NCBI GenBank assembly: GCA_902780585.1
Contig: CACZGA010000001.1
Location: forward strand, 10,819 to 74,818
Origin: an uncultured Erysipelotrichaceae bacterium
GTDB taxonomy: Bacteria; Bacillota_I; Bacilli_A; RF39; UBA660
Direction of reading: 5' to 3'
Length of the DNA: 64,000 bases
In this document: piece by piece, positions 1 through 64,000 of the stretch
Layout of the letters: each line of letters starts with the position of its first letter
How positions within the stretch are numbered: the first letter of the stretch is position 1
Position numbers and translations under genes: made by a program
The notes under the pieces: generated by a model
The model's input: the letters and a program-made list of their open reading frames with translations, nothing else
Told to the model about the DNA's origin: nothing
Databases searched by the model: none

Positions 1-1
1 A

Positions 2-226
2 ACATTTACAGTTTCATGTAGAGGATCTAAACACGATAATCTTGCTGAATTTGGTACAGTATTTGAAGTAATTCCTTATGAGGGTAAAGAAGGTTATTTC
101 AAGTTGATCGGAGATGCTCCTCAAAAGGAAGATGATATAATTGAAGTACCAGAAGAAATTGAGGATCCTGATGATATTGTAGATGATGATACTCAGGATA
201 TTGAAGATTTTGAATTAGAACTTTAA
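2..226 (+). CDS. 3' end of a gene cut by the window edge; product ends in a strongly acidic tail (DPDDIVDDDTQDIEDFELEL)
   Basis: Open frame from the window edge to TAA at 224-226, translated by hand. Confidence 0.5.
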   Translation, partial: TFTVSCRGSKHDNLAEFGTVFEVIPYEGKEGYFKLIGDAPQKEDDIIEVPEEIEDPDDIVDDDTQDIEDFELEL

Positions 227-299
227 ATAATGAATTTTAAAGTAGATGTTTTTATATTAATAGATAATTCTTCTTATTTTATGACTAATATGAATATAT

Positions 300-983
300 A
301 TGAATTTTAATTTTAATTCTCTTTCAGAACAGAATTTTACTAGTGCAGCTGGACAATATCTTCGTCCTTATAACATTTATGATGTAAACCTTACTAAGAT
401 TGAAAAAACAACATTAAAGGGTTCTAAAGATCCTAATGCAGAATATCCTGTAATTGCTCTTGAATTTACCGGTTGTGGAGATGATAAGGGAGTATTTACT
501 ACCAATTTATTTATTCCTACTACTGAATCCGATATGGAACGTAAGATGCTGAAAAATGCAAACGGACATGAAAATCCAGTTCCTTCTCGTTTTGAAGAGT
601 TTCAATTTACTTTGATGCAGATTGTTCATGCACTTAATCCTACTGGAGAAGAGAAAATCAAGGAGAATGCTTCTAAAATTAAGAGTATTGATCAATTTAT
701 TGATTTAATTATTAAGGCTCTTAGTAATAAAAACAATATAACTACAAAGCTTAAGCTTGTTGGTAGAAACAATAATGGAACAATTTATGCAGCTATTCCT
801 CGTGCTTGTGGAATTAATAAAGCTGGGGAAATTTTCCCTGTAAACTTTATTGGAGATAATTTATTCTTTACTAACTATGAACTTACACAACAGAAGAAAT
901 ATCAAGATGCCAAACCTACTAATATGGATAAAGTAGATTCTTCTGATGATGACGATATGGATCTTGATGATTTAGAAGTTTAA
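300..983 (+). CDS. hypothetical protein with acidic C-terminal tail; possible ssDNA-binding protein
   Basis: 227-aa ORF. C-terminus DSSDDDDMDLDDLEV resembles the acidic tails of phage SSBs, and the gene sits next to the primase. No diagnostic motif. Confidence 0.35.
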   Translation: MNFNFNSLSEQNFTSAAGQYLRPYNIYDVNLTKIEKTTLKGSKDPNAEYPVIALEFTGCGDDKGVFTTNLFIPTTESDMERKMLKNANGHENPVPSRFEEFQFTLMQIVHALNPTGEEKIKENASKIKSIDQFIDLIIKALSNKNNITTKLKLVGRNNNGTIYAAIPRACGINKAGEIFPVNFIGDNLFFTNYELTQQKKYQDAKPTNMDKVDSSDDDDMDLDDLEV

Positions 984-1004
984 TAAAATAAAATATAGAC
1001 TCTT

Positions 1005-2003
1005 ATGGAATTTATATCGTTAAAACCAAAAATTACTAAAGACTTTATACTTTCCAAAGTAAATCAGGAGTCTATAATGCAACACTATACCGGACTGGAC
1101 GTTAACTCTAAAAAGTTAATGCTCAGTCCATTTAGAGTTGATAATCATTTTACTGTATCTTTTTATAAATCTAAATCTGATATATTGTATTTACATGATT
1201 TTGCTACTAATGAACATATTAATTGTTTTCAAGCTGTTATGAAAAAGTTTGGAGTAAATTTTTATGAAGCATTAAATATAATAGCAAAAGATTTTGGACT
1301 AATAGAAGGAGAAAACGATATAAAAATTAAACCACTAAGTGTACAACCTTTAAAAGAAACTGAGTCTTCAAGGTTACAAGTTCAAATAAAGAGTTATACT
1401 AATAAAGAATTAGAATGGTGGAAACAATTTGGAATATCTGTTAAGACTTTAAAGAAGTTTCATGTATTTTCTATAGAACACGTATTCTTAAATGGAGAAT
1501 TAAAGTTTACATCATCTGAACAATGTCCAATTTACGGATATTATTTTGGTAAGGATAAAAATTCTGTAGAAAAATGGAAAATATACTTTCCTTTAAAAGA
1601 AAATTATAGATTTCTAAATAATTTATCTAAAAAAGTACTTCAAGGTTATCATCAACTTCCTAAGACTGGAGATTTACTTGTTATTACAAAATCTATGAAG
1701 GATTTAATGGCTATGTATGAGTTTGGCATATCAGCAGTATCTCCTAATAGTGAAACTCTTTTTATAGATGATAAAAAATTAGAAGAATTTAAAAAACGTT
1801 TTAAACATATTCTAGTATTGTACGATCAAGATAGACCAGGTAAACATAATATGTGGTTAATTCGTAAACAATATCCAGAATTAAACTATTATTTTATGCC
1901 TTGGTATTTAGCAAAAGATTTTACTGATTCTATTAAAATGGTAGGAGTAGAGAATATGAAAGAATATGTTAATGAATTTATGTCTAATTATAAATTTAAA
2001 TAA
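1005..2003 (+). CDS. DNA primase, Toprim type, with a degenerate N-terminal zinc-binding region
   Basis: Toprim-like LVITKSMKD (Glu position degenerate) and LYDQDRPG (DxD) motifs. The N-terminal SPFRVDNHFTVSF...CFQAV...FYEALNIIAKDFGL follows the layout of a DnaG/T7-type primase zinc-binding region, but most Cys/His are lost. Confidence 0.6.
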   Translation: MEFISLKPKITKDFILSKVNQESIMQHYTGLDVNSKKLMLSPFRVDNHFTVSFYKSKSDILYLHDFATNEHINCFQAVMKKFGVNFYEALNIIAKDFGLIEGENDIKIKPLSVQPLKETESSRLQVQIKSYTNKELEWWKQFGISVKTLKKFHVFSIEHVFLNGELKFTSSEQCPIYGYYFGKDKNSVEKWKIYFPLKENYRFLNNLSKKVLQGYHQLPKTGDLLVITKSMKDLMAMYEFGISAVSPNSETLFIDDKKLEEFKKRFKHILVLYDQDRPGKHNMWLIRKQYPELNYYFMPWYLAKDFTDSIKMVGVENMKEYVNEFMSNYKFK

Positions 2004-2005
2004 TT

Positions 2006-2143
2006 ATGAATAAACAAGAATATTTAGAATCATTAACTCAAGATGATTTATTTGTTATTATTAAATATGGTTTAATAGGTCATGCTCCTTCTGGTGTAAC
2101 AGTAGAGGATATTTATTATGTAATTCAATGTAATCCATTATGA
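2006..2143 (+). CDS. small hypothetical protein (45 aa)
   Basis: ATG 2006 to TGA 2141-2143, with an ATGA overlap onto the next gene. Fills an otherwise empty gap. Confidence 0.35.
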   Translation: MNKQEYLESLTQDDLFVIIKYGLIGHAPSGVTVEDIYYVIQCNPL

Positions 2144-2346
2144 AAGTTTATATAGCTAAAGATTGGACAGGTTCTAAAGTATTTACAGAACCTCCAGTAC
2201 TTATGAAATGCGGAGGAATGCCAGATATTTGGACTGGTCATAAACTTCCTTTTAATATTACAGGTTCTTTTGTAGAAGATGAAATTCTAAGAGGACAATA
2301 TTTGGAAAGAAACATTCTTTGGTCAATAATACATATTATAAAATGA
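2140..2346 (+). CDS. hypothetical protein
   Basis: ORF track entry, compactly overlapped with its neighbours. Confidence 0.5.
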   Translation: MKVYIAKDWTGSKVFTEPPVLMKCGGMPDIWTGHKLPFNITGSFVEDEILRGQYLERNILWSIIHIIK

Positions 2347-2552
2347 AACCTTCAAATAAACAATTAGAAATAATTAAATTCTGTAAAAGTATATTATCTA
2401 CTTGGGAATCCACAAATGATATTACTTCTCCAACACATTGGAATGATTTGCAAGAATTTGTAGATGCAGATCTTGAAAATTATCCAAATAAAATAAAGGA
2501 TGGAATTTATGATTCTTTATCAGATTTACTTAATATAATTAGAAAAGTATGA
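2343..2552 (+). CDS. hypothetical protein
   Basis: The track ORF 2319-2552 begins at a TTG. The in-frame ATG at 2343 forms an ATGA overlap with the upstream stop. Confidence 0.5.
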   Translation: MKPSNKQLEIIKFCKSILSTWESTNDITSPTHWNDLQEFVDADLENYPNKIKDGIYDSLSDLLNIIRKV

Positions 2553-2845
2553 TAATTACCGAATCTACATTAGATAAACTTCCAAAAAAAGAGCAGAACC
2601 TAATAGTTGCTTTATTAAGTGATTTAGAAGAAATAAATCATAATTTATCATTACGTTCTCCTAATATACAACTAGACTGGATTGATAAACATACTGAATA
2701 TCCTCCAGAAAGAGTAGATCCTTGTCCAGATTATTATGGAATGTATAGAGTAATTCAAGGAAATAAAGTTTTAGGAGTTGAAATGGATATAGATACTCTT
2801 GATACAGCTTTATGTTTATTATATAATTTTATAATAGATGACTAA
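2549..2845 (+). CDS. hypothetical protein
   Basis: ORF track entry with an ATGA overlap onto the upstream gene. Confidence 0.55.
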   Translation: MIITESTLDKLPKKEQNLIVALLSDLEEINHNLSLRSPNIQLDWIDKHTEYPPERVDPCPDYYGMYRVIQGNKVLGVEMDIDTLDTALCLLYNFIIDD

Positions 2846-2987
2846 GAAAGATATAATTAAGATATTAGAGAAAGGACTAGAATCTTGTGAATTTAATTAT
2901 AGTCCAGAAGATATTTGGTATAAGATAATAGGAATTTATCTTAGAGAAACAAGTAATAGTAAATATGAAGAAGAGTTAGAATCTTAA
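2838..2987 (+). CDS. small hypothetical protein (49 aa)
   Basis: ATG 2838 to TAA 2985-2987, translated by hand. Confidence 0.35.
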   Translation: MTKKDIIKILEKGLESCEFNYSPEDIWYKIIGIYLRETSNSKYEEELES

Positions 2988-3519
2988 TACAGGTGTCAAA
3001 ATAACTGATAAAGGGGGAAATACTTATATATACGATAGTATAGAAAAAGCCTCTGAGATGACACAAATGAGTATACAAACATTAAAAATAAGAGCTAATA
3101 AAAATAATATTCCTAAAGATGGAATAAAAGTTGAATGGTTAGATCCATCAACTAAAAAACATTACACTGCTAAGAGATCTAAGCAAAAAGGTAGTCAACT
3201 TGAGCTAGATGTTATTCACAAGTTAAACGAAATAGGATATAATACTGTTAGTAGTAGATCTAATAGTAAAAATCTTGATAATGCAAAAGTAGATGTAGAT
3301 GATTTAGGTGGAAATCTTCCAGTTTATATTTAGTGTAAAGCTACATAGACAACTCCCTCTTATTTTAAAATAGAAGAAGAGTGTCCTTTAAAAGATAAAG
3401 ATTTTGTAGTTGTTTGGAAGAAACAAGATAAAGATGGAGGACAAAGTCCAGGTACTGTTTTTATTGCTCCATTAAGTTTGTTATATGATTATTTAACTTT
3501 AAAATTAAGAAATGAATAA
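2965..3519 (+). CDS. TAG-containing nuclease candidate: NUMOD1-like HTH plus an Hjc / T7 endonuclease I-like PD-(D/E)XK core
   Basis: Track ORF 3058-3333 stops at TAG. Reading through TAGs at 3331 and 3346 continues the frame to TAA 3517-3519, which overlaps the next ATG (3512). The KGSQLELDVIHKLNEIGYNTVSSRS...VDVDD...PVYI[TAG]CKAT layout parallels Hjc (GSxxE ... D ... ExK). An upstream ATG at 2965 (one more TAG at 2977) completes a GVKITDKGGNTYIYDSIEKASEMTQMSIQTL motif typical of NUMOD1 HTH modules. The alternative start is 3058. Confidence 0.45.
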
Positions 3520-3739
3520 ATATATTTATGCTGAGGCTACTGAGGATTACTGGCCTCAAATTAAATCAATTGAAGCTCGTTCTTATAACGACGCTGTTGA
3601 AAAAATTATTAATAAATATGCAGCTGAATTAGATGATGATGAACTTTTAACTTATGATGATTGGGAATCTTTTAGAGATTTTCTCAATGAATTCAAAGCA
3701 ATCGCATTATCTGATTTGGAAATTTATGAAGAATTATAA
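3512..3739 (+). CDS. hypothetical acidic protein
   Basis: ORF track entry. Confidence 0.55.
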   Translation: MNKYIYAEATEDYWPQIKSIEARSYNDAVEKIINKYAAELDDDELLTYDDWESFRDFLNEFKAIALSDLEIYEEL

Positions 3740-4270
3740 ATGAAAAAGTTAAGAGTTGGATTTGATCTTGACGATACTATTTTTGGATTTAGTCAAGGTT
3801 ATCTAAAAAGATTTAAAAAATTTCCAAAGTATGATTGGGCTATAACTAGAAATGTACAACATATTCTTATTAAAGAAAGAGATTTTTGGGTAAATCTTCC
3901 AGTAATAAGACGTCCTAATTTTGAACCTAAACTTTATTGTAGTTCAAGAGTAAATAAAAAATGTTGGACTAAAAAAGCAATAGAAATTAATGATTTACCA
4001 AATAGCCCATTATATCAAATTCCTGGATATCATATACCTAAGAGTAGGTATATTAAGGGAAGAGTAGATGTGTTTGTAGAAGATAGTCCACACCAATGGA
4101 AATTTTTAAATCAAGCAGGAATTCCATGTTTACTTATAGATAGTCCTAATAATAAGGAATTTGGTCCTATACTAAAGATTTATACTCTTGATTATGACGA
4201 AATTGAAGAAGTATATAATTTAGCTAAAGAGATGAATATTTTTAGAGATTTTAATAAATATTTCATATGA
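3740..4270 (+). CDS. HAD-superfamily phosphatase, 5'(3')-deoxyribonucleotidase-like
   Basis: N-terminal GFDLDDTIF matches the HAD motif I (DxDxT); a later VFVEDSP acidic motif is also present; 176 aa. Confidence 0.6.
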   Translation: MKKLRVGFDLDDTIFGFSQGYLKRFKKFPKYDWAITRNVQHILIKERDFWVNLPVIRRPNFEPKLYCSSRVNKKCWTKKAIEINDLPNSPLYQIPGYHIPKSRYIKGRVDVFVEDSPHQWKFLNQAGIPCLLIDSPNNKEFGPILKIYTLDYDEIEEVYNLAKEMNIFRDFNKYFI

Positions 4271-4359
4271 TGACAGTTAGTGGATTTTGGGGATTTGCTA
4301 CAATTACTATAATTGCAGCAGCCTTTGTATATTATACTTATATGAAGTATAAAAAGTAA
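4267..4359 (+). CDS. 30-aa single-pass membrane peptide
   Basis: ATGATG at 4267 to TAA 4357-4359. Hydrophobic core GFWGFATITIIAAAFVYY. Overlaps both neighbours. Confidence 0.35.
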   Translation: MMTVSGFWGFATITIIAAAFVYYTYMKYKK

Positions 4360-5387
4360 TGGAAATTGATAAAGAATTAATTAAACAAATTAAAATAACT
4401 CCAATATTGGATTCTTTAAAACTAGAGGATATTGATGATGATATATATTTTTCAGAGAAATTTAAAAACTACATAAGTAATTCACGTTTAGGAATACTTA
4501 AAAAAGATGGTGTTAAAGTTTTCTTTGAAGGAATACCTCAAGTATATAATCCAAGTTTTGAAACAGGTAGTCTTATTCATCAACAAGTATTACAACCAGA
4601 AGCATTTGAAGTAATTAATACTGTATTTAAACCAACAGCTAAAGCTGGATTAATGGCTGATGCTTTATATAAATCTGATGGAACTGTTCCTACTGATGAT
4701 GAAATTAAAAGTATGTCTTATGTAATTGGTTATTACAAAGATAAACTTACTGTTAATAGACTTAGTGAATTTAGACAAAAAGCAGAACCATATTGGAGAG
4801 ATAGATTTCTATATGAGACAAATAATCCTTTTAAGGAGGGTGATAAGAAACGTATATATACTGATGAGAGGAATTTTGAATTATTAACAAATTGTCTTAA
4901 AACATTAAATGAAGATAAAAATATTCAAAATTTACTTCATCCAAGTGGTATTATAGATATTCCAATTATAGGAAATGAAAAAACTATTTTGTTAGATATT
5001 CAGATGGAAGTTCCTGGATATGAACCAAGAACATATAAATTAAAGGCTAAATTAGATAATTTTAGTATTGATACAGAAGAAAATACTATAACTGTAAATG
5101 ATTTAAAAACTACTAGTAGACCTGCTGTTCAGTTTGATCCAGAATATTTTAGTTATCAAAGAGAAATTGCTTTTTATAGTTATTTACTTAAGAATGTTGC
5201 TAGTAAGTATTATAATATAGAAAAACCTGTAGTTAAAGGTAATTTCTTAGTAGTATCTACAATTCCAGATTATAATACTTTAGTATATCCTATGACTCCA
5301 AAATTATTTAAGAGTGGAATGCAAGAAGTAAGTTATTTACTTAAATGTGTTGCATATTTTAATCAAGTTAAAGGATATGAATTTTAA
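4359..5387 (+). CDS. PD-(D/E)XK nuclease, RecB/Cas4-like family
   Basis: Ordered motifs GSLIHQQV, KLDNFSID ... VNDLKTT (D ... D-x-K) and QREIAFYSY (QxxxY). Confidence 0.6.
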   Translation: MEIDKELIKQIKITPILDSLKLEDIDDDIYFSEKFKNYISNSRLGILKKDGVKVFFEGIPQVYNPSFETGSLIHQQVLQPEAFEVINTVFKPTAKAGLMADALYKSDGTVPTDDEIKSMSYVIGYYKDKLTVNRLSEFRQKAEPYWRDRFLYETNNPFKEGDKKRIYTDERNFELLTNCLKTLNEDKNIQNLLHPSGIIDIPIIGNEKTILLDIQMEVPGYEPRTYKLKAKLDNFSIDTEENTITVNDLKTTSRPAVQFDPEYFSYQREIAFYSYLLKNVASKYYNIEKPVVKGNFLVVSTIPDYNTLVYPMTPKLFKSGMQEVSYLLKCVAYFNQVKGYEF

Positions 5388-5724
5388 GGAGCTTAGAAGT
5401 TTTTATTCTGAACATTTTAGTTTAGGATATTTAAATCTTCCAGACAAAGATGGACATTCTTCATTCGAAAGAAAACTAATTCTTATTTCTCTAATATGTT
5501 ATGTTGTAGAGAAAAATAAAGCAAAAAATCCAGATTTAACTCATTATGCTTTATTATATAGGATAAATTCAAATTTAAATTTACCTGATGATTTCATAAA
5601 AGGATTAGCAATAGTTTGTGAAGATTTTTCATATCAATGTCACAACTTTCCTACATTTGGTCTGGAAGGCAAAAAAATTTTAGAAGAGATAGTTTCAATT
5701 CTAAAAACTTATATTCCGTTTTGA
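5377..5724 (+). CDS. hypothetical protein
   Basis: The track ORF starts at GTG 5347. The in-frame ATG at 5377 overlaps the upstream stop. Confidence 0.5.
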   Translation: MNFKELRSFYSEHFSLGYLNLPDKDGHSSFERKLILISLICYVVEKNKAKNPDLTHYALLYRINSNLNLPDDFIKGLAIVCEDFSYQCHNFPTFGLEGKKILEEIVSILKTYIPF

Positions 5725-5883
5725 TAAAAATTTTCAAATGTTAAAAATATGTTAAAATCATATTTTTTATTTTGAGAATTAATAATAAATAATAAATTTA
5801 ATATGTTCTTCGATGAGGAGAAAGATAATTCCATAATAGTAGATAGTTGATGTCAGCTTAGGCTGAATGAAAATGTATAAATT

Positions 5884-6435
5884 ATGATTTTTATTATGGA
5901 GAATAATGTATTCTTTACGAAATTTGAGACTATTGGTTTAACCAAAGATGAAGCTAAGAAGAACTCTGAACTTAACCTTCGTGTTGATGCTACACAGGCA
6001 TATAAGAAATGGGCTAAGGAAAATACAACTAATGAAGATAATGTAAGAGAATGGATGGTTGACTATCTTAATAAGAAAAAGTTTAATATGCCTAATGATG
6101 GTGCATATATCGTTCTTCAGTCACCTGTTCTCGATTCAAGAGAGCGTCCTTATAAGGTAGAAAAGATTAAGTATGAAACTCGTACACATACTCCTATAAG
6201 AGTTTATGTTGGACGTGCTCAAGATACCGGTGAGGAAATCTTCACTGAGAAGAATGCAAAGGCTGCTGAACAAGCTGCTAAGGAGTGGTTGATTGATAAC
6301 CATGTAGGTGTAGATATTGCTATTGAAACTCGTATGAAAGAGAAGAATTCTCTTTATGCAAAGGTTAATTATGTTCCTTCAAAGGGTACACAACCTTGTA
6401 AGTTACTTGTATTTGGTTATAAGGTTATGCAATAA
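5884..6435 (+). CDS. hypothetical protein in a stand-alone expression unit
   Basis: 183-aa ORF with a 159-nt AT-rich spacer upstream and a strong hairpin terminator downstream. Its codon choice (cgt, ctt, ggt) is less AT-skewed than in neighbouring genes. Confidence 0.6.
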   Translation: MIFIMENNVFFTKFETIGLTKDEAKKNSELNLRVDATQAYKKWAKENTTNEDNVREWMVDYLNKKKFNMPNDGAYIVLQSPVLDSRERPYKVEKIKYETRTHTPIRVYVGRAQDTGEEIFTEKNAKAAEQAAKEWLIDNHVGVDIAIETRMKEKNSLYAKVNYVPSKGTQPCKLLVFGYKVMQ

Positions 6436-6460
6436 TCTCAGATTTTGTAAACTCTCATAT

Positions 6461-6497
6461 AAAGCTGACTAAGATTCTTTTCTTAGTCAGCTTTTTT
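6461..6497 (+). terminator. rho-independent terminator
   Basis: aaagctgactaag / cttagtcagcttt forms a perfect 13-bp stem and is followed by a T run. Confidence 0.7.
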
Positions 6498-6524
6498 GTT
6501 ATCACCTTTGTAAAACATTGAAAA

Positions 6525-8021
6525 ATGAATAAAATAAGTGAGAAAAAAGTAAAAGAATTAATTGAAGAATTAACAAAACTATCTTCTTTAAAAGATAGTA
6601 AAAGAAAAATAAGCTATTGGTATTCTCAAAAACAAAATGTTGTAAATTCTGAAAATTTATCTACAGATCTAATTAAAGAATTTCTAGATTTATACAATAG
6701 TTTAAAGAAGAAATCTGGAAGAGTAGAAAGTGTAGAAACTGATGATAGAGCTATCACAAATGTAGAAAGAGATGAAGATGGATTAATTCAATATTATACA
6801 TTTGAAATATATAGAAAAGATTCTCCTACTTTAATTGGAAAACTTGATAGAAAAGAAATGGAAACTATATATAGGTTATATACTATATATGGAGCTAATC
6901 TTACACAAAAAATTGTATCTAGAGAATTTCCGGAATATACATTTGTAGAATTTAAAAGAATTTTAAGAGCATTTAATATTTATAAAGCCAATTCTGAATT
7001 TGCTCCTCATATTATAGAAGAAAGATCAGAAGAAGAACTTATTAATCTTCATAATCAAAATAAAGAAAATAATGTTCTTAGAAGAATTGAGAAAGATCAA
7101 TTAGTTGAAGCTAATAAACTTATTAATAAATTAGCTAAAGAAAATCTTGAATTAAAGAAAAACACAGGAGATTTTCATTTTATTGAAGATGTAGAAATCA
7201 AGCCTTTTAAAATTAAAGAAAAATATGATACACATAAAGATTTAATATTACATTTATCTGATATTCATGTTGGAGCAAAATGTAATAGTGGAAGTCTTTA
7301 TGAAAATAATTGGAATGAAGAAGAGCTTGAAAGAAGGCTTAGTAGAATCGTTGATTTAATTGAAGATTCATTTGGTATTCTTGATACAATAGTTATAAAT
7401 ATGTTAGGAGATTATCTTGATGGAATGGATAATCAAACCGCAAGACGTGATCATTTTATGCCTCAAAACATGGATAATAGAGAACAATTTAATGTTTTTA
7501 TTAGACAAATGTTAATGTTTGTTGGCAAATTAAGTAACTATTGTAGTAGAATTATCATATATGCTGTTCCAGAAGGAAATCATGGAGGAACTGCTGATTA
7601 TATGGCTATTAAAGCATTAGAATATATTACAACAAAGAAGTTTCCTGATATTAAATTTAACGTATTTGAAAAGTATTATGGATATTACAAATTTAATAAT
7701 GAATCGTATGTCTTACATCATGGTAAGGACGGACAATTTATGAAGAAACCTATGCCATTAAATCTTAATGATTCGGCTAGTGTTATGATTAGAGATTGGC
7801 TTGATACAGAAGGAATTTATGAAAGTAATGTTCATATTATAAAAGGTGATTTACATTCTAATAATCTTAATTCTTGTAGAAAATTTGATTATAGAAATGT
7901 ATTAAGTCTTTTTGGTAATTCAGATTATAGTATGATGAATTATCCAACTAATTCATATGGTATCTCATATGATTTCTTTATTAATGGATTTAGAACTATA
8001 GGAACATTCGAAAATTTTTAG
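6525..8021 (+). CDS. calcineurin-like metallophosphoesterase (Mre11/SbcD-like) with an N-terminal coiled-coil region
   Basis: Motifs LSDIHVG, MLGDYLDG, EGNHGG and LHHGKDG occur in the canonical order. The ORF ends at TAG 8019-8021, and the next in-frame stop is TGA 8043-8045. Confidence 0.7.
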   Translation: MNKISEKKVKELIEELTKLSSLKDSKRKISYWYSQKQNVVNSENLSTDLIKEFLDLYNSLKKKSGRVESVETDDRAITNVERDEDGLIQYYTFEIYRKDSPTLIGKLDRKEMETIYRLYTIYGANLTQKIVSREFPEYTFVEFKRILRAFNIYKANSEFAPHIIEERSEEELINLHNQNKENNVLRRIEKDQLVEANKLINKLAKENLELKKNTGDFHFIEDVEIKPFKIKEKYDTHKDLILHLSDIHVGAKCNSGSLYENNWNEEELERRLSRIVDLIEDSFGILDTIVINMLGDYLDGMDNQTARRDHFMPQNMDNREQFNVFIRQMLMFVGKLSNYCSRIIIYAVPEGNHGGTADYMAIKALEYITTKKFPDIKFNVFEKYYGYYKFNNESYVLHHGKDGQFMKKPMPLNLNDSASVMIRDWLDTEGIYESNVHIIKGDLHSNNLNSCRKFDYRNVLSLFGNSDYSMMNYPTNSYGISYDFFINGFRTIGTFENF

Positions 8022-8022
8022 A

Positions 8023-8763
8023 ATGGAAATGATAACAAGAGATGAAGTATTATCCCAAGCAGTTAATCAATGTATAAAAGAATTATATTCTTTAGTACAA
8101 CCACATGTAGAATGGGATGAATTTGTAATACAAAATAAATTGTATTCAAACCAGTATAAAATATGGGAGGAATCAAGAGATACTGATCCTAATTATATAG
8201 GAAAATCTATAGTAGAATGCATAGGTCCTCGTCCTTATGAATTTTATTATCTTCCTAAAGAAGTAATGAAGAGAGTATGTGATTCTTATGTATATGCTTA
8301 TAGAATTGATACTAGACAAGAATTTTTAGATAGTATAGAAGTTCTCAAAAATTATTGTAAAGAACCTATTGTTGATAAATGGATTGAAGGAGAAGATGAA
8401 AATGATCCTGGACATAGAGGATATGAGCATCCCGATAGTCTACATAAAGAATTAGCAACAATACTAAAGATATATTGCGACGATTCCGAAGCTGATTTTG
8501 GATATGTAGCACAAGAAATACAAAACAAGTTCTTTGAATTCTTAGATATGGCTGGTAACTTCTATAATTGGAATAGAGATTTAAATACTTTTAGTGTCTC
8601 TGTATATTTAGGTCCTAGTCCTAATTCTAATAAAGAAGCAGTTATAGAAAATTGGAAAAAATATAGAGATAAAGACATAAAAATTGATGAAAAACAATAT
8701 GAAGACGAGGATATTGATGATGAACAAATAGAAGAAGAATTTTATGGAGAAGAATTGGATTGA
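8023..8763 (+). CDS. hypothetical protein with an acidic C-terminus
   Basis: ORF track entry. Confidence 0.6.
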   Translation: MEMITRDEVLSQAVNQCIKELYSLVQPHVEWDEFVIQNKLYSNQYKIWEESRDTDPNYIGKSIVECIGPRPYEFYYLPKEVMKRVCDSYVYAYRIDTRQEFLDSIEVLKNYCKEPIVDKWIEGEDENDPGHRGYEHPDSLHKELATILKIYCDDSEADFGYVAQEIQNKFFEFLDMAGNFYNWNRDLNTFSVSVYLGPSPNSNKEAVIENWKKYRDKDIKIDEKQYEDEDIDDEQIEEEFYGEELD

Positions 8764-9115
8764 AAAAATTGAAGGCTTTATTATTAAAGCTATGAATAAG
8801 GGACTTTTTGTTATAGGTTATAAGTATAAGTCGTCTTTTGATGACGAAGAGCTTACCTATGATTTTACTATTGATAATAATATAAATATTACTATTTGTA
8901 TTAATGGAAATTTTATATTATCAACTCCTACAGGAAGATTTAAAGGAACGTTAGATTTAAATAGGAGAAATATTCTTACATTAGACACATTAATTGCAAC
9001 TATTGAAGAATATAGAGAGGATATGGCAATATCTGAATTTGATAATTTCTTCAATAAAGATGATGAAAGTGAAAAGAAGATTAGTATTGATGATCTTGAT
9101 AGTGAGGATGATTAA
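8744..9115 (+). CDS. hypothetical protein
   Basis: ORF track entry. Confidence 0.55.
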   Translation: MEKNWIEKIEGFIIKAMNKGLFVIGYKYKSSFDDEELTYDFTIDNNINITICINGNFILSTPTGRFKGTLDLNRRNILTLDTLIATIEEYREDMAISEFDNFFNKDDESEKKISIDDLDSEDD

Positions 9116-9117
9116 CT

Positions 9118-9909
9118 ATGGCAGAACTTACTCTTAATGAATTATTAGCAGGACGTGCTACTAGAATTAAAGGAAGAGAATATTTTCAAACTGCTGCTTA
9201 TGTTGAACCGTTTTTAGAAAGAGTTCAGAGATTAACTACTGAATTTAGAGTACAAGTTCAACTTCCAACTCAAATTACCTATACAGCAAATGGAGATATT
9301 AATACTGAAGATATAACTTATAATAGAGTTCTTATCGAAGGTATTCTTCCAGATGAATATAAATTTTCAGATGATCCGCATAGATCAGTAGTAGGAATGG
9401 TATATGGTATTGATGTTCGCAAACCAGTTGTTAAGTTCTTTAAAGGATGGGAAAGAATGTCATGTACTAATATGTGTGTATTTTCTCCACAATTATTGAC
9501 TTGTCAAGATTTAGAGTCTGAAAGAGCTATTGATTATTCACCATTAGAAAATATTATTAGACAAACTGATGATACTGCTACTTGGCTAAAGAAATTGGTA
9601 GAATCAGAGTTTAGTACTAGAATTCAAAATGTAAATGAATCTCTTGGAAAATGGGTTAGAAACTGTATTAATTATAGTTTTAATAACCATTATCAACCAG
9701 TAAAGATTGCTTGTTCTACTCCAATCGATGCATATAAATCATTATTTGAAAAAGAGGATAGTGAATATTATGCTGGGTTAGATTCTGGAAATATAAGTAT
9801 GTATCAAGTATATAATGCTTTTACTCAGGAACTTACTGATGGAATGAAGAAAGATCCGTTTAACATATTTGAAAAGACTTTATTACTTAAAGATATTCTT
9901 GATATATGA
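9118..9909 (+). CDS. hypothetical protein (weak DUF932-like resemblance)
   Basis: 263-aa ORF. The segment GMVYGIDVRKPVVKFFKGWERMSCTNMCVF recalls the DUF932 core, judged from memory only. Confidence 0.4.
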   Translation: MAELTLNELLAGRATRIKGREYFQTAAYVEPFLERVQRLTTEFRVQVQLPTQITYTANGDINTEDITYNRVLIEGILPDEYKFSDDPHRSVVGMVYGIDVRKPVVKFFKGWERMSCTNMCVFSPQLLTCQDLESERAIDYSPLENIIRQTDDTATWLKKLVESEFSTRIQNVNESLGKWVRNCINYSFNNHYQPVKIACSTPIDAYKSLFEKEDSEYYAGLDSGNISMYQVYNAFTQELTDGMKKDPFNIFEKTLLLKDILDI

Positions 9910-10205
9910 ATACAAAAGAAATAATAGACTTTATTAATAAATGTATTGAAAAGAATCACAAAGTATTTCTAAATGGATACGGAGGAGTAACTATTGAAGA
10001 TTTAAATATTGAAATTTATAGAACAAATTTTAGAATAGATGGGGAAATTACAGTAAAAAGAGTGTTTCCTTATTATAGTAAATCTTATTGTGAATTTCAT
10101 ATTAGAAATATTAGTGATGAAGATTGGGATAATTTTTCTGTTTGTATAATTAATGCAAAAAGAAGGTCCATAGAAAAATTTAAACAAGATATTCTTGATA
10201 TATGA
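9906..10205 (+). CDS. hypothetical protein
   Basis: ORF track entry with an ATGA overlap. Confidence 0.55.
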   Translation: MNTKEIIDFINKCIEKNHKVFLNGYGGVTIEDLNIEIYRTNFRIDGEITVKRVFPYYSKSYCEFHIRNISDEDWDNFSVCIINAKRRSIEKFKQDILDI

Positions 10206-10378
10206 AATTGATAAGAATAATTGACGATGCTAATAATTATATTAATGCTGATTTCTTAGTAAGAGTTTGGAGAGAAGATAATAAACAATATTGTCAATTA
10301 GTAACCGGAACTACTTATCAGATAAGCAAGAATGCTCTTATAAAAATCTTAGAATATGACAAGGAAACAAGCAAATAG
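10202..10378 (+). CDS. small hypothetical protein (58 aa)
   Basis: ATG 10202 to TAG 10376-10378. Overlaps the start of the next ORF. Confidence 0.3.
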   Translation: MKLIRIIDDANNYINADFLVRVWREDNKQYCQLVTGTTYQISKNALIKILEYDKETSK

Positions 10379-10595
10379 GACTATATTATTAGAACTCTAT
10401 AATTTAATTGAAAAATATCCAAGTTTAAGATTTGGACAAATTCTTGTTGATTGTGATATAATTCAAGAAGAAGAAGTCTTATTGGAAGGAGAAAGACAAA
10501 CTGTACTAATTGGAATTGATCCGTTTTATGAAGAATCTGAAGATACTTTAAATAGAATGATGAATAGTAAAATTATCAGTAAAGAGTACAATTAG
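10356..10595 (+). CDS. hypothetical protein
   Basis: ORF track entry. Ends at TAG 10593-10595, with a backup TAA at 10617-10619. Confidence 0.5.
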   Translation: MTRKQANRTILLELYNLIEKYPSLRFGQILVDCDIIQEEEVLLEGERQTVLIGIDPFYEESEDTLNRMMNSKIISKEYN

Positions 10596-10617
10596 AGTCT
10601 TAAATACTATTTTGATT

Positions 10618-10668
10618 AAAGGGTTAATAAGAATATATTTATAATTCTAATAACCCTTTAATTTTTAT
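10618..10668 (+). terminator. hairpin terminator upstream of nrdD
   Basis: aaagggttaataagaat / attctaataacccttt forms a stem with one bulge and is followed by aattttta. Confidence 0.55.
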
Positions 10669-10671
10669 TAT

Positions 10672-12879
10672 ATGAATAAAGAAACAATGTTTATTGTAAA
10701 AAGGTCAGGAAAAAAAGAAATTTTTAATCCTGATAAAATTAAAAATGCTGTAAGAGCAGCCTTTAATTCAGTAGGCTATTCTATAGATGAAGATGTATAT
10801 GATGAAATAGTTAATTCTGTAAAAGTTTGGAATGAAATGACTATTGAGGATATTCAAGATCAAGTAATTGAAACACTTAGAAATCTTGATTATGATGAAA
10901 TAGCAGACTGTTATCAAGCTTACAGATTAGAACACAAACAAGCAAGATTTATCCGAGAAAGAATTGATTATATGGATAAATACGCTAACTCTGGAGATAA
11001 TGCATCTACAGCATCTGAAACTGACGCAAACGCAAATGTTACTATGAAAAATGTAGCTAATCTTGAAGGTGAAGTTTATAAGGTAACAAATAGACGTATC
11101 CAGAGACAAAGAATGAAAGATAAACTCAATGAATTATATCCTGAAGATAATGATTTGGGTAAACAATATATAAAAGATTTAGAAAATTGGATTATTTACA
11201 CACATGATGAAGCCTCATCTCCAGTATTAAAACCTTATTGTATGGCAGCAACTCTTTATCCATTAATGGCTGAAGGTGTTGGTGTAATAGATGGAGTAAC
11301 TCCTACTCCTCCAAATGATATACAATCATTTAGTGGACAGGTAACTAATTTAGTATTTTTATTATCAGCATCTGCAAAAGGCGCAATAGCATTAGGTGAT
11401 TATTTTATAGCACTTAACTATTATGTAATAGCAGAATATGGTCCAAAATGGTATGATAAACTTGATGTTAATACAACTACAGATCACTGTTTAAAACCAA
11501 TGACTATTCGAAGAGCTATTAGAAAAGGAATGAAACAATTTATCTATGGTGTTAATCAACCAGCAGGTAACAGAAGTTATAATTCTCCTTTCTCTAATTG
11601 TTCTTATTATGATAAAACATACTTTAATAGTATATTTGAGGATTTCTACTATCCTGATGGAACTCAACCCGAATGGAAAGCTATAGATACTCTTCAAAGA
11701 ATATTTATGGAACTTCACAGAGAACTTAGACTTATTAAACCATTAACATTCCCTGTTACTACATTTGCTATGGTACATGATGGTACTGATGTAATTGATA
11801 AAGAATATAAACAATTATGTGCAGATGAATGGGCTAAAGGTGGAAGTTTCTTCTGTTATCTTTCTAATAATCCATCGGCATTAGCTAGTTGTTGTAGAGT
11901 ACTTAATGAAATGTCTGAAAATACATTTAGTAGTACTACTGGAATGACTGGAATCATGACTGGTTCTTGTAACGTAATTACTCTTAATATTAATAGAATT
12001 GTTCAAGATTGTGCTAGAAAACATCACGCTTGTATGTTTAGAGAAGATCAACAACAATCTATATCTATGCATGGAAGGTTTCCAGATTATTTAAAAGAAT
12101 ATCTTATTTCTATATTAGAGAGAGTTTATAAATATCATATTGCTTATAAAACAATGCTTTATGATTTAGAAGAGAAAGGAATGTTTTCTCCTTCTAATGG
12201 AGGATATATTTATATGAAGAAACTCTATTCTACTATCGGACTTATAGGTTATACTGAAGCAGCTCAATTCTTAGGGATGAAAGTTTCTAATAATCAAGAA
12301 TATATTGATTTCTTAAAATTAATATTTGGTACAGTAAAGGAACAGAATAAGTTAAATTCTATTAGAAATAAGAAGAGACCTATTTTATTTAACAGTGAAG
12401 CTATACCAGGTGAAGGATTAGGTGTAAAATTATATGAACATGATAAAAAAGATGGATATTGGGTACCTGAAGATCAAAATCTATACAATTGTTACTTCTA
12501 TAATCCTTGGGATAATACTTCTATTCTTGATAAGTTTATTCTCCATGGTAAGCAAGTTGCTTCGTTCTGTGACGGAGGTCAAGCACTTCACGCAAATCTT
12601 GACGAACATCTTTCAAAGGAACAATATCTTAAATTAATAAATTTTGCTATACAAGAAGGAACTAATTATTTTACATTTAATATCCCAATTAGTGAATGTA
12701 AATCTTGTGGTCATGTTGTAAATGCTCCAATTCAAGAATGTCCTAAATGTGGTAGTAATAATATTGATTATTGGACTAGAATTATTGGGTATCTAAGACC
12801 TGTAAGTGCATTTAGTAATCCTAGAAAGATTGAACAAAAGAAACGAGTTTATAGTACTAACTTAAATGAAATACCTTAA
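10672..12879 (+). CDS. nrdD: anaerobic ribonucleoside-triphosphate reductase (class III)
   Basis: N-terminal ATP-cone (VKRSGKKEIFNPDKIKNAVRAAF), C-terminal Zn ribbon CKSCGH...CPKCGS and glycyl-radical motif RIIGYLRPV; 735 aa. Confidence 0.95.
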   Translation: MNKETMFIVKRSGKKEIFNPDKIKNAVRAAFNSVGYSIDEDVYDEIVNSVKVWNEMTIEDIQDQVIETLRNLDYDEIADCYQAYRLEHKQARFIRERIDYMDKYANSGDNASTASETDANANVTMKNVANLEGEVYKVTNRRIQRQRMKDKLNELYPEDNDLGKQYIKDLENWIIYTHDEASSPVLKPYCMAATLYPLMAEGVGVIDGVTPTPPNDIQSFSGQVTNLVFLLSASAKGAIALGDYFIALNYYVIAEYGPKWYDKLDVNTTTDHCLKPMTIRRAIRKGMKQFIYGVNQPAGNRSYNSPFSNCSYYDKTYFNSIFEDFYYPDGTQPEWKAIDTLQRIFMELHRELRLIKPLTFPVTTFAMVHDGTDVIDKEYKQLCADEWAKGGSFFCYLSNNPSALASCCRVLNEMSENTFSSTTGMTGIMTGSCNVITLNINRIVQDCARKHHACMFREDQQQSISMHGRFPDYLKEYLISILERVYKYHIAYKTMLYDLEEKGMFSPSNGGYIYMKKLYSTIGLIGYTEAAQFLGMKVSNNQEYIDFLKLIFGTVKEQNKLNSIRNKKRPILFNSEAIPGEGLGVKLYEHDKKDGYWVPEDQNLYNCYFYNPWDNTSILDKFILHGKQVASFCDGGQALHANLDEHLSKEQYLKLINFAIQEGTNYFTFNIPISECKSCGHVVNAPIQECPKCGSNNIDYWTRIIGYLRPVSAFSNPRKIEQKKRVYSTNLNEIP

Positions 12880-13324
12880 TACAATGGTTACATTTAGTGA
12901 ATTTCCAGATGAAATTGCTTTATGTATAAATATAACTAATTGTCCTTTCCATTGTCCTGGATGCCATAGTCCAGAACTTTGGGAAGATATTGGAATAGAA
13001 TTAACATTTGATGAACTTAATAAACTTATAAAATCTAATAAAGGAATTACTTGTGTTGGATTTATGGGAGGTTTTCCTTTAAGTGTATATGATGCAGCCT
13101 GTTTTATTAAAGCTAATTATAATTTAAAAGTAGGTTGGTATTGGGGAGGTGAAAAGAATAATTATCCTTTGTATATTTATAATATATTAGATTATATTAA
13201 ACTTGGACCTTATGATAAAGAATTAGGAGGATTAGGTAGTCCTAATACTAATCAAAAATTCTATAAAATAGAAAATGGACAATTAATAGATTGGACTTAT
13301 AAATTTTGGAAACATGGAAAATAA
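12866..13324 (+). CDS. nrdG: anaerobic RNR activating enzyme (radical SAM)
   Basis: CPFHCPGC cluster (CxxxCxxC) near the N-terminus; 152 aa; overlaps the nrdD stop. Confidence 0.9.
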   Translation: MKYLNTMVTFSEFPDEIALCINITNCPFHCPGCHSPELWEDIGIELTFDELNKLIKSNKGITCVGFMGGFPLSVYDAACFIKANYNLKVGWYWGGEKNNYPLYIYNILDYIKLGPYDKELGGLGSPNTNQKFYKIENGQLIDWTYKFWKHGK

Positions 13325-13514
13325 TAATAAAGTAACGATAGGATGTGCTACTCCAGCAGTAGTTATTGTATTTCTGGCATTCTTTTTTGCTAAAATATTT
13401 GATAAAATAGATTGGAGTTGGTGGTGGGTATTCAGTCCATTATGGATTCCTGCTCTATTATGTATAACATTTTTAATAATTATATTTATACTTAAAATAT
13501 GGCTAGAATGGTAG
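13314..13514 (+). CDS. small two-TM membrane protein
   Basis: Hydrophobic stretches VVIVFLAFFFAKIF and LLCITFLIIIFIL. Ends at TAG 13512-13514, with a backup TAA at 13521-13523. Confidence 0.5.
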   Translation: MENNNKVTIGCATPAVVIVFLAFFFAKIFDKIDWSWWWVFSPLWIPALLCITFLIIIFILKIWLEW

Positions 13515-13780
13515 AAATCATAACTGATGGATATCCAAAAGAAGATCAGGTTCTTCTTGATGAAATAACTTGTAAATATGTTCAAGAACCTGATTGTACT
13601 GAAAGTAGAGATGATGATTGGCAGGAAATAATATTATCATCAAGAGATGGAGGAGGTGGTAAATTTATCCATATTAAAACTACAGGTTGGAGCATTAATG
13701 GAGATAAATTAGAAGATGATTTAATTCCTCTAATTAATGATTTTAAGAAAAGAATGAATGAAACTTTTAATAATACCTGA
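13499..13780 (+). CDS. hypothetical protein
   Basis: ORF track entry. Confidence 0.5.
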   Translation: MARMVEIITDGYPKEDQVLLDEITCKYVQEPDCTESRDDDWQEIILSSRDGGGGKFIHIKTTGWSINGDKLEDDLIPLINDFKKRMNETFNNT

Positions 13781-14414
13781 TGTTCATGGTCGTGATTTCT
13801 GGATAGAGCCTTGTTCTCACATAGATGAATTTGATAAAGTAATTTTTTTAGGAGATTATCATGATCCATATTCTTATGAAGTAAGTCAAGATACTTCTAG
13901 ACATAGATTACGTGATGAATTATTACCATTTGTTCAAGAACATCAAGATAAAGTTATATGTTTATTTGGAAATCATGATGGTAATTATTTAGTTGGAGAT
14001 ATGGCTGATAGAGTTGATTATTGGAATAAAGCTAAAATAAAAGAATATTTACAGAAAATGAATCTTAAACTAATTCATAGAGAAGGTAAATATTTATTTT
14101 CACATTCTGGAGTACTTCCTAAATGGTTAGATTCAAATAATTTAACTTTAGAAGATTTAGAAATTTTATCATTTGATCATCAAGCTTTAATGCAAGTATC
14201 TCCTTATAGAGGCGGATGGTTCTCTGAAGCTGGTAGTTGTATATGGGGTGATGTTAGAGAATATGCTACAAAAGAACATATTCCAGATATTTATCAAATA
14301 TTTGGACATACTCAACTACAAAAAGATGCTATAATAGAGAAAGATTGGGCTTGTTTAGATTGTAGAAAAGCTTTTGTCTTAGAAAACGATACTATCAAAG
14401 AATGGAGGCAATAA
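13758..14414 (+). CDS. metallophosphoesterase, lambda-phosphatase / PrpE-like
   Basis: Motifs IPDVHGR, FLGDYHD, FGNHD and FGHT in the canonical order. Confidence 0.8.
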   Translation: MKLLIIPDVHGRDFWIEPCSHIDEFDKVIFLGDYHDPYSYEVSQDTSRHRLRDELLPFVQEHQDKVICLFGNHDGNYLVGDMADRVDYWNKAKIKEYLQKMNLKLIHREGKYLFSHSGVLPKWLDSNNLTLEDLEILSFDHQALMQVSPYRGGWFSEAGSCIWGDVREYATKEHIPDIYQIFGHTQLQKDAIIEKDWACLDCRKAFVLENDTIKEWRQ

Positions 14415-14671
14415 TAGTTTATGATGATAAGAAAGATAGGGAACTTTTGAATTTAGTAGATTCTAAGTTTCCTATTTTTATTGAATATATAGATTTTAAT
14501 ACAGTAGAAGGTAGAAAAGAAGCATATAGAGTAAAATCATATTGGGGTGCTAGAAAAAATCCTTTTGTTGTAGTACAAGAAGAAGAGAAGATAATTAAAG
14601 TATTCTATACAGAAAATGGTAAGAATGCTATTCAACAATTAATTAATTATCTAAATGAAAGTAAAAATTAA
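14402..14671 (+). CDS. hypothetical protein; possible glutaredoxin/NrdH-like fold without a CxxC motif
   Basis: 89 aa. The layout IIVYDD...IEYIDFNT...NPFVVV resembles NrdH, but there is no redox cysteine pair. Confidence 0.35.
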   Translation: MEAIIVYDDKKDRELLNLVDSKFPIFIEYIDFNTVEGRKEAYRVKSYWGARKNPFVVVQEEEKIIKVFYTENGKNAIQQLINYLNESKN

Positions 14672-15140
14672 ATTATTAGACGAAAAGGCAAAGGTTCCTT
14701 TTAAAAAACATATAGATGGAGATGCTTGTTATGATTTAGTTCCAGTAAGTTATAAGTATAATCCTAAATATGATAGATTTGAATATGCTTTAGGATTTGC
14801 TACTGAATTTAGTTCAGATTGGGAAGCTGAAATTAGACCAAGAAGTACTAATACCAAGACAGATGCATATATCCCAAATACTCCACCCACTATTGACTCT
14901 AATTATCGTGGAGAATGGCTAATAATGTACAAACTTCGTACTCCATTTGAACAATTATTTCCAGAAGGAGATAGAGAATTAAATATTCTTGAAATGGAAA
15001 ACGAACTTGCTCCTTATAAAATTGACGGAACACCTATTGCTCAAGTTAAATTTAATAGAGTTGAACATACTGATTGGATCGAAGTAGATGAATTATCTGA
15101 TACTAGTAGAGGTGCAGACGGAGGACTTAAAAGAGTATGA
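14655..15140 (+). CDS. dut: dUTP pyrophosphatase
   Basis: dUTPase motifs GDACYDL, RPRS, TIDSNYRGEW and a C-terminal SRGADGG. Confidence 0.85.
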   Translation: MKVKIKLLDEKAKVPFKKHIDGDACYDLVPVSYKYNPKYDRFEYALGFATEFSSDWEAEIRPRSTNTKTDAYIPNTPPTIDSNYRGEWLIMYKLRTPFEQLFPEGDRELNILEMENELAPYKIDGTPIAQVKFNRVEHTDWIEVDELSDTSRGADGGLKRV

Positions 15141-15490
15141 TTACTAAAGAACATTTCATTGACTTTATAACTGAATATCAGAATTTTGACAAAGCTATAG
15201 AGAGATTGGAGATAGCTATATCTGGAAAGAAATACGGATGTAATTTATTTGAAAGTGATTGGTATGAATCTGTAGCTAGAATGTTTGATGTATTTCTAGA
15301 ATCTTTCTTTACAGATGATGGACAGGATGTTATAACTTGGTGGTTATTTGAAGATGTTGATCATATTATATGGCAAAAAACTGATCCAGACTTATTTAAT
15401 GGAAAATCTGAAATAGAATATAATGTCAATGATATAGAAGATTTGTGGAATTATCTGTTTAAATACAAAGAGGATTACTTAAATGACTGA
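15137..15490 (+). CDS. hypothetical protein
   Basis: ORF track entry with an ATGA overlap. Confidence 0.55.
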   Translation: MITKEHFIDFITEYQNFDKAIERLEIAISGKKYGCNLFESDWYESVARMFDVFLESFFTDDGQDVITWWLFEDVDHIIWQKTDPDLFNGKSEIEYNVNDIEDLWNYLFKYKEDYLND

Positions 15491-16742
15491 TGATTTATTT
15501 AAACCACAAGAAGTAATTCCTAACAGTAAAACTTGGAATTTAATTACTAAGGATGCTAAAGGAAAGATTAGGTTTGCAATTATTAGTTATGAATTAATAA
15601 ATCCAAAAGATAAACAAACAAGACATTTTCTAATTCATCGTATAACTGGACAATACGGTGGTAAAAGAACTAGTCAACCTGATAAAACTGTTGATAGAGG
15701 TAAGGCTACAAGAAATATGTGGGATCAAGTAATGCTTGAAGCTAAACACTTGGTAAAAGAAAAACTTGATAGTGGTTATAAGGAAATTGAAAAAGATCCA
15801 GATGAGTATTCTGAATCCGAATTAATATCTATTCTTGGTGAAGTAATTACTAGTCAAGATGGAGTTCCTAAGCCAATGCTTGCTAAACAGGTTGATAAAG
15901 TAACTAGTACTAAAATATTTGATAAAGTTTGGTTAGGCTCTCGTAAAATTGACGGATTAAGAGCGTTGATTTATATGGGAACTGATGGTAAACTTCATAC
16001 TTCTTCAAGAGGAGCTATGAATTATGATGCTGCAATGTATCAAATAATTACTAATCCTACTTTAATTAAATTATTTAAAGAAAATCCAGGACTTATAATG
16101 GATGGAGAATGTTATCATCATGGATATACACTTCAACAACTTAATTCTATAGCTAGAACTCAAAAAACTGCTGTTGACTATGATATATTACAATTTTATT
16201 GGTATGATATAGTTGATACTAATTCTACTTTTGATGAACGTTGGGCTTATATGCAGGATTTAAAAGATGAATATAATTTTGGATTTGATCCTGAAAAAGA
16301 GTTTGATAGAGAAGAACTTAGAATTCAATTTGTTCCTCAAGTAGAAGTTTCTGGATATAATAATATGATCAAACTTCATAATGATTATGTAGAAGAAGGT
16401 TGGGAAGGATTAGTTATAAGAGATCCAGATAAGGTTTATAAACCTAATGGACGTACTAATGATATGATTAAAATTAAGGTTTATAAGGATGATTGCTTTA
16501 AAGTTGTAGGTAAAGAAGCAGGTCTTCGTGGAAGTGAAGATATGGTCTTTATTATGCAAATGCCTGATGGTAGAATATTTAAAGCAAAACCATTTGGTGA
16601 CAGGGAACAGAAGGAAGAGTATTGGAATAATTTTGAAGATAAATATAATGGTCATATAGGAGAATGTAAGTTCTTCTATTATAGTGATGATGGTATTCCT
16701 CTTCAACCAGCATTTAAGGCATTTAGAGACGATATAGAATGA
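15483..16742 (+). CDS. ATP-dependent DNA ligase
   Basis: Adenylation motif I KIDGLRA, then IMDGECY, EGLVIRD and MIKIKVYKD (motifs III-V). Confidence 0.9.
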   Translation: MTDDLFKPQEVIPNSKTWNLITKDAKGKIRFAIISYELINPKDKQTRHFLIHRITGQYGGKRTSQPDKTVDRGKATRNMWDQVMLEAKHLVKEKLDSGYKEIEKDPDEYSESELISILGEVITSQDGVPKPMLAKQVDKVTSTKIFDKVWLGSRKIDGLRALIYMGTDGKLHTSSRGAMNYDAAMYQIITNPTLIKLFKENPGLIMDGECYHHGYTLQQLNSIARTQKTAVDYDILQFYWYDIVDTNSTFDERWAYMQDLKDEYNFGFDPEKEFDREELRIQFVPQVEVSGYNNMIKLHNDYVEEGWEGLVIRDPDKVYKPNGRTNDMIKIKVYKDDCFKVVGKEAGLRGSEDMVFIMQMPDGRIFKAKPFGDREQKEEYWNNFEDKYNGHIGECKFFYYSDDGIPLQPAFKAFRDDIE

Positions 16743-17092
16743 TTACATACAATTTTGTTATATTAGATGTTAATAAAACTATTAGTCCTTTCCTTAATCT
16801 TTTAGATGAAAATAAATTTTTAGAAAAATTATGGGAATGGTGTTATGAAGATGACTTATGGGATTTTATTGATGAAAATCCAGAAGTATTGACTAATTCT
16901 GAAGATTTAGAAAATTATATACTTGATACTTTTATTCCAGAAGATTTATTTCATCGTTATGAAGATGATGATTTAAATTGTTTTGCATTTGCTGTATCTG
17001 ACGAAAAATTAAATACAAGAGAGTATGATGAAGATAGAGCTCTTGGATTTGTATTAAATAAAATAGAAGAACATTATGGAAAAAGTTTATGA
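16739..17092 (+). CDS. hypothetical acidic protein
   Basis: ORF track entry. Confidence 0.55.
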   Translation: MITYNFVILDVNKTISPFLNLLDENKFLEKLWEWCYEDDLWDFIDENPEVLTNSEDLENYILDTFIPEDLFHRYEDDDLNCFAFAVSDEKLNTREYDEDRALGFVLNKIEEHYGKSL

Positions 17093-17261
17093 AGTAACTC
17101 TTCATAGAGTTGTAGAACATGAAACAGTATATAGAGTTCATGCTGAATCTGAAGAAGAAGCTGAAGAATTAGTATTGTGTTCTGATTATGATGAAATAGT
17201 TGAAGATTCAGAACAAGGAGATATGGAAGATCCAGAAGTAGTTGATATTACTAGAGTATAA
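17076..17261 (+). CDS. hypothetical acidic protein
   Basis: ORF track entry. Confidence 0.5.
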   Translation: MEKVYEVTLHRVVEHETVYRVHAESEEEAEELVLCSDYDEIVEDSEQGDMEDPEVVDITRV

Positions 17262-17419
17262 TGGTTCAAATAGTTAAACAAACTCATGAAGAAAAAGTAG
17301 CAATGTATATGAAATGTAAGAAAAAACAACTTGCTGAAATGCTTGCTACTAGGGATGATTATGATGAAATAAATAGTAATACAGAAAATTATTATTATTA
17401 TGATTCAACTAGTAGTTAA
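17261..17419 (+). CDS. small hypothetical protein (52 aa)
   Basis: TAATG overlap at 17261; runs to TAA 17417-17419. Confidence 0.35.
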   Translation: MVQIVKQTHEEKVAMYMKCKKKQLAEMLATRDDYDEINSNTENYYYYDSTSS

Positions 17420-17918
17420 TGTCAATTTACTAAGAGAAATAGAAGAATCTAAATTAATAGGAGCTTATGCACGTTTAGTATATAATGATGAACTTGATTT
17501 AACTGACGATACAAGAATAAAAAATAATCTTATTCAACTTCTTGACTGGGATAAAAACGGAGAAAATGGATTAGGATTTTACTGTGGAAAATTTGAATCT
17601 ATTAAGAGAAAAGATTGGGATTTTCTTATAAACTTTATAAAAGAAAATGAACATACTATAAAACAATATGGTTATTATCCATCAAAGGAAAGGAAATTAG
17701 AATCTATAAAAATTATACACGATGCTCTACAAGCAAAGGAGCAACATAATATAGAAAGATTTTCTGATGAAAATTATGAGGTTAGCGGAAGAGGTAAAAA
17801 AGCTAAACCTTGTATATATAAAGGAAGAAAATATAAATCCAGACAAGAATGTATCTATAAAGAAAAAATCACTAAATATGAATTATATAGTTATTTAAAA
17901 GAAACTAAACAATTATGA
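17400..17918 (+). CDS. hypothetical protein
   Basis: ORF track entry. Confidence 0.55.
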   Translation: MIQLVVNVNLLREIEESKLIGAYARLVYNDELDLTDDTRIKNNLIQLLDWDKNGENGLGFYCGKFESIKRKDWDFLINFIKENEHTIKQYGYYPSKERKLESIKIIHDALQAKEQHNIERFSDENYEVSGRGKKAKPCIYKGRKYKSRQECIYKEKITKYELYSYLKETKQL

Positions 17919-18238
17919 TACAAATTGGAAGTACAAATATATATTTAAATAATAGAGATGGAGCCAAATTGTGGTTAGAAAGAACAGAAGAAGTAGAACC
18001 TAATATATTTAAATATGAGATGCGTGTAGATTATAACCATCAATATTGTTTAAAATATATTAGAGTTATTAGAGATTCTAATAATATTGAAGCTATTGAT
18101 CCATCTGGTGGTCCTTTTATTTCTTTAGCAGATGAATTTGAAAATGGAAAATATAAGATAATTAAAATAATTAATCCTATTACATTTTTAATAAGTGAAA
18201 GAAATAACGACAGAGAAAACAATACTAACAGAAAATAA
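17915..18238 (+). CDS. hypothetical protein
   Basis: ORF track entry. Confidence 0.5.
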   Translation: MIQIGSTNIYLNNRDGAKLWLERTEEVEPNIFKYEMRVDYNHQYCLKYIRVIRDSNNIEAIDPSGGPFISLADEFENGKYKIIKIINPITFLISERNNDRENNTNRK

Positions 18239-19037
18239 TGAAATTCTAAAACATTATTTTGAAAGTATTAGTAAATATCCTATATATAGTCCTGAAGAAC
18301 AAATAGAATTAGCTAGAAAAATGAAAAACGGAGATGAAAGAGCGAGAGAGAAATTGATTACTTCTAATCTCCGTTTTGTTGTTACTTGTGCGAAGAAATA
18401 TACCAAACAAGGAGTTCCATTAATAGATTTAATTCAAAGTGGAAATGTAGGATTAACATTAGCACTTAATAATTATGATCCAGATAGAGGTTATCATTTT
18501 ATAAGTTTTGCAGTGTGGTATATTAGAAGAGAAATTCTTAGAGCAATCTATAATACTGGAAGAACTATTAGGTATCCAATTACCTATATAAGTAAAATAA
18601 CTAAAGTAAAGAAAGCTTATGATGATTTCTTAACTAAATATCAAAGAAATCCAACAGATGAAGAACTTATAGAATTAACTAATTTAACACAAAAACAATA
18701 TAATTCTGTAATAATGGATAAATCATATTGTCAATCAATAGATTCTCCAGTTACAGAAGATGAAAAGACAACTATAGAAGATACTCTTAGTGAAGAAATA
18801 ATTCCTTTTACTGATGTGTTTACTAAAGAAGCTATTAAAAATGCTTTAAATGTTCTTAATCCTAGAGAATATAAAGTAATTAGTGAATTTTATGGATTAG
18901 ACGGAAAACTAGAGAGAAGCATTAAAGATATAGCTAAAGAAATGAATCTTGGTGATGAAAGAATAAGACAAATAAGAAAAGGAGCTATTAAAAAGTTAGA
19001 AAAACGTTGTGGAAAAACATTAAAGACTTTATTATGA
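18195..19037 (+). CDS. sigma-70 family RNA polymerase sigma factor (regions 2, 3 and 4; no region 1.1)
   Basis: Region 2: LITSNLRFVVTCAKKY...LIDLIQSGNVGLTLALNNYDPDRGYHFISFAVWYIRREI. Region 4: REYKVISEFYGLDG...IKDIAKEMNLGDERIRQIRKGAIKKL. Confidence 0.9.
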   Translation: MKEITTEKTILTENNEILKHYFESISKYPIYSPEEQIELARKMKNGDERAREKLITSNLRFVVTCAKKYTKQGVPLIDLIQSGNVGLTLALNNYDPDRGYHFISFAVWYIRREILRAIYNTGRTIRYPITYISKITKVKKAYDDFLTKYQRNPTDEELIELTNLTQKQYNSVIMDKSYCQSIDSPVTEDEKTTIEDTLSEEIIPFTDVFTKEAIKNALNVLNPREYKVISEFYGLDGKLERSIKDIAKEMNLGDERIRQIRKGAIKKLEKRCGKTLKTLL

Positions 19038-19204
19038 TATATTTTACTATTGCTAAAAATGACTGTGGATATTTAATTGATAGTATTTCAGATTGTTATG
19101 AAGTACTTAAAGCTAAATTTCCAGATGAAAAAATATATAAATCAGATAAAGCTATAGTTAGTATTTATGTAATTAAAGATCAATTAGAAGAAATAAATGG
19201 CTAA
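19034..19204 (+). CDS. hypothetical protein
   Basis: The track ORF begins at TTG 19007. The in-frame ATG at 19034 makes an ATGA overlap with the sigma-factor stop. Confidence 0.45.
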   Translation: MIYFTIAKNDCGYLIDSISDCYEVLKAKFPDEKIYKSDKAIVSIYVIKDQLEEING

Positions 19205-19544
19205 AAAATCCACAATTACAAAAGCTACAATTAAAGGTCCAACTAAGGTACAACCTATTTGGCAAATAGGAATTCTTTTTCCAGATGGAAAAAAGATTTC
19301 TAAACCAAAATGTACTTTAAATGATATATTTGATACATATTTTATAGGACTAGATAAATATTTATCTAATAGTTTAACTGCTGAAGAATTATTAGATAAA
19401 TATAAAACCACATTCTCTAGTAAAGGAATTAAAGTACAAATAAATTATATAGATAGTTGGTCACATAAATGGACTGGAAAAATTGCTTGGCCTAGAGAAT
19501 CTAAATTTATTGAATATTTAAATAAAAGATTAAATGCGATTTAA
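19197..19544 (+). CDS. hypothetical basic protein
   Basis: ORF track entry. Confidence 0.55.
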   Translation: MAKKSTITKATIKGPTKVQPIWQIGILFPDGKKISKPKCTLNDIFDTYFIGLDKYLSNSLTAEELLDKYKTTFSSKGIKVQINYIDSWSHKWTGKIAWPRESKFIEYLNKRLNAI

Positions 19545-19785
19545 CGAAATTATTGAAAATCAGTTAGAAGTGGACGATGAAGTCATCGAAGATTATATAA
19601 GAACTCGTGATAAAGAAAATATTATTGAATATACAGTAGAAGATTTTATTCGATTCTTTACTACAGAATATTATGTTGAGGATTTTATAGAAATAAATGA
19701 TACTACATATACTTTAAAACAAAAAGATCTTTTAGAAGAAATAAATCGTGTAAAAGAACAAATTGGTATTAAAGATAATGACTGA
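19534..19785 (+). CDS. hypothetical acidic protein
   Basis: ORF track entry. Confidence 0.55.
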   Translation: MRFNEIIENQLEVDDEVIEDYIRTRDKENIIEYTVEDFIRFFTTEYYVEDFIEINDTTYTLKQKDLLEEINRVKEQIGIKDND

Positions 19786-20146
19786 ACAAGAATTTTTAGA
19801 AAAAAGAACACCTATCTGGTTAGAAGGAGAAGACTTACATATAAGTACTCCTAGTAATATGGATAAGAATGATATGCATGTATTTTTGTCCAAGAAATAT
19901 GGATATAATTGGATGTTTGCAATTCGTGGATATTACTGGCCAGGCAGTCATGTAATGCTTTATATAGGAGATTATGAATGTCCTAATTGTACTACACTAG
20001 TGGCTCCTTATATATTTAATTATTTTGATGATATTAAATATGTTGGATTTGGATGTAATAAAGGTAAACCAGGAGAAGTATGGGAACCTAAGATTATAAT
20101 AGTTCGTGATATGAATTGTTTGAAAGATGATATTAGAAGTATATGA
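19778..20146 (+). CDS. hypothetical protein
   Basis: The track ORF begins at TTG 19763; the in-frame ATG is at 19778. Confidence 0.5.
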   Translation: MTEQEFLEKRTPIWLEGEDLHISTPSNMDKNDMHVFLSKKYGYNWMFAIRGYYWPGSHVMLYIGDYECPNCTTLVAPYIFNYFDDIKYVGFGCNKGKPGEVWEPKIIIVRDMNCLKDDIRSI

Positions 20147-22055
20147 TTTAGAGTCGTTATCTAACTTATTTACTTATACTGGCTATCGTTCTAAAACTGA
20201 TACTTGGTATCAATATGTAATTTGCAAATGGCGTAATGATGCTAAAGAACTTTATGAACATCTAAAAGAAGAGAAATTTGCACTTTGTGGATTTAATAAT
20301 CTGGCTTACGATTATCCGTTATTACATCATTTTCTTAGACATTGGAAAGAAGAATATGAATATTATCACGGACAAGAATTAGCTCAAGCTTTGTATGCTA
20401 AATCACAATATCTTATAGAAGAATTATTCACAGAGATTAAGAAACCACTAATTCCTCAAATAGATTTGTATAAAATTTGGCATTATAACAATAAGGCTAG
20501 AATACAATCACTCAAAGGATTAGAAATACAAATGAGAATGGAGAATGTGGAAGAAATGCCTATTCATCATGCTCATTGGTGTCAAGAAGGAGACGAAGAA
20601 CAAATACTTGAGTATAATAAGAACGATGTACTTGCTACTTATAAATTTCTTTTAGTAACTTTAGGACAAACTGATTATCCTCTTTATAAAGGAAAGAACA
20701 AACTCCAATTAAGAAGTGATTTAAATAAAAAATTTCATGTAAATGTAACTAATATGGGTGATGTTCCAATGGGCGAAGAATTATTATTACAATTATATTC
20801 TAGAGCTACAGGACAAAATCCATATTATTTAAAGAAATCTGGAGGAACACCTAGAAATCTTATTTGTTTAAAAGATTGTATTCCATTTTGGTGTAATCTT
20901 AAAACTAAAGAGTTTAGTAAATTTTTAAATGAACTACAGAATACTTGTGTTACTGGAGAAAAAGGAGAATTTCAATTTAGTGTAGTATTCCATGAATTTA
21001 AGTTTGATTTTGGATTAGGTGGTAGTCATGGATCTATAAAACCAGGTGTATATGAAGAAAATGAAGATTGGATAATAGTAGATTATGATGTTTCATCACT
21101 ATATCCATCTGTAGCTAAATCTCTTCAACTTTATCCAGAACATTTAGGAATACAATTTATGAATCAATATGTAGGATTTATAGATACACGTATTGCTGAA
21201 AAACATAAACCTAAAGATACTCGTGATAATGTTTTAATTGAAGGATTTAAACTTATTGTAAATGGAGCTTATGGTAAATCTAATGAAGAAAAATCCTTTT
21301 TATATGATCCCTTATATACATTTAAAACTACTATTGCCGGACAGATATTTATTTGTATGTGGGCTGAACGATTAGTAGAAGCATCTCCAGAATTAACATT
21401 CTTACAAGCAAATACAGATGGAATTACTATTAGAATTCCTAAACATCGATTAGAAGCTATAAGAAAGGCTAATGAACAACTTACTAAAGAAACTACTCTT
21501 ATTATTGAAGAAGCCTTTTATAGTAAGATGTTCATCAGGGATGTCAATAATTATGGAGCTGTATATAAGGATTCTACTCCAGAACATGAACACATTAAAT
21601 TAAAAGGTGATTTTGAAGTAGATAAGGAGTTTCATAAAGATCCTTCTATGAGAATTGTTCCGTTAGCAGTTAAAAATTATTTTGTATATGGAATACCTGT
21701 TGAAGAAACTATTAAAAAAGATAGGGATATATTTAACTTCTGTATGCAATTAAAAACTAATTCATCAAGTAATGCTTTCTTTAGACATTTAATAGATGAA
21801 AATCTTGTTGATGAACAGTTACACAGAATGACTAGGTATTTAGTAACTAAAGGAAAAGATTCTGGAATTCTTTTAAAGAAATTTCAAGATGGTCGAATAA
21901 CTGGAGTAAATGTAGGATATTCAGTAACTTTATTTAATAAAGCTTATCATTTAGATAATTGGGATGATTATAAATTAGATTATCAGTTCTATATAACTGA
22001 AGCTAATAAATTAAAAAATCCATTAATTATGAAAGAATTAGATTTGTTTGGATAA
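20127..22055 (+). CDS. family B DNA polymerase with 3'-5' exonuclease domain
   Basis: Exo motifs VYDLES, NNLAYDYPLL and EYNKNDV. Pol motifs DYDVSSLYPS (DxxSLYPS), KLIVNGAYGK (KxxxNSxYG) and QANTDGI (motif C). Compact at 642 aa. Confidence 0.9.
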   Translation: MILEVYDLESLSNLFTYTGYRSKTDTWYQYVICKWRNDAKELYEHLKEEKFALCGFNNLAYDYPLLHHFLRHWKEEYEYYHGQELAQALYAKSQYLIEELFTEIKKPLIPQIDLYKIWHYNNKARIQSLKGLEIQMRMENVEEMPIHHAHWCQEGDEEQILEYNKNDVLATYKFLLVTLGQTDYPLYKGKNKLQLRSDLNKKFHVNVTNMGDVPMGEELLLQLYSRATGQNPYYLKKSGGTPRNLICLKDCIPFWCNLKTKEFSKFLNELQNTCVTGEKGEFQFSVVFHEFKFDFGLGGSHGSIKPGVYEENEDWIIVDYDVSSLYPSVAKSLQLYPEHLGIQFMNQYVGFIDTRIAEKHKPKDTRDNVLIEGFKLIVNGAYGKSNEEKSFLYDPLYTFKTTIAGQIFICMWAERLVEASPELTFLQANTDGITIRIPKHRLEAIRKANEQLTKETTLIIEEAFYSKMFIRDVNNYGAVYKDSTPEHEHIKLKGDFEVDKEFHKDPSMRIVPLAVKNYFVYGIPVEETIKKDRDIFNFCMQLKTNSSSNAFFRHLIDENLVDEQLHRMTRYLVTKGKDSGILLKKFQDGRITGVNVGYSVTLFNKAYHLDNWDDYKLDYQFYITEANKLKNPLIMKELDLFG

Positions 22056-22057
22056 AT

Positions 22058-22396
22058 ATGAAAATTAAAGATTTAATTGCTAAAACTCCTGAAGTATCGG
22101 AGGAAAAATTATTAGAATTTATTAATTCTAATAAACACTATTTAAGAAGTACTACATCTAGATCAGTATATTCTCGTAATAAAGAAGAAGATGATACACA
22201 TGCCATACTAAAAGAGTATGATAAGATACAAGAAAAAACATCTTATCTTTCAAAATCTCAAAGAGAAGAAATCTCAGGTTTTGTAGGATGGTGTATGATT
22301 CAAATGGTTAAAGCTGATGGAGAAAGCAGAAGTAACGATACCCTGGGAACTATACCAGAAATTGAAGAAATTAGGGATAATCCAGAATCCGAATGA
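22058..22396 (+). CDS. hypothetical protein
   Basis: ORF track entry. Confidence 0.5.
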   Translation: MKIKDLIAKTPEVSEEKLLEFINSNKHYLRSTTSRSVYSRNKEEDDTHAILKEYDKIQEKTSYLSKSQREEISGFVGWCMIQMVKADGESRSNDTLGTIPEIEEIRDNPESE

Positions 22397-22637
22397 TGAT
22401 ACTAGAAGCTTCAATGTTGGAGCTTCTGATTATTCTAAACATACAATTCAACCATGGAGTATATGGATTGATTACAATTTAAATGGGTTTGATGCAGATA
22501 TTATAAAACGAGTTCTTAGAACAAAAGATGGAGAACCTCGTAGTAAAGATTACGAAAAGATAATTCATATCTGTAAAGAAAGACTTCGTCAATTAGAAAA
22601 TGAAAATAGAAATTCAGAGAGTAACCTCTTGGACTGA
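22317..22637 (+). CDS. DUF3310-like protein
   Basis: GASDYSKHTIQPWSIWIDYNL...DADIIKRVLR...DYEKIIHICKERL fits the DUF3310 pattern as I remember it. Has an unusual 80-nt overlap with the upstream ORF. Confidence 0.5.
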   Translation: MEKAEVTIPWELYQKLKKLGIIQNPNDDTRSFNVGASDYSKHTIQPWSIWIDYNLNGFDADIIKRVLRTKDGEPRSKDYEKIIHICKERLRQLENENRNSESNLLD

Positions 22638-23157
22638 TGTATTAAATGCAGCAAGATTTACTCAAAGACTTCCTTTAAAAAGTGGAGAACCTTCGATAAA
22701 ATGGAAGAAAAAAATTATTAAAGCAGAGCATTCTCCTTTAAGATGTTTAATGTTTAATATAGATTTTTATGACATACCCTATTATGTGTCAGTTCATCTT
22801 GTTCGTCATGTTCATGCTCAGCCTTTTGTTAGTACAAGTCGTCCTGATATTGATGGACATCAACAACCTAGAGAGGAACAGCACAAGACAGATCCAGTAA
22901 ATATGAGATTATTTCTTAATGCTCAAGAAATAATTAATATTAGTAAAGTAAGACTTTGTAATAAAGCAGAAAAAGAAACACAAAAAGTTTGGGTTAGAGC
23001 TATATATGAATTATCAAAGATAGAACCTGAACTAGCATGGGCATGTCAACCTAGTTGTATATATAGAGGACATTGTCCAGAGTTTAAATCATGTGGATTT
23101 TCAGATGGAGAGTTATTCCCTTTAAAAGTAAACGATTATATTAACAATTTAAATTAA
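22600..23157 (+). CDS. divergent ThyX-like (flavin-dependent thymidylate synthase fold) protein
   Basis: AEHSPLRCLMFNIDFYDIPYYVSVHLVRHVHAQPFVSTSRPD parallels the ThyX core (HxSxxEH ... RHRxxSxxxxSxRY). However, RHR is RHV and SQRY is TSRP, and the protein is only 185 aa. Confidence 0.5.
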   Translation: MKIEIQRVTSWTDVLNAARFTQRLPLKSGEPSIKWKKKIIKAEHSPLRCLMFNIDFYDIPYYVSVHLVRHVHAQPFVSTSRPDIDGHQQPREEQHKTDPVNMRLFLNAQEIINISKVRLCNKAEKETQKVWVRAIYELSKIEPELAWACQPSCIYRGHCPEFKSCGFSDGELFPLKVNDYINNLN

Positions 23158-23163
23158 ATTATT

Positions 23164-23307
23164 ATGACTAAAGAATTTCCTTGTACTTGTAAGAGTGATT
23201 TCCAAGATGAACGCTATGGAAAAGGTATTAGACTTTTTAATGAAAGAATGGCTGGTACCAAAAATAATGGATGGCGTTGTACTGTATGTGGTAAAGAAAT
23301 AAAATAA
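23164..23307 (+). CDS. 47-aa zinc-ribbon-like protein
   Basis: CTC ... CTVCG cysteine pairs; ATG 23164 to TAA 23305-23307. Confidence 0.4.
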   Translation: MTKEFPCTCKSDFQDERYGKGIRLFNERMAGTKNNGWRCTVCGKEIK

Positions 23308-23308
23308 T

Positions 23309-23440
23309 ATGCATTATAGTAATTGTTATAGATGTGGATGGTTTCGTGAGATAGAAAGATCTGACGGAACCATCCGTAATTATTGTAACGATAGAGATTG
23401 TACTGTAGATCCTTATGATCCTGAATGTAATTATAATTAA
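23309..23440 (+). CDS. 43-aa Cys-rich protein
   Basis: CYRCG ... CNDRDC ... EC; ATG 23309 to TAA 23438-23440. Confidence 0.4.
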   Translation: MHYSNCYRCGWFREIERSDGTIRNYCNDRDCTVDPYDPECNYN

Positions 23441-23442
23441 TT

Positions 23443-23646
23443 ATGAAAATTAGAGTTCAAAGAAAAGTAGAGGTGTGGGTAGAGGATATTTATCATATAG
23501 ATGATGAATCTCAAATAGAAGATGCCATAAATTACGATATTGATTCTGATGATTCAGATACTTTATGGGAAACTCAAATAGACTTAGGTCCTGTTAAAGT
23601 ATATGATGAAGACTGGAACACTTTATATAGTAATGTAAATGAATAA
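23443..23646 (+). CDS. hypothetical acidic protein
   Basis: ORF track entry. Confidence 0.5.
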   Translation: MKIRVQRKVEVWVEDIYHIDDESQIEDAINYDIDSDDSDTLWETQIDLGPVKVYDEDWNTLYSNVNE

Positions 23647-23956
23647 ATATATTAAAACAGATATTGAACAAGGAATAACATTCCTTAAAATAGCTATTAA
23701 TAATGCTCTTGCTAACTTAGAGACTGGAGAAGAAAAGGAAATCAAATTTGAATATCCGATTCCGTTACAATTAATAATCAATTGTGCTAAAGAAAGAGGA
23801 TGGACTGAAGATTCAAATATGAATTCTGATTGGACTAATGGTTGGCAAATAGATTATTGGTATAGTATGATTCATCCTAATAGATCAGATTATTTAAGTA
23901 TTGATGGATCTTTACTAGACGGAAACACTTCTTTAAGAATAATAAATGATTATTAA
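23639..23956 (+). CDS. hypothetical protein
   Basis: ORF track entry. Confidence 0.55.
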   Translation: MNKYIKTDIEQGITFLKIAINNALANLETGEEKEIKFEYPIPLQLIINCAKERGWTEDSNMNSDWTNGWQIDYWYSMIHPNRSDYLSIDGSLLDGNTSLRIINDY

Positions 23957-24131
23957 TGTTAATATATCCGAATGTTTAAGCTCAACAAAGAAAATTGAAG
24001 TTCCTGATGATTATGAATATGATCCAGTTACTTTAAAAAACTATGTTGAAGAACAAATTATGTTGCCTCACGATATTTTACGTGAGTATAATTATTATGG
24101 ATGGTATGTTGATGATTTTTGTGTATTATGA
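23946..24131 (+). CDS. hypothetical protein
   Basis: ORF track entry. Confidence 0.45.
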   Translation: MIINVNISECLSSTKKIEVPDDYEYDPVTLKNYVEEQIMLPHDILREYNYYGWYVDDFCVL

Positions 24132-24454
24132 CTAAAGAAATTTGGATACAATATAAGGGAAAATACATAAAGAATCCATCTAAATGGATAATGTTTAAAT
24201 GGAATCTAAGGAATTGGTTTACTAAATGGAAAATAGTTGACAAAACTTGTTATAAATTAGTTCGTATTGATGAATTAGACAGATGGTTTTCCTTATCTTC
24301 TAAAGAATATAAAGAAGCTGATCGTCTTTATAAAGAAGAACATAGAACTCTTTCATATGAATTTTATCCTTGTGCTGGAATAGGATGGGGAATAAGAGTA
24401 CATGATTTGGATACTAAAGAAATTTTTGATATAACAAGTTATGATAATTGGTAG
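24119..24454 (+). CDS. hypothetical protein
   Basis: ORF track entry. Ends at TAG 24452-24454, with a backup TAA at 24458-24460. Confidence 0.5.
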   Translation: MCIMTKEIWIQYKGKYIKNPSKWIMFKWNLRNWFTKWKIVDKTCYKLVRIDELDRWFSLSSKEYKEADRLYKEEHRTLSYEFYPCAGIGWGIRVHDLDTKEIFDITSYDNW

Positions 24455-25022
24455 TCATAATTCATGGAGTTATTTACCTCCTAAAAAATTTTGGATGAAA
24501 CTCATAAAATTTACTGCTAAATGTCAATCGTTAAACATTAAAGAACAGTATAAATTAGGAGTAAGATGTTTTGATCTAAGAGTAAGATTTAACAAGGATA
24601 AAATTGCTAAAATTTATCACGGAATAATTGAATATAATTATTCTCCTATAGAATTGTATGAAGATTTATCTTGGTTAAATAAACAATCTGATAAAGTATA
24701 TATAAGAATACTACACGAAATTAGAAACAAGAAAAATTATACTATAGATTCAATAAATAGTTTTATCGATTTTATAGAATTAGTTAAATTTCGCTTTCCA
24801 AAATTAATTTTTTGGTGTGGTAGAAATCTTTATAACTGGGAGAAAGATTATGATTTTGGAGAAGATCCTACTTGTGATGAAAAATATGCAAGTGTATGTT
24901 CCCCAAAATTAATTGATGATTGGATTCCATGGTGGTTTGCTTTTAGAAATAATAAGAAAATAGTTAAAGAAGGAACTGATAAAGATATATTGTTAATAGA
25001 TTTTGTAGAATATGTACATTGA
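24441..25022 (+). CDS. PI-PLC X-domain-like phosphodiesterase
   Basis: IIGSHNSWSY (catalytic His context), GVRCFDLRV and KIYHGIIEY (second His) follow the bacterial PI-PLC X-box order. Confidence 0.5.
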   Translation: MIIGSHNSWSYLPPKKFWMKLIKFTAKCQSLNIKEQYKLGVRCFDLRVRFNKDKIAKIYHGIIEYNYSPIELYEDLSWLNKQSDKVYIRILHEIRNKKNYTIDSINSFIDFIELVKFRFPKLIFWCGRNLYNWEKDYDFGEDPTCDEKYASVCSPKLIDDWIPWWFAFRNNKKIVKEGTDKDILLIDFVEYVH

Positions 25023-25467
25023 TGATTTAATTAAAAAAGCTACTCTTGAAAAGAATAGTGCTAAAAAAGAAGCATATCGTGCTATTAAAGCTGAACTCTT
25101 ATTAAATAATTCATCTAAGAATCCCAAACCGATGGGAAAAATGATTAATGTTGGAGATAGCACTTTATGTGAATTAGAGATTTCTATTATTAAAAAACAA
25201 ATTCAAATAAGAGAAGAACAAGTATCTATGTATGAAGCTAATTCTAGAAAGGATTTAGCTGATATGTATAGAGAACAAATGAAATATCTTAAGGAACTTC
25301 TTCCTCCAGAAATTTCTAAAGATAAAATTCAAGAGGCTGTTGTTACTGCCTATCCTAATGGATTTACTCAAAAAGAAATGGGTAAAGTAATTAAAGAAAT
25401 TAAAGCTATTTATCCTACAGCCGATGGAAAGATTATTTCAGAAATTGTAAAAGAATATATTGTATGA
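25012..25467 (+). CDS. YqeY / GatB C-terminal-domain family protein
   Basis: RKDLADMYREQMKYLKELLPPEISKDKIQEAV and KEMGKVIKEIKAIYPTADGKIISEIVKEYI parallel the YqeY signatures (R.dLa...E...l..yLP..ls.eEi ; dMGkvM......aDGk.vs..Vk..L). Confidence 0.75.
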   Translation: MYIDDLIKKATLEKNSAKKEAYRAIKAELLLNNSSKNPKPMGKMINVGDSTLCELEISIIKKQIQIREEQVSMYEANSRKDLADMYREQMKYLKELLPPEISKDKIQEAVVTAYPNGFTQKEMGKVIKEIKAIYPTADGKIISEIVKEYIV

Positions 25468-25661
25468 ATCTTGTTTATAGTTGTCTAAGTAATATTTGTG
25501 TAGCTATATTATTTGTATTAGCTACAAAAATTGGAGAACATGATATAGTTTATGGAGTTATTGCATATGTTGTAGCATTCATATGTTTAGACCTACATTC
25601 CTATATAGATAAAAAACTTAATTATCCTAATAATATATTCATTAATTCTCAAACAAAATGA
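25464..25661 (+). CDS. small two-TM membrane protein
   Basis: Hydrophobic stretches NICVAILFVLATKI and GVIAYVVAFICL. Confidence 0.5.
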   Translation: MNLVYSCLSNICVAILFVLATKIGEHDIVYGVIAYVVAFICLDLHSYIDKKLNYPNNIFINSQTK

Positions 25662-26230
25662 TTACTTTAGTTATTGTACATGCTCAAAATGACTTTATTA
25701 CGGGAACTATGTGTGTTAAAAATGCAAGAAACGTAATAGAAGAAATTAAAAAATTTATTAAAAATCATCAAAAAGAAATTGACAAAATTATTTTTGTTGT
25801 AGACTGGCATCCATACAATCATTGTTCATTTAAAAAGTATGGCGGAGAATATCAATATCATTGTATTCAGTATACTCCAGGAGCATGTATTGAACCTAAA
25901 CTTTTAAAGTATGTTCAGTCTCTAGAACTTGATTATGAAGTAAGTAGGATTGGGGAAATAGAGGAAGTATCCGAATTAGGTGCATTTAATGAAATTGAAT
26001 TTGTACAAGATGCTCTTGGAAGCAGATATTATTTTGATAGTATTGCTACAGCTGATGCAAATACAGATTTTGTAATATGTGGAGTATCAAATTCAGTTAC
26101 TTCTACTATAACTAATATGTTAAAGGAGAATTTAGTTCCAAAGGTGTTTATGCCTGGAATTATATCTAATGATGGATGTAGAATATTTAGTGAATTTGTT
26201 AAAGAAAGACAATTAGAAAAAACAACATGA
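25658..26230 (+). CDS. isochorismatase-family protein, nicotinamidase (PncA)-like, with catalytic residues apparently substituted
   Basis: IVHAQNDF, VVDWHPYNHCSF and YHCIQYTPGA match the PncA metal-binding and core motifs. By eye alignment, the catalytic Asp position reads His (VH) and the GxxxDxC Cys position reads CGVSNSVTS. Confidence 0.6.
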   Translation: MITLVIVHAQNDFITGTMCVKNARNVIEEIKKFIKNHQKEIDKIIFVVDWHPYNHCSFKKYGGEYQYHCIQYTPGACIEPKLLKYVQSLELDYEVSRIGEIEEVSELGAFNEIEFVQDALGSRYYFDSIATADANTDFVICGVSNSVTSTITNMLKENLVPKVFMPGIISNDGCRIFSEFVKERQLEKTT

Positions 26231-26724
26231 ACTCTAAATTGAAGAATAAATTGTCTAAAAAAAGTCGTTTAAATAAAATTAAACAGCAACTTTGTAATAG
26301 AATAAATCAATGTAAATCTTTAAAAGAACTCGAAGGATGGAAGAGAACTTTCTCTTACCATCCAGTTCTTAAAGATGATCAAGATTGGGATTATGATTTC
26401 TTTTTTGATTTAATTGAATTTAAATTAAAAAGAATGAAAGAATACTTTCATACTCATAATATTGTTGTTGATGAATATATCTATGGAGATATTTGTAATA
26501 AATTAGTAAATATTCTTAATGCAGGATATAGGACTGATATTATTTTGGATGAAGATCTGATAACTAAAGTAAATGATAGAAATAAGAACAGATTTCTTAA
26601 TGAATATGAAATAAATTTCATATCTAAATGTCCTAAATATTATTATGCTACTATAAGAGAAGCTAAAGCTAAATCTTTATTTTGGAAATATTTACAACAC
26701 AAGATTGAATGGTTATGGGATTAA
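26227..26724 (+). CDS. hypothetical protein
   Basis: ORF track entry. Confidence 0.55.
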   Translation: MNSKLKNKLSKKSRLNKIKQQLCNRINQCKSLKELEGWKRTFSYHPVLKDDQDWDYDFFFDLIEFKLKRMKEYFHTHNIVVDEYIYGDICNKLVNILNAGYRTDIILDEDLITKVNDRNKNRFLNEYEINFISKCPKYYYATIREAKAKSLFWKYLQHKIEWLWD

Positions 26725-26736
26725 ATTTTACTATGT

Positions 26737-26865
26737 ATGAGAACAATAACTTGTCCTAAGTGTATGAATCACTTCTCTGTGACCATTTCTGATGCAATAG
26801 ATGAACACGGAGAAGTTTATATTTGTCCACATTGTGGATGGAAATTAAGATATGTCGAAGAATGA
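26737..26865 (+). CDS. 42-aa zinc-ribbon protein
   Basis: CPKC ... CPHCG; ATG 26737 to TGA 26863-26865. Confidence 0.45.
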   Translation: MRTITCPKCMNHFSVTISDAIDEHGEVYICPHCGWKLRYVEE

Positions 26866-26998
26866 AGAACAAGAATTATTATCATTAGTAAAGGATAATA
26901 ATAAAATGCTCAAAGATATTTGGATTATTTTAAATAATCCAAATAATGATATTAAAGATTTTATAATGAATGTAATTGCTAATCAATTTGGAAGATGA
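26852..26998 (+). CDS. small hypothetical protein (48 aa)
   Basis: ATG 26852 to TGA 26996-26998, translated by hand. Confidence 0.35.
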   Translation: MSKNEEQELLSLVKDNNKMLKDIWIILNNPNNDIKDFIMNVIANQFGR

Positions 26999-27120
26999 AT
27001 CCAACAGATGAAGAAATTGAGAAAGTTTTAAAATTAGCTAAAGAATATTCTAGATTGAATGTTCCATTTCAACAAAGAGTTAATATGTTTGATTATATTA
27101 GAGAAAAGTGGAATGAATGA
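26995..27120 (+). CDS. small hypothetical protein (41 aa)
   Basis: ATGA overlap at 26995; runs to TGA 27118-27120. Confidence 0.35.
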   Translation: MNPTDEEIEKVLKLAKEYSRLNVPFQQRVNMFDYIREKWNE

Positions 27121-27394
27121 TTTTGAAAAAAGATTATATAAACATTGGATATATACTTCTAACTTATACAATATAGTTCAAGATTTAATAAATGATTTAT
27201 TTGAAAGAGGATTTAGCTGTCATTGTGATAATTATAAATCTGGACAATATATTTCTGTAATAATTAATAATTATGATGAAACATTTGAAGAAGTTCTTGA
27301 ATTTCTTTTAGAAGAATATGATCCAAATTATTATGGTAGTTTAGGATATGTTATTGAAGAAGATGATAAAATAAGCTTTTATATTAAAATATGA
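27113..27394 (+). CDS. hypothetical protein
   Basis: The track ORF 27059-27394 overlaps the previous small ORF. The in-frame ATG at 27113 gives a compact arrangement. Confidence 0.5.
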   Translation: MNDFEKRLYKHWIYTSNLYNIVQDLINDLFERGFSCHCDNYKSGQYISVIINNYDETFEEVLEFLLEEYDPNYYGSLGYVIEEDDKISFYIKI

Positions 27395-27516
27395 CAGGAT
27401 ATGAAGAATTTCAGCAAATAATGGCTGAATTAAATAGAAAGAAAAAAATTTCTGAGGGAGAATTTGGTTTGCCTTCAGGATTTGAGGAACTTTTTAATGG
27501 ATTAACAAATGATTAA
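27391..27516 (+). CDS. small hypothetical protein (41 aa)
   Basis: ATGA overlap at 27391; runs to TAA 27514-27516. Confidence 0.35.
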   Translation: MTGYEEFQQIMAELNRKKKISEGEFGLPSGFEELFNGLTND

Positions 27517-27697
27517 AGTATTAGAACACGGTATAAGAAAGATTACTTGTCCACATTGCAAAGCTAAATTACAATATGAACAAGAAGATATTCGAGAAGC
27601 AATTAAACCAGCAATACTTGGAGAAGATGAAATTTATAAATTCATAACTTGTCCAGATTGTGAAAATGAAATTATTTTAACTCCTATTAAAAAATGA
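27509..27697 (+). CDS. 62-aa zinc-ribbon protein
   Basis: CPHCKA ... CPDCEN. Confidence 0.5.
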   Translation: MIKVLEHGIRKITCPHCKAKLQYEQEDIREAIKPAILGEDEIYKFITCPDCENEIILTPIKK

Positions 27698-27810
27698 GTG
27701 ATTCTGATAGATTAGATATTCTTGAAAACAAAGTAAAAGAACTTGAAAAAATAGTTAAACAACTAAAAAAGCTTGTTAAAACAGATTCGTTAGGAAACAT
27801 TATTAATTGA
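27694..27810 (+). CDS. 38-aa coiled-coil peptide; last gene of the plus-strand module
   Basis: ATGA overlap at 27694; runs to TGA 27808-27810. Heptad-like LDILENKVKELEKIVKQLKKLV. Confidence 0.35.
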   Translation: MSDSDRLDILENKVKELEKIVKQLKKLVKTDSLGNIIN

Positions 27811-27816
27811 TAAAAT

Positions 27817-27861
27817 AAGGCTGTAATCACCGTAATTGGTGGTTATAGCCTTATTTTTTTT
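27817..27861 (+). terminator. rho-independent terminator closing the plus-strand module
   Basis: aaggctgtaatcacc / ggtggttatagcctt forms a 15-bp stem (two G-U pairs) with a 6-nt loop and is followed by T8. Confidence 0.75.
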
Positions 27862-27965
27862 CTAAGAGCTTAAAATTTTCAGGATGAATAATTTATCATC
27901 TGAAACATAAAAATCGATTGTAGACTTTCCTACATATCTTAAAATTAAAATTTTTATATAGAAAA

Positions 27966-28007
27966 GGGAAGCTGAACTATAAAGTTCAACTTCCCTTATT
28001 TTTTTTG
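27966..28007. terminator. bidirectional hairpin terminator closing the minus-strand late operon
   Basis: gggaagctgaac / gttcaacttccc forms a 12-bp stem. The single mismatch is a G-U pair in the minus-strand RNA. T-rich tracts flank both sides. It lies 37 nt past the stop of the last late gene. Confidence 0.65.
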
Positions 28008-28043
28008 AATTTTGTTTCTGGATTATTTTTTTGATATAAAATT

Positions 28044-31000
28044 TTAAGTTAATTCTCTTTCTCCTATTTTTCTACCAGTTAATTCTAATTTAACACTTTC
28101 CCAAACAGGTTCAGTACTTTTTCCCATACCACTAGATTTAACCATAAAATCAAATAAATCCTATTTTCCAGTTGCTGTTCTTAATACATTATTAGATAAT
28201 CTATCAGCAGATTTTATAGCAAACGGAGTCCAATCTTTACCTCTTCCAGCTATAGATTTAATAAAGTTAGCATCGTCTGTAGATATTTTTAAAGTATCAC
28301 TAGTTAAAGTTAATGCATTATTTTTGATAGCATTACCAAATCCTTTATTTCCAGTTTCTTTTACATACTATTTTACTTGTTTATCTAATGAACCTAACAT
28401 AAGATTTCCTATAAGTAACCATATTATTAAATCTACAAATAATTGTCTTAAATTAGCATTGTATAATCTTCTTAATTCAGGATCAACATTTTCATCATGT
28501 AATAGGTACCATGCTCCTTTTATTCCAGATTTAGTAGTTTGATCAGATTTTCCATTCATTGCTCTTGCCAATTCCCACATTGTAACAATTATTCCTTCTT
28601 GTGGACGTCTTTTCCAAGTTTGAACGGCTACTCCTGTATCATCTTCTGGTTTTTCAATTCTTTTTGGAATTAAATCTCCATCTTCATCTATAGTCCAACA
28701 ATATTTAATTTTTTCTCCATTTGGTCCTTCTTCTTCGTAATCTTCAAGCTTTCCTTCTTGTGTATAAGAACGAACTTGAGCATATTGATTCTTTTTAGCT
28801 GACCAATAAGTATTCATTTGCATAAACATTGCTCCTACAGTATATGAATGTAATAAAGATTTCTTTTCATGTGCATAATATCCATAAATTCTATCAGATA
28901 AAGCTTTAGCTGATTCAGATTGTTGATTAGTGTAAGCTTTTGGAAGAGCTTTAGGATTATTTATATCAAGTGTAAATAAAGTTCCATCTGAATATTTCGC
29001 TCCTTCTAATTCAAACTATCTAGCCATAGTAATATATAATGATTTTTGTTCATTATATTTTTTTAATTCTAAAGGAGAAACAGATGAATCTTTACCTTTA
29101 TATTTAGCAAATATATCGAATCTTTTATCCTTAGTCCAATCATAAACTAGTTTTCCATCAACTACTTTATAAGCTTCTAATGAACCATCTTTATGCATCT
29201 AAGCATAAAAAAGAGTCATTCTATTATAAAAATCAGGACGTGATGCAAATCTAAATCCTACTCCCCAGAAATGATAAAGTAATCCAGTATTATCTGTTTT
29301 AATTCTATCTATATAGCTATTAGCATCCATATCATTAAATCCATACTATTGATTTAATAATTCTGACATTGTAAAATCATTACCAAGATGTAATAAATCC
29401 TACATTACAATAGACCATCCTTTAAATAATCCTTCTCGTGTAAATGGATTATCATCATTATTATAATATTTTATAAATAGAGTAATGTCTTTCCATAATC
29501 CATCTATAAATTGATACCACTGTCTAGGGTTAAATGCTAAAGCTAATTTAGATGCTGTAGACATTGCTACTTTGGAAACATCAGTTACTATTTGAGATAA
29601 ACTATCATCTCTATCTTCTACAGGACGATTATGAATTCTTGTTTTAATATATGTAAGAATATATTCAATATCATTCTTAAAACTTTCATTCAGTATTCCT
29701 CCTTGCATATTTAAATGAAGTGTTAATGCTCTAAGTACTGGAAATATATTATTTAATTCATCAGCCATTTTATAAGCTGAAGTATGTTTTAATAAAAGAG
29801 TTTCAAGATTATGTTCAAAATATGCTTTTCCACCTAATCTTTCATCAGAAAGGATTTGTAACCTATATTTTTCATTTTCTTCTCCTTCTCCATCTGTAGC
29901 ATCAAAATTATTTATAGCTTCCCAAAATTCACCGTTCTTTAATTTTTCTTTATATTTATCATCGGTTACTAATCCAGTAGCATCAGCATCATATCTTCTT
30001 TTGAGTGTACTTAACATATTCTTAGGAGCTAACATAGCAAATCTAGATCTTATAAAATTAAGCCATCCGTGTCTTACGGCAACTTCAGAAGTTAAATCTC
30101 CTTTTGTTAACGGAACTCGTAAATATCGTTTTGGATTTTTCTTTATATCTTCTTCTATAGTATTAGGATTAAAATTTTTTATTCTATTATCATTAATTTT
30201 TAATAATGCAAACTTTAAGAAATCTCTTTCTTCATCAGTAAGTTCAACAGAATTATCCCAAGGATTTTTAAACAATAAATCTTCTCCACTTTCATCATAC
30301 ATATTTATATATAATGACTATACTTGATTTCCAGTTGTATATTGCTATAATTTTCCAAATCCTTTTTTCTCTTTAAGAGTTTCTACTTTTTTTCTTAATT
30401 CTTGATTAAATGCAATAACATTATCACGAACATTTTGATAAGCTTTTGTTACTTGATCTGTAAATTCATTTAATGTTTCACTCTATAATGTTCCTGGATT
30501 ATCCACCATTGTTCCAGCTATTCCTCTAAAGTTACTAAAATTTCCTCCAACTAATTGAAATTTAGCATGGTCTTCTATTTGCTGGAGTAAATTTACATCA
30601 GATAACTAAGCAATTGCATAAAGAATTTGTCTATGTAAAAGATATTCAGGATTAGAGTTTTCATCAGGAATACTAGATGTTTCCTAATTTAAATTCTTAT
30701 ATCCATAATCAAACCCGTCATTTCCTGTAAGTTTTTTATCCAATTCTATTAATTTCTATCTTAATAAAATAGGATTTGCTCCAAAATCATCTAAATCAGA
30801 AATACATCTTTTTATGTCTTGTTTAATTCCATATGCAATTTTACCTAATCCATTTTCTTCTGGACTAGCTTCTAAACATTCTTCAAAAGCAAATCTACAA
30901 GCATCAACTCTATTTACCATTCTGATTTTTCCGTTTTTTCCGTCAAAATTAAAATTATTTTTAATATTTCCTAATGAACATAATCTTTTAAAATTATATA

Positions 31001-33071
31001 ATAATTGTTCATTAGTTGCTGTTATACCCTTTTGTCCTCTAGGACTTATTACTTCAATGTTTCCAATACCTTTATTTTCAGTATTAAATAATCCTGGAAT
31101 TTCATTTAAAAGTAACATTACTTCCTATAATTCTATATTTCCACCTACTCCAGTCATAACTTGATTATTAGAATCAGAATTAACTACATCATCAGTTAAG
31201 AAAGTTCCTAATAAAGTAGTTCTATTTTTTCCAGAAAATTTAACTTTCTATGTAGGATTAAAATAATCGGAAATTCTAATTACATCAATTAATCCAGTAT
31301 ATTTATTTCTAAACATCAGTACTCCTAACTAATCAAATATAGAATCATATTTATCATCACTTATTAACTTCCATTTATTAGTGTTTGTATATTTTCCTAG
31401 TTTATCTTTAATCCAAAGAGGATTATCTTGACCAAAAGATGCTTTAGATGCAAGATTTAAAAAATCTTCTTCTGTCTCAGTATTTCCTAAAGATTTAAAA
31501 GTTTTTCTAATACTCGAAGTAGTATTTGGAACATAGTATTCTTTATATTCATATTTAGCTACTATTTTATTAAATATAATAGTTTCAGCTTCTTCTTTAG
31601 ATTTGTTACCACTAGCAACAAAATTATTTTTATTGTCTAATTTGAATTCCCAATTCTGAGTTATTTTATTCTTTTTAATACCTCCTGCTTCTTTTATCAT
31701 CTCAGCTATATCTTCTTTTGACATATTTTTTCCATTTTTCTTTATTTTAAATAAAGTTCTTGAATTTTCAGCAACTTTTGTTAATAAATCACCTGTTATA
31801 AAAGAATCTTTTTTAAAATTTCTTGGAAACACTTGTTCAAGATTATTTTCTATAGTGTTATATAAATTTCCACCTTTAGTTGCAGATGTATTAGATAATT
31901 CTTGAATTGGTTCATCCATTATAGATATTTCTGAAAATTGTACTTTTTTAGTATTATTATCAAATCCAAAGTTTTCAAATTTTAAAGGAATTATTCCTAA
32001 TCTCATTTCTTCATTAGGTTCAATTCCAATACTTTGTAATAATCTTCTATAAGCAGCCAACTAATATTTAAAGGTTAAAACTTTAGCAGGATCGTATTTA
32101 TCAAGTTCTTTAGAATAATTTGATTCAGTATAATCTTTAGGAGAACATTTAAAATCAAGTATTCCTATTCTACCATCTCTTGATACTACCATTAAGTCAA
32201 TTCTTCCTACTACTGGAAAAGCGTTAGTTCCATCCGATCCTTCTCCTATAACTTTCTTTTCAGAATAGATTACACAATCTTCTCCATAATCCTTTTTAAT
32301 ATTTTCATATATCTTAATAGCAGCTTTAATAGAAGATTTTTTTATTTCTGGAGTTATATATGGTCTAAATTTAGAATAATGAGACGTTTTTAATTTTTTT
32401 TCAAATTCTATATTTAACTAGTCTTCAGTAAGATTTTTAAATCTAATTCCTTCGTCAGTTTTAGATTTGAAGAAATCTGACATTATATTATGAATTAAAT
32501 CTCCACAAAGAGCTTGTTGTTTCCATACATCTGTCATTCTTTCTTCGATTTTATTTAAAGTATCTTCATCTGTAATCTTTTGGGGTATTCCGTTTATTTT
32601 AGGAAGTAGATCATCAACAAATGGTAATTGTGCCTATATTTTTGGATCATCATATTTACCATCTCTATATAACTGTTTCTAACCACCTGGGTTAGCTTCT
32701 GTTCCATCCCAGTAATTTTCAGCTACAAATACAGGAAATACAGGATTTCCATCAGGTCCTTTCATCTAATGAATAATATCAGTAATAGATCTATAATCTC
32801 CAGAAGCTTTAATAGGATCTAAATCTGACGGTTCTCCTTCTTCTGAAAGTTCAGTTATTTTATTTGATTTTTCTCCTTTCTCATATAAATCAGATACTTT
32901 CTCTAAAGCTTCATGAACTTGATTCTATTGTTCACTCCATTTAGAGTTTTCTGTTTTTTTAAAAGCAGCGTCTCCTAATTTATTTCTTAAATTATTATGG
33001 AATAATAAGTATTCATCTAACTCTAATTCTGAATTAAAAGTTAGTCCATTATATTTATATTTACAAGTCAT
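28044..33071 (-). CDS. late giant protein F (1675 aa, TAG read as sense) with an N-terminal RecB-family PD-(D/E)XK nuclease domain
   Basis: Track fragments 28368-28829, 29016-29198, 29400-30302, 30756-31118 and 31329-32060 share one frame, and all end at TAG. A triplet check of every gap found no in-frame TAA or TGA. The ATG at 33071 overlaps the stop of gene E (ATGA). The true stop is TAA 28044-28046. Confidence 0.85.
32040..32520 (-). other. PD-(D/E)XK nuclease motif set inside protein F
   Basis: CGDLIHNIM, GRIDLMVVSRDGRIGILDFKCS (D ... D-x-K) and TFKY[TAG]LAAYRRLL (QxxxY, with the Q encoded by TAG 32061-32063). Confidence 0.65.
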
Positions 33072-34132
33072 ATACAATTTTCAATTAATTCATTATTAGT
33101 TAATAACTCTTCCTTTACATTTGACATAATTCTGTGGATTGTTGCATCATCAATTGTTCCAGCAGAATCTATATCAAAATTAGAAGAATTTAATCTAGAA
33201 GCTAAGTTCAATAAAGAATTCTAAAATAAATTATCAATAGTTTTTACACTAACTTCTCCAAATATTATAGAATCTATATCTCTTTTTATATTATACATTA
33301 CATAATTCATTATATTTTTATCAGCTGAATCAAATAAACTTGGCTAATTAGTTAAAAATTTTGCTAATTCCTTTACAAAAATTTCTTCTTGAATATCAGA
33401 CATAGTTCTATTCGGATAAGATTTAGCCTAAAGTTCAAAATTTGGTAATTGCTAAACTTGTGATACTAATGAAAAATATAAATCTGGATTATTATATCTT
33501 ATAGATCCCAAAAATAAATGAAGTTGTTCATGTATAGGAGCATCTACTGTAGCTATGTCTGTATTTATATAGATATTTCCATTATATATAAATGCTTCAA
33601 GCTAGTGTACTGGTAAATTCTAAAATTCTGGATCTGAAGATAACTATTCGCTAGTTATCGGAATCATATTTATTCCATAATATTTCTATAATCTATCTAA
33701 GGCATCTTCGATTATTATAGAATTATTTGATTCGTCAAAATCTATATCTCTATTTACTTCTAAAATATCAGTGTACTCGGTAGGTCTATGTTTTATATCT
33801 ATTAAAACAGAATCTCCAATTTGAGTAAAATGTACTTCTAAATCTTTATATTCATTATTTATTTTTGAAGTAGCTTCCTCTATAGATTTAGAATTAGTTA
33901 GTTTTAATATATCCTAAGCTAGGACGTATTCACTATTTCCTTCTTTTCTAATTTTTAATTTATCTCTTAGATAAGGTTCTGAATTAGCTTCAGGAATCTC
34001 ATCTAATTCTGGCATTCTTCCGTTTTCTTCTTCAAAACCTCTAATAAAAGAATAAGAGGAAAATTCCGAAAGACCAGACATCTTTTTTAATGTCTGGCCT
34101 CTCTAAGAATTTTTTACTTCACAATAATTCAT
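33068..34132 (-). CDS. late protein E (354 aa) with an HExxH zincin-like motif
   Basis: Frame verified triplet by triplet. It has 10 in-frame TAGs and ATGA overlaps at both ends. The motif context is NGNIYINTDIATVDAPIHEQLHLFLGS. Confidence 0.8.
33518..33532 (-). other. HEQLH (HExxH) motif
   Basis: cat gaa caa ctt cat in the frame of protein E. Confidence 0.5.
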
Positions 34133-37100
34133 GGGCAATCTTTTACAGTATTATCATGTAATATAGCATCTAAATAATATTTAATTTTTTCTAAGTCATA
34201 TTTTCCATTTTTTCTTGGAAATATTTTAGAAGGAGTTATTTTTTCATCAGATGATTTTTCCTTAGCCATTTGTATTATCTAATTTACTGTATAGGACTTT
34301 TCTCCTTCATTTACTACTAAATCTTTTAATGGTTTATTAGTAATTTTATAATTTCCAACTTCCAATATATCTACTTCATTAGAATCATCAAAATTATTTT
34401 CTAATCCAATCATTACATATCCAGCATCGTTCATTTTCTTTATAAATGATTCTCCCTAAAAGTCATCTTCATTTCCTTCATCATTATCTGGATCTGGGTC
34501 AGGTGAATTGTCATCATTATAATCATTAGAATTATTATTTGATTCATTCTATTTTTTATATCCAAGATATGTTTTTTTATCTTCTGGATTAGTTACATAA
34601 ATCCAAGGAATTTTTAGATTAGGAGTTACTTCATAAGGTTTTAATAACGGAGCTATTGCTTTTATTATTTCATCTTGATTTTCTAAACTTACTGTATCAG
34701 ATTTTCCCCATTTTACTATAAAATCATTATAATCTTTTATAACATCTAATCTATTAGCTTTAATTAAATCTTCGAATAAAGAGGTTAAGGATAACTATCC
34801 TGGCTAATTATTATATGCTAATAAATTATAATAAAACATATATTCTATATATTTAGTAGGAAGTAATGATAAATCATACTTAGCTAAATCAAATTGAACT
34901 ACATCTGAAGGATTACTCATATCATTAGTTTTTATTTTAGCTAAATTTATAGAAGTATTATGGTCTGGATTATAATCATAACTTCTATATCCTAAATACT
35001 AAATAAATCTATTACTAGGATATTTTTTCTTTAATTCTGGGAATACTATATACTACATATATTCCTTAAATTTCTAATCGTCTTTCTCATTAATTCCTAA
35101 CTATATAGTCTATGGTCTACCTTCAGTATATACTAATTTTCCATTTACAATTTTAAATTTAGGAACATTTATAATTTTAATATTCTATTCTTGTAAAAAT
35201 TCCTAATGCATTTTTCTATATATAAATGGATTTATATTCCTTCTTATTTGAGATAAATGAGTAGTTTTTCTAGTATTCATCTAAGGAATTATAGAATCTT
35301 CTATTAATCTAGTAGCTCTGTATAACTATGAAGATTTAGAACCCATCCTTACTACAGCATTAGCTAACTTAAGGTAAGTTTGATAATTATCAACAGTATC
35401 AGCTACTTTTAGTATATTTGTAGTAGATTTTATTTTTCCATAAATACTTTTAGCAAGTTTATTATAATCTTTATCATATAAGAATGTATGTAAGTCTAAA
35501 TAATAAGATTCATTAGATTTGATTATTCCCTATTCTCTTAATTTATCATTATACTATTTGAGTTGGTCTAATTCTGTTAAAACTTCAGAATAATACTTTT
35601 CTAAACGAGTACTTCCAATTAAATCTAACCTATTAGAAATAATTTTTGAAAAATTAGTATAGAATGTTATCTAATCTTCTATTTTATTAGGTAATCCTTG
35701 ATTAAGTGCCATTAATGGACGTAACTAACTTTGTTCTTCAGCTATCTCCGCCAATCTAGATAATTGATTGATTATTTTATGTTGTTCTCCATCATAACCT
35801 TCTATTAAATCATTATCTATAACATTCTAATTACTTAACCAATTATATATACTTTTAATTTGTCCTAAATATCTTTTAGAAGAAAATATTAATCCTTGTA
35901 TAGCTTTTAACTAATCTTCAAATTTAGTATTCTAACTTTCATTAAATGATTTATCGAACTCTACTATTTTATCTAAACTTTGTTCTCCAAAATCTCTATA
36001 GTCTTTCCAAGCCTAGATTTCATCTAATACTTGTTGTTTCTATTGTTGTTTAGCTAATAAATCATTATAAGATTTTTCCTAGTCTTCTGTTCTATTTTCT
36101 ATTGAAGATAATTCATTTAAATAATTTTCAGCTCTTCTTGAGAATTTTCTATATTCTTTCTTGGTTTTAAGAGTAGCTATAATATTATTAATTAACTAAT
36201 CTTTATCTTGTTTTAAAATAGAACTTTCTGCATTAGGAGTTTGTAAGAATTTAAATATTGATAACATCTAATCTCTAAGATGCGGATTAGCAATTTTATT
36301 AGCTAAGTTACTTTTATTGATTTCCTCATTCTCTTGATAAATACCTAATTTAACAAATAAAGGTTTAAGAGTTTTTAATTGAGTATCAGTCAAATTTATA
36401 ACAGGAGGAACCTATAACTCTCTAATTATATCCAATATTCGAGTTCTGGCTTTCTATTCATTAAATACATTTCCATCAGATAATCTTGTTAACAACAATC
36501 CAGTATCAGATAATATTAAACGAGCTAGTTCTTCTACAGAATATCCTAAAATAACTCCAGCATTATATAAAGATAACATTTTAGGTCCACAATTTAACTA
36601 AGGTAATTTTGGATCTTTAGCATTATCAGTACTTAAAGAAAGTAATCCAGATTTACTAAGATATTCATCACGATACTAATTTACTTTTCTTAATGCTTTT
36701 AATACATCTTCATCTTTAATAGTATCTTCATTTCTAACTCGAACATTAGCCAACATATTTACTTCTCTTCCATTTATTATTACTCTAAAAAGTAAATCTT
36801 TCTAATCTTCAGCTGTTCCTTCTTCTAAAACTTGATAATTATATTGACTACTTATTTCAAAATTCTTTAACGAAGACGCTTCAATACCTACACCTTCCTT
36901 ACCTCCTAGTGTTAAAGTAAGCATTTTAATTTTAGAATATACAGAACCTCTATCGAATTTTTTAACGAATCCAGATAATTTCTAAAATTCAGGATGAGCT
37001 TTTTCATCATCCACAAGAGTTTTTATTTTATCCATCTAAGGATCAATAGGAGCTTGTGCCTAAATCCTATTAATAGGATCTTTAGAAATATCCTTAGCTT

Positions 37101-40100
37101 TTATAGAAATAAAATTATATAAACTATCAAGTAAAGTCTTTCCTTTTATTGATTTATTATGATAATTTACTAAAGATTTAATAAACATATGTGACTAATC
37201 CTAGGATTCGGGAATATATCCTAATTTATTGTATACATCAATTAATAATCCAAGATTAGGAGCTAGTTCTATAATATTATTCTAAATATATTTAGCATTT
37301 AGTTCAGAAGCTTTATATAGATTTTCTGATATTATTGAATCATTAAAATCTTTAAAATCAGATTCTATATCTACATCAACCAAATATCCATCTCCTGTTA
37401 ATCCTAATGCTTGTCTTGTAATAAAACTTATATCAAAATTAGATCTATTTACAATTCCTTTGAATCCTTCTAGCTCTTGTCTTACTCTTCTTAATAATAA
37501 ATACTATTCCAATTTAGAAGTATTGTTCCAATTATTTGCAGATATATTAATAGCATCATTATTGATATATTGAATAGTTAAAGAATTTCCAGAAGGAAGA
37601 GATATTATAGTCTATCCTTCATTTTTAGTAATAATAAAATCATTTCTTATTACATCATAAGGTCTTCTCTAGAACTTACTTTTATTTTTTAATAAAGCTA
37701 ATTCATTCTACTCTGATTTAGTTAATTCATTTTTATCCTATAACTATTTTAATCTATATCTTTCGTTAATAGTTAATGCTTGAATAATATTTAATTCTCT
37801 CTAATTAGGGAATGGAAGTTTTTTAGAAGCTAAGAATGTATCTTTAGATTTTAGACTAAAGAATGGACTCCAAACTACTAATTTTCCATGTCTAAATTTA
37901 AGTCCTAATAGGGATATTTTATCAATGTCATAGTCAGAACCTTGAAGCCATAACTAATCTCTAGATACATATGCAGAGTTTGTATTTTCAACACCAAATG
38001 CAGCAATGGTCATTGCCATAAATGATTGTTGTGATTGAGCAGGAGTTCTAGATACTATAGTTTCAAGAGATTGCAAGAATGACGTATGAACATCAATTCC
38101 TGACAAAATCATTCCTTTAAAGAATCTATTATTATTAATTAAATCATCACCAGTAATTCCAGAATTTAAATCTTTTTCAAGAGATTCAATTTGCTATTCT
38201 GTATATGTTTTATCATTAGAAATTAATTCTAAAAGATATTCTGTATCTTCTGGAAATTCTAATAATTCTTCTAAAGTTCCATCCTCTAATATTTCATCAA
38301 CATCTTCTCTAAATAAATCAAATAAATTTCCTTCAACTTCTTTTCCCGACTATATTGTAGAACTTAATAGATTATTAAACATTAACCTAACAGTCATGGA
38401 ATCTCTATCATTTCTATTAAATGGCTATTTTAATTTATTATTAATTCTTTGATTAGCTATTTTTAATAATATTTGAATTTTACTTCGAGCTGTCTTATTA
38501 ACACTTTCGTTAAGTTGTCTTAATAAATTAGCTTTATCAGAAGTTCCTTGTTCAGAAAATATTATTTTATTATAATTAAATTCATCAAGAAAATGTGTAA
38601 GATTATTAGAATAAATTATTTCAGTTCCTGTAGCTTTATGTTTATAAATTTGTATATCAGGAGTTATTAGTCCATGTTCATCAACTGTATAAGGTACAGA
38701 ATAAAGACGTTTTCCGAGTGGTGTTGTTCTATAAAGAACATCCCCATCAAGTTCAAAATTAGTTGGAAATTCTAATCTAACTTGTTGGTAGTCACTACTC
38801 ATTAAGTCTTCTGGAGGAAAACCTAAATAAATATGATTACCATCTAATGTTTTTAATTCTAAATCAAATACTTCCTAATCAGTAATTTTAGATTTCCAAT
38901 TTTCTAATTGTCTCTTAATAAAGAAATTCTAATCGTTTTCAATATCTTTAACCTAATCTCCTTCTTTTAATCCAAATTCTGTTTTATAAATCATAGGTAA
39001 TATAATTTCAAATGGATTTACCTATGTTTTAGATTTATCAACTTTTAATACCTATCCATTAATAGTTACTGTAGTTTCTATTCCAGAACTTAAAGCATTC
39101 AAATCTTTCTAGAATTGAACGGTTAAATAATCCTTTCCATTAACATTATTTTCAGTTATTTCTGTTGGAAGCTATAATAATTGTAATTCTTCTTGTTGAG
39201 GAATTGATAATAACTAAATATATTCTGGATGTTTAAAAGCGTTATATGCTTTTTGAAAATTATTTAATTTATCCCAATTTCTCTGTAAATTTGCCTAAAA
39301 AGCAATTTGTTCTTCAGAAGTTTTATTATTAGGAATTAAGAATCCATCTTTTTTATCATCCCAATCCTATAAAGCTCTTACAGTATCAAGTTGCCAAGTA
39401 TTATATTTTGTTCCATTAGCAACAAATGTTAATTGATAGGTTGCTAAATCTCTACCTAATGGAAGTATGACTTCTTTTCCATTTATATTTTTATATTCTA
39501 CTACTGTTTCGTAGAAGTTTTCTCCGTTAAGAATTCTCTACTCTAATTCATAGAATTTTTTAGGAGAATCTACTATAAATAACTCATTTGTTATAGTATT
39601 TCTATAGTTATAACCAAGTTTAATATCAGCAGGATACAAACGGGACTATATTGCTTTTTTCTTATTCTCTTCTTCTAAAGCTAATAGTTCATTCATATGA
39701 GTATGATAATACCCAGAAAGATGTCCGTTTATTAAAGTCATTCTTCTATTTGATGGATTTAATACTTCCATTCCTCCTTCAAATTTAAGTCTAATTGATT
39801 TTTCTAATTGTGATGCTAAACTTGACATAATTTTAGCAAATACAGCAGGATGACTTATAGGAAATTTCTATATTATCTCACTTTTATCAAAAGAAGAACT
39901 TTCTGTATCAAGTATAGAAGCAGCTAAAGCATTCATCATATCTCCATCTTGATTAGATACTTTAAGAAGAGTTTTATAAATACTATTGTTTATAGCTTCA
40001 TCTATAAGATCAGGATTATCAGATTCCATAGCTTGTAATACATTACCTGATATTATTTCTGCTATAGATGCTAATGCTTCATAACATTGTTTTCCTTCAT

Positions 40101-43100
40101 AATATGAATATCCTCTAGCAGTGAGTGCATTAATAACCTGAGTCATAAGAGCAACATGTCCTTCTTCTGCATTATGTTCTGCGTTAAGTTGTTCTCCTAT
40201 ATTATAAGATTTTATAGTAGATGTAGTTAAATGATAATTATCATCATAATAAGCCCTCTTACTATTTATATTTGCTCCACCATACTTAACAGCACCACCT
40301 GTAGGAATAAAATGAATACAAGCTTTTTTAAGAACTTGATTTACTCCATGCTGATCAAATACTTTTTCTACAAATTGTCCATTTTCTAATCTTCTCCTAT
40401 ATCCTACATTATTAACAGCCTTAAGAAGTCTCATGACAGATCCTTCATCATATACTAGACTATATTTTCCATTATTATCCTTTTGTATAGAAGCCGAGTA
40501 TTCTCCTCCAAAAGCTTGATATAAATCATAATTAGAATTTATAGGTTTATTATATGATTGCCAATCAGATATATTAAGTTCTTCACCATTGTCTAAAACT
40601 GATACGTATTTCTATTCAATTTTACCATTATTTACTCTACGTTTAAACCACCTCCAGTTAGAATTTTCATCCTAGTCATAAACATACCATTCTCCATAAT
40701 CAATATCTCTACCAAAATAGTCTTTTGTCCAATCTGGAATTTGTTTAGGCATAGTTGAATTCCAATTTGGATTTATTATTTTCTACACTTTAGGAGAATC
40801 CCATTTAATATCAAGCATGTGTTTATTCATTCTCCTATCAAATGCACTTGCTCTAATTCTAGCATTAGTTAATGGAAATCCTGCTGTCTTCCAAATAAAT
40901 CCTATTCCAGATTCTACTCCTTGATAATGTCCAAAAGGTTTTTTATCAACACCCATTGCATCTGCACCAAGAGAATTATTATCAAGATAATTCATTAATA
41001 TGCACATATAAGTAGCTCCGTCAAACGGTTTATCTCTACCACTTTCTCCTATAAAGTTATATGACATATCAGTATCATCCTCTATAATAGCATATGTTAA
41101 TTCTTCTGGAATACCGTTCAATGCATTAGGTTCTTCTCTATGAATAGAAGCTGTATAAGCAACATATCTTTTAACAGCTTGTCCAAATTGTTCAGCTTCT
41201 CTTTGTATAATATCATCAGACTTAGCTGGATGTGCAACATAAGTACCAGTTGTTGCTAATACAAATTCTTCTCCTAAATAAAAATCGTAAAGATTATGTT
41301 TAGATATTTCTGGATTTATTTCAATACTGAAATTATCAGGTTCTTCTTTAAACTATTCTAAATAAGAAGCATTGTTATCAATATCTTCCTTAATACGAGA
41401 AGTTTCTATATATTCTTTTAATTTAGATTTATTAATTTTATTATTAGTATCAATAAATCCTTCTTTTCTACGTTTTCTTTCCCATCCTTGCTATATCTAT
41501 TCTTCTGTTAAATTAGGAGAATATTTTAATCTAATTTTCTTATATTCCTAATAAGCTAATTCCATTAATTCATCCTATTTATTAGGAAGTACTATATTTT
41601 TAGCTTTTACTAACTCAGGAATTTTATTAAATAATTTAGATCTAATACTTTCCTTTCTTAATTCATTGAATATATCAGATAGTGAAACATAAGGATTATC
41701 AATATCTAAATTAGCAGGGAATTTTTTACCATATTTTTCTCTAAGTAATCTATAAGGAAACCATTGTTTAAAATCTTCTTTAGTTGAAATTAATAATGAT
41801 TTATCACCATAAGTTACTTTACCAACAGCTATATTTTCTCCTTTTATCCATCCTGTATTCTTTTGAATAGCTGCTGTAATAGCAATTCCGTTTTTAGGAA
41901 CTGTTCCATTTTTTACTTGAAGTTCTGTATTAGATTGTAGAAAATCTACAAATAGTTGATTTTCTTTTCTATTCCAAAACTATTCGTAAGTTTCAAAAGA
42001 ACTAGTTCCATTAAATAATTCATACTAATGAATTAAAGTTTTATTATTACTTAAAGTTCCATCTTTATTAACTAAATAATGAACCTAATCAATAAATTCA
42101 ACTTTTTCTCCAGCTTCTTGAGCAAGATATATAGCTTCTCTAAATATTGAATATGCTTTATCTTTAAAATTTAAATTAGCATTTTCAAAATTTGATAAAT
42201 AATCAAAATGTATTCCTTTTGGAATATCAGTATAACCTAAAGAATCAATAGCCTAATCTATATAATTCTAAGTTTCTCCTATAGGAATTCTATTTAAAAT
42301 ATTAAACTATTTATTAATATAATTAATAACATTCTAATAATATTCTCCAAATTCCTATTGAATTATATATTTAATATCATCATTGGTTAAATCACGTAAT
42401 CTTAATTGTATAACTTTAGAATCACCAGGTCTTAATGCTGGAATATATTTAGAAGGAATTAATGAATCCCATCCATATTTAAGTTTTATAAGATTTCCTT
42501 TATCAGAAACAACTGGACCCATTACTCTTAATATTCCTCCAGTTTTTTCTTCTAACGATTTACCATCTTCTCCATATTGATACATATCTCCATACATATC
42601 ATATAAAAAAGATACAGTAATTAATTCTTGTTCGGTAAATTTTTTAGCTTGTTTATTATTTCCAGGATCAGAATAATCTCTCATATATTCTGCTCCTCTA
42701 TACATATCATATATTGAAAAATGTTTTATTGGAGATTCTTTTCTTTTTCCATAATTTTCTATTATTTCTCCAAACCTTGCCAACATACAAGGTAATCCTA
42801 AAGTGGATATTTGTTTCCTATCTCCATCCATTACAGTATTAGTATCTACATATCCTTCGATAGAATCTTTAGTTTTAGAAATTTTTTCTAATGTGTCCAA
42901 ATCTAATGAAGATATTATAGAAGGCTATATGGAGCTATAAGATATTCTTGGTATTTTATGTAATAATTTTTTTGGACCGATATCATAGTATTTTCTAGCC
43001 GTAGCTTCATATTCATCAGTTTCTAAATTAATCATATGTTTTCCAACCTAATAGTTATATAACATACGACTTACTAAAGATACTGCTTGATCTAATTTCC

Positions 43101-44973
43101 CATCTAGACTATTAAATACTGAAATGAATCCTGGAGTAAATTCTATATCTAATACTTCATTGATTAAAGGAATAAAATAATTATAATCTGGTTTCTATAT
43201 TATTTTATTATCTTTATCAGTAATAGTAATAGACATATCAGGAGATATTACTATATTATATTTCTCCATAGAAATAGTAATTCCTTTAGTATCATTATCT
43301 ATAATTTCAAAATTTGTAAATTTTGTAATATTATTATTTGTACTTCCTAAAGGATTTACTTTATTAAATTTTCCTTCTAAACCTCTTTGTAATGCTTTAA
43401 GTCTAGTATCGTTAGTTTTTGTACCTAAATTAACAACTTTTACTCCATTTTCTGGATCTTTTAAATATTCAAGTTGCTATTTATTTTCAATATTTATAAA
43501 TATTCCTGTAATATATTGATAAATTGACTAATTGTTTGGATTGAATCCTAATCCATTTCTCTAATTCATTGAAAATATAGAGTCTGTTCTAGGAGAAAAA
43601 ATTTGATAATACAGTGAAGTTAAAGTTTCGTTTGTTTTTACATGTTTTGAAAATATGGCTGAATAAGGATTATAATCAGTTTCACCTAAATATATTGGCT
43701 ATGTTAATCGAAATAAAATAGGCATTAATAGCTAAGGATACATTTTAGCAGAAGCTAACAACTATTTAAAATTCTTTCCATAAACAAATTCATTTAAAAG
43801 TTCTTCTAAATAGTTTCTTCCATATAAATGTTCATATTCATTCTAAATAACAGAAATTATTTCTGCTCCAAATTTTGCAGATGAAAATTTATTATTCATA
43901 AAAAAGTCTCCATCTTGAACATCTAAAGTTTTCATTAGATTACCGATGGCAACTTTAATGTTTGAAAATTCTAAATTTTCCTATTTAAAGTTTCCAGATT
44001 TATCAACTACTTTCAAAGATTTTAAAAATAATACTCCTAGAGTTCCTAATTCTTCTGTTTCATCAACATCTTCATCTTCATCTCTCCAAGTATTTATTAC
44101 TTTGTCAGCAGTTTTTATAGTATATTTATCACTATTATCTAGATTATATTCTCCATAATTTTTTATTGCTATAGCCTTTCCAAAACTTAAAGTCAATAAA
44201 TCATCAAAATGTTTTAATGTTACGAATGCTTGCCAAGCGTTTAATAATTTTTGTCCATTTTCGTTTAAAGTATCAATTTCAGGAATTCGAGCTATTAAAC
44301 TTGAAGGAAATATACCTTTATTTTCATTAAATATATTATTAAATACATAATTCATAGCTTCGTTTAAATTATGATTAAATAAATATTCAAATCGTTCAGA
44401 GGCTCTTTCTCCAAGATTTTCAAGTATTATTTCTTTAATCTAATCTTTCAAATATTCTCTATATTCCTAAAATGACTAATTTAAATCTTCTACGGAATTA
44501 ATTAATGTTGCAGAATCATTTTCTCCTTGAATAAACATTCTTCTCACAACATTATTTCCAAAATTCCTTAAGAATACTAATTTACTAAAAGAACTTATTC
44601 TAAAATAATTATCTAAGAATCTCTATCTAATTTGAGATTTTTCAGAAGTAGGAGAGAGGGTATCCAATTTGGATCCCTCATCTTCCTACGGAATATTCTA
44701 TAAACCTTCAAATATTGAATCAATTGCAGACCTTATACTGTTAGCAATTTGTTCATCGATATTTGATATTTCGTATATCTAAATTTCATCATCTAGATAT
44801 TCTCTTACAGCATCTTCAAAATCAGAAGAAACATTTTTATATAGTTTTTTTAATTCTAATAAACCTTGTTCAAAAGCAGAAATTGGATCGCTTTCTTTAC
44901 TAATAGAATTAATTAAAAGATCCATTTCATCTAAAAACTCTTGCTAGTCTATCAATCTACAACTGTTTCCCAT
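34129..44973 (-). CDS. late giant protein D (3614 aa); candidate virion-packaged RNA polymerase of the crAss-like single-chain DxDxD type
   Basis: A single frame runs from ATG 44973 to TGA 34129-34131. I checked all 181 sequence rows for in-frame TAA or TGA and found none. My hand count is about 96 in-frame TAGs. Contains GSDYDIDK at residues 2345-2352. Confidence 0.85.
37921..37935 (-). other. DYDID (DxDxD) motif, possible catalytic metal-binding loop of a double-psi beta-barrel RNA polymerase
   Basis: gac tat gac att gat in the frame of protein D, context AYVSRDQLWLQGSDYDIDKISLLGLKF. Compare NADFDGD of beta-prime and DYDGD of QDE-1-type polymerases. Confidence 0.4.
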
Positions 44974-44974
44974 A

Positions 44975-47900
44975 TTACCATTTATAAGTACAATTTCCGT
45001 TATTATCTTCTTTTAATATCTACTAAATATAATTTTCTAAAAGATCAATATTAACATTTGCTTTTATATTATCTATTAAACTTATATCATTATTATAAAG
45101 AGCTGAAATATTTTTTCCTATAAATAAAGCTAAAACTGGAATAGTTTTATCATTTAAAATAAAAGAAATACTTCCATCATCATTATATTTTAATAGGTCA
45201 TTTCCAAATACAGTATTATAATTTTTAGTTTTTCCTATTCGTTGTTTAATTATCTATTCAAGTTTATCATCAGTAGTTTTTTCAATAATATTTTTTGTTC
45301 CTTGAGGAATATTACTGCTTAATAATATTTCTCTTAATTTCTAAATTTCAGGCTAAACTTGTTCAAATTTAATATCAGAAGATTCCCCTCCTTTAGGAGG
45401 ATTATTTTCAGTAATTTCTTTTATAGTATTATTAACATACTGTTCCATTCCGTTCAACAATTCTTCCATTCCATTTTTTAATTCAATAGGAACATCTATT
45501 AAATTGTTAAATTTTAATTTTAATTCCTAGATTTTAGGTAACTACTAATTAAAATAATTAATATCTGTAGAATCTTTATTAGCAGATATATCTTTAGCTA
45601 ATGAATAAATATTAGATATATTATCAAGTATAGAATTTCTTGATTCTTCTGATATATTTAACTATTGTAAAAAAGTTTTAATATCATTTAACGTTTTATT
45701 AAATTCTTCTTCTTCTGAATTATACTAACTTACTCCATTTTCATTAATAATCCATTGTCCATTATCATTTTCAAATGTAGTAGTTCCATCTTCATTAAAC
45801 TAAATATTTCTAGCTGTCTTTACTTCTTTATTATTATAAATTTTATACTTTCCAGTTTTTTCATTAAAATAGGAAAGTGTTTTAGTATTCTAATATATGA
45901 ACTATCTAGCATCATTCAAAACTTTTTCCTATTCTTCAAGTGTTAAATTTTTAAAAATTTCTTTAAGTTTAGTTTTAGTCATTTCTCTTGGAAGAGTAGT
46001 AGGAATTATTTCTACAAATTTATTAAGATTATCAGCTTGTTTTATTTCATCTTCAGTTTGATGCTATGTAGCTGTTTCATCTTCATAATGTCTTTTATTT
46101 CCAGACTAGATACCTTCTGCTTTAGAATCTTCAGCAAAAATACTGGATTTCTTAGGATCAGAATCTACTTTACTTGGATTTCTTCCAAGGGCTCCTCTAA
46201 TTAACCATTCTAACATAGGAACAATATTAACTACATACATTGTAGAATCAGTTTTTCCATTAATTAAATACTATTGAGTAGGATCTGTTTCTATTAAAGT
46301 TATATTTATAGAATTATTCTCATCAATAGTATAACTACTTGTAGATTTATAATCTGCTTTAGGATGTAACTAAACCTCTTTCCATTTTACTGTATTTAAA
46401 AATGCTTCTATTCTTGATTTACATTTATCAGAATATACAAATTTACCATCTTTTAACTCTACAGCAGATTCTGTATTTTTAACACCTTGATTTATGTAAC
46501 TATAAGTTTCATCAACATTTTTTAATCCAAATAATAAACTATTTAATTCTCTTTGGAAAATGTGACGTAATGTTAATTTTGGATTGTTTAAAGAAATAAG
46601 ATAACGTGTTTCATTGTTTACTTCATATTTAAGAGCATTTATAATAGCTTCTTTAATAGAATCGTTTTCTTCATTCTTTTTATAATCAGTAACACTTCTA
46701 TTTAAATAATCATATAACTAACTTCTATTATCAATTCCAGTTAATATTTTTATTAATTCCTGAAGAGCTTTTAATTTAGCATTTACTTCATTTCTAGTTT
46801 CTTCTGGAAGAGTATTTAAATATTCTTCTAATGCTGATAAGAAAGGACTTCCTTCCCCTAATACTTGTGATAATAATCTAAAAGAAGTATTTTTAGTTCC
46901 TATATTTTTATCAATTTCTACAGTATCATTTTTCTTAGCAGATAATATTTTATGTAAATTATAAAGATACTATTCAGTTGGAACTGAAGGAGGAACAATA
47001 TATACTAATTTTATTAAAGGAGGTTCGTTTCCATTTTTAAGTTGTTTAATATATTCTTCCATCAATCTCTAATCACTCATTGTAGAATCATAGTAATCAG
47101 ACATTAATATAAAAGGTTTACCTTGATCAAGTGTTACTCCATTAATAGTAATAGGTTTTGTTTCTTTAATAGCCATTATTTCAGAAACTTTTCTCCAAGG
47201 CATTAATTTTTTATATCTATCTAATTCTACATAATCTCCATTATAGAAATAATTTTCATTATCAAGATAATTATCACCTTTAATTTTATTAGTAATAGTA
47301 ATTCCAGTAAGTTTAGCAAATTTAGCTAATGTAAAATGTCCCTTAGTATTAAACATTTTATTTAAATAAGCAATGTTATTATAAGCTTCCCCTTGATAAA
47401 GTTCTAACATCATTGCAAATTCCTTTAAATGTGGTATATCTTCATTATTAGCTAATGCTTGTTTTATTAATAATTTAAATGCTTTCTTATGATCTTCTTT
47501 ATTTACTACATTTCTAGCTGCTTCATCGTATAAAGCTTTAATTCCTTCGAATTCTTTAGTTTCTAAAAGTGTTAATGGAGAAGTCATTTTGGCTAATGGA
47601 ATTTCAACTAATTGAGTTCCATCTTCCATAGTAATAATCATTGATATTACCTAATTTCTAGGTTCTTTAATATCTTTAGAAGCATTTCCATCATTAATTA
47701 TACCATCTACTGTTTCTTCTTTTCCTTTATAATATTTCTGGTAATCAGAATAATCTTCTTCAAATTTTCTTTTAGTTTCATTAGGATCCTTATAATCTTC
47801 ATAATATGTTTTGTAGACATAATCTATATTTATCTTTTCGTTAGTGTTTCCTAAAAGAATTTTTACTCTATCTACTAAATCATTATAATCACTACAATAC

Positions 47901-50900
47901 TATCCAAGTATCCTAAGTCTATTAAGAAGGGTTAGTAATTCTTCTTTTCCAGAAGTTATTTTTCCATCTTTTAATTCAAATTTTTGAAAGAGTTTGATTT
48001 TTTTACCACTAGTTTCATTTATTTTAACTAATCCATTAAGATTATCTTTTCTATTTTCTGTAAAATCACCAAGTTGTAAAGTTGCTTCATCATCCATTGG
48101 ATCTAAATTAGTTACTATTTCTCCTTTAGAATTAAGAACTTTACATCCAGTTTCATTACACATAAAAGTATGTAATAAAATATTTAATTCCCCTTCTTTA
48201 CTATTATCAATAGTTCTTTCTGGATCTATATTACGTTTGTGTGTTTCTTCTTTAGTAATATCTTCACCATCAGTATCAATATTATCATCTTCAGAAACTT
48301 CTTCTTGTTTTTTAATTTCTCCTGTCCAATTTGGTTCTGGAGTTTTAACATCACCTGATAAAGCACTTTTAATTATATTTTGTCTATCTTTTAAGAAATT
48401 CTTTTTAACAGAAGGAGATAAATTATTTACTCTAAGTTTAGATTGAGCAACTGAATTAAATAATGGATTTGCTGGATAATTTTCATTATCATAATTACCA
48501 AATAATAATGAACCTTGTTTTGCTCTTGATAACGCAGTGTATATTCCACTATAAAAAATATCAATGGGACTTTCATCAGAAGAATCTACAGATTGAATAG
48601 CTTTATCAAAAGAATTTCTTAAATCAATAATATAATACTATCCCTCTTGACCTTGTGATGCACCCGCTGAAACAAGCTAAATTTTACCCTTATATTTATC
48701 TAATTCATTTAGAGCTAAAACAGCTTGTGCAAATTCATTAGTAGGATCATCAGTAATAAAGTTAATTCTATTAATTTTCTTTTTTACATTTCCATCTTTA
48801 TCAGTATATTCTTCATCAGGAGACATAGTATCAAGCATAGTTTTAATAGTTTCTATTGCTTTACTAAGTTCTGTTTCTGTCTTATCTCCATATAAACCTT
48901 GAGTTTTATCTTCAAAATATGAAAATGTAATTGGGGTAACTTGTGCTCCTTGATCATAATCTGGACTTAATTTTCTAATATTTTCTTTTATTTTTTCTTT
49001 ACTAGCCTTTAATTTAGCTATGTTTCCAGATTTAAAAGAATTATTAGCTCTCATAGAGGTTCCTAATTTCCAAGAACCTATAAAGTTACCATTAGATAAT
49101 CTTAAATATATATTTCTAGGATTATTTGGATCTCCACTAAGATTATAATTTTCTTTACCGTCAGGATTTTTTACAATACCCTATGCTCCAAGCTAATTAA
49201 AATCACCAGCAGCAAAAGCATATATTCCGTTCTTTTTAAGGAAGTCTTCTGATAATAATAAATCCTACTGAGAGAATGAAGAAACTTCATCAAAAAAGAC
49301 TAGTTTTGGAGCTTTTACATTGTCGTTTACTTTAATGTTCTTATAATGATAAATTCCATTTTCATCTTTCTCAAGTTCATCTATTCCAATTATAATTTTT
49401 CCAGTAGGATCAAATTTTTGCTCATAATTATGTGCAATTTTTTCAAAATACTACTATTTTGTCATAGTAGTAGCATTTTCCATTCCTGCATTTCTAGATA
49501 TATCTAAAGCATTTTCCTCTGAATTACTTACAAACCATATATCATCAGTTAATTCTGGATGAAATTTATTCAACATACTATAGAGAGTTTTATAAGTAGC
49601 TGAACTTTTTCCTGAACCAGGATCACCTTCTATTAAGAAATGTCTCATTGACATTATATAAGCGTCATTATCAACATTATCATGTCCTTGTTTTTTTGCT
49701 TCATCCTTAATTAAAGAATTATAAGCATTTGCAAACTGTTCAAATATTTTCGGATTAAGTATATATGAGTATGCTCTTCTTATAGCTTCTTCCTAACCTA
49801 TAATAGGTACATATTCTTCTCCTATAACCTACTAATATTCATTATATACAGCTTCTGGATCAATAGCAGCTAATGAAGCTAAATGCCAAATAAAATCAGC
49901 ATCATCCTAATTTTCAACATTAGCGTTTATAGTAGAAGTTTTTCCAGATAACGCAGAAAAATTGAAGGATTTAAATAATTTTTTAAGTTCTTCCGTATCT
50001 TTCAGTTTATCTATATTTTTATTAAAGAAATTAAATATAGCTTTATCTATAGCTAATTTTTCCTTAAATAACTATTTTCTTTCATCTAATGATAATTCTT
50101 CTTTATTGTTAGAAATTAAATTAGTTAAAAGAGTAGCTTCATTTAAAGCTTTAGATATATCTTGTTTTCCTTCCCAATTGTCAGGAATATCTACTATAAG
50201 TCTCTATACATTCTAATGGAAGATTTTGTTTAATTTAACTTCCTAAATTATATGGTCATTTAAAGTAGCTCCAGTATTAGCTGCATATACCGCTTGATAA
50301 AATTTTAAATCATTTTTAATTTTAGCTAATTCATATAATATAGAATCAACAGTAGAAGCTTTTAATTCTGGTAATTTCTCCTATTTTTTAGTAGTATCCT
50401 AATTTTCTCCTTCTATAGGAAATTTTTCTTGAACTTCATTAACTGTACTGTTATATCCAAATACATTTCCGAGTTCTCCTATAACTTCTGTTCTTGAAGC
50501 TAATAAATGAGATTGTGCTAAGTCTATTAATTGAAGAGTTCTCTCAATCTTTTTATTAATATCATCAGAATAATTAAATTCAGCAACGTTTTGTCCATTA
50601 GCTAAATCAGACATAAATAAAGCTAAATCTGTAATCATTCCTGTAGTATCAAATCCAGATTCTCTTAATGAATAAATCATTTGACTTAATAATTCTTCAA
50701 CAGGAGAAGATTTAATAGCATCAAGTTCTTTATTTAATGTTTCTACTACTTTAGGATCAGCTATATCAGCTTTATTTATAAAATCTCTTATATACTATTT
50801 TGTAGTAGGAGTTATATATTTAGTATTTTTAAATATTTTTATAATTTCATCCTATACAGCTTTATTTTGAATAAATGAAGTCCAATAATATTTATAATCG

Positions 50901-53900
50901 TCAAGTTTCTAAGCATTAAAACTATTTCTTTTTTCTTCAATAGACTAGAGTAAATCTTTATCTTCAGTTAATTCATCCTATTCTAATTCTAAAATATCTA
51001 ATATTTTCTATTTATCATCATCAGAAAGGTTATTAAATTCTTCTATAGTCTATGGTAATTCAATTCCAATTGCTTCTTCCCATGTTTTACTAAGATTTTC
51101 AAGCTATATTTTAAAATTATCATATATAGTTTTATCAAGATTATCTTTAGAAGCTTCTAATAATGCAGTCCATATTCCAGCTCGGGTTTCTGCAGGAATA
51201 AATTCTTCTGTATCCTATACAATATTTTTTGATCTAGATAACTATACTTCTTTTTCATTTAAAAATATATTTTCTAGTTCTCTGAGTGGATTTATTTCCT
51301 TGTCAGTAAAATATGTTTCTTCATATTTCTTTAAAAGATTAGAAAAAGCTTGTTGATTATGTTTAAATACCTGATAATTTCTATGTATCATATCTCTACG
51401 AGTTAATGAACTTTCAGCCCAATCTTCTCTAAGCTTCTTCATTCTTTCTTCAGAAATTTCATTAAATTTTTTTCCTTCTACTGCCTCAGCCCAAATATCA
51501 AATCCAGTTAAAGCATACGCAGATGAAATTGGAACAGTCATTTCAAATAAAGATTCTGCTATAAACTCATTAGCCATAGTACCATCTTTATACATAGTTA
51601 ATTTTTTATCCAACTTCTTTTTCTATTCATTTAATTCTTTTAATTCTTCTTCGTTCTATTTAGTCCAATTCTTTTTAGCTTCTCTATTCTATTCATCTGT
51701 TCCTACTTGGCCATTTTTCTACTTTTCTAAAGTATTTATTTTCTAACTAACATCAACATACTCAGATAATAGATTATTAAATTCATTAGTATATACTCCT
51801 AAAACATTACTATTTAATAATGAATAATATTTAAGTTGTTTTCTAACTAATCCATCAAGTAATTCATTATCAGAAATTTTAAATTTCATTCCTTCTGAAT
51901 TTAAAATTTCTTCTACCATATTTACTTGTTCTAACAGTCTTTGTTTTATAGCATAATCCTAACTTTCTTCATAAGTATTAGCTGGTTTATATATTTTTTC
52001 TCCATCAGAAGTTTCTAATTGCTAAGTTGATAAAGAAGTACTACCGAACGTCATTTTATTAATAGTATCTTTATATTCCTAAGCTTGTCCATTCTATACT
52101 AAATTTACAAGTTTTATAAATGCATCTGAATTAGACCCAGGATTATTGACAGATTCTACTAATTCTCTCTATGCAACTCTAGCTTGTCTATAGCCAGGAA
52201 GTCCTGTAGCTAATCCTCCTCCTACAAGACCTCCTATTGCAGACATAGAATATCTAGTTGCCATGTTTTCCCAAACATCAGTAAATTTAGTATCATCACC
52301 TCTTAATGTATTAACAATATTAAAAATACTTTTAGCTGCATCAGCAAGTAATTCTTCAGAAGTTTCTTCTGTTGCTTCACTTAACATTCCAGAAACAGTC
52401 ATTTTACTTGTATTAGTAAGCACTGAATCAGAATAATCCTATTTAGCTAATTGTTTTCCATAATCAAATAACTTCTAAAACCATTTTTTCTTTACTTCTG
52501 GATCTTTATTTAGATTTTCACCTGATTCTCTTGTAATTTTAGCTAACGAACGTGCTATAGTTTGATTTTGAAATTTTTCCATTTTTAATTCTGGAAGAAT
52601 CCATTTACCAATATCACTTCTTAAAATCTACCATTCTCCTAATGAATAACCTAAAGCAAACAAAGCAGCCTCCGTATCAGATGCCCCTTGTTGTTTAGCT
52701 TCTCCATAAGAATCTGCTGTAGTAATTCCAGTCATATAAGCCATAGATATATTTTTACTTATGTTCTATCCTGCTTTTAGACGTTCATTTAACTTAGTTT
52801 CTGCTGTTGCAAAGCGTATTGTTTTTTCAGTATTTAATTTAGAAAATAATTCGGCCTAAGTTTTTGCTGGTCTTACTAAATCTACATTAAAAGGTTCACT
52901 TTCAGCTAATTTATTTATTAATTCTTTTCTTGCAGTATTAGCATCTGTTCCTTCTCCTATTAATTTAGGATTAACTCTTGAAAACAATGCATTTCCATAT
53001 TTAAATATCCAACGCTATTCTGCAAGTTGTGTAAATACATCAGAGATAAGTTTTAATCCAGTTTCCATTGTCCAAGGGTTAGCCTATATATTAGCTTCTT
53101 CTGAACCCTAAGTATAATCAGAAGTAGAAAATGAAAAAGTTTTATTTAATGCTTCTATATAGGACATCGCCTCATTATCATTACCAGTAAATATTTTACC
53201 TATAGTTGGGAAAAGTTGCATTAAACTAAGTCCTACTCTTGTTCCTATATAAATTGGAGAAACATAAGGAACGAAAGCTGGAGCAATTTGTGCAACAGCT
53301 CTACTTAAACTTCCAAAGGTAGATTTTTCTCTATCATCAGAATCGAAGAAATCATATTTATTCCATTTAGATCCATCTTCTGTAAGTGTATCAAATCCTG
53401 ATAAAACTTCTCTTCCGTATATATCTCTTCCTCCAAGAGTTTCATAATAATAAGTACCAGTAGTTGGATCTATTTTCTTTTCTCCTTTATGATAAACTAT
53501 TTCATCTTTATTGTTAGTAGGATTTCCATTTTCATCAGCATCAAAATCCCATTGTGCAAGAACTTTAGGATTTATAAAATTATCTAACCAATTAGAATTA
53601 GGACTTTCTATCCATTTTCCTGTTTTATAATCATAAACTGGTTTAGATTCTGCTATTTCTCTTAAAGATTTAGTTGGATCTTCTTTTATTCCAAAATTAA
53701 TAAATCCTTCTTGCTATCTTAAAGGATTAGCTACTTTTTTTATATTAAATTCAGGATTAATTGGATTTCCTTGTTCATCTACAGAAGAACTTTTTAATGT
53801 TGAAGGAGCAAATATATCATCTCTAAAAAATATATTATCAGAGTCTGTTAAATCCGATAAAGTATTAAACTAATGTAATGCCTATTCATAAGCATTATTG

Positions 53901-54088
53901 AATTTTTTTTCATCAAATTTTCCATCTGTCTAGAAAATAGGAAGATTTTGAATTGTCTGAGAATTTTTATATTTTTCCTTATCTTGTATCATAGTATTCG
54001 AAGAATTTAGTCCAACCAACTAAAAATCTTTAGGATTAAAAGTTGGATTGGACAATAATTCTAAGAAATAATCATGTTCTTTCATCAT
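44975..54088 (-). CDS. late giant protein C (3037 aa) with a central SF1 helicase/ATPase core and Gly-rich hydrophobic segments
   Basis: Track fragments from 47069-47641 up to 52169-52423 share one frame, and all end at TAG. All gaps checked triplet by triplet. ATGATG at 54088 overlaps the stop of gene B. The stop is TAA 44975-44977, 1 nt before the ATG of gene D. Confidence 0.85.
48518..49627 (-). other. SF1 (RecD/Pif1-like) helicase core inside protein C, about residues 1488-1857
   Basis: Walker A GDPGSGKS (49604-49627), Walker B LVFFDEVS, motif III AAGDFN[TAG]L, motif V SAGASQGQEG and motif VI YTALSRAKQG (48518-48541), all in the canonical order. Confidence 0.75.
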
Positions 54089-57000
54089 AATACTAATTCA
54101 TTCTTTTTATAAGTAGATATTTTCTACTTATCATATCCTTTTTGTTTCAATTCTAAATCTGTAGCATCAGTCATTGAAATTTTCTATCCGCTACTAATAG
54201 CTCCTGCTACTAAACTATTTTTTATTGGAACAAATACTGTTCCTTGATATAACTCTTCTTTACCTCCAAATATGGGTAATCCACTATCTAATGAATATTT
54301 CTTATCATTAAATTTATTTTGAATTATATTTTCATAAAATTCTCTAGTTTGTTCATCAGCAGGTTCTAATATATCTAAAATTACTTTTTTATCATTAAGT
54401 GCTTTTTCTGTAGTAGTTACCTAAAATGCTGCAAATCTATTCCACGACTACTTATTTAGATTCCCTTGATTATCATATTTAGGAGGTAACTATAATTTAG
54501 AACAAATTTCATTTACTTTCTACCAATTCTATGAAGAATCTTCTATTCCTTCTATTAATAATCGATCATCTAACTATTCTAATTTTTTTAACATTTCAAA
54601 ATCAGGAGTATTTTTATCTCCTATTTTAGTTGGTAAATCTACTCCTACTACTTCTCCATTGTTTAATATTATATAATTATAAGCAGTTGGATTTAATGTA
54701 GATCCTCCAAGTGTAGCTTTATTCCAATCTAAAACTCCTTTTAATGTAGAAGTTGATGCTTCCTACATAGTAATTCCTGCTCCCATATTTTCTCCACTAT
54801 GTTTCTAAAATTCAGAATATCTAGCTTTTACGTTTATTGCATAGTTACTTCCAGTATTTAATTCTATATTTGTATTATATCCTTTTCCTGTAATTAATGC
54901 AGATGCTGCATCTAATTTTAATCCTTCTGAATTTTCTTTTGAATTTCCATTAGTATCTTTAGCAGCTTTTCCAGTTAAAGGAGAGAAACTAACAGTCTAA
55001 GAATCATCTATTTGAGAAGATAAGAATGTAGGAATAAGATTTTTTGCTCCGCCATGTATATCTAACACTGCTTTATAATTTTCTGGCAACATTTGCGTAA
55101 TATAATTTATAGCTGCCTACTTCTAAGCTAATTGATTTTTAGTTTCAGTAGTTGTTTTATAATACCCATCTGGAGCTCCTTGTAACAATTTTATTCCTTG
55201 TTTAATCTAATTAGATTCCACTTCAGACATTCCATCAAGTTTAAGTTCACTACTACCTAATTTTCCAGCCATTGATTTAACCTGTTCAGCAATTTTCAAA
55301 AGTCCTACACCATTAGCAACAACATTTTGCATAATATAATCACCTTTATCAAATGCTAAATCAGGTCTATATTCTCTAAGTGTTAATAGTTGAGAATTAG
55401 TTAAAGGAATATGTTTAGAAGTATCAATTTTACTAACAGTTTCAATTTTTCCTGTTTCTTTATTCTATACAGCATAATTTCCAACAGAATCAACTGCTAT
55501 TTCATTTAATGCTCCATTAGCAGCAGCTACTTTATAAGCTTCATCATAAATTTCTTTACTTCTACTAACATTATTTAATTGCTACATAGCTCTCAAATAC
55601 ATACTAGCAATCTACTAAGAATTTAATTCTTTTCCAAATATTTCAGCTTCTTGTAAAACACCGCTTAATGTAGAGTAAATACTACTTACATCAACTTTAA
55701 CTCCTTTAAGATCTTTAAACATCTTAATTAAATCAAGTACATCTTTTGATGAAGTATCTTTACTAGATGATGTAGCTTTTGAGGATGTTCCTATAGAATC
55801 TTGACTAACTGTTCTAGCAGTTTCACTTACTCCAACAGCAGGAGTATATATAGTAAACGGAGCTAAGAACTGTCCTCCAACTTGATATTTTCTTCTTCTA
55901 GTCCCATCTGGATGTGGAGCTAATGGCTATATTTTTCTTTCTTTTTCAGGATAACGTCTACACATCTTTCTAAAGTGGTCTACAACATCTTTAGTAGATT
56001 TATATAGAAGTTTATCGTCCTTTTTATATGTTATTTTAGAACCAGATTTTACAAATAATAATGGAAATGAACTAGAATATTTTCTATTAATATCTCTGTA
56101 ATTTCTTAAATTTTCTAACTATATTCTTGTTTGTACTTTTTTAAGTTTTTCTTTAGCTTCTTTAACTCTTGGGTCACTTTCATTCCACAATCCATTTTCT
56201 CCACGAAGAGCATATAATTCATCAGTTGCTTTTTTTAATTCTGGATCATTTTCTAACTAAGTTTGATAAGTAAGTAAATCAATCTATTTATTATAAGCAT
56301 TATCTTCTTCCATCTACTATCTCTTACGAGTTTCGATTTCCTTAAGATAATTATCAATAGATGACCACTATGCGGAATGTTTCTAAGCCAATAAAGTATG
56401 TTTTTTTTCATTAGCATCATTTAATGAAGCTAAATTAGTATTGGCTACTTCTGTTGCTCTTTGGGTATTAGCCCATTGATGTTGATTAGATTCATCAGAA
56501 GTTCTACGAATTTCTTGATTATCAGCTAAGTCACCTTGTGCTCTGAGTTCATCTCCAACTCTTCTGGCTTCTTGCATATAAGCCATCTATCTATCAGCAT
56601 CAGAAGTAAATGGTTGAGCAGCTTTTGTCTATCCAGCAGCTGCTCTTCTGTAATATGCTTGTTTAGTAGCCTCATCACCAACAACTTGTCTATGTGTATA
56701 ATAAGGCTAAATTAAAGTAGGTCTAATTCCCTTTAAAGCTTCATCATATACTCTAGCATTATTAATAAGATTTCCAGCAAGTCTTCCTGTAGATAATAAT
56801 CCAGGAATCATTCCTCTTAGTCTTCCTAATAAATCATTTCCTTGTGGAGTTTCTTTTTTATCTCCTGTTGGACCACTTCCTATTTCTGTACTTCCTCCAG
56901 TTTGTTGAGGCTAAGGATTTAGTTTTTGTAGAGTTTCTGAAGGAGGATTATTAGGAGATTCCTATAACGGAAGTCTTTTTAATTTATAATATCCATCTGA

Positions 57001-57555
57001 ATCATCTAAATATGTATCCCATCCTCTTTTATTGAGTTCTTGTTTCCAATTTCTAAATTCTTGTGAATTTTCATCCCAATCCCCTTTTCTACCAAGAAGT
57101 CTTCTCCAATCAGTTACACTACTATATAATCCATCTGCAACATATTTCTAACTTGGATTATCTCCAGATAATCTTTTTCCTGGAGCAGTAAAGACATTAT
57201 TATTATAGGCATTAGCAATACCTAGATTATTATAATTAAAATAATCCTCTTCGTTTATCTAAGTACCCTAATTATTGGAATTTCCTAAATAATCATTTTG
57301 GTACTTTTTAACACTTTCATTAGAATAGGCTTTTTTCTTCCAAGCCTCATTTGCTCCTCCAGCTGCATTATAAATTTGTGAATGAGAATGTTGCATATCA
57401 TTCAACCAATATCCATAATCATTTTTTTCACCATATTTAGATAACATATCTAATATATGTTGTGACTATTTACTATGAACATATTTATACCAATCTGAAG
57501 TTGTACGACCTATTCCAGTATTTCCCCCATATTGAAATCTAGGAATAATTTTCAT
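54085..57555 (-). CDS. late large protein B (1156 aa), function unknown
   Basis: Every row from 57555 to 54085 was translated: 35 in-frame TAGs and no TAA or TGA. ATGA overlaps at both ends. Includes track fragment 56383-56586. Confidence 0.85.
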
Positions 57556-60332
57556 TTCTTTATAAATTCTTTATATTGTTGTATTCTTTGTTTATCTAAT
57601 CTTCCACCTTGTTTAAGCCAACCTTTTCGTTTAAAATCTTGAAGAATTTTTCCCAATTCAGTATTTCCTATTTTTACAGGAGAATTAGGTTTAATATTTC
57701 TTCTATTATTATTTATTATATCCCTTATTTTAGTCTATAATTCTTTCTATTGAGATTTTAAATAATTTCCTTCAATATTTCCCTTATAAATTAGATTAAA
57801 AGTTCCATCAGACTATTCAACAATTTGTAACTAGTGTCCATCAATGTTAGCACTTCCACTCTTTAATTTATTTTTAGAAAATTCTCCTCTAGATAATTTT
57901 TCTTCTCTATTTTTTACATATTCGTTATATTTTTGAATTCTTTCTTTAGACTACTTACTTATTTCTGAATTTTTTTCATTATTTCCAGAAGTTTCATTAG
58001 CTTTAGGAGTTTCAGACTATTGTTCTGTTGTTGGTTTTACTGAATTATTTCCTAAATATTTATCATATCTTCTAATATCACGATTACTTCCATTGAAGAA
58101 TTTTTTTAACCATGTATTATTATGTTCTGACAAATATTGCTCAAATTCTTCATCTGACTTTAATGCTGAAGAATTTCTTGTAGTAGTTGTTGGAGTTCCA
58201 AATATTTCAGAATTTCCTTTTCCTCTGTATCTATTTAAATTTTCTCTACTCCAAGTTTTAGTACTAGTAGATTTAGACTATATTTTATATCCTTCAGGAA
58301 TTTCTATTTCTAAATCTTTAGCTTTAGCTTCTAAATCCTCTGCTTTAGTTTTACTTAAAATTTTCTATTTTTCTTTATCTATAGGAATTTCTATAGTTTC
58401 TACTTTGCCATCTTCTCCAGTTTTCTACACTTTTAAAGTAGGAGCTGTTTCTGTAGAAGAAGTTGTTTTTGCTTTAGTTCTAGTAATTCCTGATTTATTT
58501 AATAAAGAATTAGAAGTTTCGATTCCTCTAGCTTTCATAGCAGATCTTTCAACTCTATTTCCTCTATTCAATTGATGATGTCCTAATCCTCCAATAAAGA
58601 AATATGCTAAATCCTAATAATCCTTAAGAGATAAATCTTCTCCTTTTTTAATTTTTTCTACAGTATCAAGAGCTCCTGGAGCATTAGCTGCCATAGCATA
58701 AGTAGATCCAGCTCTTCCAGCAAGTCTTATATATTTTTCTATTTTTGGAAGATATCCAGCTAGCTTAGAAGCAGCCCAACCTCCTTTTATCCATCCACCT
58801 GCTATTGGAATAGTACTCAATAATCCTAGACCGTGATCTAAGGCAGCCCAACCGGTATCTCCCCAAGTCCATCCTTCAGGATCAGATGCCCTATTATAAT
58901 CACGAATTCCAGCAGCTATTTGAGATAGTCCAGCAGAGCTAAATCCTTCTGGATCAACAGCTGCTCCTAAATCAAATAATAATGCAGCTACTTCTCTCTA
59001 TTCAGCAGGAGTAAATCCTCCTTCTGTAGAGTTTAAATAATTTTGTTGCTATTTATTTTTTAAAACATCAGGATTATTCTAATCTAAAATATCCTAAAAA
59101 TTTACTCCATTATTCTATTGTCCTTTAGCATAAGGTTTAACAATTTGATTTGTTAAAGAATCCCAATAAATTCCATTTAATTCTCTGATTTTCTTAAATC
59201 TATTAGGATTACTTCCAAATCTAGGACCGAATGTAGCTAGTTCTTCTTTAGAAAGATTTTCTAAAGCATTATTTCTTTGTGCAAGTTTAAATGTTCCTAC
59301 TAATTGTGATAATTCATCGCCATTCCATGAATCTTTAGCAGCTAACTAATTTAAATAATCTAAATTACTATTTTCAGGAGAAAGTGGACTTCCAGTTAAT
59401 CCTTTACCATACCATTTTAATCCTCCAATAAGATTAGCATTATATGCTTTTCTTGCTGCTTCTGCTTTAGCATTAGCAGCCTATATTTTAGCATCTTTCT
59501 AAGCTTGTAATCCTCTATAGTAATTACCATAAGTTATTGGATTTCCTTGTTCATCAGTAGTATAAACTTCACCAGTTCTATTGTTAAACCAATCCTTATA
59601 GTTTATTCCAAGTTTATTTAAGGCAGGTGTATCATCATCAAGTTCTGGACTTCTCAATGCTCTTACAGCTTCTCCTAATCTAGATTTAAAGTCATCAGCA
59701 TCCTTAAAAGGACTATCTTTCCAATTATATTCTTCTGCATTAAAATCTCTGTCTATACCTTCTAAATACTTAGCAAGAGCCTCTTTTCTTTTATCTGTTC
59801 CAACAGCTCCCGTTTTTTCATTACGAACATCATCTAATGTATTCCAACGATTCATATCAAAGGTTTTTCCATCAAATGCTTGTCCGCCAAATTCTTTATC
59901 TGATATATTTTTATAAAGAGTGCTTAAAAATGAATTGCTATCGAACGTAGGTAATTTAGCAATTCTTTCTTCTTCCTCCTTCTTTTTCTTCTCTTCAATA
60001 GATTTTTTAGTTGGTAATGACTCAGCTAATCTTCCAATAAAACTAGCTGCATCTTGCCAACCTCTTCTTGTATTTTTATCATATGTATTAATATCAAATG
60101 GATCTCCACCAAATGTAGTATAATACATAGATTCTCCAGTATCTGGATTTGTATATTTTCTAGTCCCTAAAATTCCTCTATTTAGAGCTAATTCTATAAC
60201 TGCATCAAAAGCACCTCTACGAGCAGCTGACCAGGGTTGGGTACTAGAATAAGCTTTATAATCTCCTATAGCTTTTAACAAATCCTATTTACTAACCTAT
60301 TCATCACCAAAATTAATGTATTCTTCTTCCAT
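57552..60332 (-). CDS. late large protein A (926 aa) with a Gly-rich hydrophobic segment (GLGLLSTIPIAGGWIKGGWAASKLAG); possible ejection or membrane-active protein
   Basis: ATG 60332 to TGA 57552-57554. Joins track fragments 59499-60281 and 58614-58820. Fully translated by hand with 20 in-frame TAGs. Confidence 0.85.
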
Positions 60333-60338
60333 ACGCTT

Positions 60339-60379
60339 AAAATATAAAAGGGTAACACGACTTGCGTGTCGTATTACCC
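60339..60379 (-). terminator. rho-independent terminator (or attenuator) between the Ala/Pro/Gln-rich mini-gene and gene A
   Basis: The minus-strand RNA GGGUAAUACGAC-ACGCAA-GUCGUGUUACCC forms a 12-bp stem (one G-U pair) and is followed by UUUUAUAUUUU. It ends only 7 nt before the ATG of gene A. Confidence 0.7.
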
Positions 60380-60386
60380 TTGTAAA

Positions 60387-60692
60387 TTACTTGTTTTCCC
60401 AACGAACTAATCTTCCACCCTTACGATAAACAGGTGCTTGACCTTCGGGTGCTGCAGGAGCAGGTTCACCACCTCCTTGAGCAAGCTCAACAAGTGCTTG
60501 ACATACTTGTAAAGCTAATTGAGCATCTTGTGTTTGAACTGCCTGAGCAGCAGCCATTACAATCTATTCTAAAGGATCTCCACCTTGTTCAGGTGCTTGT
60601 TCAGGAGCTGGAGCAGCTTCAGGAGCAGGTGCTCCAGCTGGAATTTCTCCACCTTCTTGTAATTTTAAAAATTTTCTGTCAGTAATTTTCAT
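60387..60692 (-). CDS. 101-aa Ala/Pro/Gln/Glu-rich low-complexity protein, locally GC-rich
   Basis: MKITDRKFLKLQEGGEIPAGAPAPEAAPAPEQAPEQGGDPLE[TAG]IVMAAAQAVQTQDAQLALQVCQALVELAQGGGEPAPAAPEGQAPVYRKGGRLVRWENK. Frame checked. Has its own upstream spacer and downstream terminator. Confidence 0.7.
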
Positions 60693-60726
60693 AATTTTAT
60701 CGATAAATTTTAATTTGTTAAAAATA

Positions 60727-60738
60727 ACCAATATTGGT
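60727..60738. promoter_or_regulatory. perfect 12-bp palindrome ACCAATATTGGT in the only sizeable intergenic spacer of the late block
   Basis: Seen directly. Lies 35 nt upstream of the mini-gene ATG. Its function is untested. Confidence 0.25.
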
Positions 60739-60789
60739 CGTATCTTTCTAACTAATTTATATGTTTCATTTAAAAAGTCAAAATCTTAA

Positions 60790-61062
60790 TTATTCTTCCT
60801 TATTAATAGTCTTAGACCATAGTCCAGAAGGAATTACATCTACTCCATATAATCCAAGACATCCAATAAATACTACATTAGCAAATTCTGGAATATCTTT
60901 TTCTTGAATGTATGCAGCAATTAATATTCCAAAACAAACAAATGCTCCTAATAAAGCAATTATTCTTTTAGAACTAATTCCACCACTATTTCTTAAAAAT
61001 ATAGTACGCCAATCAAATTTTTGTAACTACTTTAATTCTGAATTACGATATCTTTTATCCAT
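60790..61062 (-). CDS. 90-aa two-TM membrane protein; holin-like candidate
   Basis: TM segments IIALLGAFVCFGILIAAYI and FANVVFIGCLGLYGV. One TAG at codon 12. Its start overlaps the transglycosylase stop by 8 nt. Confidence 0.6.
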
Positions 61063-61789
61063 AATCTTTTAATGCTCTTTCTATACTATATCCACCAAGA
61101 GAAAAATTCTTTTTTCCATCGAGAACCATTCTCATAGATTTTGGATACCACCAACCTAATGCAGCTATTTGTGCTTTATTATATCCATTTTGAAATAATT
61201 TTTCTGCTTCAGTAGTACTAAGAATATGTCTTAAATATTTTGTAGCAGCTCTTACTTGTTCTTTCGGATCATTTAAAAATGATTCTTTATCATAATTACT
61301 ATAAAGTTTTCTTGTACTGTCTATAAACTAGAAATATCCAGATGCAGTAGAAGAACTACTCTTAGCTTTTTGTTTAAAATTAGATTCTCTTTTTGCTTGT
61401 AATAGTATAAGACTTTTCATTTCTGGATCTTTTAAATCTTCAAATCCTTTTTCATTAGATACTTCATCTAGTAATTTATTAAAATTTTCTGGACCCTATA
61501 TTGTAGTAAAATTATTAGATTTAACTTCTTTATTAATTTCTCCGTTGTCCTCCTTAGGAGCTTTTGTCATTTCCATATTCTGTTGTTCTTTAGGTTTTTC
61601 TATTTGAGAATTAAGTACTAAATCTTGAGGCCATAAAAGTCCATTTCCGTTCTAATCCTATATAAATTTAAATCCATCTGGAACTTTAGTTCTACCAAAT
61701 ACAGGATCTTCCATATAATCAAGTTCTTTCTAAGTATAGGAAGGTTTATAGATAGTATTTTCAAATAATTTACTATAATCAACTGCCAT
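61055..61789 (-). CDS. lytic transglycosylase (SLT domain) protein, 244 aa
   Basis: Complete hand translation with 5 in-frame TAGs. Contains LQAKRESNF (catalytic E-S), TASGYF[TAG]FIDST (GLMQ-type motif) and NGYNKAQIAALGWWYP. Confidence 0.8.
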
Positions 61790-61791
61790 AA

Positions 61792-62409
61792 TTAATCCTC
61801 CTTTTTCTTACTTTCTGGACCATCTACATATTCAGCAGGACGTTCATCCTATCCTTTAAGCACTTTAAACATATATTTTCCAAGTGCTTTATAATCTTTA
61901 TCTTCTTTAGAAGCATTAGCTTTAAGTGCTTTCTTTATTAATATAAGAGTTTCACGCCTTGAAACAATACGTTCTCCACCCTCCAAATGCATTTGTGTAC
62001 TTCCATCAGGAGATAATACTTTCATTACATAATCGTGAGATTCATCATCATCTAAATCAGCTTTATCTCCAGGTTTTATTCCAGAATCTGCATTAACTTC
62101 TAATACATATGAAGCAATTCCTTCTATTTTATCATCTTCTGGATTTCCTCTTTTAACATCAAGAACTTTAAATTCATCGTCCATAAATACCATATCAAGA
62201 GGAAATGGAACATTGTGCATATGAAAGAAAGTTTCAACAGGATTAGATTCATTAATTACAAACAACATTCCTTCGTCTTTTGGAAGAGATTTAAAATTCT
62301 AAAGACCTTGCTTTTTCTATTCTTCGGATTTAGCAATAAATATATCATATTCCTATCCACCAAGAGTTATAACTCCTATATTTTTAGATTTTCTACCTTC
62401 TATTTCCAT
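61792..62409 (-). CDS. DUF192-domain protein, 205 aa
   Basis: AKSEE[TAG]KKQGL[TAG]NFKSLPKDEGMLFVINESNPVETFFHMHNVPFPLDMVFMDDEFKVLDV...ASYVLEVNADSGIKPGD fits the DUF192 pattern (GLM..L....GMLF ... M.N...PLD..F.D ... YVLE...G). Extends track ORF 61849-62268 in both directions through TAG. Confidence 0.7.
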
Positions 62410-62410
62410 A

Positions 62411-63703
62411 TTACATTTTCTCCTATACTTCTTCTATAAGTCCTGTTCTATCATCTGTATTAGTTAATAATTCTTTTACAAGACGTTTTCCTACTTTAAT
62501 AGCAATTTCATCTTTTTCAGAATTACTTGTTTCTTCGGAATTAAACTTTTTAAGATTATTTTCTATAAAGTCAGTTAAATCTTTAGTGAAGATTACTTCA
62601 TTCTTTTCTATTTCAGCTTGTTGTTCTCCATTATTATCAACTACAGGAATACCTTTAGCAGTAAAATCTTCTCCTGCACCTTCCATATTATTTTTACGAG
62701 CATGAAGAGCACCTTCTGGGATGACATTCATTTGTCCTCCTTGCTTAAAAGCTTGTGGAATTTTATCAAATCCTTTATAATAATTTTTATAATTTTTAGT
62801 AAACCAATCAGCTGCATCATTTGATGGAAAATAAATATAATCTTTATGTTTTATTGCTGATTTCCAGGCTTTTTCTGGATTTCCAGATAAATCAACAAGT
62901 TGTCCATCAATTTCCTATATTTCTGGATATACTATTGTTCCGGTTTCATCTTCAGACCAAGCTAATTTAAAATTGTCCCAAGAACCGTCTGGATAAGTTA
63001 TATATTTTCTATTTGGATCTTGTAATCGTTTAGCCCAATTAGTATTGGAATTTTTAACTAAATCAAAGAGATTATCTTTTCCAATATTTTCTTTTGTTAA
63101 TGGACCAATTGTTCCATCACCTTTTTTATACAAAGGAGTTCCATCATTTAAATATCCTATAGGCTCTTCTCCACTCTCTTTAGAATCTAGTTTTGGTTTT
63201 CCACCTTTCTAAAAACTGTCAATTAACTCTCCACCCTATTCCTTCTAAATGTTGAACCATTTCTAGTCCAAGGTATTTTTATTTTGTAAATTTTTAGTAT
63301 ATGTCCAGCAATCTTTTTCTTTATTGAATGTACGCACATAACCACCAAGTTTAAGTTCTTGTACGAGAGGAATTACATCATTATCCCATACTCTAATATC
63401 TTTAGCTACAGTTTCATTATCTTCACCTTTATTAAGATATTCATATTCATCTGTCTCTTCATTATAACCAATAGAAGGTAATTTAAATTCTGCTTCATTT
63501 ATAGGTTGAATTAATCCTTCCCATAAAGCATGTTCATAATCCTTAGGTTGTCCATATAATTTCCAAGCAACCTCTAGTCTATAATTATCTCCAATCTGCA
63601 TTTCTTTAGGAAGAGACTTTTTAAATTGTTCAAAAGCTGAACCAACAGGTTTATTAATTTCTTTTGATTTATTAATTATATTTTTTAATCGTGAGCGTTG
63701 CAT
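62411..63703 (-). CDS. late protein G (430 aa), function unknown
   Basis: Track fragments 63263-63703, 62915-63133 and 62423-62731 share one frame and are joined by TAG. Gaps checked. Stop is TAA 62411-62413. Confidence 0.8.
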
Positions 63704-64000
63704 AATATCATTTGTTTATTATCAATTAATGCAGCAGCCGATAATAATCTCATTCCCATATTATGGTTGGTTGCATTATTAAATATCTTCATTCCTTGTT
63801 TACCTCTATATAAAGGCTTCCATCCTCCCATTATTTGTTGAGCATATCTCTAATTATTTATAGAAGACATATACTAACTTCTAATTTTCTATAATTCATT
63901 TTGGTCAGCCATACTTAATATCTTATTCCAAGCTTGATTTGCAAAATCTATATTATCCTAAGCATCCCCGTATGCTCCTCTTGAAAATAAACCATAAGTT
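63685..64000 (-). CDS. 3' end of an upstream late gene (5' end outside the window)
   Basis: Open frame with 4 in-frame TAGs that ends at TAA 63685-63687 and overlaps the start of gene G by 19 nt. Confidence 0.6.

What the first reader, a model, noticed from the sequence alone, without database searches (positions are those of the whole stretch)
2965..3519. The only TAG-interrupted gene of the early module is a nuclease, with TAG at a predicted catalytic position
Track ORF 3058-3333 stops at TAG and leaves a 180-nt unexplained gap. Reading through TAGs at 3331 and 3346 reaches TAA 3517, which overlaps the next start codon as other genes here do. The product aligns by eye with Hjc / T7 endonuclease I-type resolvases: KGSQLE (Glu), VDVDD (Asp) and PVYI[TAG]CK, where Hjc has I-E-x-K. 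If TAG is Gln, the catalytic Glu is replaced by Gln, which is unusual for this fold. An upstream ATG at 2965 (one more TAG) adds a NUMOD1-like HTH, as found in free-standing homing endonucleases. A truncated 91-aa product in the absence of suppression and a full nuclease when suppression is active would amount to translational gating of a potentially toxic enzyme. Its TAG density (3 in 184 codons) matches late genes rather than its neighbours.
Basis: partly seen in the sequence, partly recalled or inferred. Interest (0 to 1): 0.7.

Follow-up and report, generated by a model that had tools for sequence, protein, structure and literature searches.

The report
Amber-gated resolvase gene in crAss-like phage
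A phage that reads the stop codon TAG as glutamine in its late genes keeps one TAG at the very start of an otherwise normally coded DNA-cutting enzyme gene, which probably delays production of that enzyme until the phage has switched the cell's genetic code.

Summary
The coordinates and the three in-frame TAGs are correct. Nucleotides 2965-3519 are one real gene of 184 codons, read with TAG = Gln.

The product has an N-terminal NUMOD/I-HmuI-like DNA-binding domain and a C-terminal Hjc-like (archaeal-type Holliday-junction resolvase) PD-(D/E)XK nuclease domain.

The headline claim fails. At the motif-III column, 78 of 80 unique orthologues use CAA or CAG. Gln is invariant even in distant stand-alone nuclease-domain relatives. 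The TAG at 3331 is therefore a rare synonymous Gln codon, not a recoded Glu and not a conserved feature.

- 82 of 93 unique orthologue sequences carry a TAG at codons 3-7.
- Four more have it at codon 19 or 36-38.
- The rest of the gene uses TAG for only 4.5% of Gln codons, against 46% in late genes.
- The TAG persists across saturated synonymous divergence, slides between positions and sits in about 20 different leader peptides.
- No TAG column in a late control gene exceeds 33%.

Best reading: a sentinel amber codon that gates translation inside a standard-code operon. Two TAG-recoded relatives and one TGA-recoded relative lack any gate. Timing and suppressor tRNA are untested.

The parts
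2965..3519 (+). Complete nuclease gene. It has 184 sense codons including 3 TAG = Gln, plus the TAA stop.
   Evidence: Translation. About 200 full-length homologues. Codon alignments.
2965..2967 (+). ATG start codon. It lies 23 nt inside the 3' end of the small upstream ORF 2838..2987.
   Evidence: All 107 complete orthologue loci have an in-frame ATG 2-6 codons upstream of the leader TAG. No consistent ATG/GTG/TTG follows the TAG.
2977..2979 (+). Sentinel (leader) amber codon, codon 5. This is the conserved feature.
   Evidence: 82 of 93 unique orthologues have a TAG at codons 3-7. Gln-type codons in the leader are TAG 72 / CAA+CAG 12, against 24 / 505 in the rest of the gene (Fisher p = 1.6e-59). 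With one representative per 80%-identity cluster the counts are 17/2 against 9/119 (p = 6e-14).
2986..3138 (+). N-terminal strand-strand-HTH-strand DNA-binding domain (residues about 8-58), NUMOD / I-HmuI-like.
   Evidence: AF2 model with pLDDT 83. Foldseek hit to I-HmuI 1u3e_M, 54 columns, rmsd 2.3. BFVD NUMOD1 and HNH-endonuclease DNA-binding domains. PF22083 below threshold in 10 of 38 members.
3160..3516 (+). C-terminal Hjc-like PD-(D/E)XK nuclease domain (residues about 66-184).
   Evidence: PHROG 244 at E 2.8e-8. Hjc 1hh1 at E 0.014 with motifs aligned. Foldseek 2eo0_B, probability 0.98. BFVD homologues named HJC / Holliday junction resolvase.
3202..3204 (+). Motif I glutamate, Glu80 (GAG).
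   Evidence: Invariant in 80 orthologues and in the wider family. Aligns with Hjc Glu12.
3277..3294 (+). Asp105 to Asp110 (D-N-A-K-V-D). Asp110 is the motif II aspartate. Asp105 is a second family-invariant aspartate.
   Evidence: Both are invariant in alignment A3. Asp110 aligns with Hjc Asp42.
3331..3339 (+). Motif III, Gln123 (TAG) - Cys - Lys125. Here the TAG is only a rare synonymous Gln codon.
   Evidence: The column is CAA 72 / CAG 6 / TAG 2. Lys125 is invariant. Gln is invariant in distant relatives.
3346..3348 (+). Third in-frame TAG, codon 128. It sits at a mostly-Gln, non-conserved column.
   Evidence: The column is CAA 57, CAG 6, TAG 4, others 13.
3512..3739 (+). Downstream 75-aa gene. 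Its ATG overlaps the nuclease stop by 8 nt (ATGAATAA).
   Evidence: The downstream ATG overlaps the stop by 4 or 8 nt in 53 of 73 orthologue loci.

Best explanation
The gene encodes a core recombination/debranching nuclease of a Zeta-type crAss-like phage. It combines a NUMOD-like DNA-binding domain with an Hjc-like PD-(D/E)XK domain carrying Glu80, Asp105/Asp110 and Gln123-x-Lys125.

The gene lies inside a tightly packed, standard-code replication/recombination operon, in the order primase, nuclease, RecE-like exonuclease, Mre11-like nuclease. One amber codon is kept 2-6 codons after its ATG.

Proposed mechanism:
- While TAG is still read as stop, ribosomes that initiate here release a 2-6 residue peptide and no nuclease is made.
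- Once the phage's amber suppression (TAG = Gln) is established, the same mRNA yields the full enzyme.
- The sentinel codon thus uncouples translation of this one gene from its co-transcribed neighbours.
- A branch-cutting enzyme is thereby delayed, or kept at threshold level, until replication intermediates must be resolved for packaging.

Shown here: the gene, its fold class, TAG = Gln, and conservation and relocation of the leader TAG.
Inferred: co-transcription with neighbours, the timing of suppression, and the enzyme's substrate.
For: 1. TAG = Gln. Every TAG that falls at a conserved column aligns with CAA/CAG in orthologues. The same holds in late genes.
2. Leader TAG census. 82 of 93 unique sequences carry it at codons 3-7, and 4 more have a TAG at codon 19 or 36-38 instead.
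3. Contrast within the gene. TAG makes up 86% of Gln-type codons in codons 1-8 but 4.5% in the rest of the gene, against 46% in the window's late genes.
4. Not inertia. There are 21 clusters at 80% nucleotide identity. Four-fold-site identity between clusters is 0.40, against 0.41 expected by chance. The TAG occupies codon 3, 4, 5, 6 or 7 in about 20 different leader peptides. L014/L071 lost the leader TAG but has a TAG at the otherwise CAA/CAG Gln38.
5. Baseline. In a conserved late protein of 27 TAG-recoded relatives, TAGs scatter over 39 columns and none exceeds 33% occupancy.
6. Not a by-product of gene overlap. All 40 loci with no or minimal upstream overlap carry the leader TAG.
7. No room for a private promoter. 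The upstream gene ends between -41 and +4 nt of the ATG in most loci, and the downstream ATG overlaps the stop in 53 of 73.
8. Core gene. 25 of 25 loci with flanks of at least 2.5 kb keep the primase ... nuclease ... RecE-like order.
9. Code typing. Six leader-TAG contigs were typed on the same contig and all have TAG-recoded late genes.
10. Other nucleases. In the relative MT835492, other TAG-bearing genes of the standard-code block include a LAGLIDADG-like and a GIY-YIG homing endonuclease.
11. Precedents. Borges et al. proposed the same logic for a TGA-recoded intron endonuclease in an early gene (bioRxiv 10.1101/2021.08.26.457843, section 8). T4 endonuclease VII acts at packaging (PMC3016281, section 9). 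T4 nuclease ORFs on early polycistronic mRNAs are held back translationally (PMC2988022, section 12).
Against: - Two TAG-recoded relatives have no TAG anywhere in the gene: contigs 3300045988_083600 and _108145 (nuclease loci L127 and L128; late genes 18-23 TAG per 1000 codons).
- A TGA-recoded relative has neither TAG nor TGA in the gene: contig 3300045988_116629, where L126 is nucleotide-identical to L107. The gate is therefore dispensable and has not arisen convergently with TGA.
- If the gene were translated only under full suppression, its other Gln codons should drift toward late-gene TAG usage. They do not (4.5%). This fits a threshold or attenuation role at least as well as a strict late switch.
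- No suppressor tRNA was found in the window or in any fetched locus.
- No expression data exist.
- The nuclease assignment rests on sub-threshold profile matches and weak fold matches (E 0.006-0.014).
Confidence: 0.6

Rival explanations
1. The TAG at the motif-III (catalytic) codon is the meaningful one. It would either replace a catalytic Glu with Gln or switch between a truncated 91-aa product and the full nuclease.
For: TAG does sit opposite Hjc Glu55 in the profile alignment. The window's gene has an unusually high TAG count for this family, 3 against a typical 1.
Against: The column is CAA 72 / CAG 6 / TAG 2. Gln is invariant down to 28% identity. 'Glu or Gln' is an accepted motif-III variant (PMC8805305). 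The true start lies upstream of a TAG at codon 5, so the unsuppressed product is 4 residues, not 91.
Confidence: 0.03
2. Dosage attenuator rather than timer. The single amber codon lowers the yield of a potentially toxic nuclease, because suppression competes with release factor 1, throughout the period in which the operon is expressed.
For: The rest of the gene avoids TAG (4.5% of Gln codons), as expected if each extra TAG costs yield. Exactly one TAG is the norm. Some lineages do without it.
Against: Late genes carrying 70-96 TAGs require near-complete suppression per codon once the switch is on, so a single TAG would then attenuate very little. Attenuation could be achieved at any Gln codon, yet the TAG is confined to the first 7 codons.
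Confidence: 0.2
3. Neutral relic. The leader TAG is an inherited synonymous Gln codon with no function.
For: The sequences are related, so counts are not independent. The N-terminal residues are unstructured and variable (pLDDT below 50 for residues 1-3). Three lineages lack the TAG.
Against: Synonymous sites are saturated between the 21 clusters (0.40 against 0.41 by chance). The neighbouring leader residues vary freely but the TAG stays. Its position shifts and it is compensated when lost. Late-gene TAG columns never exceed 33% occupancy at comparable divergence.
Confidence: 0.07
4. Nonsense-polarity switch. Early termination at codon 3-7 leaves about 550 nt of untranslated mRNA. This would provoke Rho-type polarity or break translational coupling, so the amber codon would control the downstream genes (g3512, g3740, RecE-like exonuclease) as well as the nuclease.
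For: The downstream ATG overlaps the nuclease stop by 4-8 nt in 53 of 73 loci. The 5'-most position maximises the ribosome-free stretch.
Against: No test was possible. Downstream replication/recombination genes are themselves TAG-free and are presumably needed before the switch. 20 of 73 loci have no overlap.
Confidence: 0.08
5. The protein is a domesticated or selfish homing-type endonuclease rather than a junction resolvase. The amber codon limits its expression as is known for other phage homing endonucleases.
For: A NUMOD-like DNA-binding domain fused to a nuclease is the architecture of free-standing homing endonucleases. Homing endonucleases in MT835492's standard-code block also carry TAGs.
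Against: The syntenic position is fixed in 25 of 25 loci over 37-96% identity. The catalytic residues are invariant. There is no sporadic presence or absence.
Confidence: 0.12

Closest known systems
Archaeal-type Holliday junction resolvase Hjc (PF01870; PDB 1hh1, 2eo0) and phage Hjc_15-6 of Thermus phage Tth15-6 (PMC8805305)
   Same: The three-motif layout G-x3-E ... D ... (E/Q)-x-K has the same spacing (Glu80 to Asp110 = 30 residues, Asp110 to Gln123 = 13, as in Hjc Glu12/Asp42/Glu55). Hjc is the best PDB profile hit and the best fold hit. Viral homologues are already labelled HJC.
   Different: It stays below Pfam's threshold. Motif III is invariantly Gln rather than Glu, and there is an extra invariant Asp105. 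An N-terminal NUMOD-like DNA-binding domain is fused, which Hjc lacks. Activity is untested.
Stop-codon recoding as a regulator of late/lytic genes in crAss-like and other gut phages (Ivanova 2014; Yutin 2021, PMC7886860; Borges et al., bioRxiv 10.1101/2021.08.26.457843; Peters 2022, PMC9523058)
   Same: The genome layout is the same: a standard-code replication block and a TAG = Gln late block. The proposed logic is the same: in-frame stops block translation until the code switch.
   Different: Published cases are whole modules or genes with many recoded codons, and families with biased TAG usage. Here a single codon is kept at a fixed 5'-proximal slot in an otherwise standard-coded gene inside the standard-code block. 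It is conserved, and relocates, across saturated divergence.
TGA-recoded group I intron homing endonuclease inside an early gene of Agate phages (Borges et al., section 8)
   Same: A nuclease embedded in early-expressed sequence carries recoded stops, proposed to delay its production.
   Different: That case is a mobile intron endonuclease with preferential (multiple) TGA use. This one is a syntenic core gene with one amber codon at codons 3-7. The TGA-recoded relative of this gene carries no TGA.
Translational hold-back of T4 nuclease and late ORFs on early polycistronic mRNAs (I-TevI, segB, mobE; RBS-sequestering hairpins; PMC2988022 section 12), and the late role of T4 endonuclease VII at packaging (PMC3016281 section 9)
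   Same: The functional outcome is the same: a nuclease ORF is transcribed with early genes but translated later. Resolvase activity is needed at the packaging stage.
   Different: The mechanism differs entirely. T4 uses RNA structure plus a late promoter. This phage uses a nonsense codon plus a change in decoding.
NUMOD1 / I-HmuI / I-TevI DNA-binding modules of homing endonucleases
   Same: The strand-strand-HTH fold matches (rmsd 2.3 over 54 columns to 1u3e). The sequence pattern is that of a short two-strand hairpin followed by an HTH.
   Different: The module is N-terminal rather than C-terminal. It is fused to a PD-(D/E)XK domain rather than an HNH or GIY-YIG domain. The gene is not mobile.

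Membership tests
Hjc / archaeal-type Holliday junction resolvase (PF01870, PD-(D/E)XK) | Passes the curated Pfam profile threshold. | tested here: not met
   There is no Pfam hit for the window protein, whether Gln or Glu is placed at the TAGs. Hjc matches only 1 of 38 family members, at E 0.024.
Hjc / archaeal-type Holliday junction resolvase (PF01870, PD-(D/E)XK) | Motif I Glu, motif II Asp and motif III (Glu/Gln)-x-Lys, with the canonical spacing. | tested here: met
   A2 profile against PDB: Hjc 1hh1 at E 0.014, with Glu80, Asp110 and Gln123-x-Lys125 aligned to Glu12, Asp42 and Glu55-x-Lys57. These residues are invariant in 80 orthologues and in distant relatives. 'Glu or Gln' is accepted in motif III (PMC8805305 section 3.3).
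Hjc / archaeal-type Holliday junction resolvase (PF01870, PD-(D/E)XK) | Restriction-endonuclease-like alpha/beta fold superposable on Hjc. | tested here: inconclusive
   The top PDB fold hit is 2eo0_B, an Hjc-type resolvase, with probability 0.98. However E is 6e-3, TM-score 0.42 and rmsd 8.9 for the two-domain query. BFVD homologues are labelled HJC. No domain-only model was made.
Hjc / archaeal-type Holliday junction resolvase (PF01870, PD-(D/E)XK) | Homodimer that cleaves four-way DNA junctions in a Mg2+-dependent manner. | not testable with these tools
   This needs purified protein with Gln at the TAG positions.
NUMOD / I-HmuI-like DNA-binding domain (PF22083, PF07453) | Profile match above threshold. 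| tested here: not met
   PF22083 matches 10 of 38 members. The best E is 0.002, below the 27-bit cut-off.
NUMOD / I-HmuI-like DNA-binding domain (PF22083, PF07453) | Strand-strand-helix-turn-helix fold. | tested here: met
   The model shows strands 10-13 and 19-22, helices 25-32 and 36-45, and strand 54-57. It matches 1u3e_M over 54 columns at rmsd 2.3, probability 1.0. Many BFVD NUMOD1 and HNH-endonuclease DNA-binding domains match at rmsd 1.7-3.
Free-standing homing endonuclease (mobile) | Sporadic distribution and variable insertion sites among related genomes. | tested here: not met
   25 of 25 loci with flanks of at least 2.5 kb have the gene between the primase and the g3740 / RecE-like genes.
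Code-15 (TAG = Gln) phage with bimodal coding (Zeta-type crAss-like) | Late genes need TAG as a sense codon. TAG aligns with Gln codons. The replication block is compatible with the standard code. | tested here: met
   ORF content doubles when TAG is read as sense (10,571 to 20,968 aa). TAG aligns with CAA/CAG. The + strand block is TAG-free apart from this gene. NrdD is closest to crAss-like phages. Genome sizes of relatives are 152-194 kb, as for the Zeta group (PMC7886860).
Code-15 (TAG = Gln) phage with bimodal coding (Zeta-type crAss-like) | Phage-encoded suppressor tRNA(CUA). | tested here: inconclusive
   No tRNA was found in the 64-kb window or in any fetched flank. MT835492 has 5 tRNAs and none is a suppressor. 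The window covers only about a third of a genome of roughly 180 kb. Published TAG|q Zeta genomes mostly list Sup(CTA) tRNAs (PMC7886860, Supplementary Data 1).
T7 endonuclease I (PF05367) | Profile or fold similarity. | tested here: not met
   There is no hit in Pfam, in the PDB sequence searches or among the top 50 fold hits.
RusA resolvase (the label of PHROG 244) | RusA fold or profile. | tested here: not met
   Only the PHROG name says 'RusA-like'. All structure and PDB-profile hits are Hjc-type, and none is RusA.

The most novel reading that the evidence does not exclude
A single, positionally maintained 'sentinel' amber codation device: one amber codon within the first seven codons serves as a dedicated, evolutionarily maintained way of putting one gene of a standard-code operon under control of the phage's genetic-code switch. 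It may be one instance of a general rule that nucleases located in standard-code blocks of recoded phages are stop-codon-gated. It might additionally impose nonsense polarity on the downstream recombination genes.
Probability: 0.45. Interest if true: 0.75.

Novelty: new variant of a known kind. Interest (0 to 1): 0.6.

Why it matters
The idea that phages use stop-codon recoding to time gene expression rests mainly on where recoded codons are found (late modules, lysis genes). It does not rest on evidence that individual recoded codons are under selection.

This gene supplies that evidence. One amber codon, in a dispensable N-terminal leader, is retained, moved and compensated across relatives whose synonymous sites are saturated. 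The rest of the gene avoids TAG, and late-gene TAG positions are not conserved.

It gives a minimal, portable test object: a leader of about 20 nt, compared with and without the TAG. With it the code-switch hypothesis can be tested and the onset of suppression during infection measured.

It also has a practical consequence. Standard and even code-aware pipelines mis-start this gene. Database entries of 151-172 aa begin at internal Met codons. Nucleases of recoded phages are therefore likely to be systematically truncated in public annotation.

Tried and rejected
- Pfam on the window protein, with Gln or Glu at the TAGs: no hit.
- Single-sequence PDB search: only a spurious hit at E 0.18.
- Alternative start after the leader TAG: rejected. 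The following codons are AAT/AAA/CTT/TTA/CTG/ACA with no consistent ATG/GTG/TTG, and the conserved L-N-T...V-K strand starts right after the TAG.
- Leader TAG as a by-product of the overlapping upstream ORF: rejected. All 40 loci without overlap have it.
- Leader TAG as part of a conserved DNA motif: rejected. Flanking codons and the +4 base vary (A 42, C 18, T 11, G 1).
- Other early genes with an upstream ATG...TAG (7957/8023, 8684/8744, 14345/14402, 25003/25012): these extensions lie inside the preceding gene and were not pursued.
- Suppressor tRNA: not found anywhere.
- Typing the TAG-free human-gut contigs from Yutin's supplementary tables by name or length: not listed. This was solved instead by fetching late-gene loci of the same IMG/VR contigs.
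- Prediction that TAG-free orthologues come only from non-TAG genomes: half wrong. One clade is TGA-recoded, but L127 and L128 are TAG-recoded.
- Prediction of an 'opal gate' in the TGA-recoded relative: not found.
- General 5' enrichment of TAG in late genes: not seen in the window.
Full report
**1. Observation**

The region reads exactly as described. The ATG is at 2965. In-frame TAGs lie at 2977, 3331 and 3346. The TAA at 3517 overlaps the next ATG at 3512. Code 11 yields only a 91-aa ORF, 3058..3333, followed by a 178-nt gap.

The window is 27.5% G+C. Treating TAG as a sense codon doubles the amino acids in long ORFs, from 10,571 to 20,968. It fuses the - strand fragments between 28,044 and 63,703 into giant ORFs of up to 3,614 codons with 96 TAGs.

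The + strand block 300-27,700 reads cleanly in the standard code. It encodes a primase, RecE-like and Mre11-like nucleases, NrdD/NrdG, a ligase, a sigma-like protein and a DNA polymerase. Within that block this is the only gene interrupted by TAG. NrdD is closest to crAss-like phages. Related contigs are 152-194 kb, the size range of the Zeta group of crAss-like phages, in which TAG, TGA and standard-code lineages are interleaved (PMC7886860).

**2. The gene is real and starts at 2965**

About 200 database proteins of 180-184 aa match from the first residues to the last. The alignment is conserved straight through both internal TAG positions and through the segment between 2965 and 3058.

The DNA of a 93%-identical orthologue shows that the database 'Q' residues can themselves be TAGs. 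All further analysis was therefore done on codons. Loci were fetched from IMG/VR, metagenomes and GenBank.

**3. The protein**

An AlphaFold model (pLDDT 83) shows two domains.
- Residues about 8-58 form a strand-strand-HTH-strand module. It superposes on the DNA-binding domain of the homing endonuclease I-HmuI (54 columns, rmsd 2.3) and on many viral NUMOD1 domains.
- Residues about 66-184 form an alpha/beta nuclease domain. Its best PDB fold hit is the Hjc-type resolvase ST1444 (probability 0.98, E 6e-3).
- The best PDB profile hit is Sulfolobus Hjc (E 0.014). It aligns KGS-x2-E, the Asp of K-V-D, and I-Q-x-K to Hjc Glu12, Asp42 and Glu55-x-Lys57.
- PHROG 244, labelled a junction resolvase, matches residues 68-163 at E 2.8e-8.
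- Two viral homologues in BFVD are already named HJC / Holliday junction resolvase.

All Pfam matches are below threshold. Membership of PF01870 is therefore not established, although the resemblance is consistent across methods. No similarity to T7 endonuclease I was found.

**4. The 'catalytic' TAG is not special**

In 80 unique orthologue sequences the motif-III column is CAA 72, CAG 6, TAG 2. A full-library profile search gave 298 relatives. Many are stand-alone nuclease domains of 110-140 aa. In an alignment reaching down to 28% identity the invariant residues are Gly, Glu80, Asp105, Asp110, Gln123 and Lys125.

Gln is thus the native residue of the family. It is also an accepted motif-III variant of archaeal-type resolvases ('Glu or Gln', PMC8805305 section 3.3, citing Aravind 2000). 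The window's TAGs at codons 123 and 128 are rare synonymous Gln codons. They confirm TAG = Gln and nothing more.

**5. The real anomaly is the TAG at codon 5**

Census of 93 unique orthologue nucleotide sequences:
- 82 carry a TAG at codon 3, 4, 5, 6 or 7, between the ATG and the conserved L-N-T strand.
- 4 lack that TAG but have one at codon 19 or 36-38.
- 7 have no TAG at all.

Codon usage across the 80 sequences of the first census:
- Codons 1-8 hold TAG 72 against CAA+CAG 12.
- The rest of the gene holds TAG 24 against 505. Fisher p = 1.6e-59. With one sequence per 80%-identity cluster the counts are 17/2 against 9/119, p = 6e-14.
- In the window's late genes TAG supplies 46% of Gln codons.

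Evidence that this is not phylogenetic inertia:
- The 21 clusters are saturated at four-fold sites (identity 0.40 against 0.41 by chance).
- The neighbouring leader residues vary freely, giving about 20 leader peptides.
- The TAG slides over four alignment columns.
- In the L001 clade a CAA occupies the old slot and a new TAG sits two codons upstream.
- L014/L071, which lost the leader TAG, has a TAG at Gln38, which is CAA/CAG nearly everywhere else.

Control: a conserved late protein from 27 TAG-recoded relatives has TAGs in 39 columns. None is occupied in more than 33% of sequences, even at invariant Gln columns.

Further checks:
- The TAG is present in all 40 loci where the leader does not overlap the upstream gene.
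- No alternative start codon follows it.
- A distant homologue with a different (zinc-ribbon) N-domain carries a TAG at codon 11 (L120).

**6. Exceptions, typed on the same contigs**

Loci for a conserved late protein were used to type each contig's code.
- Six contigs with a leader TAG all have TAG-recoded late genes (18-23 TAG per 1000 codons).
- The L107/L110-type gene has neither TAG nor TGA. It sits in a TGA-recoded genome (contig 3300045988_116629, where late ORF content rises from 2,394 to 3,693 aa under code 4). There is therefore no convergent 'opal gate'.
- L127 and L128 have no TAG, yet their genomes are TAG-recoded (L180 and L212). That clade sits next to standard-code relatives. 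L179 is 79% identical to L212 in a 1,500-aa late protein, and 23 of 32 TAGs in L212 align with CAG/CAA in L179. A recent code switch may explain the absence, but this is inference.

The gate is therefore strongly maintained in a broad clade but is not obligatory.

**7. Context**

The gene is wedged into its operon. The upstream gene ends between -41 and +4 nt of the ATG in most loci. The next ATG overlaps the stop by 4 or 8 nt in 53 of 73 loci. The order primase ... nuclease ... g3740 ... RecE-like exonuclease holds in 25 of 25 loci with sufficient flanks.

It is thus a vertically inherited core gene, not a mobile homing endonuclease. It has no room for a promoter of its own.

**8. Mechanism proposed**

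The gene is co-transcribed with standard-code neighbours (inferred). Before amber suppression is established, initiating ribosomes terminate after 2-6 codons. Afterwards the full nuclease is made.

Placing the stop at the extreme 5' end avoids truncated DNA-binding fragments and wasted translation. For a branch-cutting enzyme the logic has precedent. T4 endonuclease VII acts mainly at packaging (PMC3016281). T4 nuclease ORFs carried on early polycistronic mRNAs are held back translationally by RNA hairpins (PMC2988022). Borges et al. proposed stop-codon gating for a TGA-recoded intron endonuclease in an early gene.

In the relative MT835492, the standard-code block contains a LAGLIDADG-like and a GIY-YIG endonuclease that also carry TAGs.

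The low TAG usage in the rest of the gene argues that this is not simply a late gene in the wrong place. It leaves open a threshold or attenuator role. The suppressor tRNA was not found in any sequence available, and no timing data exist.

**9. Verdict**

- The fold assignment and the gating idea are broadly right.
- The headline point, a TAG at the catalytic position, is not supported.
- The finding is better restated as a conserved sentinel amber codon at the 5' end of an Hjc-like nuclease gene inside the standard-code block of a TAG-recoded Zeta-type crAss-like phage.
- This is a new variant of a known kind (recoding as a regulator). It has unusually clean evolutionary evidence and is directly testable.

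Noticed in passing
window 6525-8045, 10356-10619, 24119-24460 (+): Three standard-code-block genes end in TAG. Each has a backup in-frame TGA or TAA 7, 7 and 1 codons later. After the code switch these proteins would gain short C-terminal extensions rather than run on. The remaining + strand ORFs of 60 aa or more end in TGA (25) or TAA (21).
   Followed up: partly
L043-L045 (MT835492.1): 5360-5935, 12704-13201, 42756-43160, 55856-56302 (+): In this 121.6-kb human-gut relative, the other TAG-bearing genes of the standard-code block include a LAGLIDADG-like endonuclease (phrog_4645, TAG at codon 77) and a GIY-YIG homing endonuclease (phrog_314, TAGs at codons 108 and 144). Two unknown ORFs have TAGs at codon 2 and at codons 4/25/27/31. 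Nucleases in early blocks may be gated as a rule.
   Followed up: partly
L045 (MT835492.1): 110731-111747 (-) and 112773-113648 (-): Two late genes with very few TAGs keep one at codon 3 ('MF[TAG]FTTT', TAGs at 3 and 286; 'MT[TAG]EYND', its only TAG). This may be the same sentinel principle in highly expressed late genes. No PHROG match was found, and orthologues were not examined.
   Followed up: no
L179 vs L212 vs L180 vs L222 (IMG/VR contigs 3300045988_050010, _108145, _083600, _116629): Close relatives differ in genetic code. A standard-code genome and a TAG-recoded one share 79% identity in a 1,500-aa late protein, and 23 of 32 TAGs align with CAG/CAA. A third relative is TGA-recoded. L167, L168, L170, L172 and L173 are also TGA-recoded. 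This is a fine-grained series for studying code switching.
   Followed up: partly
window 2838-2987 (+): A 49-aa ORF overlaps the first 23 nt of the nuclease gene, including the leader TAG. It has a detectable homologue in only 2 of 25 related loci, where the 98-aa upstream gene usually abuts the nuclease ATG directly. It is a variable small insertion of unknown function.
   Followed up: partly
database proteins P0030-P0044 (170 aa), P0073-P0106 (151-155 aa); BFVD A0A8S5TLV7 (172 aa), A0A8S5RI46 (164 aa): Many public entries for this family start at internal Met codons. This appears to be because the leader TAG was read as a stop, so they lack part or all of the DNA-binding domain. It looks like a systematic annotation artefact. 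The encoding DNA of these particular entries was not inspected.
   Followed up: partly
L120 2165-2494 (JAEIGA010279654.1): A distant homologue has the same nuclease domain (motif 'FYAQVK') fused to a different N-terminal zinc-ribbon-like domain (CPIHG...CPEC). It also carries an early in-frame TAG, at codon 11.
   Followed up: no
window 18195-19037 (+); 34129-44973 (-) and 44975-54088 (-): The standard-code block contains a sigma-factor-like gene (phrog_351, E 1.7e-65). The late block contains two giant ORFs of 3,614 and 3,037 codons with 96 and 73 TAGs. Such genes need near-complete suppression per codon to be translated at all.
   Followed up: no
window 28044-33071 (-): A 1,675-codon late-strand ORF with 21 TAGs contains what looks by eye like a PD-(D/E)XK motif ('VVGRIDLMVV...GILDFKCS'). 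This would be a second nuclease-like protein, encoded in the recoded block. No profile or structure search was run on it.
   Followed up: no

What the first reader, a model, noticed from the sequence alone, without database searches (positions are those of the whole stretch)
25012..25467. YqeY / GatB-tail domain protein encoded by a phage that reads TAG as Gln
The 151-aa product matches the YqeY family at both ends. YqeY is the free-standing paralogue of the C-terminal tail domain of GatB, the tRNA-dependent amidotransferase subunit that makes Gln-tRNA(Gln). The same domain fused to Deinococcus GlnRS enhances tRNA(Gln) binding. A phage copy could help charge or amidate a suppressor tRNA(CUA) whose altered anticodon is a poor substrate for host GlnRS or GatCAB. 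This link is my inference, since the gene lies in the standard-code module and so could be expressed before the late genes.
Basis: inference. Interest (0 to 1): 0.65.

Follow-up and report, generated by a model that had tools for sequence, protein, structure and literature searches.

The report
Phage YqeY gene, not recoding-specific
A large gut or rumen phage that reads the TAG stop codon as glutamine does carry a small YqeY gene, but clades of its relatives that use the standard code carry the gene about as often, and so do many unrelated large phages, so it is an ordinary accessory gene and not a recoding device.

Summary
Window 25012..25467 (+) is an intact 151-aa ORF. It matches Pfam YqeY (PF09424) end to end at 59 bits against a cutoff of 27. 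Its predicted fold matches the solved YqeY structures, and it is under purifying selection (dN/dS 0.19-0.36). The phage is recoded: the minus-strand late genes (28-64 kb) carry 300 or so in-frame TAGs that align preferentially with Gln. The plus-strand early genes, including YqeY, have almost none.

The proposed link to TAG-to-Gln recoding is not supported. YqeY sits at the same position, next to the first late gene, in 46 demonstrably TAG-recoded relatives and 31 standard-code relatives. At clade level it is equally frequent in both groups (11/22 against 4/9 clades). Homologues occur in 86 phage records, nearly all from large phages whose names point to standard-code groups (KVP40-like, Tsamsa-like, XacN1, phage G). 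No tRNA lies within 10 kb of YqeY in 81 loci. The tRNA clusters of close relatives hold no tRNA(CUA) and no tRNA-Gln.

The best reading is a code-independent accessory gene encoding a non-catalytic module that probably binds tRNA or other RNA. Two leads emerged: a fusion to an RNA-repair HAD phosphatase domain in one standard-code clade, and recurrent NAD-salvage neighbours.

The parts
25012..25467 (+). YqeY-family gene. 151 aa, ATG start, TGA stop, no in-frame TAG.
   Evidence: ORF and translation. PF09424 at 59.1 bits over the full length. phrog_1460. AF2 pLDDT 90 with 7 helices plus a beta hairpin at residues 44-53. Foldseek top hits are 8XJE, 1NG6 and 8XJG. dN/dS is 0.19-0.36 against six orthologues.
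24441..25022 (+). Upstream co-directional ORF of 193 aa. Its end overlaps the YqeY start by 11 nt. It shows a weak likeness to a PI-PLC-X-type phosphodiesterase.
   Evidence: coordinates. Pfam PF00388 at E 5e-4, below the cutoff. PDB phosphatidylinositol phosphodiesterases at E ~1.5e-3. The function is not established.
25464..25661 (+). Small hydrophobic ORF of 65 aa. Its ATG overlaps the YqeY stop (ATGA), which suggests one transcription and translation unit.
   Evidence: The junction sequence GTATGAATC was read.
25658..26230 (+). Nicotinamidase (PncA)-like, isochorismatase-family ORF of 190 aa, two genes downstream of YqeY.
   Evidence: PF00857 at E 3e-5, just below the cutoff. All seven PDB sequence hits are nicotinamidases, pyrazinamidases or an unnamed alpha/beta-hydrolase-like protein; the best is 1ILW at E 3.6e-12. 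They align only over residues 1-82.
300..27394 (+). Early and replication block, almost free of in-frame TAG. It holds primase-like, PD-(D/E)XK nuclease, NrdD/NrdG, dUTPase-like, metallophosphatase, ATP-dependent ligase, sigma-70 homologue, DNA polymerase, ThyX, YqeY and PncA-like genes.
   Evidence: The 27 TAG-free early ORFs tabulated end in TGA or TAA only. A few ORFs in the block do carry in-frame TAG, for example 2965..3519.
28044..33071 (-). First late ORF, 1675 aa with 21 in-frame TAG. It converges on the YqeY region and served as the synteny and recoding anchor.
   Evidence: Homologues carry 8-55 in-frame TAG in recoded relatives and none in standard-code relatives.
33068..63703 (-). 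Rest of the TAG-recoded late block held in the window. It includes ORFs of 3614 aa (96 TAG) and 3037 aa (73 TAG).
   Evidence: It is syntenic with the standard-code record MT835470.

Best explanation
The ORF encodes a genuine free-standing YqeY protein. This is a small, all-helical, non-catalytic module of the GatB-tail / YqeY superfamily.

It is an accessory gene of the early, standard-code block in a large lineage of ~130-195 kb phages whose layout resembles Zeta crAss-like phages of Bacteroidales. The lineage keeps or loses the gene irrespective of the genetic code of the late genes.

The mechanism is inferred, not shown. As proposed for the GatB tail and for the YqeY domain of Deinococcus GlnRS, the protein most likely binds tRNA or other structured RNA. 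It would then act in trans as an adaptor or helper for enzymes that charge, process or repair RNA. That would make it part of the translation-support toolkit that tRNA-rich large phages carry. It is not a dedicated TAG-to-Gln recoding factor.
For: Family and fold: PF09424 at 59 bits over the full length. PDB YqeY chains match at E down to 3e-26. AF2 pLDDT is 90 and Foldseek finds only YqeY structures as significant.

A functional gene: the ORF is intact in 81 of 81 related loci, with the same conserved residues in both code classes. dN/dS is 0.19-0.36. More than 100 near-identical full-length variants occur in metagenomes.

Code independence: the gene is syntenic, lying 1-3 kb from the first late gene, in 46 demonstrably TAG-recoded loci (four further short loci were uninformative) and in 31 standard-code loci. 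Clade-level frequency is 11/22 against 4/9. MT835470 uses the standard code, is collinear with the window's late block and carries YqeY.

General phage trait: homologues occur in 86 phage records, among them KVP40-like Vibrio phages, Tsamsa-like Bacillus phages, phage G, XacN1 and RAS14, RSP15, the Lak phages and 630-735 kb phages. Where records are annotated, they are named tRNA amidotransferase or GatB/YqeY domain protein.

RNA link: in 14 standard-code loci and in MT835470, YqeY is fused in one ORF to a HAD_SAK_2 domain, described in Pfam as the 'HAD domain in Swiss Army Knife RNA repair proteins' (E 7.8e-27). In recoded locus L061 that domain is the gene two upstream of YqeY. In RSP15 YqeY follows a cluster of 7 tRNA genes. 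In LR756504 7 tRNA genes lie within 10 kb. In Pseudomonas phage pf16 it is reported beside the tRNA clusters (PMC5587285).

Origin: the closest cellular homologues are from Bacteroidota at 30-36% identity.
Against: No function is established for any free-standing YqeY. The literature calls it poorly characterised (PMC13374519). tRNA binding is extrapolated from GatB and from Deinococcus GlnRS, and neither was a significant fold match here.

Gene contexts are heterogeneous: NAD salvage, nrdDG, uvsY and tRNA clusters.

The HAD_SAK_2 fusion is confined to one part of the lineage, and that domain is common in big phages anyway (334 records).

'YqeY-negative' means not found within 10 kb of the late gene. 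MT835492 has the gene 20 kb away, so the clade table is approximate. One of its two samples was also YqeY-anchored.
Confidence: 0.55

Rival explanations
1. The phage YqeY is a recoding helper. It binds a phage amber suppressor tRNA(CUA) and improves its glutaminylation by host GlnRS, or its amidation by GatCAB, so that late genes can be read.
For: The phage does reassign TAG, most likely to Gln. YqeY lies in the TAG-free early block, so it can be made first. TAG-recoded Lak megaphages also carry a free-standing YqeY in a recoded region. Many recoded relatives carry it. How suppressor tRNAs are charged in TAG-recoded phages is stated to be an open question (preprint 10.1101/2021.08.26.457843). 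Published Zeta crAss-like genomes include standard-code members that still carry a tRNA(CUA) (PMC12386605 Table 1). Standard-code relatives with YqeY therefore do not by themselves exclude a tRNA(CUA) link.
Against: The gene is equally frequent in standard-code and recoded clades. It is intact with the same conserved residues in both. It is present in dozens of large phages I take to be standard-code. No tRNA lies within 10 kb of it in 81 loci. No tRNA(CUA) or tRNA-Gln occurs in the window, in the 10 kb upstream, or in the tRNA clusters of the window's clade and of the MT835492 clade. No sequence feature is shared by recoded YqeYs only; the window clade's hairpin insert is specific to that clade.
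Confidence: 0.1
2. YqeY belongs functionally with phage NAD+ salvage or counter-defence genes and not with tRNA charging. It might, for example, work with enzymes that rebuild NAD+ or that handle ADP-ribose or NAD-linked RNA ends.
For: NAD-related genes recur within a few kb of phage YqeY in separate lineages.
- The window has a PncA-like ORF two genes downstream.
- L062 has NAD synthase, an NMN-adenylyltransferase-like gene and a NUDIX gene directly upstream.
- L064, L070 and L080 have a NUDIX gene 0.6 kb upstream.
- XacN1 has NAD+ synthetase 0.7 kb upstream.
- RAS14 has NadM/ADP-ribose pyrophosphatase and Nampt on either side.
- Tsamsa and PBC2 have ribose-phosphate pyrophosphokinase and Nampt immediately upstream, which resembles the published NARP1 pair.
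Against: The papers on NAD+ reconstitution that I searched do not mention YqeY. KVP40, phage G, RSP15, Sundance and KP13-16 show no NAD gene within 4-5 kb. These regions are mixed bags of auxiliary genes in large phages, so adjacency may be incidental. I ran no statistical test. No biochemical rationale is known.
Confidence: 0.1
3. YqeY acts on the ribosome. In bacteria the gene forms an operon with rpsU (bS21) and is co-regulated with it. The phage copy would modulate host small-subunit function or translation initiation.
For: The rpsU-yqeY operon and its co-regulation are described in Francisella (PMC13374519). The same gene pair appears in a bacterial-looking record in the phage collection.
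Against: tblastn with that record's bS21 found no homologue in the window, in the 10 kb upstream, in MT835470 or MT835492, or in the Lak-C1 and LR756504 loci held. There is no direct evidence that YqeY binds ribosomes in any organism.
Confidence: 0.08

Closest known systems
Phage 'tRNA amidotransferase' / GatB-YqeY domain proteins (PHROG phrog_1460), for example KVP40.0381, Tsamsa gp191, XacN1 ORF360 and phage G gp509
   Same: They share the Pfam and PHROG family, are free-standing at ~135-150 aa, and are encoded among early or auxiliary genes of large phages.
   Different: Identity is below 30-35%. The window clade has an extra beta-hairpin insert at residues ~40-53. The host lineage is Bacteroidota-associated.
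Bacterial YqeY (B. subtilis 1NG6, C. jejuni 8XJE, V. parahaemolyticus 8XJG)
   Same: Same fold and domain order, with full-length alignment.
   Different: There is no rpsU neighbour. Identity is 18-23% in the structural alignment. The function of the bacterial proteins is itself unknown.
GatB C-terminal tail domain and the YqeY-like C-terminal domain of Deinococcus radiodurans GlnRS
   Same: Same superfamily. Prior knowledge credits these domains with tRNA binding, and they are the basis for any tRNA-related inference here.
   Different: Pfam GatB_Yqey (PF02637) gave no hit at E<=1. No GatB or bacterial GlnRS chain was a significant Foldseek match. This protein is not fused to any catalytic body. 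The window clade shows no Gln-specific context.
'Code-change module' of TGA-recoded Jade phages: suppressor tRNA, TrpRS and RF1 in one standard-code operon upstream of the lysis genes (preprint 10.1101/2021.08.26.457843)
   Same: The gene is encoded in standard code in a phage whose late genes are recoded.
   Different: No suppressor tRNA, synthetase or release factor lies next to YqeY. The gene is not restricted to recoded genomes.
[quoted passage not shown]
   Same: Lera is a ~180 kb phage with the same layout: a forward replication block, a reverse structural block, many tRNAs and a gene of this annotation among the tRNA-metabolism genes.
   Different: Lera recodes TGA, not TAG. I could not obtain its sequence, because PV725988 is not in the collection. 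Orthology is therefore untested.

Membership tests
YqeY family (Pfam PF09424) | Profile match above the curated gathering score over the whole domain | tested here: met
   59.1 bits against a cutoff of 27; residues 4-149 match profile positions 5-142 of 143.
YqeY family (Pfam PF09424) | Two-lobed all-helical fold as in 1NG6, 8XJE and 8XJG | tested here: met
   AF2 pLDDT 90 with 7 helices. Foldseek prob 1.0 and TM 0.55-0.67 to those structures only.
YqeY family (Pfam PF09424) | Free-standing protein of about 150 aa | tested here: met
   151 aa with its own start and stop. In 14 related loci and MT835470 it is instead fused to HAD_SAK_2.
YqeY family (Pfam PF09424) | Bacterial context: operon with rpsU (bS21) | tested here: not met
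   tblastn with a bacterial bS21 found nothing in the window or in the related phage sequences tested. This is a feature of bacterial loci, not a requirement of the protein family.
GatB tail domain (Pfam GatB_Yqey PF02637) | Profile match to PF02637 | tested here: not met
   Not listed at E<=1. No GatB chain was significant in Foldseek.
GatB tail domain (Pfam GatB_Yqey PF02637) | Attached to the GatB catalytic body within a GatCAB enzyme | tested here: not met
   The ORF is 151 aa with no other domain. No GatA, GatB or GatC appeared among the window ORFs scanned.
tRNA-binding helper of Gln-tRNA(Gln) formation (as the Deinococcus GlnRS YqeY domain) | Binds tRNA(Gln) and raises charging efficiency | not testable with these tools
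   Needs binding and aminoacylation assays.
Phage code-change module (suppressor tRNA with charging and termination factors) | Physically clustered with a suppressor tRNA, aaRS or release factor | tested here: not met
   No tRNA in the window or within 10 kb of YqeY in 81 loci. The neighbours are a phosphodiesterase-like ORF, a small hydrophobic ORF and a PncA-like ORF.
Phage code-change module (suppressor tRNA with charging and termination factors) | Presence correlates with recoding among relatives | tested here: not met
   11/22 recoded clades against 4/9 standard-code clades, Fisher p = 1.0. 31 standard-code loci hold an intact gene.
Phage code-change module (suppressor tRNA with charging and termination factors) | The genome encodes the matching suppressor tRNA(CUA) | tested here: inconclusive
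   None was found in ~74 kb of the 174 kb contig (window plus 10 kb upstream) or in the tRNA clusters of relatives. The other ~100 kb could not be read.
Zeta crAss-like phages (proposed Echekviridae) | TerL, portal and MCP phylogeny within the Zeta clade | not tested
   These genes lie outside the window. Only the layout, contig sizes of 130-195 kb, the mix of TAG-recoded and standard-code relatives, the large tRNA sets and the giant late ORFs agree with the published description.

The most novel reading that the evidence does not exclude
YqeY is the RNA-recognition module of a phage tRNA-maintenance or tRNA-repair activity. The conserved single-ORF fusion to a HAD_SAK_2 domain in a standard-code sister clade, and the neighbouring arrangement in one recoded relative, would then be a Rosetta-stone clue to the unknown function of the whole YqeY family. 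The domain is described as typical of RNA-repair phosphatases. On this reading YqeY guides end-healing or related enzymes to tRNAs damaged by host defences. The recurrent NAD-salvage neighbours might belong to the same counter-defence island.
Probability: 0.2. Interest if true: 0.6.

Novelty: new member of a known kind. Interest (0 to 1): 0.25.

Why it matters
How phages that reassign TAG get their suppressor tRNA charged is a real open question, and a phage-encoded helper would have been a direct handle on it. This gene is not that handle. It is a common accessory gene of large phages, distributed without regard to genetic code, so it should not be annotated or cited as recoding machinery.

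What remains useful is modest:
- A well-populated, purifying-selected phage branch of a protein family whose function is unknown even in bacteria.
- A domain fusion (HAD_SAK_2-YqeY) and a repeated NAD-salvage neighbourhood, which offer testable hints about that function.
- A large set of closely related phage clades that differ in code, suitable for asking which genes do track recoding.

Tried and rejected
- **Near-identical DNA in the phage collection.** None found.
- **NCBIfam.** No meaningful hit.
- **Alignment A1 as a locus query.** Too diverse to give search patterns, so I used the narrower A2.
- **MT835470 as a 'tRNA-less, standard-code' counter-example.** Its standard code holds. Its lack of tRNAs does not count, because the record starts at the homologue of window 9118 and so lacks the part of the early block where relatives keep their tRNAs.
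- **Hunting the amber suppressor.** ARAGORN and Rfam on the window, on 10 kb upstream, on MT835492 and on relatives' tRNA clusters reached through two anchor genes (a 301-aa ORF and RNase H) found 14-19 tRNAs per cluster but no CUA anticodon and no tRNA-Gln. Extra Rfam-only hits were read by eye or re-run with relaxed ARAGORN. One is Thr(UGU) and another a second UCA.
- **Exact-pattern search for lineage tRNAs.** Rejected, because the tRNAs are too divergent even within a clade.
- **Fetching the Lera genome.** PV725988 is not in the collection.
- **Raw locus counts from the late-gene-anchored scan.** These gave 16/40 recoded against 1/40 standard with YqeY nearby and looked like an association. 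I rejected them as evidence because they are dominated by a few over-sampled clades. The clade-level table shows no difference.
- **bS21 next to phage YqeY.** None found.
- **Not used.** The search of protein representatives, the two remaining homologous-protein searches, and read mapping were judged unlikely to change the verdict.
Full report
**1. The observation**

Window 25012..25467 (+) is an uninterrupted ORF of 151 codons with an ATG start and a TGA stop. Pfam YqeY (PF09424) scores 59.1 bits against a gathering score of 27 and aligns residues 4-149 to nearly the whole profile. PHROGs places it in phrog_1460, 'tRNA amidotransferase'.

A profile of phage YqeYs finds the three solved free-standing YqeY proteins (8XJG, 1NG6, 8XJE) at E 3e-26 to 2e-21.

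An AlphaFold2 model has mean pLDDT 90. It shows seven helices plus a short beta hairpin at residues 44-53. Its only significant Foldseek matches in the PDB are those same YqeY structures, at probability 1.0 and TM 0.55-0.67. No GatB or bacterial GlnRS chain is significant.

The gene is under purifying selection. dN/dS is 0.19-0.36 against six orthologues. More than a hundred full-length variants at 84-100% identity exist in metagenomes.

**2. The phage and its code**

The window is part of a 174,238-bp metagenomic contig. GC content is 27.5%.

Reading TAG through raises ORF coverage from 45% to 90%, and the gain is confined to the minus-strand block from 28 kb onward. That block contains ORFs of 1675, 3614, 3037, 1156 and 926 aa carrying 20-96 in-frame TAGs each.

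The plus-strand block (0.3-27.4 kb) holds these genes:
- primase-like, PD-(D/E)XK nuclease, NrdD/NrdG and a dUTPase-like ORF
- a metallophosphatase and an ATP-dependent ligase
- a sigma-70 homologue, a DNA polymerase and ThyX
- YqeY

I tabulated the 27 early ORFs that carry no in-frame TAG. They end in TGA (14) or TAA (13), never in TAG. A few other early ORFs do carry TAG (section 9).

In late ORFs TAG makes up 2.32% of codons, against 2.59% for CAA+CAG. Where relatives differ at a TAG position, Gln is by far the most enriched partner: 7/34 and 14/52 against a 2.9% background.

The layout, the contig sizes of relatives (130-195 kb), the large tRNA sets and the mix of codes among relatives fit the published description of Zeta crAss-like phages. 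I did not test membership, because TerL, portal and MCP lie outside the window.

**3. Is YqeY tied to recoding? Relatives**

A search of IMG/VR with a YqeY alignment returned 98 relatives, and the best 80 were kept. With one more locus, I held 81 loci.

All 81 carry an intact YqeY ORF. In nearly all of them it lies 1-3 kb from the homologue of the window's first late gene, on the opposite strand. The late-gene homologue splits the loci by code:

| Loci | In-frame TAG in late-gene homologue | ORF coverage |
|---|---|---|
| 46 | 8-55 | about 0.5 standard, 0.87 with TAG read through |
| 31 | 0 over 1300-1790 aligned residues (364 in the truncated locus L065) | 0.83-0.97 standard |
| 4 | too short to call | n/a |

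The residues conserved across the family are the same in both classes: R79, D81-L82, L97-P98, M123-G124, K128, P135, A137-D-G-K140 and V146-K147.

GenBank record MT835470 uses the standard code throughout (coverage 0.927 against 0.932). It is collinear with the window's late block and has YqeY at the same place.

To get a denominator I searched with a conserved segment of the late protein, regardless of YqeY. This found 253 relatives, of which the best 80 were kept. Raw counts looked like an association: YqeY lay within 10 kb in 16 of 40 recoded loci and 1 of 40 standard loci. But a few clades contribute dozens of near-identical contigs.

I therefore clustered all 157 informative loci on the late-protein segment:

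| Clustering identity | Recoded clades with YqeY | Standard-code clades with YqeY | Fisher p |
|---|---|---|---|
| 90% | 12/27 | 5/11 | 1.0 |
| 75% | 11/22 | 4/9 | 1.0 |
| 60% | 5/10 | 3/6 | 1.0 |

Three caveats apply. 'Absent' means not within 10 kb of the late gene. In MT835492, a TAG-recoded relative, YqeY sits 20 kb away beside nrdG. One of the two samples was also YqeY-anchored.

**4. Is YqeY tied to recoding? Other phages**

With the window protein as query, the phage collection returned only Lak megaphages, a 636-kb phage and three gut records. The Lak phages are TAG-recoded: my check of the Lak-C1 locus gave coverage 0.50 rising to 0.83. At first this looked like support for the link.

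It was a sensitivity artefact. With the Vibrio parahaemolyticus YqeY as query, 86 records match:
- 32 Vibrio phages, mostly KVP40-like
- 19 Bacillus phages (G, Tsamsa-like, PBC2)
- Xanthomonas XacN1 and Xoo-sp13, and Stenotrophomonas RAS14
- Klebsiella and Brevibacillus phages
- phages of 630-735 kb and the Lak phages

The LR756504 YqeY query adds Ralstonia RSP15 and Salicola SCTP-2. Nearly all of these are large phages. From prior knowledge I take the named isolates to use the standard code; I did not test them.

Phage YqeY is therefore a known, recurrent accessory gene of large phages. The paper on Zeta crAss-like phages lists an 'aspartyl/glutamyl-tRNA amidotransferase' among the tRNA-metabolism genes of Lera, which recodes TGA, not TAG.

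**5. Suppressor tRNA and a Gln link**

ARAGORN and Rfam find no tRNA in the window, in the 10 kb upstream, or within 10 kb of YqeY in any of the 81 loci.

I reached the lineage's tRNA cluster through two anchor genes, a 301-aa ORF and an RNase H gene. In relatives the cluster lies a few kb upstream of the start of the early block.

- In the contigs that carry the closest YqeY orthologues, the cluster holds up to 19 tRNAs. It has no CUA anticodon and no tRNA-Gln.
- Two of those contigs do have a tRNA with a UCA anticodon.
- The MT835492 clade has 3-7 tRNAs in its cluster, again without CUA.
- ARAGORN does report CUA anticodons in two other loci of the same scan (L151, L152). It would therefore have reported one here if it were of ordinary form.

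About 100 kb of the window's genome remained unreadable with the tools. Absence of a suppressor is therefore not shown.

Published Zeta genomes include amber-suppressing members with tRNA(CUA), standard-code members with tRNA(CUA), and standard-code members with no suppressor. I could not map my loci onto those named genomes. A residual YqeY-tRNA(CUA) association therefore cannot be excluded.

**6. What it most likely does**

These steps are shown:
- It is a YqeY-family protein.
- It is expressed from a tight co-directional gene array. The upstream ORF overlaps its start by 11 nt, and its stop overlaps the next ATG.
- It is conserved and under selection.
- Its distribution is independent of code.

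These steps are inferred. The superfamily's characterised members, the GatB tail and the Deinococcus GlnRS C-terminal domain, are known from prior work to bind tRNA. Several phage contexts point to RNA:
- YqeY follows a 7-tRNA cluster in RSP15.
- It lies within 10 kb of 7 tRNA genes in LR756504.
- It is reported beside the tRNA clusters of pf16.
- In 14 standard-code relatives and in MT835470 it is fused in one ~240-310 aa ORF to a HAD_SAK_2 domain, 'HAD domain in Swiss Army Knife RNA repair proteins' (E 7.8e-27). In recoded locus L061 that domain is a separate gene, two genes (~250 nt) upstream.

I therefore favour a non-catalytic adaptor that binds tRNA or other RNA and serves the phage's translation-support or RNA-maintenance functions. 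Confidence in that mechanism is moderate to low, because no free-standing YqeY has a demonstrated function.

**7. Rivals**

- **NAD-linked or counter-defence role (about 0.1).** It rests on repeated adjacency to NAD-salvage genes:
  - PncA-like in the window
  - NadE, a NadD-like gene and NUDIX in L062
  - NUDIX in L064, L070 and L080
  - NadE in XacN1
  - NadM and Nampt in RAS14
  - Prs and Nampt in Tsamsa and PBC2

. Five other phages show no NAD gene nearby, and the NAD-reconstitution papers do not mention YqeY.
- **Ribosome or bS21-linked role (about 0.08).** It follows from the bacterial rpsU-yqeY operon. No bS21 gene accompanies the phage gene.

**8. Novelty and verdict**

This is a new member of a known kind: phage YqeY, phrog_1460. 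The closest cellular homologues are from Bacteroidota at 30-36% identity, which fits a Bacteroidales host.

The finding is correct as an annotation and ordinary as biology. The attractive recoding link is not supported. Interest is 0.25. The score is kept above the floor by the HAD_SAK_2 fusion and the NAD neighbourhood, which are cheap to test and bear on a protein family of unknown function.

**9. Early ORFs that carry TAG**

A few ORFs in the early block break the TAG-free pattern. ORF 2965..3519 has three in-frame TAGs, and the public gene call for the contig spans it as one 184-aa product. ORF 6525..8045 runs through a TAG near its end.

Noticed in passing
L081-L095 (e.g. L082:9536-10441, L085:9527-10459); MT835470.1 29901-30803; L061:9201-9740: In one standard-code part of the lineage, YqeY is fused in a single ~240-310 aa ORF to an N-terminal HAD_SAK_2 domain (PF18143, RNA-repair-type HAD phosphatase; E 7.8e-27). 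In recoded locus L061 the same domain is a separate gene, two genes (~250 nt) upstream of YqeY. HAD_SAK_2 alone occurs in 334 phage records, including KVP40-like and Lak phages, which also have YqeY elsewhere in the genome.
   Followed up: partly
window 25658-26230; L062:8036-9999; L070:8866-9420; XacN1 AP018399.1 240685-242568; RAS14 OP752703.1 211489-219674; Tsamsa NC_023007.1 87937-91209; PBC2 NC_071040.1 86616-90719: NAD-metabolism genes lie within a few kb of phage YqeY in several unrelated lineages. They include a PncA-like nicotinamidase, NAD synthase, an NMN adenylyltransferase-like gene, NUDIX, NadM, Nampt and a Prs/Nampt pair resembling NARP1. No statistical test was run, and five other phages lack the pattern.
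   Followed up: partly
L110:7133-7206 and 7566-7642; L111:5970-6043 (also L143, L147): TAG-recoded close relatives carry a tRNA with a UCA (opal-reading) anticodon in an unusual CCUCAAA loop, although TGA shows no sign of reassignment. Their tRNA clusters lack any CUA anticodon and any tRNA-Gln. How TAG is decoded in this clade is unexplained.
   Followed up: partly
window 2965-3519 (+); also 6525-8045 (+): An ORF in the otherwise TAG-free early block has three in-frame TAGs, and the public gene call for the contig spans it as one 184-aa product. Another early ORF runs through a TAG near its end. So a few early-block genes also need TAG read-through.
   Followed up: no
window 18321-19037 (+): A complete sigma-70 family protein (regions 2, 3 and 4, all above Pfam cutoffs) is encoded in the early block. 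It is conserved in MT835492 at 37% identity.
   Followed up: no
window 25129-25170 (YqeY residues ~40-53): The window's clade has a 14-25 residue insert, predicted as a beta hairpin, between the second and third helices of YqeY. It is absent from all other phage and bacterial YqeYs aligned.
   Followed up: no
window 34129-44973 and 44975-54088 (-): Two giant late ORFs of 3614 aa (96 TAG) and 3037 aa (73 TAG) are collinear with uninterrupted homologues in standard-code MT835470. They are probably the crAss-type virion or transcription giants, but I did not annotate them.
   Followed up: no
L111:2634-4958 (+); L110:5629-6366 (+): Just upstream of the tRNA cluster in close relatives lies a plus-strand ORF rich in in-frame TAG (24 in 774 aa). 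Recoded genes are therefore not confined to the minus-strand late block.
   Followed up: no
CAKLQH020000004.1 66829-75251 (L177), labelled 'Acinetobacter phage MD-2021a': The YqeY hit in this record sits in a typical bacterial chromosome context (gcp, rpsU, yqeY, htpX). The record looks like bacterial DNA filed as phage.
   Followed up: no
L181 (CALEBD010000406.1, 153 kb, 'Clostridium sp.' MAG); L182 (CAZHBQ010000002.1, 78 kb, 'Methanobacteriaceae' MAG): The two best 'cellular' hits for the phage YqeY have the identity level of the gut phage clade (34%) and phage-like contig sizes. They are probably phage contigs binned into unrelated genomes.
   Followed up: no

What the first reader, a model, noticed from the sequence alone, without database searches (positions are those of the whole stretch)
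28044..64000. Module-restricted TAG reassignment: every interruption of the 36-kb minus-strand block is TAG
Under the standard code the minus strand yields only short ORFs, with none of 60 aa or more between 32061 and 38424. Yet successive fragments hold one frame for kilobases. I checked every fragment boundary in the track (28368, 29016, 29400, 30756, 31329, 38425, 39646, 39868, 40783, 42355, 43981, 47069, 47900, 48677, 49454, 50399, 51242, 52169, 58614, 59499, 61849, 62423, 62915, 63263). Each one is CTA on the plus strand, which is TAG. Reading the gaps triplet by triplet found no in-frame TAA or TGA before the gene ends listed in the features. Hand counts of in-frame TAG: 20 in gene A (926 codons), 35 in B (1156), about 96 in D (3614), 10 in E (354) and 5 in the SLT gene (244). 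In contrast, about 27.5 kb of plus-strand genes carry internal TAG in only one gene. This matches what is reported for recoded crAss-like and Lak phages, whose late genes cannot be translated until TAG suppression is available.
Basis: partly seen in the sequence, partly recalled or inferred. Interest (0 to 1): 0.8.

Follow-up and report, generated by a model that had tools for sequence, protein, structure and literature searches.

The report
TAG-to-glutamine recoded crAss-like phage late genes
The 36-kb block is the late (virion and giant-protein) gene module of a ~174-kb crAss-like phage in which the stop codon TAG is read as glutamine while the early replication genes avoid TAG; this is a clean, heavily recoded example of an already described phage strategy, not a new one.

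Summary
If TAG is read as sense, the minus strand 28,044-64,000 becomes 11 back-to-back genes plus one cut by the window end. These carry 273 in-frame TAG and no in-frame TAA or TGA in about 11,850 codons. ORF coverage rises from 36% to 99% under code 15 and does not change under code 4.

TAG means glutamine. It supplies 47% of Gln codons in the block and aligns best with Gln in TAG-recoded relatives and in a standard-code relative (MT835470.1).

Flanking DNA of the same 174,238-bp contig carries crAss capsid, ring and muzzle genes, so this is a crAss-like phage. The recoded block runs at least 26 kb past the window. The 27-kb plus-strand replication module has no in-frame TAG except in one nuclease-like gene.

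This pattern is already published (Yutin 2021; Borges 2021/22; Peters 2022), so this is a new member of a known kind.

The gap is mechanistic. I found no tRNA(CUA) and no release-factor-sized unassigned gene in the roughly 115 kb of this genome I could reach. A distant recoded relative does carry a tRNA(CUA).

One untested lead is a highly conserved phage YqeY-like gene (a tRNA-Gln-binding domain family) at the end of the early module.

The parts
28044..33071 (-). Gene F, 1,675 aa, 21 in-frame TAG, stop TAA. Last gene of the late block. Function unknown.
   Evidence: Ortholog in IMG/VR relative L006 is also TAG-recoded (34 TAG). Homolog of 1,529 aa in the standard-code relative MT835470.1. No Pfam or PHROG hit for TAG-free fragments.
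33068..34132 (-). Gene E, 354 aa, 10 in-frame TAG (62% of its Gln codons), stop TGA.
   Evidence: No PHROG hit. Homolog in MT835470.1.
34129..44973 (-). Gene D, 3,614 aa, 96 in-frame TAG. Giant protein with a DxDxD motif (SDYDIDK at aa 2347), so it is the candidate virion RNA polymerase of the crAss 'transcription block'. This assignment is inferred from motif and synteny only.
   Evidence: The motif region aligns at 50% identity with MT835470.1. No PDB sequence match. Yutin 2021 (PMC7886860) describes such blocks.
44975..54088 (-). Gene C, 3,037 aa, 73 in-frame TAG. Giant protein of unknown function.
   Evidence: Aligns over about 2,000 aa with a 2,970-aa standard-code ORF of MT835470.1. Called as one 3,037-aa product by the source.
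54085..57555 (-). Gene B, 1,156 aa, 35 in-frame TAG.
   Evidence: Orthologs in L019, L020 and L021 are also recoded.
57552..60332 (-). Gene A, 926 aa, 20 in-frame TAG.
60387..60692 (-). Small Ala/Pro-rich gene, 101 aa, 1 TAG.
   Evidence: Homolog in MT835470.1.
60790..61062 (-). Small gene, 90 aa, 1 TAG, with two hydrophobic segments read by eye. Possible holin next to the SLT gene (inferred).
61055..61789 (-). SLT-domain lytic transglycosylase, 244 aa, 5 TAG.
   Evidence: PHROG transglycosylase hit. Pfam SLT precomputed. Counts.
61792..62454 (-). DUF192-domain protein, 5 TAG. 220 aa from the first ATG; the source aa starting at 62409.
62411..63703 (-). 430-aa late protein, 6 TAG. The exact TAG-to-Gln translation is on record in the public protein collection.
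   Evidence: P0001, 100% identity, more than 4,600 homologs..
63685..64000 (-). 3' end of a 417-aa late gene that runs off the window. 4 TAG in the visible part, 7 in the whole gene.
27812..27997 (.). Convergent junction of the early (+) and late (-) modules. Terminator-like hairpins at 27812-27857 (+) and 27997-27964 (-). GC skew changes sign here.
   Evidence: 5 terminator-like sites against 0.4 expected..
300..27394 (+). Early replication and nucleotide-metabolism module written without in-frame TAG. It includes primase, exonucleases, NrdD, NrdG-like radical SAM, ligase, a sigma-70-family protein, DNA polymerase, Thy1-like and YqeY-like genes.
2965..3519 (+). The only recoded gene inside the early module: 184 aa, 3 in-frame TAG. 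By eye it looks like an HTH plus PD-(D/E)xK-type nuclease.
   Evidence: The source calls it as a 184-aa product. No Pfam hit.
25012..25467 (+). YqeY-like protein (GatB C-terminal / tRNA-Gln-binding domain family), 151 aa, standard code, 2.6 kb from the recoded block. Candidate accessory of the code switch; this is speculative.
   Evidence: Pfam PF09424, E 6.8e-16. PDB YqeY 8xjg and 1ng6. The listed top 120 of 1,221 homologs are 83-100% identical, and among those with long contigs the longest are phage-sized. Present in TAG-recoded IMG/VR relatives.

Best explanation
The window comes from a 174,238-bp contig of an uncultivated crAss-like phage (Crassvirales). In size and gene layout it resembles the large 'Zeta'-type crAss-like phages.

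The minus-strand block from 28,044 to the window end, and at least 26 kb beyond it, is the late module. It holds capsid, ring, muzzle, a lytic transglycosylase with a small membrane protein, and the giant 'transcription block' proteins. This module is written in genetic code 15: UAG is decoded as glutamine and supplies 47% of Gln codons. Only UAA and UGA end its genes.

The plus-strand replication and nucleotide-metabolism module contains no in-frame UAG, so the unmodified host machinery can translate it.

The likely working is inferred, not shown. Early in infection every late mRNA would terminate at its first UAG, which lies at codon 7-49 in eight of the nine large genes. Once an efficient Gln-accepting UAG decoder is present, most likely a phage tRNA with a CUA anticodon that outcompetes or is helped against release factor 1, the late genes become translatable. 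Recoding would then act as a translational timer and safety lock for virion, lysis and nuclease genes.

Decoding must be nearly complete. A gene with 96 UAG gives 38% full-length product at 99% read-through per codon and under 1% at 95%.
For: Shown:
- No TAA or TGA against 271 TAG in frame in 11,656 codons, while off-frames carry 100 TAA+TGA per 1,000 codons.
- ORF coverage of 36% under code 11, 99% under code 15 and 36% under code 4.
- TAG equals Gln. In three recoded relatives, 56 of 318 aligned non-TAG residues are Q, and 26 of 72 in conserved context, with a log-likelihood lead of at least 54 over the next amino acid. Against the standard-code relative MT835470.1, Q is the commonest partner at 213 aligned sites, with a lead of 30.6 overall and 19.1 under the strict filter.
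- The source's TAG-to-Gln translations are on record, and the 430-aa protein has more than 4,600 homologs.
- Identical DNA in independent assemblies.
- Crass_capsid, CrAss_Ring_1 and crAss_MUZ genes, all TAG-containing, lie in the right flank.
- 38 early genes have no internal TAG.
- About 25 IMG/VR relatives show the same code-15 signature around the capsid gene.
- A distant TAG-recoded relative carries a tRNA(CUA) just upstream of a late gene.

From the literature: late-gene-restricted TAG/TGA reassignment in crAss-like phages (PMC7886860; bioRxiv 10.1101/2021.08.26.457843). The abstract of PMC9523058 reports proteomic confirmation of code 15 in crAss-like phages.
Against: - No tRNA with a CUA anticodon, and no tRNA-Gln, was found in contig positions 1 to about 115,500. 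That stretch includes a tRNA block (16 by default ARAGORN, plus two tRNA-Ser at a relaxed threshold).
- None was found at permissive Rfam thresholds in the window.
- None was found in the syntenic tRNA blocks of two relatives, or in 20 kb further upstream in the closest IMG/VR relative.
- No release factor or aminoacyl-tRNA synthetase gene is in the window: all ORFs of 300 aa or more have other assignments.
- The timing of expression is inferred from gene content and strand only.
- Recoding is not perfectly module-bound. Three plus-strand genes carry TAG.
Confidence: 0.9

Rival explanations
1. UAG is read through without a dedicated phage suppressor tRNA. A phage factor disables or sequesters release factor 1, or alters Gln-tRNA supply (the YqeY-like protein is one candidate). 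A host tRNA-Gln(CUG) would then decode UAG by G-U pairing at the first codon position.
For: No tRNA(CUA) in about two thirds of this genome or in the syntenic tRNA blocks of relatives. MT835492.1, a TAG-recoded relative of 121.6 kb, also has none among its 5 tRNAs. Borges et al. detected suppressors in only 40% of TAG-recoded genomes. A very strongly conserved YqeY-family gene sits at the end of the early module.
Against: About 58 kb of the contig was not read. A distant recoded relative does carry a tRNA(CUA). Genes with 73-96 UAG need about 99% decoding per codon, which near-cognate reading is not known to reach (established knowledge). In the one case studied, the YqeY domain enhanced tRNA-Gln binding only in cis (PMC1865053). 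L006 is recoded but shows no YqeY homolog in the 21.6 kb held, which spans the DNA polymerase to the start of the late block.
Confidence: 0.12
2. TAG encodes an amino acid other than glutamine, for example lysine, glutamate, or pyrrolysine as ARAGORN labels CUA tRNAs.
For: K and E are the next most frequent residues opposite TAG. Many aligned positions are variable.
Against: Q is the commonest partner in both tests, at 17-36% of sites against a Gln content of about 3-5%. Its log-likelihood lead over the next amino acid is 19-128 units. TAG interchanges mostly with CAA between close relatives. No pyl genes were seen in the window.
Confidence: 0.03
3. The host itself uses code 15, so the whole phage simply follows the host code and there is no temporal switch.
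For: None directly. The host was not identified here.
Against: 38 early genes (7,667 codons) contain no in-frame TAG, against 23 per 1,000 codons in late genes. Two or three early genes appear to end at TAG. In phages of truly recoded hosts about 90% of genes carry the recoded codon (Borges). A close standard-code relative exists.
Confidence: 0.03
4. The block is decayed non-coding DNA, pseudogenes or an assembly artefact, and the TAG pattern is accidental.
For: Under the standard code no ORF of 60 aa or more exists over 6.3 kb. Most products have no Pfam or PHROG match.
Against: No TAA or TGA in about 11,700 codons, where about 1,170 would be expected from the off-frames. The same DNA occurs in independent assemblies. 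Protein-level conservation and synteny hold with many relatives, including standard-code ORFs of matching size.
Confidence: 0.01

Closest known systems
Large 'Zeta'-group crAss-like phages with TAG or TGA reassignment in late genes (Yutin et al. 2021, PMC7886860; Zeta crAss paper PMC12386605)
   Same: Genome of 145-192 kb (here 174,238 bp). A forward block with replication, nucleotide-metabolism genes and a tRNA cluster. DnaG-type primase, DnaB, SNF2-type helicase, AAA ATPase, RNR, Thy1 and a weak (sub-threshold) dUTPase match. A block of giant proteins, one with DxDxD. Stop-codon reassignment confined mostly to late genes. Code varies between close branches: TAG here, TGA in L051 and L056, standard in MT835470.1.
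   Different: Membership was not tested by TerL, portal or MCP phylogeny. The capsid protein matches only two unannotated GenBank phage records (54-59% identity), so the lineage is not among the named Zeta genomes in that collection. No suppressor tRNA was found in the part read. The module carries a sigma-70-family gene and a YqeY-like gene; the term 'sigma' does not occur in PMC12386605.
GenBank MT835492.1 ('UNVERIFIED Bacteriophage sp. scaffold_35', human faeces, 121.6 kb)
   Same: Same early(+)/late(-) layout. The late block is heavily TAG-recoded, for example 128 TAG in a 3,401-codon ORF. Low GC (29%). MCP 54% identical. No tRNA(CUA) detected.
   Different: Shorter, possibly incomplete record. 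Only 5 tRNAs. Unannotated, so its recoding is not recorded in the entry.
GenBank MT835470.1 ('UNVERIFIED Bacteriophage sp. scaffold_2', 117.4 kb)
   Same: Closest capsid protein in GenBank phages (58.6%). Syntenic late block with giant ORFs of 2,970, 2,281, 1,594, 1,556 and 1,529 aa.
   Different: Standard code: no TAG in its large late ORFs, with 1-3 in a few minus-strand ORFs. GC is 36.4% against 27.5% here. No tRNA genes. It serves as the natural non-recoded control.
Code-15 crAss-like and Lak phages of Borges et al. 2021/22, and the proteomic validation by Peters et al. 2022 (PMC9523058)
   Same: TAG to Gln. Structural and lysis genes recoded while replication genes use the standard code. 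Low GC. Mobile endonuclease genes inside early regions are also recoded, as reported for an Agate-clade intron endonuclease.
   Different: [quoted passage not shown] Neither was found here in the part read. There is no proteomic evidence for this phage.

Membership tests
Genetic code 15 (TAG to Gln) recoded phage | Long reading frames interrupted only by TAG, never by TAA or TGA | tested here: met
   271 TAG and no TAA or TGA in 11,656 codons of nine genes. Off-frames carry 100 TAA+TGA per 1,000 codons.
Genetic code 15 (TAG to Gln) recoded phage | Coding density rises under table 15 but not under table 4 | tested here: met
   Minus-strand coverage of 0.36 (code 11), 0.99 (code 15) and 0.36 (code 4).
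Genetic code 15 (TAG to Gln) recoded phage | In-frame TAG aligns with glutamine in homologs | tested here: met
   Q ranks first in recoded relatives and in the standard-code relative MT835470.1.
Genetic code 15 (TAG to Gln) recoded phage | Phage-encoded suppressor tRNA with CUA anticodon | tested here: inconclusive
   None in contig positions 1 to about 115,500 by ARAGORN at default and relaxed settings; Rfam was run on about 80% of that stretch. About 58 kb was unread. It is present in the distant relative L159.
Genetic code 15 (TAG to Gln) recoded phage | Release factor 2 or other code-change gene (found in only some members) | tested here: not met
   No RF or aaRS among window proteins; every ORF of 300 aa or more is otherwise assigned. 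The rest of the genome was not fully read.
Genetic code 15 (TAG to Gln) recoded phage | Peptides spanning TAG positions with Gln | not testable with these tools
   Needs metaproteomics of the source sample.
Crassvirales (crAss-like phages) | crAss-type major capsid protein | tested here: met
   473-aa product with Pfam Crass_capsid PF23898 in the right flank of the same phage.
Crassvirales (crAss-like phages) | crAss tail-barrel proteins (ring, muzzle) in conserved order downstream of the capsid gene | tested here: met
   CrAss_Ring_1 PF24228, and crAss_MUZ PF25731 / crAss_MUZ_C directly upstream of the window genes. The same holds in relatives.
Crassvirales (crAss-like phages) | Block of giant proteins including an RNA polymerase with a DxDxD motif | tested here: inconclusive
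   Giant ORFs of 3,037 and 3,614 aa. One plausible DxDxD (SDYDIDK, aa 2347 of D), conserved in MT835470.1. No family or PDB sequence match. No structure was predicted.
Crassvirales (crAss-like phages) | Placement by TerL, portal or MCP phylogeny; family (Zeta) assignment | not tested
   TerL and portal lie in the unread part of the contig. No tree was built.
Theta (HDV-like) ribozymes flanking phage tRNAs | Motif P1-J1/2-P2-P3-L3-P3'-P1'-P1.1-L4-J4/2-P2' as in the supplementary data of Kienbeck 2024 | tested here: not met
   A regex plus base-pairing scan of this phage's loci and its relatives gave 0 hits. The scan is my own approximation of their descriptor.

The most novel reading that the evidence does not exclude
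This abundant lineage of about 175-kb recoded crAss-like phages may have no canonical suppressor tRNA. It may instead rely on a phage-encoded free-standing YqeY-like protein (the tRNA-Gln-binding domain family of GatB and Deinococcus GlnRS), perhaps with an unrecognised RNA from the conserved intergenic elements of the tRNA block. That protein would channel glutamine to UAG, for example by helping GlnRS or GatCAB act on a CUA-anticodon or near-cognate tRNA. It would be a protein component of a viral code switch that has not been described.
Probability: 0.08. Interest if true: 0.75.

Novelty: new member of a known kind. Interest (0 to 1): 0.3.

Why it matters
For annotation, standard-code gene calling turns at least 62 kb of this phage into fragments. 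It hides the capsid, tail and giant virion proteins of a lineage that is clearly abundant: more than 4,600 homologs of one late protein, and dozens of 170-190-kb IMG/VR contigs.

For biology, it is a very strong example of the 'early genes standard, late genes recoded' design. Nearly half of all Gln codons are UAG and one gene holds 96. The capsid gene is almost free of UAG, and mobile nuclease genes inside the early region are recoded too.

A recoded genome (MT835492.1) and a standard-code relative (MT835470.1) in GenBank offer a natural contrast for studying how recoding evolves with falling GC content.

It does not change the current picture of phage recoding, unless the missing suppressor and the YqeY lead turn out to be real.

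Tried and rejected
1. Family searches (Pfam, PHROGs) on ten TAG-free fragments of F, D and C and on E, B, A and the 430-aa protein. Nothing matched except SLT.
2. Megablast and tblastn of gene C fragments against GenBank phages, and an IMG/VR scan. No match.
3. PDB sequence search with the DxDxD region of D. No match.
4. Hunt for the suppressor tRNA. I used ARAGORN at default, intron and relaxed settings, and Rfam at gathering and permissive thresholds. I walked the contig to position 1 on the left and about 26 kb to the right, then 20 kb further in the closest IMG/VR relative. No CUA anticodon turned up and no YTCTAR loop motif occurs in the tRNA-block gaps. Relaxed ARAGORN gave many obvious false positives, which I disregarded. 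The exception is two tRNA-Ser that are called by default in relative L029.
5. Weak tRNA-like hit at L022 3023-3099 (28.4 bits). Its anticodon is GAU and it lacks a D arm, so it is not a suppressor.
6. Theta-ribozyme idea for the conserved elements right after tRNA-Met and tRNA-Leu. The motif scan was negative and the folds are unremarkable, with z-scores of -1.5 and -0.5.
7. Nucleotide context after in-frame TAG. It follows the general first-base usage, so there is no sign of a special read-through context.
8. 'Backup stop' after TAG-terminated early genes. The next stop comes 1-8 codons later. With a stop density of about 0.1 per codon this is what chance gives, so I do not claim it as a feature.
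9. Strict linkage of YqeY with recoding. Not supported: L006 is recoded but has no YqeY homolog in the 21.6 kb held.
10. Exact look-up of a standard-code fragment product. Not on record, because the source called genes under code 15.

Full report
**1. The observation**

The window is AT-rich (27.5% GC). Under the standard code the minus strand right of 28 kb yields only short ORFs. The ORF listing finds none of 60 aa or more in any frame across 32,061-38,424.

When only TAA and TGA count as stops, the minus strand becomes a gap-free series of genes:
- F: 28,044-33,071, 1,675 aa
- E: 354 aa
- D: 3,614 aa
- C: 3,037 aa
- B: 1,156 aa
- A: 926 aa
- two small genes of 101 and 90 aa
- an SLT transglycosylase
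- a DUF192 protein
- a 430-aa protein
- the 3' end of a 417-aa gene that leaves the window

The nine large genes hold 271 in-frame TAG and no TAA or TGA in 11,656 codons. Their own off-frames contain 66 TAA and 34 TGA per 1,000 codons. Coverage by open frames of 100 or more codons goes from 0.36 (code 11) to 0.99 (code 15) and stays at 0.36 under code 4. This cannot be chance or decay.

**2. Which amino acid**

TAG makes up 47% of TAG+CAA+CAG in the block. I ran two alignment tests.

The first used five orthologous proteins in three relatives that are themselves recoded (L019, L020, L021). TAG sites pair mostly with TAG or CAA. Of 318 sites paired with a non-TAG residue, 56 are Q. In conserved context the figure is 26 of 72. 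An empirical likelihood puts Q ahead of the next residue by 128 and 54 log units respectively.

The second test is independent. GenBank MT835470.1 is a standard-code relative with the same gene order and no TAG in its large late ORFs. Across 213 aligned TAG sites, Q is again the commonest partner. Its lead is 30.6 log units overall and 19.1 under a flank filter. TAG therefore means glutamine, which is code 15.

**3. What the DNA is**

Exact-protein look-ups place the window at about 25,554-89,553 of a 174,238-bp ENA contig. A second assembly carries identical DNA (11,293 of 11,293 bases). The source had already translated these genes with TAG as Gln, since the products are on record.

Going upstream in the direction of the late genes, the right flank carries a 1,806-aa crAss_MUZ muzzle protein (29 TAG), a 1,277-aa protein, CrAss_Ring_1, several small proteins, a Crass_capsid MCP and more. 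Every gene there carries TAG except one 70-aa gene with no Gln codons. In the closest IMG/VR relative, a further 20 kb upstream is still densely packed with recoded genes.

The plus-strand 27 kb of the window is a replication and nucleotide-metabolism module. It has primase, two exonucleases, NrdD with an NrdG-like partner, ATP-dependent ligase, a sigma-70-family protein, DNA polymerase and Thy1-like genes. The left flank adds an SNF2-type helicase, DnaB, an AAA ATPase, RNase H and a block of 16 tRNA genes.

The capsid-ring-muzzle set makes this a crAss-like phage. The size, the tRNA block, the rich replication module and the giant-protein block match the description of the large Zeta-type crAss-like phages. 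I did not test family membership by phylogeny.

Gene D carries one plausible DxDxD motif, conserved in MT835470.1. It is the candidate virion RNA polymerase, but this rests on motif and synteny only. There is no family or PDB match.

**4. How restricted the recoding is**

Inside the window, 38 plus-strand genes (7,667 codons) have no internal TAG. One gene, 2965-3519, has three. By eye it looks like an HTH plus PD-(D/E)xK nuclease, though Pfam finds nothing.

Left of the window, two more plus-strand genes are recoded. One is an HNH endonuclease inserted in the tRNA block (6 TAG). The other is a 378-aa protein (9 TAG).

'Module-restricted' is therefore a good first description. More exactly: late genes plus isolated nuclease or mobile genes are recoded, and replication genes are not. 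Borges et al. describe the same thing, including a recoded endonuclease inside an early region.

Within the late module, usage is uneven. The capsid gene has 1 TAG among 12 Gln codons, against 47% overall. That fits UAG decoding being somewhat costly for the most abundant protein.

Two or three early genes seem to end at TAG (6525-8021, 24128-24454, perhaps 10356-10595). The nearby next stop is what chance gives.

**5. Mechanism**

What is shown is the code itself and its distribution over genes. What is inferred is that late mRNAs terminate at their first UAG (codon 7-49 in eight of nine large genes) until an efficient UAG-to-Gln decoder is present. Recoding would then time and lock late translation.

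The arithmetic is demanding. With 96 UAG in one gene, 99% decoding per codon gives 38% full-length product, and 95% gives under 1%.

The expected agent is a phage tRNA(CUA). I could not find one. ARAGORN and Rfam find none in:
- the window
- the left 25 kb, including the tRNA block, which holds Val, Asp, Met, Cys, Pro, Thr, Tyr, Phe, Trp, Met, Leu-UAG, Gly, Gly, Asn, His and Lys, plus two Ser at relaxed threshold, but no Gln
- the right 26 kb, searched with ARAGORN throughout and with Rfam only for the first 10 kb
- the syntenic tRNA blocks of two relatives
- the regions around the capsid or YqeY genes of dozens of relatives
- the whole of the recoded GenBank relative MT835492.1

About 58 kb of the contig was out of reach because the look-ups were exhausted. 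A more distant TAG-recoded relative does carry a tRNA(CUA) 760 nt upstream of a late gene, so the classical mechanism exists in the wider group. Borges et al. found suppressors in only 40% of TAG-recoded genomes. I keep the suppressor-tRNA model as most likely and give the suppressor-free alternative about 0.12.

**6. A lead**

Window 25,012-25,467 lies at the end of the early module and encodes a 151-aa YqeY-family protein (Pfam E 6.8e-16; PDB YqeY 8xjg and 1ng6).

The YqeY fold is the C-terminal tRNA-binding part of GatB. Fused to Deinococcus GlnRS, it raises affinity for tRNA-Gln, but in that study it worked only in cis.

The phage protein is unusually conserved. The listed top 120 of 1,221 homologs are 83-100% identical, and among those with long contigs the longest are phage-sized. 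For comparison, the DNA polymerase is 60-83% identical in the closer IMG/VR relatives. It is present in several TAG-recoded IMG/VR relatives.

It is not detected in the 21.6 kb held for L006, which is also recoded. No paper in the searched library links YqeY with phage recoding. This is a hypothesis to test, not a finding.

**7. Comparison with what is known, and verdict**

Late-gene-restricted TAG-to-Gln reassignment in crAss-like phages, including 145-192-kb genomes with tRNA blocks and giant 'transcription block' genes interrupted by in-frame stops, was described by Yutin et al. 2021. It was generalised by Borges et al.. The abstract of Peters et al. 2022 reports proteomic confirmation for two crAss-like phages.

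The lineage here is poorly represented in GenBank. Only two unannotated records match the capsid protein, one recoded and one not. It is common in metagenomes. Its relatives are mostly TAG-recoded, with a few TGA-recoded.

The recoded genomes have 27-29% GC and the standard-code relative has 36%. This agrees with the low-GC route to recoding proposed by Borges et al.

The finding is real, correctly interpreted, and a new member of a known kind. Its interest lies in the extreme density of recoding, the unexplained absence of a suppressor in two thirds of the genome, and the YqeY lead.

Noticed in passing
window 25012-25467 (+): YqeY-family protein (tRNA-Gln-binding domain family of GatB and Deinococcus GlnRS) at the end of the early module. 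It is extremely conserved in this phage lineage (83-100% identity among the top 120 homologs). No paper in the searched library links YqeY to phage recoding.
   Followed up: partly
window 18321-19037 (+): Complete sigma-70-family protein (regions 2, 3 and 4) encoded in the early module of a crAss-like phage. It is conserved in relatives (77% in L004, 51% in L006). It could direct middle or late transcription. The term 'sigma' does not occur in PMC12386605, the one crAss paper I searched for it.
   Followed up: partly
window 2965-3519 (+): The only TAG-containing gene in the 27-kb early module (3 TAG, 184 aa). By eye it is an HTH plus PD-(D/E)xK-like nuclease, with no Pfam hit. It recalls the recoded endonuclease in an early region reported by Borges et al.
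   Followed up: partly
L024 9400-10136 (contig positions, left of the window): An HNH endonuclease gene with 6 in-frame TAG is inserted in the tRNA block. It lies between a D-arm-less tRNA-Ile(GAU)-like remnant (28.4 bits) and an orphan tRNA 3' half. Relatives have an intact Val-Ile-Asp-Met run at this position. It looks like a homing-endonuclease insertion that damaged a tRNA gene.
   Followed up: partly
L105 8489-9910 (same phage, right of the window): The major capsid gene has only 1 TAG among 12 Gln codons, against 47% TAG in the window's late genes. The most abundant virion protein largely avoids the recoded codon.
   Followed up: no
L024 11963-12092 and 12614-12722: Intergenic elements directly after tRNA-Met and tRNA-Leu are 95-97% identical in relatives in which the adjacent 162-aa protein is only 60-70% identical. 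They are not theta ribozymes by my motif scan, have no Rfam hit, and fold unremarkably. Function unknown.
   Followed up: partly
L024 10212-10311: A 100-nt element between tRNA-Met and tRNA-Cys, closed by a stem of about 12 bp. Its fold z-score is -3.3 (0 of 200 shuffles fold as well). Unidentified.
   Followed up: no
window 27812-27857 (+) and 27997-27964 (-): Strong convergent terminator-like hairpins where the early and late modules meet. GC skew flips from +0.25 to -0.25 at the same point.
   Followed up: no
window 6525-8021, 24128-24454, 10356-10595 (+): Early genes that appear to end at TAG, with the next TAA or TGA 1-8 codons later. They would be slightly extended once UAG is decoded. 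The distance to the next stop is not different from chance.
   Followed up: yes
window genes A, B, 60387-60692 and 62411-63703; L024 6714-7850: A short motif (K/F/L)-(Q/Y/E)-G-G recurs near the N- or C-termini of several late proteins, for example PRFQYGGN, WLKQGGRL, KLQEGGE, AFKQGGQM and YKQGGQL. It could be a shared targeting or processing signal. Not tested statistically.
   Followed up: no
MT835470.1 and MT835492.1 (L111-L116): Two unannotated 'UNVERIFIED Bacteriophage sp.' GenBank records are relatives of this phage. One uses the standard code at 36% GC. The other has a TAG-recoded late block at 29% GC. Nothing in the entries records the recoding.
   Followed up: yes
L051 and L056 (IMG/VR relatives): Capsid-region loci of two relatives with higher GC (35-39%) gain coverage under code 4 (TGA), not code 15. 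The lineage therefore contains TAG-recoded, TGA-recoded and standard-code members.
   Followed up: partly
L024 about 4730-4830: A run of N flanked by the same roughly 60-nt sequence on both sides. This is a scaffolding gap or duplication artefact in the source contig.
   Followed up: no
window 60790-61062 (-): A 90-aa protein with two hydrophobic segments, directly upstream of and overlapping the SLT gene. It may be a holin, which would make this a small lysis cassette inside the recoded block.
   Followed up: no

What the first reader, a model, noticed from the sequence alone, without database searches (positions are those of the whole stretch)
28044..60332. Six translationally coupled late genes encode about 10,760 residues, including 3037-aa and 3614-aa proteins
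Genes A through F (926, 1156, 3037, 3614, 354 and 1675 aa) fill 32.3 kb with no intergenic space. Four junctions (A/B, B/C, D/E and E/F) are ATGA stop-start overlaps, and C/D is TAA-T-ATG. The block begins right after a terminator hairpin and ends at the bidirectional terminator at the strand switch. Giant late proteins next to the replication module are typical of the virion cargo/RNAP block of crAss-like phages. Here the set also carries helicase, nuclease and zincin signatures. Proteins A and C contain Gly-rich hydrophobic stretches of the kind seen in ejection proteins.
Basis: partly seen in the sequence, partly recalled or inferred. Interest (0 to 1): 0.75.

Follow-up and report, generated by a model that had tools for sequence, protein, structure and literature searches.

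The report
TAG-recoded crAss-like virion RNA polymerase block
This is the giant-protein "transcription/cargo" gene block of a very divergent, roughly 174-kb crAss-like gut phage that reads TAG as glutamine; its 3,614-residue protein is a homolog of the crAss-like virion RNA polymerase, so it is a new member of a known kind, not a new kind of system.

Summary
With TAG read as a sense codon, six back-to-back minus-strand genes (926, 1156, 3037, 3614, 354 and 1675 aa; 10,762 residues) fill 28044-60332. Four junctions are ATGA overlaps, and terminator-like hairpins sit at both ends.

Protein D is a homolog of the two-barrel virion RNA polymerase of crAss-like phages (phi14:2 gp66). Profile-profile comparison gives 98% probability and E about 1e-14. 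The motifs GSDYDIDK, bridge-helix GGKxGVGI and trigger-loop TDNAKD align in order, and D has a roughly 510-aa lineage-specific insertion.

- C has a conserved SF1-helicase-like P-loop module.
- F has a PD-(D/E)XK nuclease domain and a conserved hydrophobic helix.
- E has only an HExxH motif.

The genome is crAss-like. The window's own contig carries a crAss_MUZ muzzle gene just upstream of the block, and the primase matches only crAss-like phages. A contig of 174 kb fits the "Zeta" group.

Virion packaging and ejection are inferred by analogy with phi14:2 and PhiCrAss001; they are not shown here. Structure prediction of the catalytic region could not be run.

Verdict: a real, well-read feature and a new member of a known kind. 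Interest is moderate to low.

The parts
57552..60332 (-). Gene A, 926 aa (20 in-frame TAG). Conserved family of about 885-967 aa with no known domain; by position it may be a cargo or ejection protein.
   Evidence: ORF and start. 41 homologous clusters, none with a Pfam domain, and the exact sequence (P0038) on a 174,238-bp contig. No Pfam or PHROG hit.
54085..57555 (-). Gene B, 1156 aa (35 TAG). The C-terminal half (residues 645-1156, window 54088-55623) is conserved as the roughly 600-aa protein that precedes C in distant relatives.
   Evidence: BLASTP to the upstream proteins of L001, L003 and L005 gives 26-61% identity. No Pfam or PHROG hit.
44975..54088 (-). Gene C, 3037 aa (73 TAG). Giant protein with an SF1-helicase-like P-loop NTPase module.
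   Evidence: Orthologs of 2780-3216 aa in four loci.
48089..49831 (-). C residues 1420-2000: SF1-helicase-like module. Walker A GDPGSGKS at 49604-49627, Walker B VFFDEV at 49277-49300, and motif III GDFNQ, whose invariant Q is TAG-encoded.
   Evidence: The motifs are invariant in 5 of 5 orthologs. Pfam AAA_30 and AAA_19 hit 5 of 5 members (best E 8.7e-9) and Viral_helicase1 hits 4 of 5; the window protein itself scores 18.4 bits, below the 27-bit cut-off. The best PDB profile hits are Upf1/NAM7, E 0.03-0.08. Coordinates.
34129..44973 (-). Gene D, 3614 aa (96 TAG). Homolog of the crAss-like two-barrel virion RNA polymerase (phi14:2 gp66 family).
   Evidence: 35 full-length homologs and 223 representatives at 50% clustering. 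hhalign against a profile of 9 crAss RNAPs gives 98.1%, E 6.5e-14, while controls give 1.2% or less.
39661..41307 (-). D residues 1223-1771: region homologous to gp66 682-1273 (first double-psi beta-barrel plus Connector).
   Evidence: hhalign 95.9%, E 6e-9. hmmsearch local match to gp66 1118-1239, which is the Connector (1095-1238 per 10.1101/2020.03.07.982082).
38119..39651 (-). D residues 1775-2285: a roughly 510-aa insertion between the Connector and the catalytic barrel, with no counterpart in classical crAss RNAPs.
   Evidence: No hhalign match for D 1750-2300. Lower conservation within the family.
36343..38109 (-). D residues 2289-2877: catalytic double-psi beta-barrel, bridge-helix and trigger-loop region. 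RTPAQSQQSF at 38020-38049, GSDYDIDK at 37918-37941, GGKEGVGIEA at 36877-36906, STDNAKDP at 36610-36633.
   Evidence: hhalign to gp66 1300-1730: 98.3%, E 1.7e-14. The motifs are invariant in the family. All nine crAss RNAPs carry a matching motif, GSDFD(I/V)DK in seven, with variants GSDLDVDK in cr111_1 and GFDFDIDK in DAC15. AF2 of homolog P0036 predicts a 41-residue helix over the GGKEGVGIEA motif. Coordinates.
33068..34132 (-). Gene E, 354 aa (10 TAG). Small conserved protein with HEQLH (33518-33532) and a downstream QEE; a possible zincin-like metalloprotease.
   Evidence: HExxH is present in 4 of 5 orthologs and lost in L005. No Pfam, PDB or gp65 profile match.
28044..33071 (-). Gene F, 1675 aa (21 TAG). 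N-terminal PD-(D/E)XK nuclease domain (residues 187-380, window 31932-32513) and a conserved hydrophobic helix (residues 1544-1562, window 28386-28442).
   Evidence: Pfam PF12705: E 6.7e-7, 29.9 bits, cut-off 22. D...D/N-x-K and QxxxY are conserved. PDDEXK_1 is also on record for the orthologs in L001, L003 and L005. Hydrophobic helix.
60348..60381 (-). Terminator-like hairpin (14-bp stem plus T-run) immediately upstream of gene A.
27964..27997 (-). Terminator-like hairpin 47 nt downstream of the stop codon of F.
27812..27857 (.). 20-bp hairpin flanked by an A-run and a T-run at the convergence of the two strands; a candidate bidirectional terminator.
   Evidence: the GC-skew sign change at about 28 kb is.

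Best explanation
The six genes are the 'transcription/cargo' block of a highly divergent crAss-like phage. The genome is about 174 kb and is most compatible with the Zeta group.

Proposed mechanism:
- The block is translated only once TAG is decoded as glutamine, so it is middle/late expression.
- Its products, about 1.2 MDa for one copy of each, are packaged in the capsid as cargo.
- At the next infection they are ejected through the muzzle-tipped tail ahead of or together with the DNA.
- D, a single-chain two-barrel RNA polymerase, then transcribes the standard-code early genes on the opposite strand.
- The SF1-helicase-like module of C and the PD-(D/E)XK nuclease of F probably act on DNA beside the polymerase.
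- E may be a processing protease.
- A, B and the hydrophobic helix of F may help form or pass the ejection channel.

Shown here: the gene structure, TAG = Gln, D's homology to the gp66 RNAP family with its catalytic, bridge-helix and trigger-loop motifs, the C and F domains, conservation of the block, and the crAss-like lineage.

Inferred: packaging, ejection, early-gene transcription, and the roles of A, B, C, E and F.
For: Gene structure.

TAG = Gln:
- 255 TAG against 17 CAG in the block, while early genes use CAG normally.
- At the window's TAG sites the orthologs have CAA or CAG in 29%, 18% and 9% of cases, against backgrounds of 3.4%, 3.8% and 1.6%.
- Nearly invariant Q2340 of the catalytic barrel and the invariant Q of helicase motif III are TAG-encoded.

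D is an RNAP:
- Colinear hmmsearch hits to the gp66 Connector, DFDID barrel and trigger loop; hhalign also aligns the bridge-helix motif.
- hhalign against gp66 alone, E 5.9e-5.
- Profile-profile 98.1-98.4%, E 6.5e-14 to 8.4e-15, with negative controls at 1.2% or less.
- Both halves map separately.
- Direct BLAST hits between classical crAss RNAPs and family representatives at the catalytic barrel.
- Top BFVD fold hits are crAss-like proteins, though weak.

Block conservation: B-C-D-E-F followed by a strand switch in four loci at 24-65% identity.

Lineage:
- crAss_MUZ and crAss_MUZ_C upstream on the window's own contig.
- Primase hits in 146 records, all crAss-like or closely related.
- A 174,238-bp contig, against 145-192 kb for the Zeta group (PMC7886860).

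Precedent for packaging and function:
- phi14:2 gp65, gp66 and gp67 are virion proteins, and gp66 transcribes early genes (10.1101/2020.03.07.982082).
- PhiCrAss001 gp45-gp50 are cargo detected by mass spectrometry (PMC10172136).
Against: - There is no proteomic or transcript evidence for this phage.
- The structural test was inconclusive. AF2 was possible only on TAG-free or surrogate fragments (pLDDT 61 and 70.5), and Foldseek against the PDB found nothing, best E 0.69.
- HMMER-level searches of D against Pfam, PHROGs and the PDB are empty.
- A, B, C, E and F show no significant similarity to the phi14:2 or other crAss flanking proteins, so their orthology to gp65, gp67 or gp45-gp50 is positional only.
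- The HExxH of E is lost in one abundant lineage.
- No suppressor tRNA is present in the window.
- TerL, MCP and portal lie outside the window and were not examined, so the Zeta assignment rests on genome size and general features.
Confidence: 0.8

Rival explanations
1. The block encodes an intracellular (non-virion) transcription and DNA-processing machine. D would be a middle/late phage RNA polymerase working with a helicase and a nuclease inside the infected cell, and none of the proteins would be packaged.
For: The polymerase, helicase-like and nuclease domains would also suit an intracellular complex. The early module encodes its own sigma-70 factor, which shows that this phage has more than one way to direct transcription. 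There are no proteomics.
Against: Every characterised member of the gp66 family is a virion protein (annotation; 10.1101/2020.03.07.982082; PMC10172136). The block sits directly after the muzzle, SLT and small structural-type genes in the TAG-recoded late region. Early genes lack TAG recoding, as expected if they must be expressed before any phage-made factor exists.
Confidence: 0.12
2. The giant proteins are purely structural (tail fibre, tape measure or decoration proteins) or an N4-type (T7-like single-subunit) virion RNA polymerase, and the DxDxD motif is fortuitous.
For: Their size is similar to the N4 vRNAP (about 3,500 aa). There are no Pfam or PHROG hits.
Against: Profile-profile homology covers about 550 plus 590 residues and includes four functional motifs in the correct order. 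The motifs are invariant across a family of 223 representatives. No T7-like RNAP family hit was found.
Confidence: 0.03
3. The long ORFs are an artefact: TAG is a real stop and many small products are made, or the contig is chimeric.
For: Table 11 gives only short ORFs. No suppressor tRNA is found in the window.
Against: Sequence conservation runs through the TAG positions in orthologs that are 24-65% identical. TAG aligns with CAA or CAG far above background. Invariant catalytic-site glutamines are TAG-encoded. The chance of such open frames is about 1e-108. The same gene order occurs on independent contigs from different samples. Composition is uniform across the block.
Confidence: 0.02

Closest known systems
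Cellulophaga phage phi14:2 gp65-gp66-gp67 (GenBank gp076, gp077, gp078): virion RNA polymerase and its two flanking virion proteins
   Same: - D is homologous to gp66 over the first barrel plus Connector, and over the catalytic barrel, bridge helix and trigger loop.
- The RNAP is flanked by very large genes.
- The block ends at a strand switch facing the replication genes.
- An HExxH-bearing protein lies immediately downstream of the RNAP: gp65 has HEIMH at residue 245, E has HEQLH at residue 201.
   Different: - D is 3,614 aa against 2,180 aa, and has a roughly 510-aa insertion between the Connector and the catalytic barrel.
- Its N- and C-terminal regions of about 1,200 and 740 aa are unmatched within the compared gp66 segment (residues 659-1878).
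- C, E and F are not detectably similar to gp67 or gp65.
- The phi14:2 proteins have no Walker A motif.
- phi14:2 uses the standard code.
PhiCrAss001 gp44 (muzzle), gp45 and gp46 (cargo), gp47, gp49 and gp50 (RNAP-associated cargo) (PMC10172136)
   Same: - The order is muzzle gene, then smaller proteins, then a run of very large RNAP-associated proteins.
- The muzzle protein hits the crAss_MUZ Pfam families.
   Different: - Additional genes (417 aa, 430 aa, DUF192, SLT, 90 aa, 101 aa) lie between the muzzle gene and A.
- Orthology of A and B to gp45 and gp46 was not tested against PhiCrAss001 sequences.
- gp46 homologs are reported missing in the Zeta group (PMC10172136).
- The proteins are larger here, and the block is TAG-recoded.
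Zeta-group crAss-like phages (Yutin et al. 2021, PMC7886860)
   Same: - Genome size: a 174-kb contig against the reported 145-192 kb.
- TAG recoding is confined to the late genes.
- There is a rich replication and nucleotide-metabolism module (NrdD, ligase, PolA).
- Almost no BLAST-detectable homologs among known phages.
[quoted passage not shown]
   Different: - Group membership was not tested phylogenetically, because TerL, MCP and portal are outside the window.
- The RNAP ORF here is intact, whereas Zeta RNAP ORFs were reported as heavily disrupted by stop codons and frameshifts.
- No introns or inteins were detected in this block.
Suoliviridae giant RNAP-containing CDSs (cr4_1 about 4,490 aa, cr10_1 about 4,460 aa, cr50_1 about 4,774 aa)
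   Same: - They contain the same RNAP core, carrying GSDFDIDK.
- The proteins are of comparable or larger size.
- cr50_1 carries a Walker-A module that aligns weakly with C's helicase module (20.8%, E 1e-3).
   Different: In cr50_1 the P-loop module is fused downstream of the RNAP in the same polypeptide. Here it lies in the separate upstream protein C.
N4-like (Schitoviridae) giant virion RNA polymerase and ejection proteins
   Same: A functional analogy only: a polymerase of about 3,500 aa is packaged and ejected to transcribe early genes (PMC13434306 abstract).
   Different: The N4 vRNAP is a T7-like single-subunit enzyme (from general knowledge). D belongs to the two-barrel class, so the two are not homologous.

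Membership tests
crAss-like virion RNA polymerase (phi14:2 gp66 family, two-barrel RNAP) | Catalytic Asp triad DxDxD in the motif GSDFD(I/V)DK of the second barrel | tested here: met
   D has GSDYDIDK at residues 2345-2352. The three Asp are invariant in the 16-sequence core alignment. All 9 classical crAss RNAPs carry a matching motif: GSDFD(I/V)DK in seven, with variants GSDLDVDK and GFDFDIDK.
crAss-like virion RNA polymerase (phi14:2 gp66 family, two-barrel RNAP) | Sequence homology over the first barrel plus Connector, and over the catalytic barrel, bridge helix and trigger loop | tested here: met
   hhalign gives 95.9% (E 6e-9) and 98.3% (E 1.7e-14) for the two halves, and 98.1% for the whole core, with controls at 1.2% or less.
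crAss-like virion RNA polymerase (phi14:2 gp66 family, two-barrel RNAP) | Two double-psi beta-barrel folds seen in a structure | tested here: inconclusive
The D 1455-1701 fragment gave pLDDT 61. The P0036 model (pLDDT 70.5) lacks the barrels. Foldseek against the PDB gave a best E of 0.69. The top BFVD hits are crAss-like proteins, but TM-scores are about 0.25.
crAss-like virion RNA polymerase (phi14:2 gp66 family, two-barrel RNAP) | Present in virions; transcribes early genes; Mg-dependent RNA synthesis | not testable with these tools
   This needs virion mass spectrometry, in vitro transcription and infection time courses.
crAss-like phages (Crassvirales and allied Zeta/Epsilon groups) | Crassvirus muzzle tail protein | tested here: met
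   On the window's own contig, the gene ending about 4.6 kb upstream of A (just beyond the window's end) encodes a protein of more than 1,806 aa that hits PF25731 crAss_MUZ and, weakly, PF25729 crAss_MUZ_C.
crAss-like phages (Crassvirales and allied Zeta/Epsilon groups) | crAss-type DnaG-family primase in the replication block | tested here: met
   The primase (1005-2003) hits phrog_12622 at E 1.5e-47. tblastn finds 146 phage records, all crAss-like or close relatives.
crAss-like phages (Crassvirales and allied Zeta/Epsilon groups) | TerL, MCP and portal phylogeny, plus IHF and the genes 74, 75, 77 and 86 signature | not tested
   These genes lie outside the 64-kb window, and only 10-kb flanks of related contigs could be fetched.
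Zeta group of crAss-like phages | Genome of 145-192 kb, late-gene stop-codon recoding, and clustering in the TerL tree | tested here: inconclusive
   The contig of 174,238 bp and the TAG recoding of late genes only fit. The TerL clade was not tested.
Code-15-type recoding (TAG read as Gln) of phage late genes | ORFs are open only if TAG is sense; TAG corresponds to Gln codons in orthologs; early genes use the standard code | tested here: met
   Four plus-strand genes end in TAG.
Code-15-type recoding (TAG read as Gln) of phage late genes | Phage-encoded suppressor tRNA (anticodon CUA) | tested here: not met
   ARAGORN finds no tRNA in the window and Rfam finds none. The remaining roughly 110 kb of the genome could not be searched, and host-encoded or missing suppressors are documented for such phages (PMC7886860).
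SF1 helicase (protein C, residues about 1420-2000) | Walker A, Walker B, motif III GDxxQ, and a second RecA-like domain | tested here: met
   The motifs are invariant in 5 of 5 orthologs. AAA_30 and AAA_19 hit 5 of 5 members (best E 8.7e-9), although the window protein scores 18.4 bits, below the 27-bit cut-off. Upf1/NAM7 matches in both halves are weak, E 0.03-0.08. Helicase activity was not tested.
PD-(D/E)XK nuclease (protein F, residues 187-380) | Pfam PF12705 above its gathering score; conserved D...(D/E)xK core | tested here: met
   29.9 bits against a cut-off of 22. The core GRIDL...ILDFK and QxxxY are conserved; L004 has N-x-R.
Zincin-like metalloprotease (protein E) | HExxH plus a third ligand within a zincin fold | tested here: inconclusive
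   HEQLH is present in 4 of 5 orthologs and is IELIP in L005; a QEE lies downstream. There is no Pfam, PDB or gp65 profile match.
N4-like T7-type virion RNA polymerase | T7-like single-subunit RNAP domain | tested here: not met
   No Pfam RNAP family hit was found in any of the six proteins. D matches the two-barrel class instead.

The most novel reading that the evidence does not exclude
In this clade the ejected polymerase may work as part of a co-packaged DNA-opening machine. In vitro, phi14:2 gp66 transcribes only single-stranded or denatured DNA (10.1101/2020.03.07.982082). The conserved SF1-helicase module of C and the PD-(D/E)XK nuclease of F always flank the RNAP, and a helicase-like module is fused to the RNAP in cr50_1. 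They could nick and unwind the incoming genome to give D a single-stranded template. The roughly 510-aa insertion between the Connector and the catalytic barrel could be the docking site. This would explain how crAss-like virion RNAPs initiate on double-stranded DNA, which is an open question.
Probability: 0.2. Interest if true: 0.6.

Novelty: new member of a known kind. Interest (0 to 1): 0.3.

Why it matters
The result gives a clean, uninterrupted example of the transcription/cargo block from the least understood and most divergent branch of crAss-like gut phages, where RNAP ORFs were previously reported as badly fragmented. It maps the polymerase's functional elements onto a 3,614-aa protein. 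It defines a family of at least 223 clusters (50% identity) that standard annotation (Pfam, PHROGs, PDB) misses entirely. It also shows that a helicase-like protein and a nuclease-bearing protein are constant partners of the polymerase in this clade. In practice, it shows that such contigs must be translated with TAG = Gln to be annotated at all. It does not reveal a new kind of system.

Tried and rejected
- megablast of 24 kb of the block against GenBank phages: no match.
- Pfam and PHROGs on all six proteins: only PD-(D/E)XK in F.
- phmmer of D against the PDB: nothing.
- IMG/VR scan with a D fragment: nothing.
- Profile of the catalytic core against the PDB, and a per-member PHROGs scan at E up to 1: no consistent hit.
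- hhalign of the C, E and F families against all phi14:2 block proteins, and against the proteins downstream of the RNAP in six other crAss-like phages plus phi14:2 gp65: not significant.
- DNA polymerase tblastn: a widespread PolA, uninformative for lineage.
- Exact-match search for the window's contig in the viral and metagenome collections: not found.
- Search for a repeated early-promoter motif in the plus-strand module: only chance repeats.
- Literature search for accession MT835470: nothing.
- Considered and rejected: an N4-type polymerase, tail-fibre or tape-measure proteins, an assembly chimera, and TGA or TAA recoding.

Full report
OBSERVATION

With the standard bacterial code, the region 28-60 kb holds only short ORFs. 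GC skew flips sign at about 28 kb, which points to minus-strand genes from there on. Re-scanning with each stop codon recoded in turn shows that only TAG-as-sense restores long frames. It does so on the minus strand only, while the plus-strand half of the window is unchanged.

They contain 255 in-frame TAG codons and end in TGA or TAA. Four junctions are ATGA overlaps and one is TAA-T-ATG. At 27% GC an open frame of 3,614 codons has a chance probability of about 1e-108. An independent gene caller reports the same 926, 1156 and 3037-aa products on the window's own contig. Terminator-like hairpins lie just upstream of A (60381..60348), just downstream of F (27997..27964) and at the strand switch (27812..27857, flanked by A and T runs).

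GENETIC CODE

TAG almost replaces CAG in the block (255 TAG, 17 CAG), whereas the plus-strand genes use CAG normally, and four of them end in TAG. I also ran a codon-level test that does not depend on how any database translated TAG. At the window's TAG sites, the aligned codon in three orthologous loci is CAA or CAG in 29%, 18% and 9% of cases, against backgrounds of 3.4%, 3.8% and 1.6%. Two conserved glutamines are TAG-encoded: nearly invariant Q2340 in the catalytic barrel of D, and the invariant Q of helicase motif III (GDFNQ) in C. No tRNA or Rfam family is present in the window, so the suppressor is encoded elsewhere in the genome or by the host.

WHAT D IS

Pfam, PHROGs and the PDB give nothing at HMMER level. 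D nevertheless has 35 full-length homologs of 2,100-3,860 aa on contigs of up to 362 kb. An exhaustive search with a family fragment finds 223 representatives at 50% clustering.

The family alignment shows a nearly invariant R-x-P-A-Q-S-x-Q-S-F-M ... Q-G-S-D-Y-D-I-D-K stretch. A family HMM searched against the phi14:2 virion block gives colinear local matches to gp66 only. They fall on the Connector (gp66 1118-1239), on the DFDID barrel (1314-1374) and, within a longer third match (gp66 1588-1789), on the trigger-loop VDNAKD. hhalign also aligns the bridge-helix GGKSGVGI. The element boundaries are taken from 10.1101/2020.03.07.982082.

I then built a profile from nine classical crAss-like RNAPs fetched from GenBank. 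Profile-profile comparison gives 98.1% probability and E 6.5e-14 for the D core, and 98.4% and E 8.4e-15 for the catalytic core alone. The C, E and F families serve as negative controls and give 1.2% or less.

The two halves map separately:
- D 1223-1771 matches gp66 682-1273 (first barrel plus Connector): 95.9%, E 6e-9.
- D 2289-2877 matches gp66 1300-1730 (catalytic barrel, bridge helix, trigger loop): 98.3%, E 1.7e-14.
- D 1775-2285 is an insertion with no counterpart.

Direct BLAST hits between classical crAss RNAPs and many family representatives fall on the catalytic barrel.

The structural test was inconclusive. The D 1455-1701 fragment gave pLDDT 61. A 549-aa database homolog (P0036) gave pLDDT 70.5, with a confident 41-residue helix over the bridge-helix motif. 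Foldseek against the PDB found nothing. Against the viral library the top matches are crAss-like phage proteins, but only weakly: E 1.8e-3 and TM-score about 0.25.

THE OTHER FIVE PROTEINS

The order [B-like, about 600-1150 aa] - [C, 2780-3216 aa] - [D] - [E, 311-894 aa] - [F, about 1570-1670 aa] - strand switch is kept in four loci whose proteins are 24-65% identical to the window's. All four loci are TAG-recoded.

- C has an invariant Walker A, Walker B and GDxxQ motif III. All five orthologs hit the SF1-type families AAA_30 and AAA_19, and four hit Viral_helicase1. The window protein itself is below Pfam's cut-off. The best, weak PDB profile hits are Upf1-type SF1 helicases.
- F passes Pfam's threshold for PD-(D/E)XK, has a conserved catalytic core, and carries the only strong hydrophobic helix of the block, which is conserved in its hydrophobic character.
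- E has HExxH in four of five orthologs and nothing else detectable. phi14:2 gp65 and the cr4_1 downstream protein also carry HExxH right after the RNAP, but the profiles do not align. This link is therefore positional.
- A is a conserved family of about 900 aa with no known domain.
- The C-terminal half of B is the conserved part.
- None of A, B, C, E or F is detectably similar to the phi14:2 flanking proteins.

LINEAGE

- The exact sequence of A occurs on a 174,238-bp contig.
- On another copy of the window's own contig, the gene ending about 4.6 kb upstream of A encodes a protein of more than 1,806 aa. It hits the Pfam families crAss_MUZ and crAss_MUZ_C, the crassvirus muzzle (PhiCrAss001 gp44). 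It is followed by genes of 417 and 430 aa, DUF192, an SLT transglycosylase, two small ORFs, then A, B and C.
- The primase finds 146 phage records, all crAss-like or close relatives. The gp66 core finds an almost identical set of 145.
- The plus-strand half is a replication and nucleotide-metabolism module: primase, exonucleases, NrdD, ATP-dependent ligase and PolA.
- Taken together (a genome of about 174 kb, recoding confined to late genes, almost no BLAST-level relatives, and a rich replication module), these features match the description of the Zeta group (PMC7886860). TerL, MCP and portal were not available, so that assignment is provisional.

MECHANISM

By homology and synteny with phi14:2 and PhiCrAss001, the most likely function is as follows. 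In phi14:2, gp65-gp67 are virion proteins and gp66 transcribes early genes. In PhiCrAss001, gp45-gp50 were detected in virions by mass spectrometry, and are proposed to be stored in capsid and tail cargo zones and ejected partly unfolded (PMC10172136).

The block's products are made in the middle/late phase, once TAG is decoded as Gln. They are packaged and ejected at the next infection. D then transcribes the standard-code early genes. The split in coding fits this model: early genes must be translatable by the naive host, while the cargo genes are not.

The roles proposed for C (unwinding), F (nicking or degradation, and membrane contact through its helix), E (processing) and A and B (channel or ejection) are inferences.

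NOVELTY

Blocks of several giant multidomain proteins, one bearing DxDxD and sometimes with a PD-(D/E)XK domain, are described for crAss-like phages (PMC7886860). RNAP-containing CDSs of 4,460-4,774 aa exist in the Suoliviridae. In cr50_1 a P-loop module is fused to the RNAP.

The finding is therefore a new member of a known kind. Its particular features are the intact 3,614-aa RNAP ORF with a roughly 510-aa insertion, the constant helicase-like and nuclease partners, and a family that standard annotation libraries do not detect.

Noticed in passing
window 18321-19037 (+): The early/replication module encodes a complete sigma-70-family factor (regions 2, 3 and 4; phrog_351 at E 2.5e-61). This is unusual beside a phage-encoded virion RNAP. 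It suggests that middle/late transcription redirects the host RNA polymerase.
   Followed up: partly
window 1-27400 (+) versus 28044-63715 (-): The two strands use different codes. Four plus-strand genes end in TAG (3058-3333, 6525-8021, 10356-10595, 24128-24454). Every minus-strand gene, including the three upstream of the block (430, 220 and 244 aa), has in-frame TAG codons. No tRNA or suppressor is present in the 64 kb.
   Followed up: partly
window 38119-39651 (-), D residues 1775-2285: A roughly 510-aa insertion between the Connector and the catalytic barrel of the RNAP has no counterpart in classical crAss-like RNAPs. Its function is unknown.
   Followed up: partly
L005 18991-19926 (E ortholog; its D cluster P0023 has 979 member sequences): The HExxH motif of E is replaced by IELIP in this apparently abundant lineage. 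If E is a metalloprotease, its catalysis is dispensable there.
   Followed up: no
Proteins P0097, P0100, P0105, P0106, P0114 and others; P0037: About 36 representatives of the D family are only 900-1,300 aa long and begin shortly before the bridge-helix region. This suggests lineages in which the RNAP is split into two genes. P0037 ends inside the catalytic motif (GSDFDKQQC), which recalls the disrupted Zeta-group RNAP ORFs reported by Yutin et al.
   Followed up: no
L001 (ENA contig of 361,774 bp): The closest syntenic relative sits on a contig about twice the size of the other contigs of the clade (134-184 kb). It could be a concatemer or mis-assembly rather than a 362-kb genome. This was not checked.
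   Followed up: no
window 61055-62454 (-) and 60387-61062 (-): An SLT lytic transglycosylase (244 aa) and a DUF192 protein (220 aa) lie just upstream of the block. They are followed by two small ORFs (90 and 101 aa) before the hairpin that precedes A. The transglycosylase may be the peptidoglycan-cutting component of the ejection apparatus.
   Followed up: partly
window 10672-12879 (+): An anaerobic ribonucleotide reductase (NrdD with an ATP-cone; E 7e-78) is consistent with an obligately anaerobic (gut or rumen) host.
   Followed up: no
window 26820-26862 and 27544-27586 (+): Two copies of a C-P-H-C-containing repeat (72% identical over 43 nt) lie at the end of the early module. They are possibly paralogous small zinc-ribbon proteins.
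   Followed up: no
P0036 model, residues about 20-105 (corresponding to D about 2460-2545): The small alpha/beta domain after the catalytic barrel gives weak GNAT-acetyltransferase-like fold matches (Foldseek probability up to 0.63, E 0.7). This is probably not meaningful.
   Followed up: no
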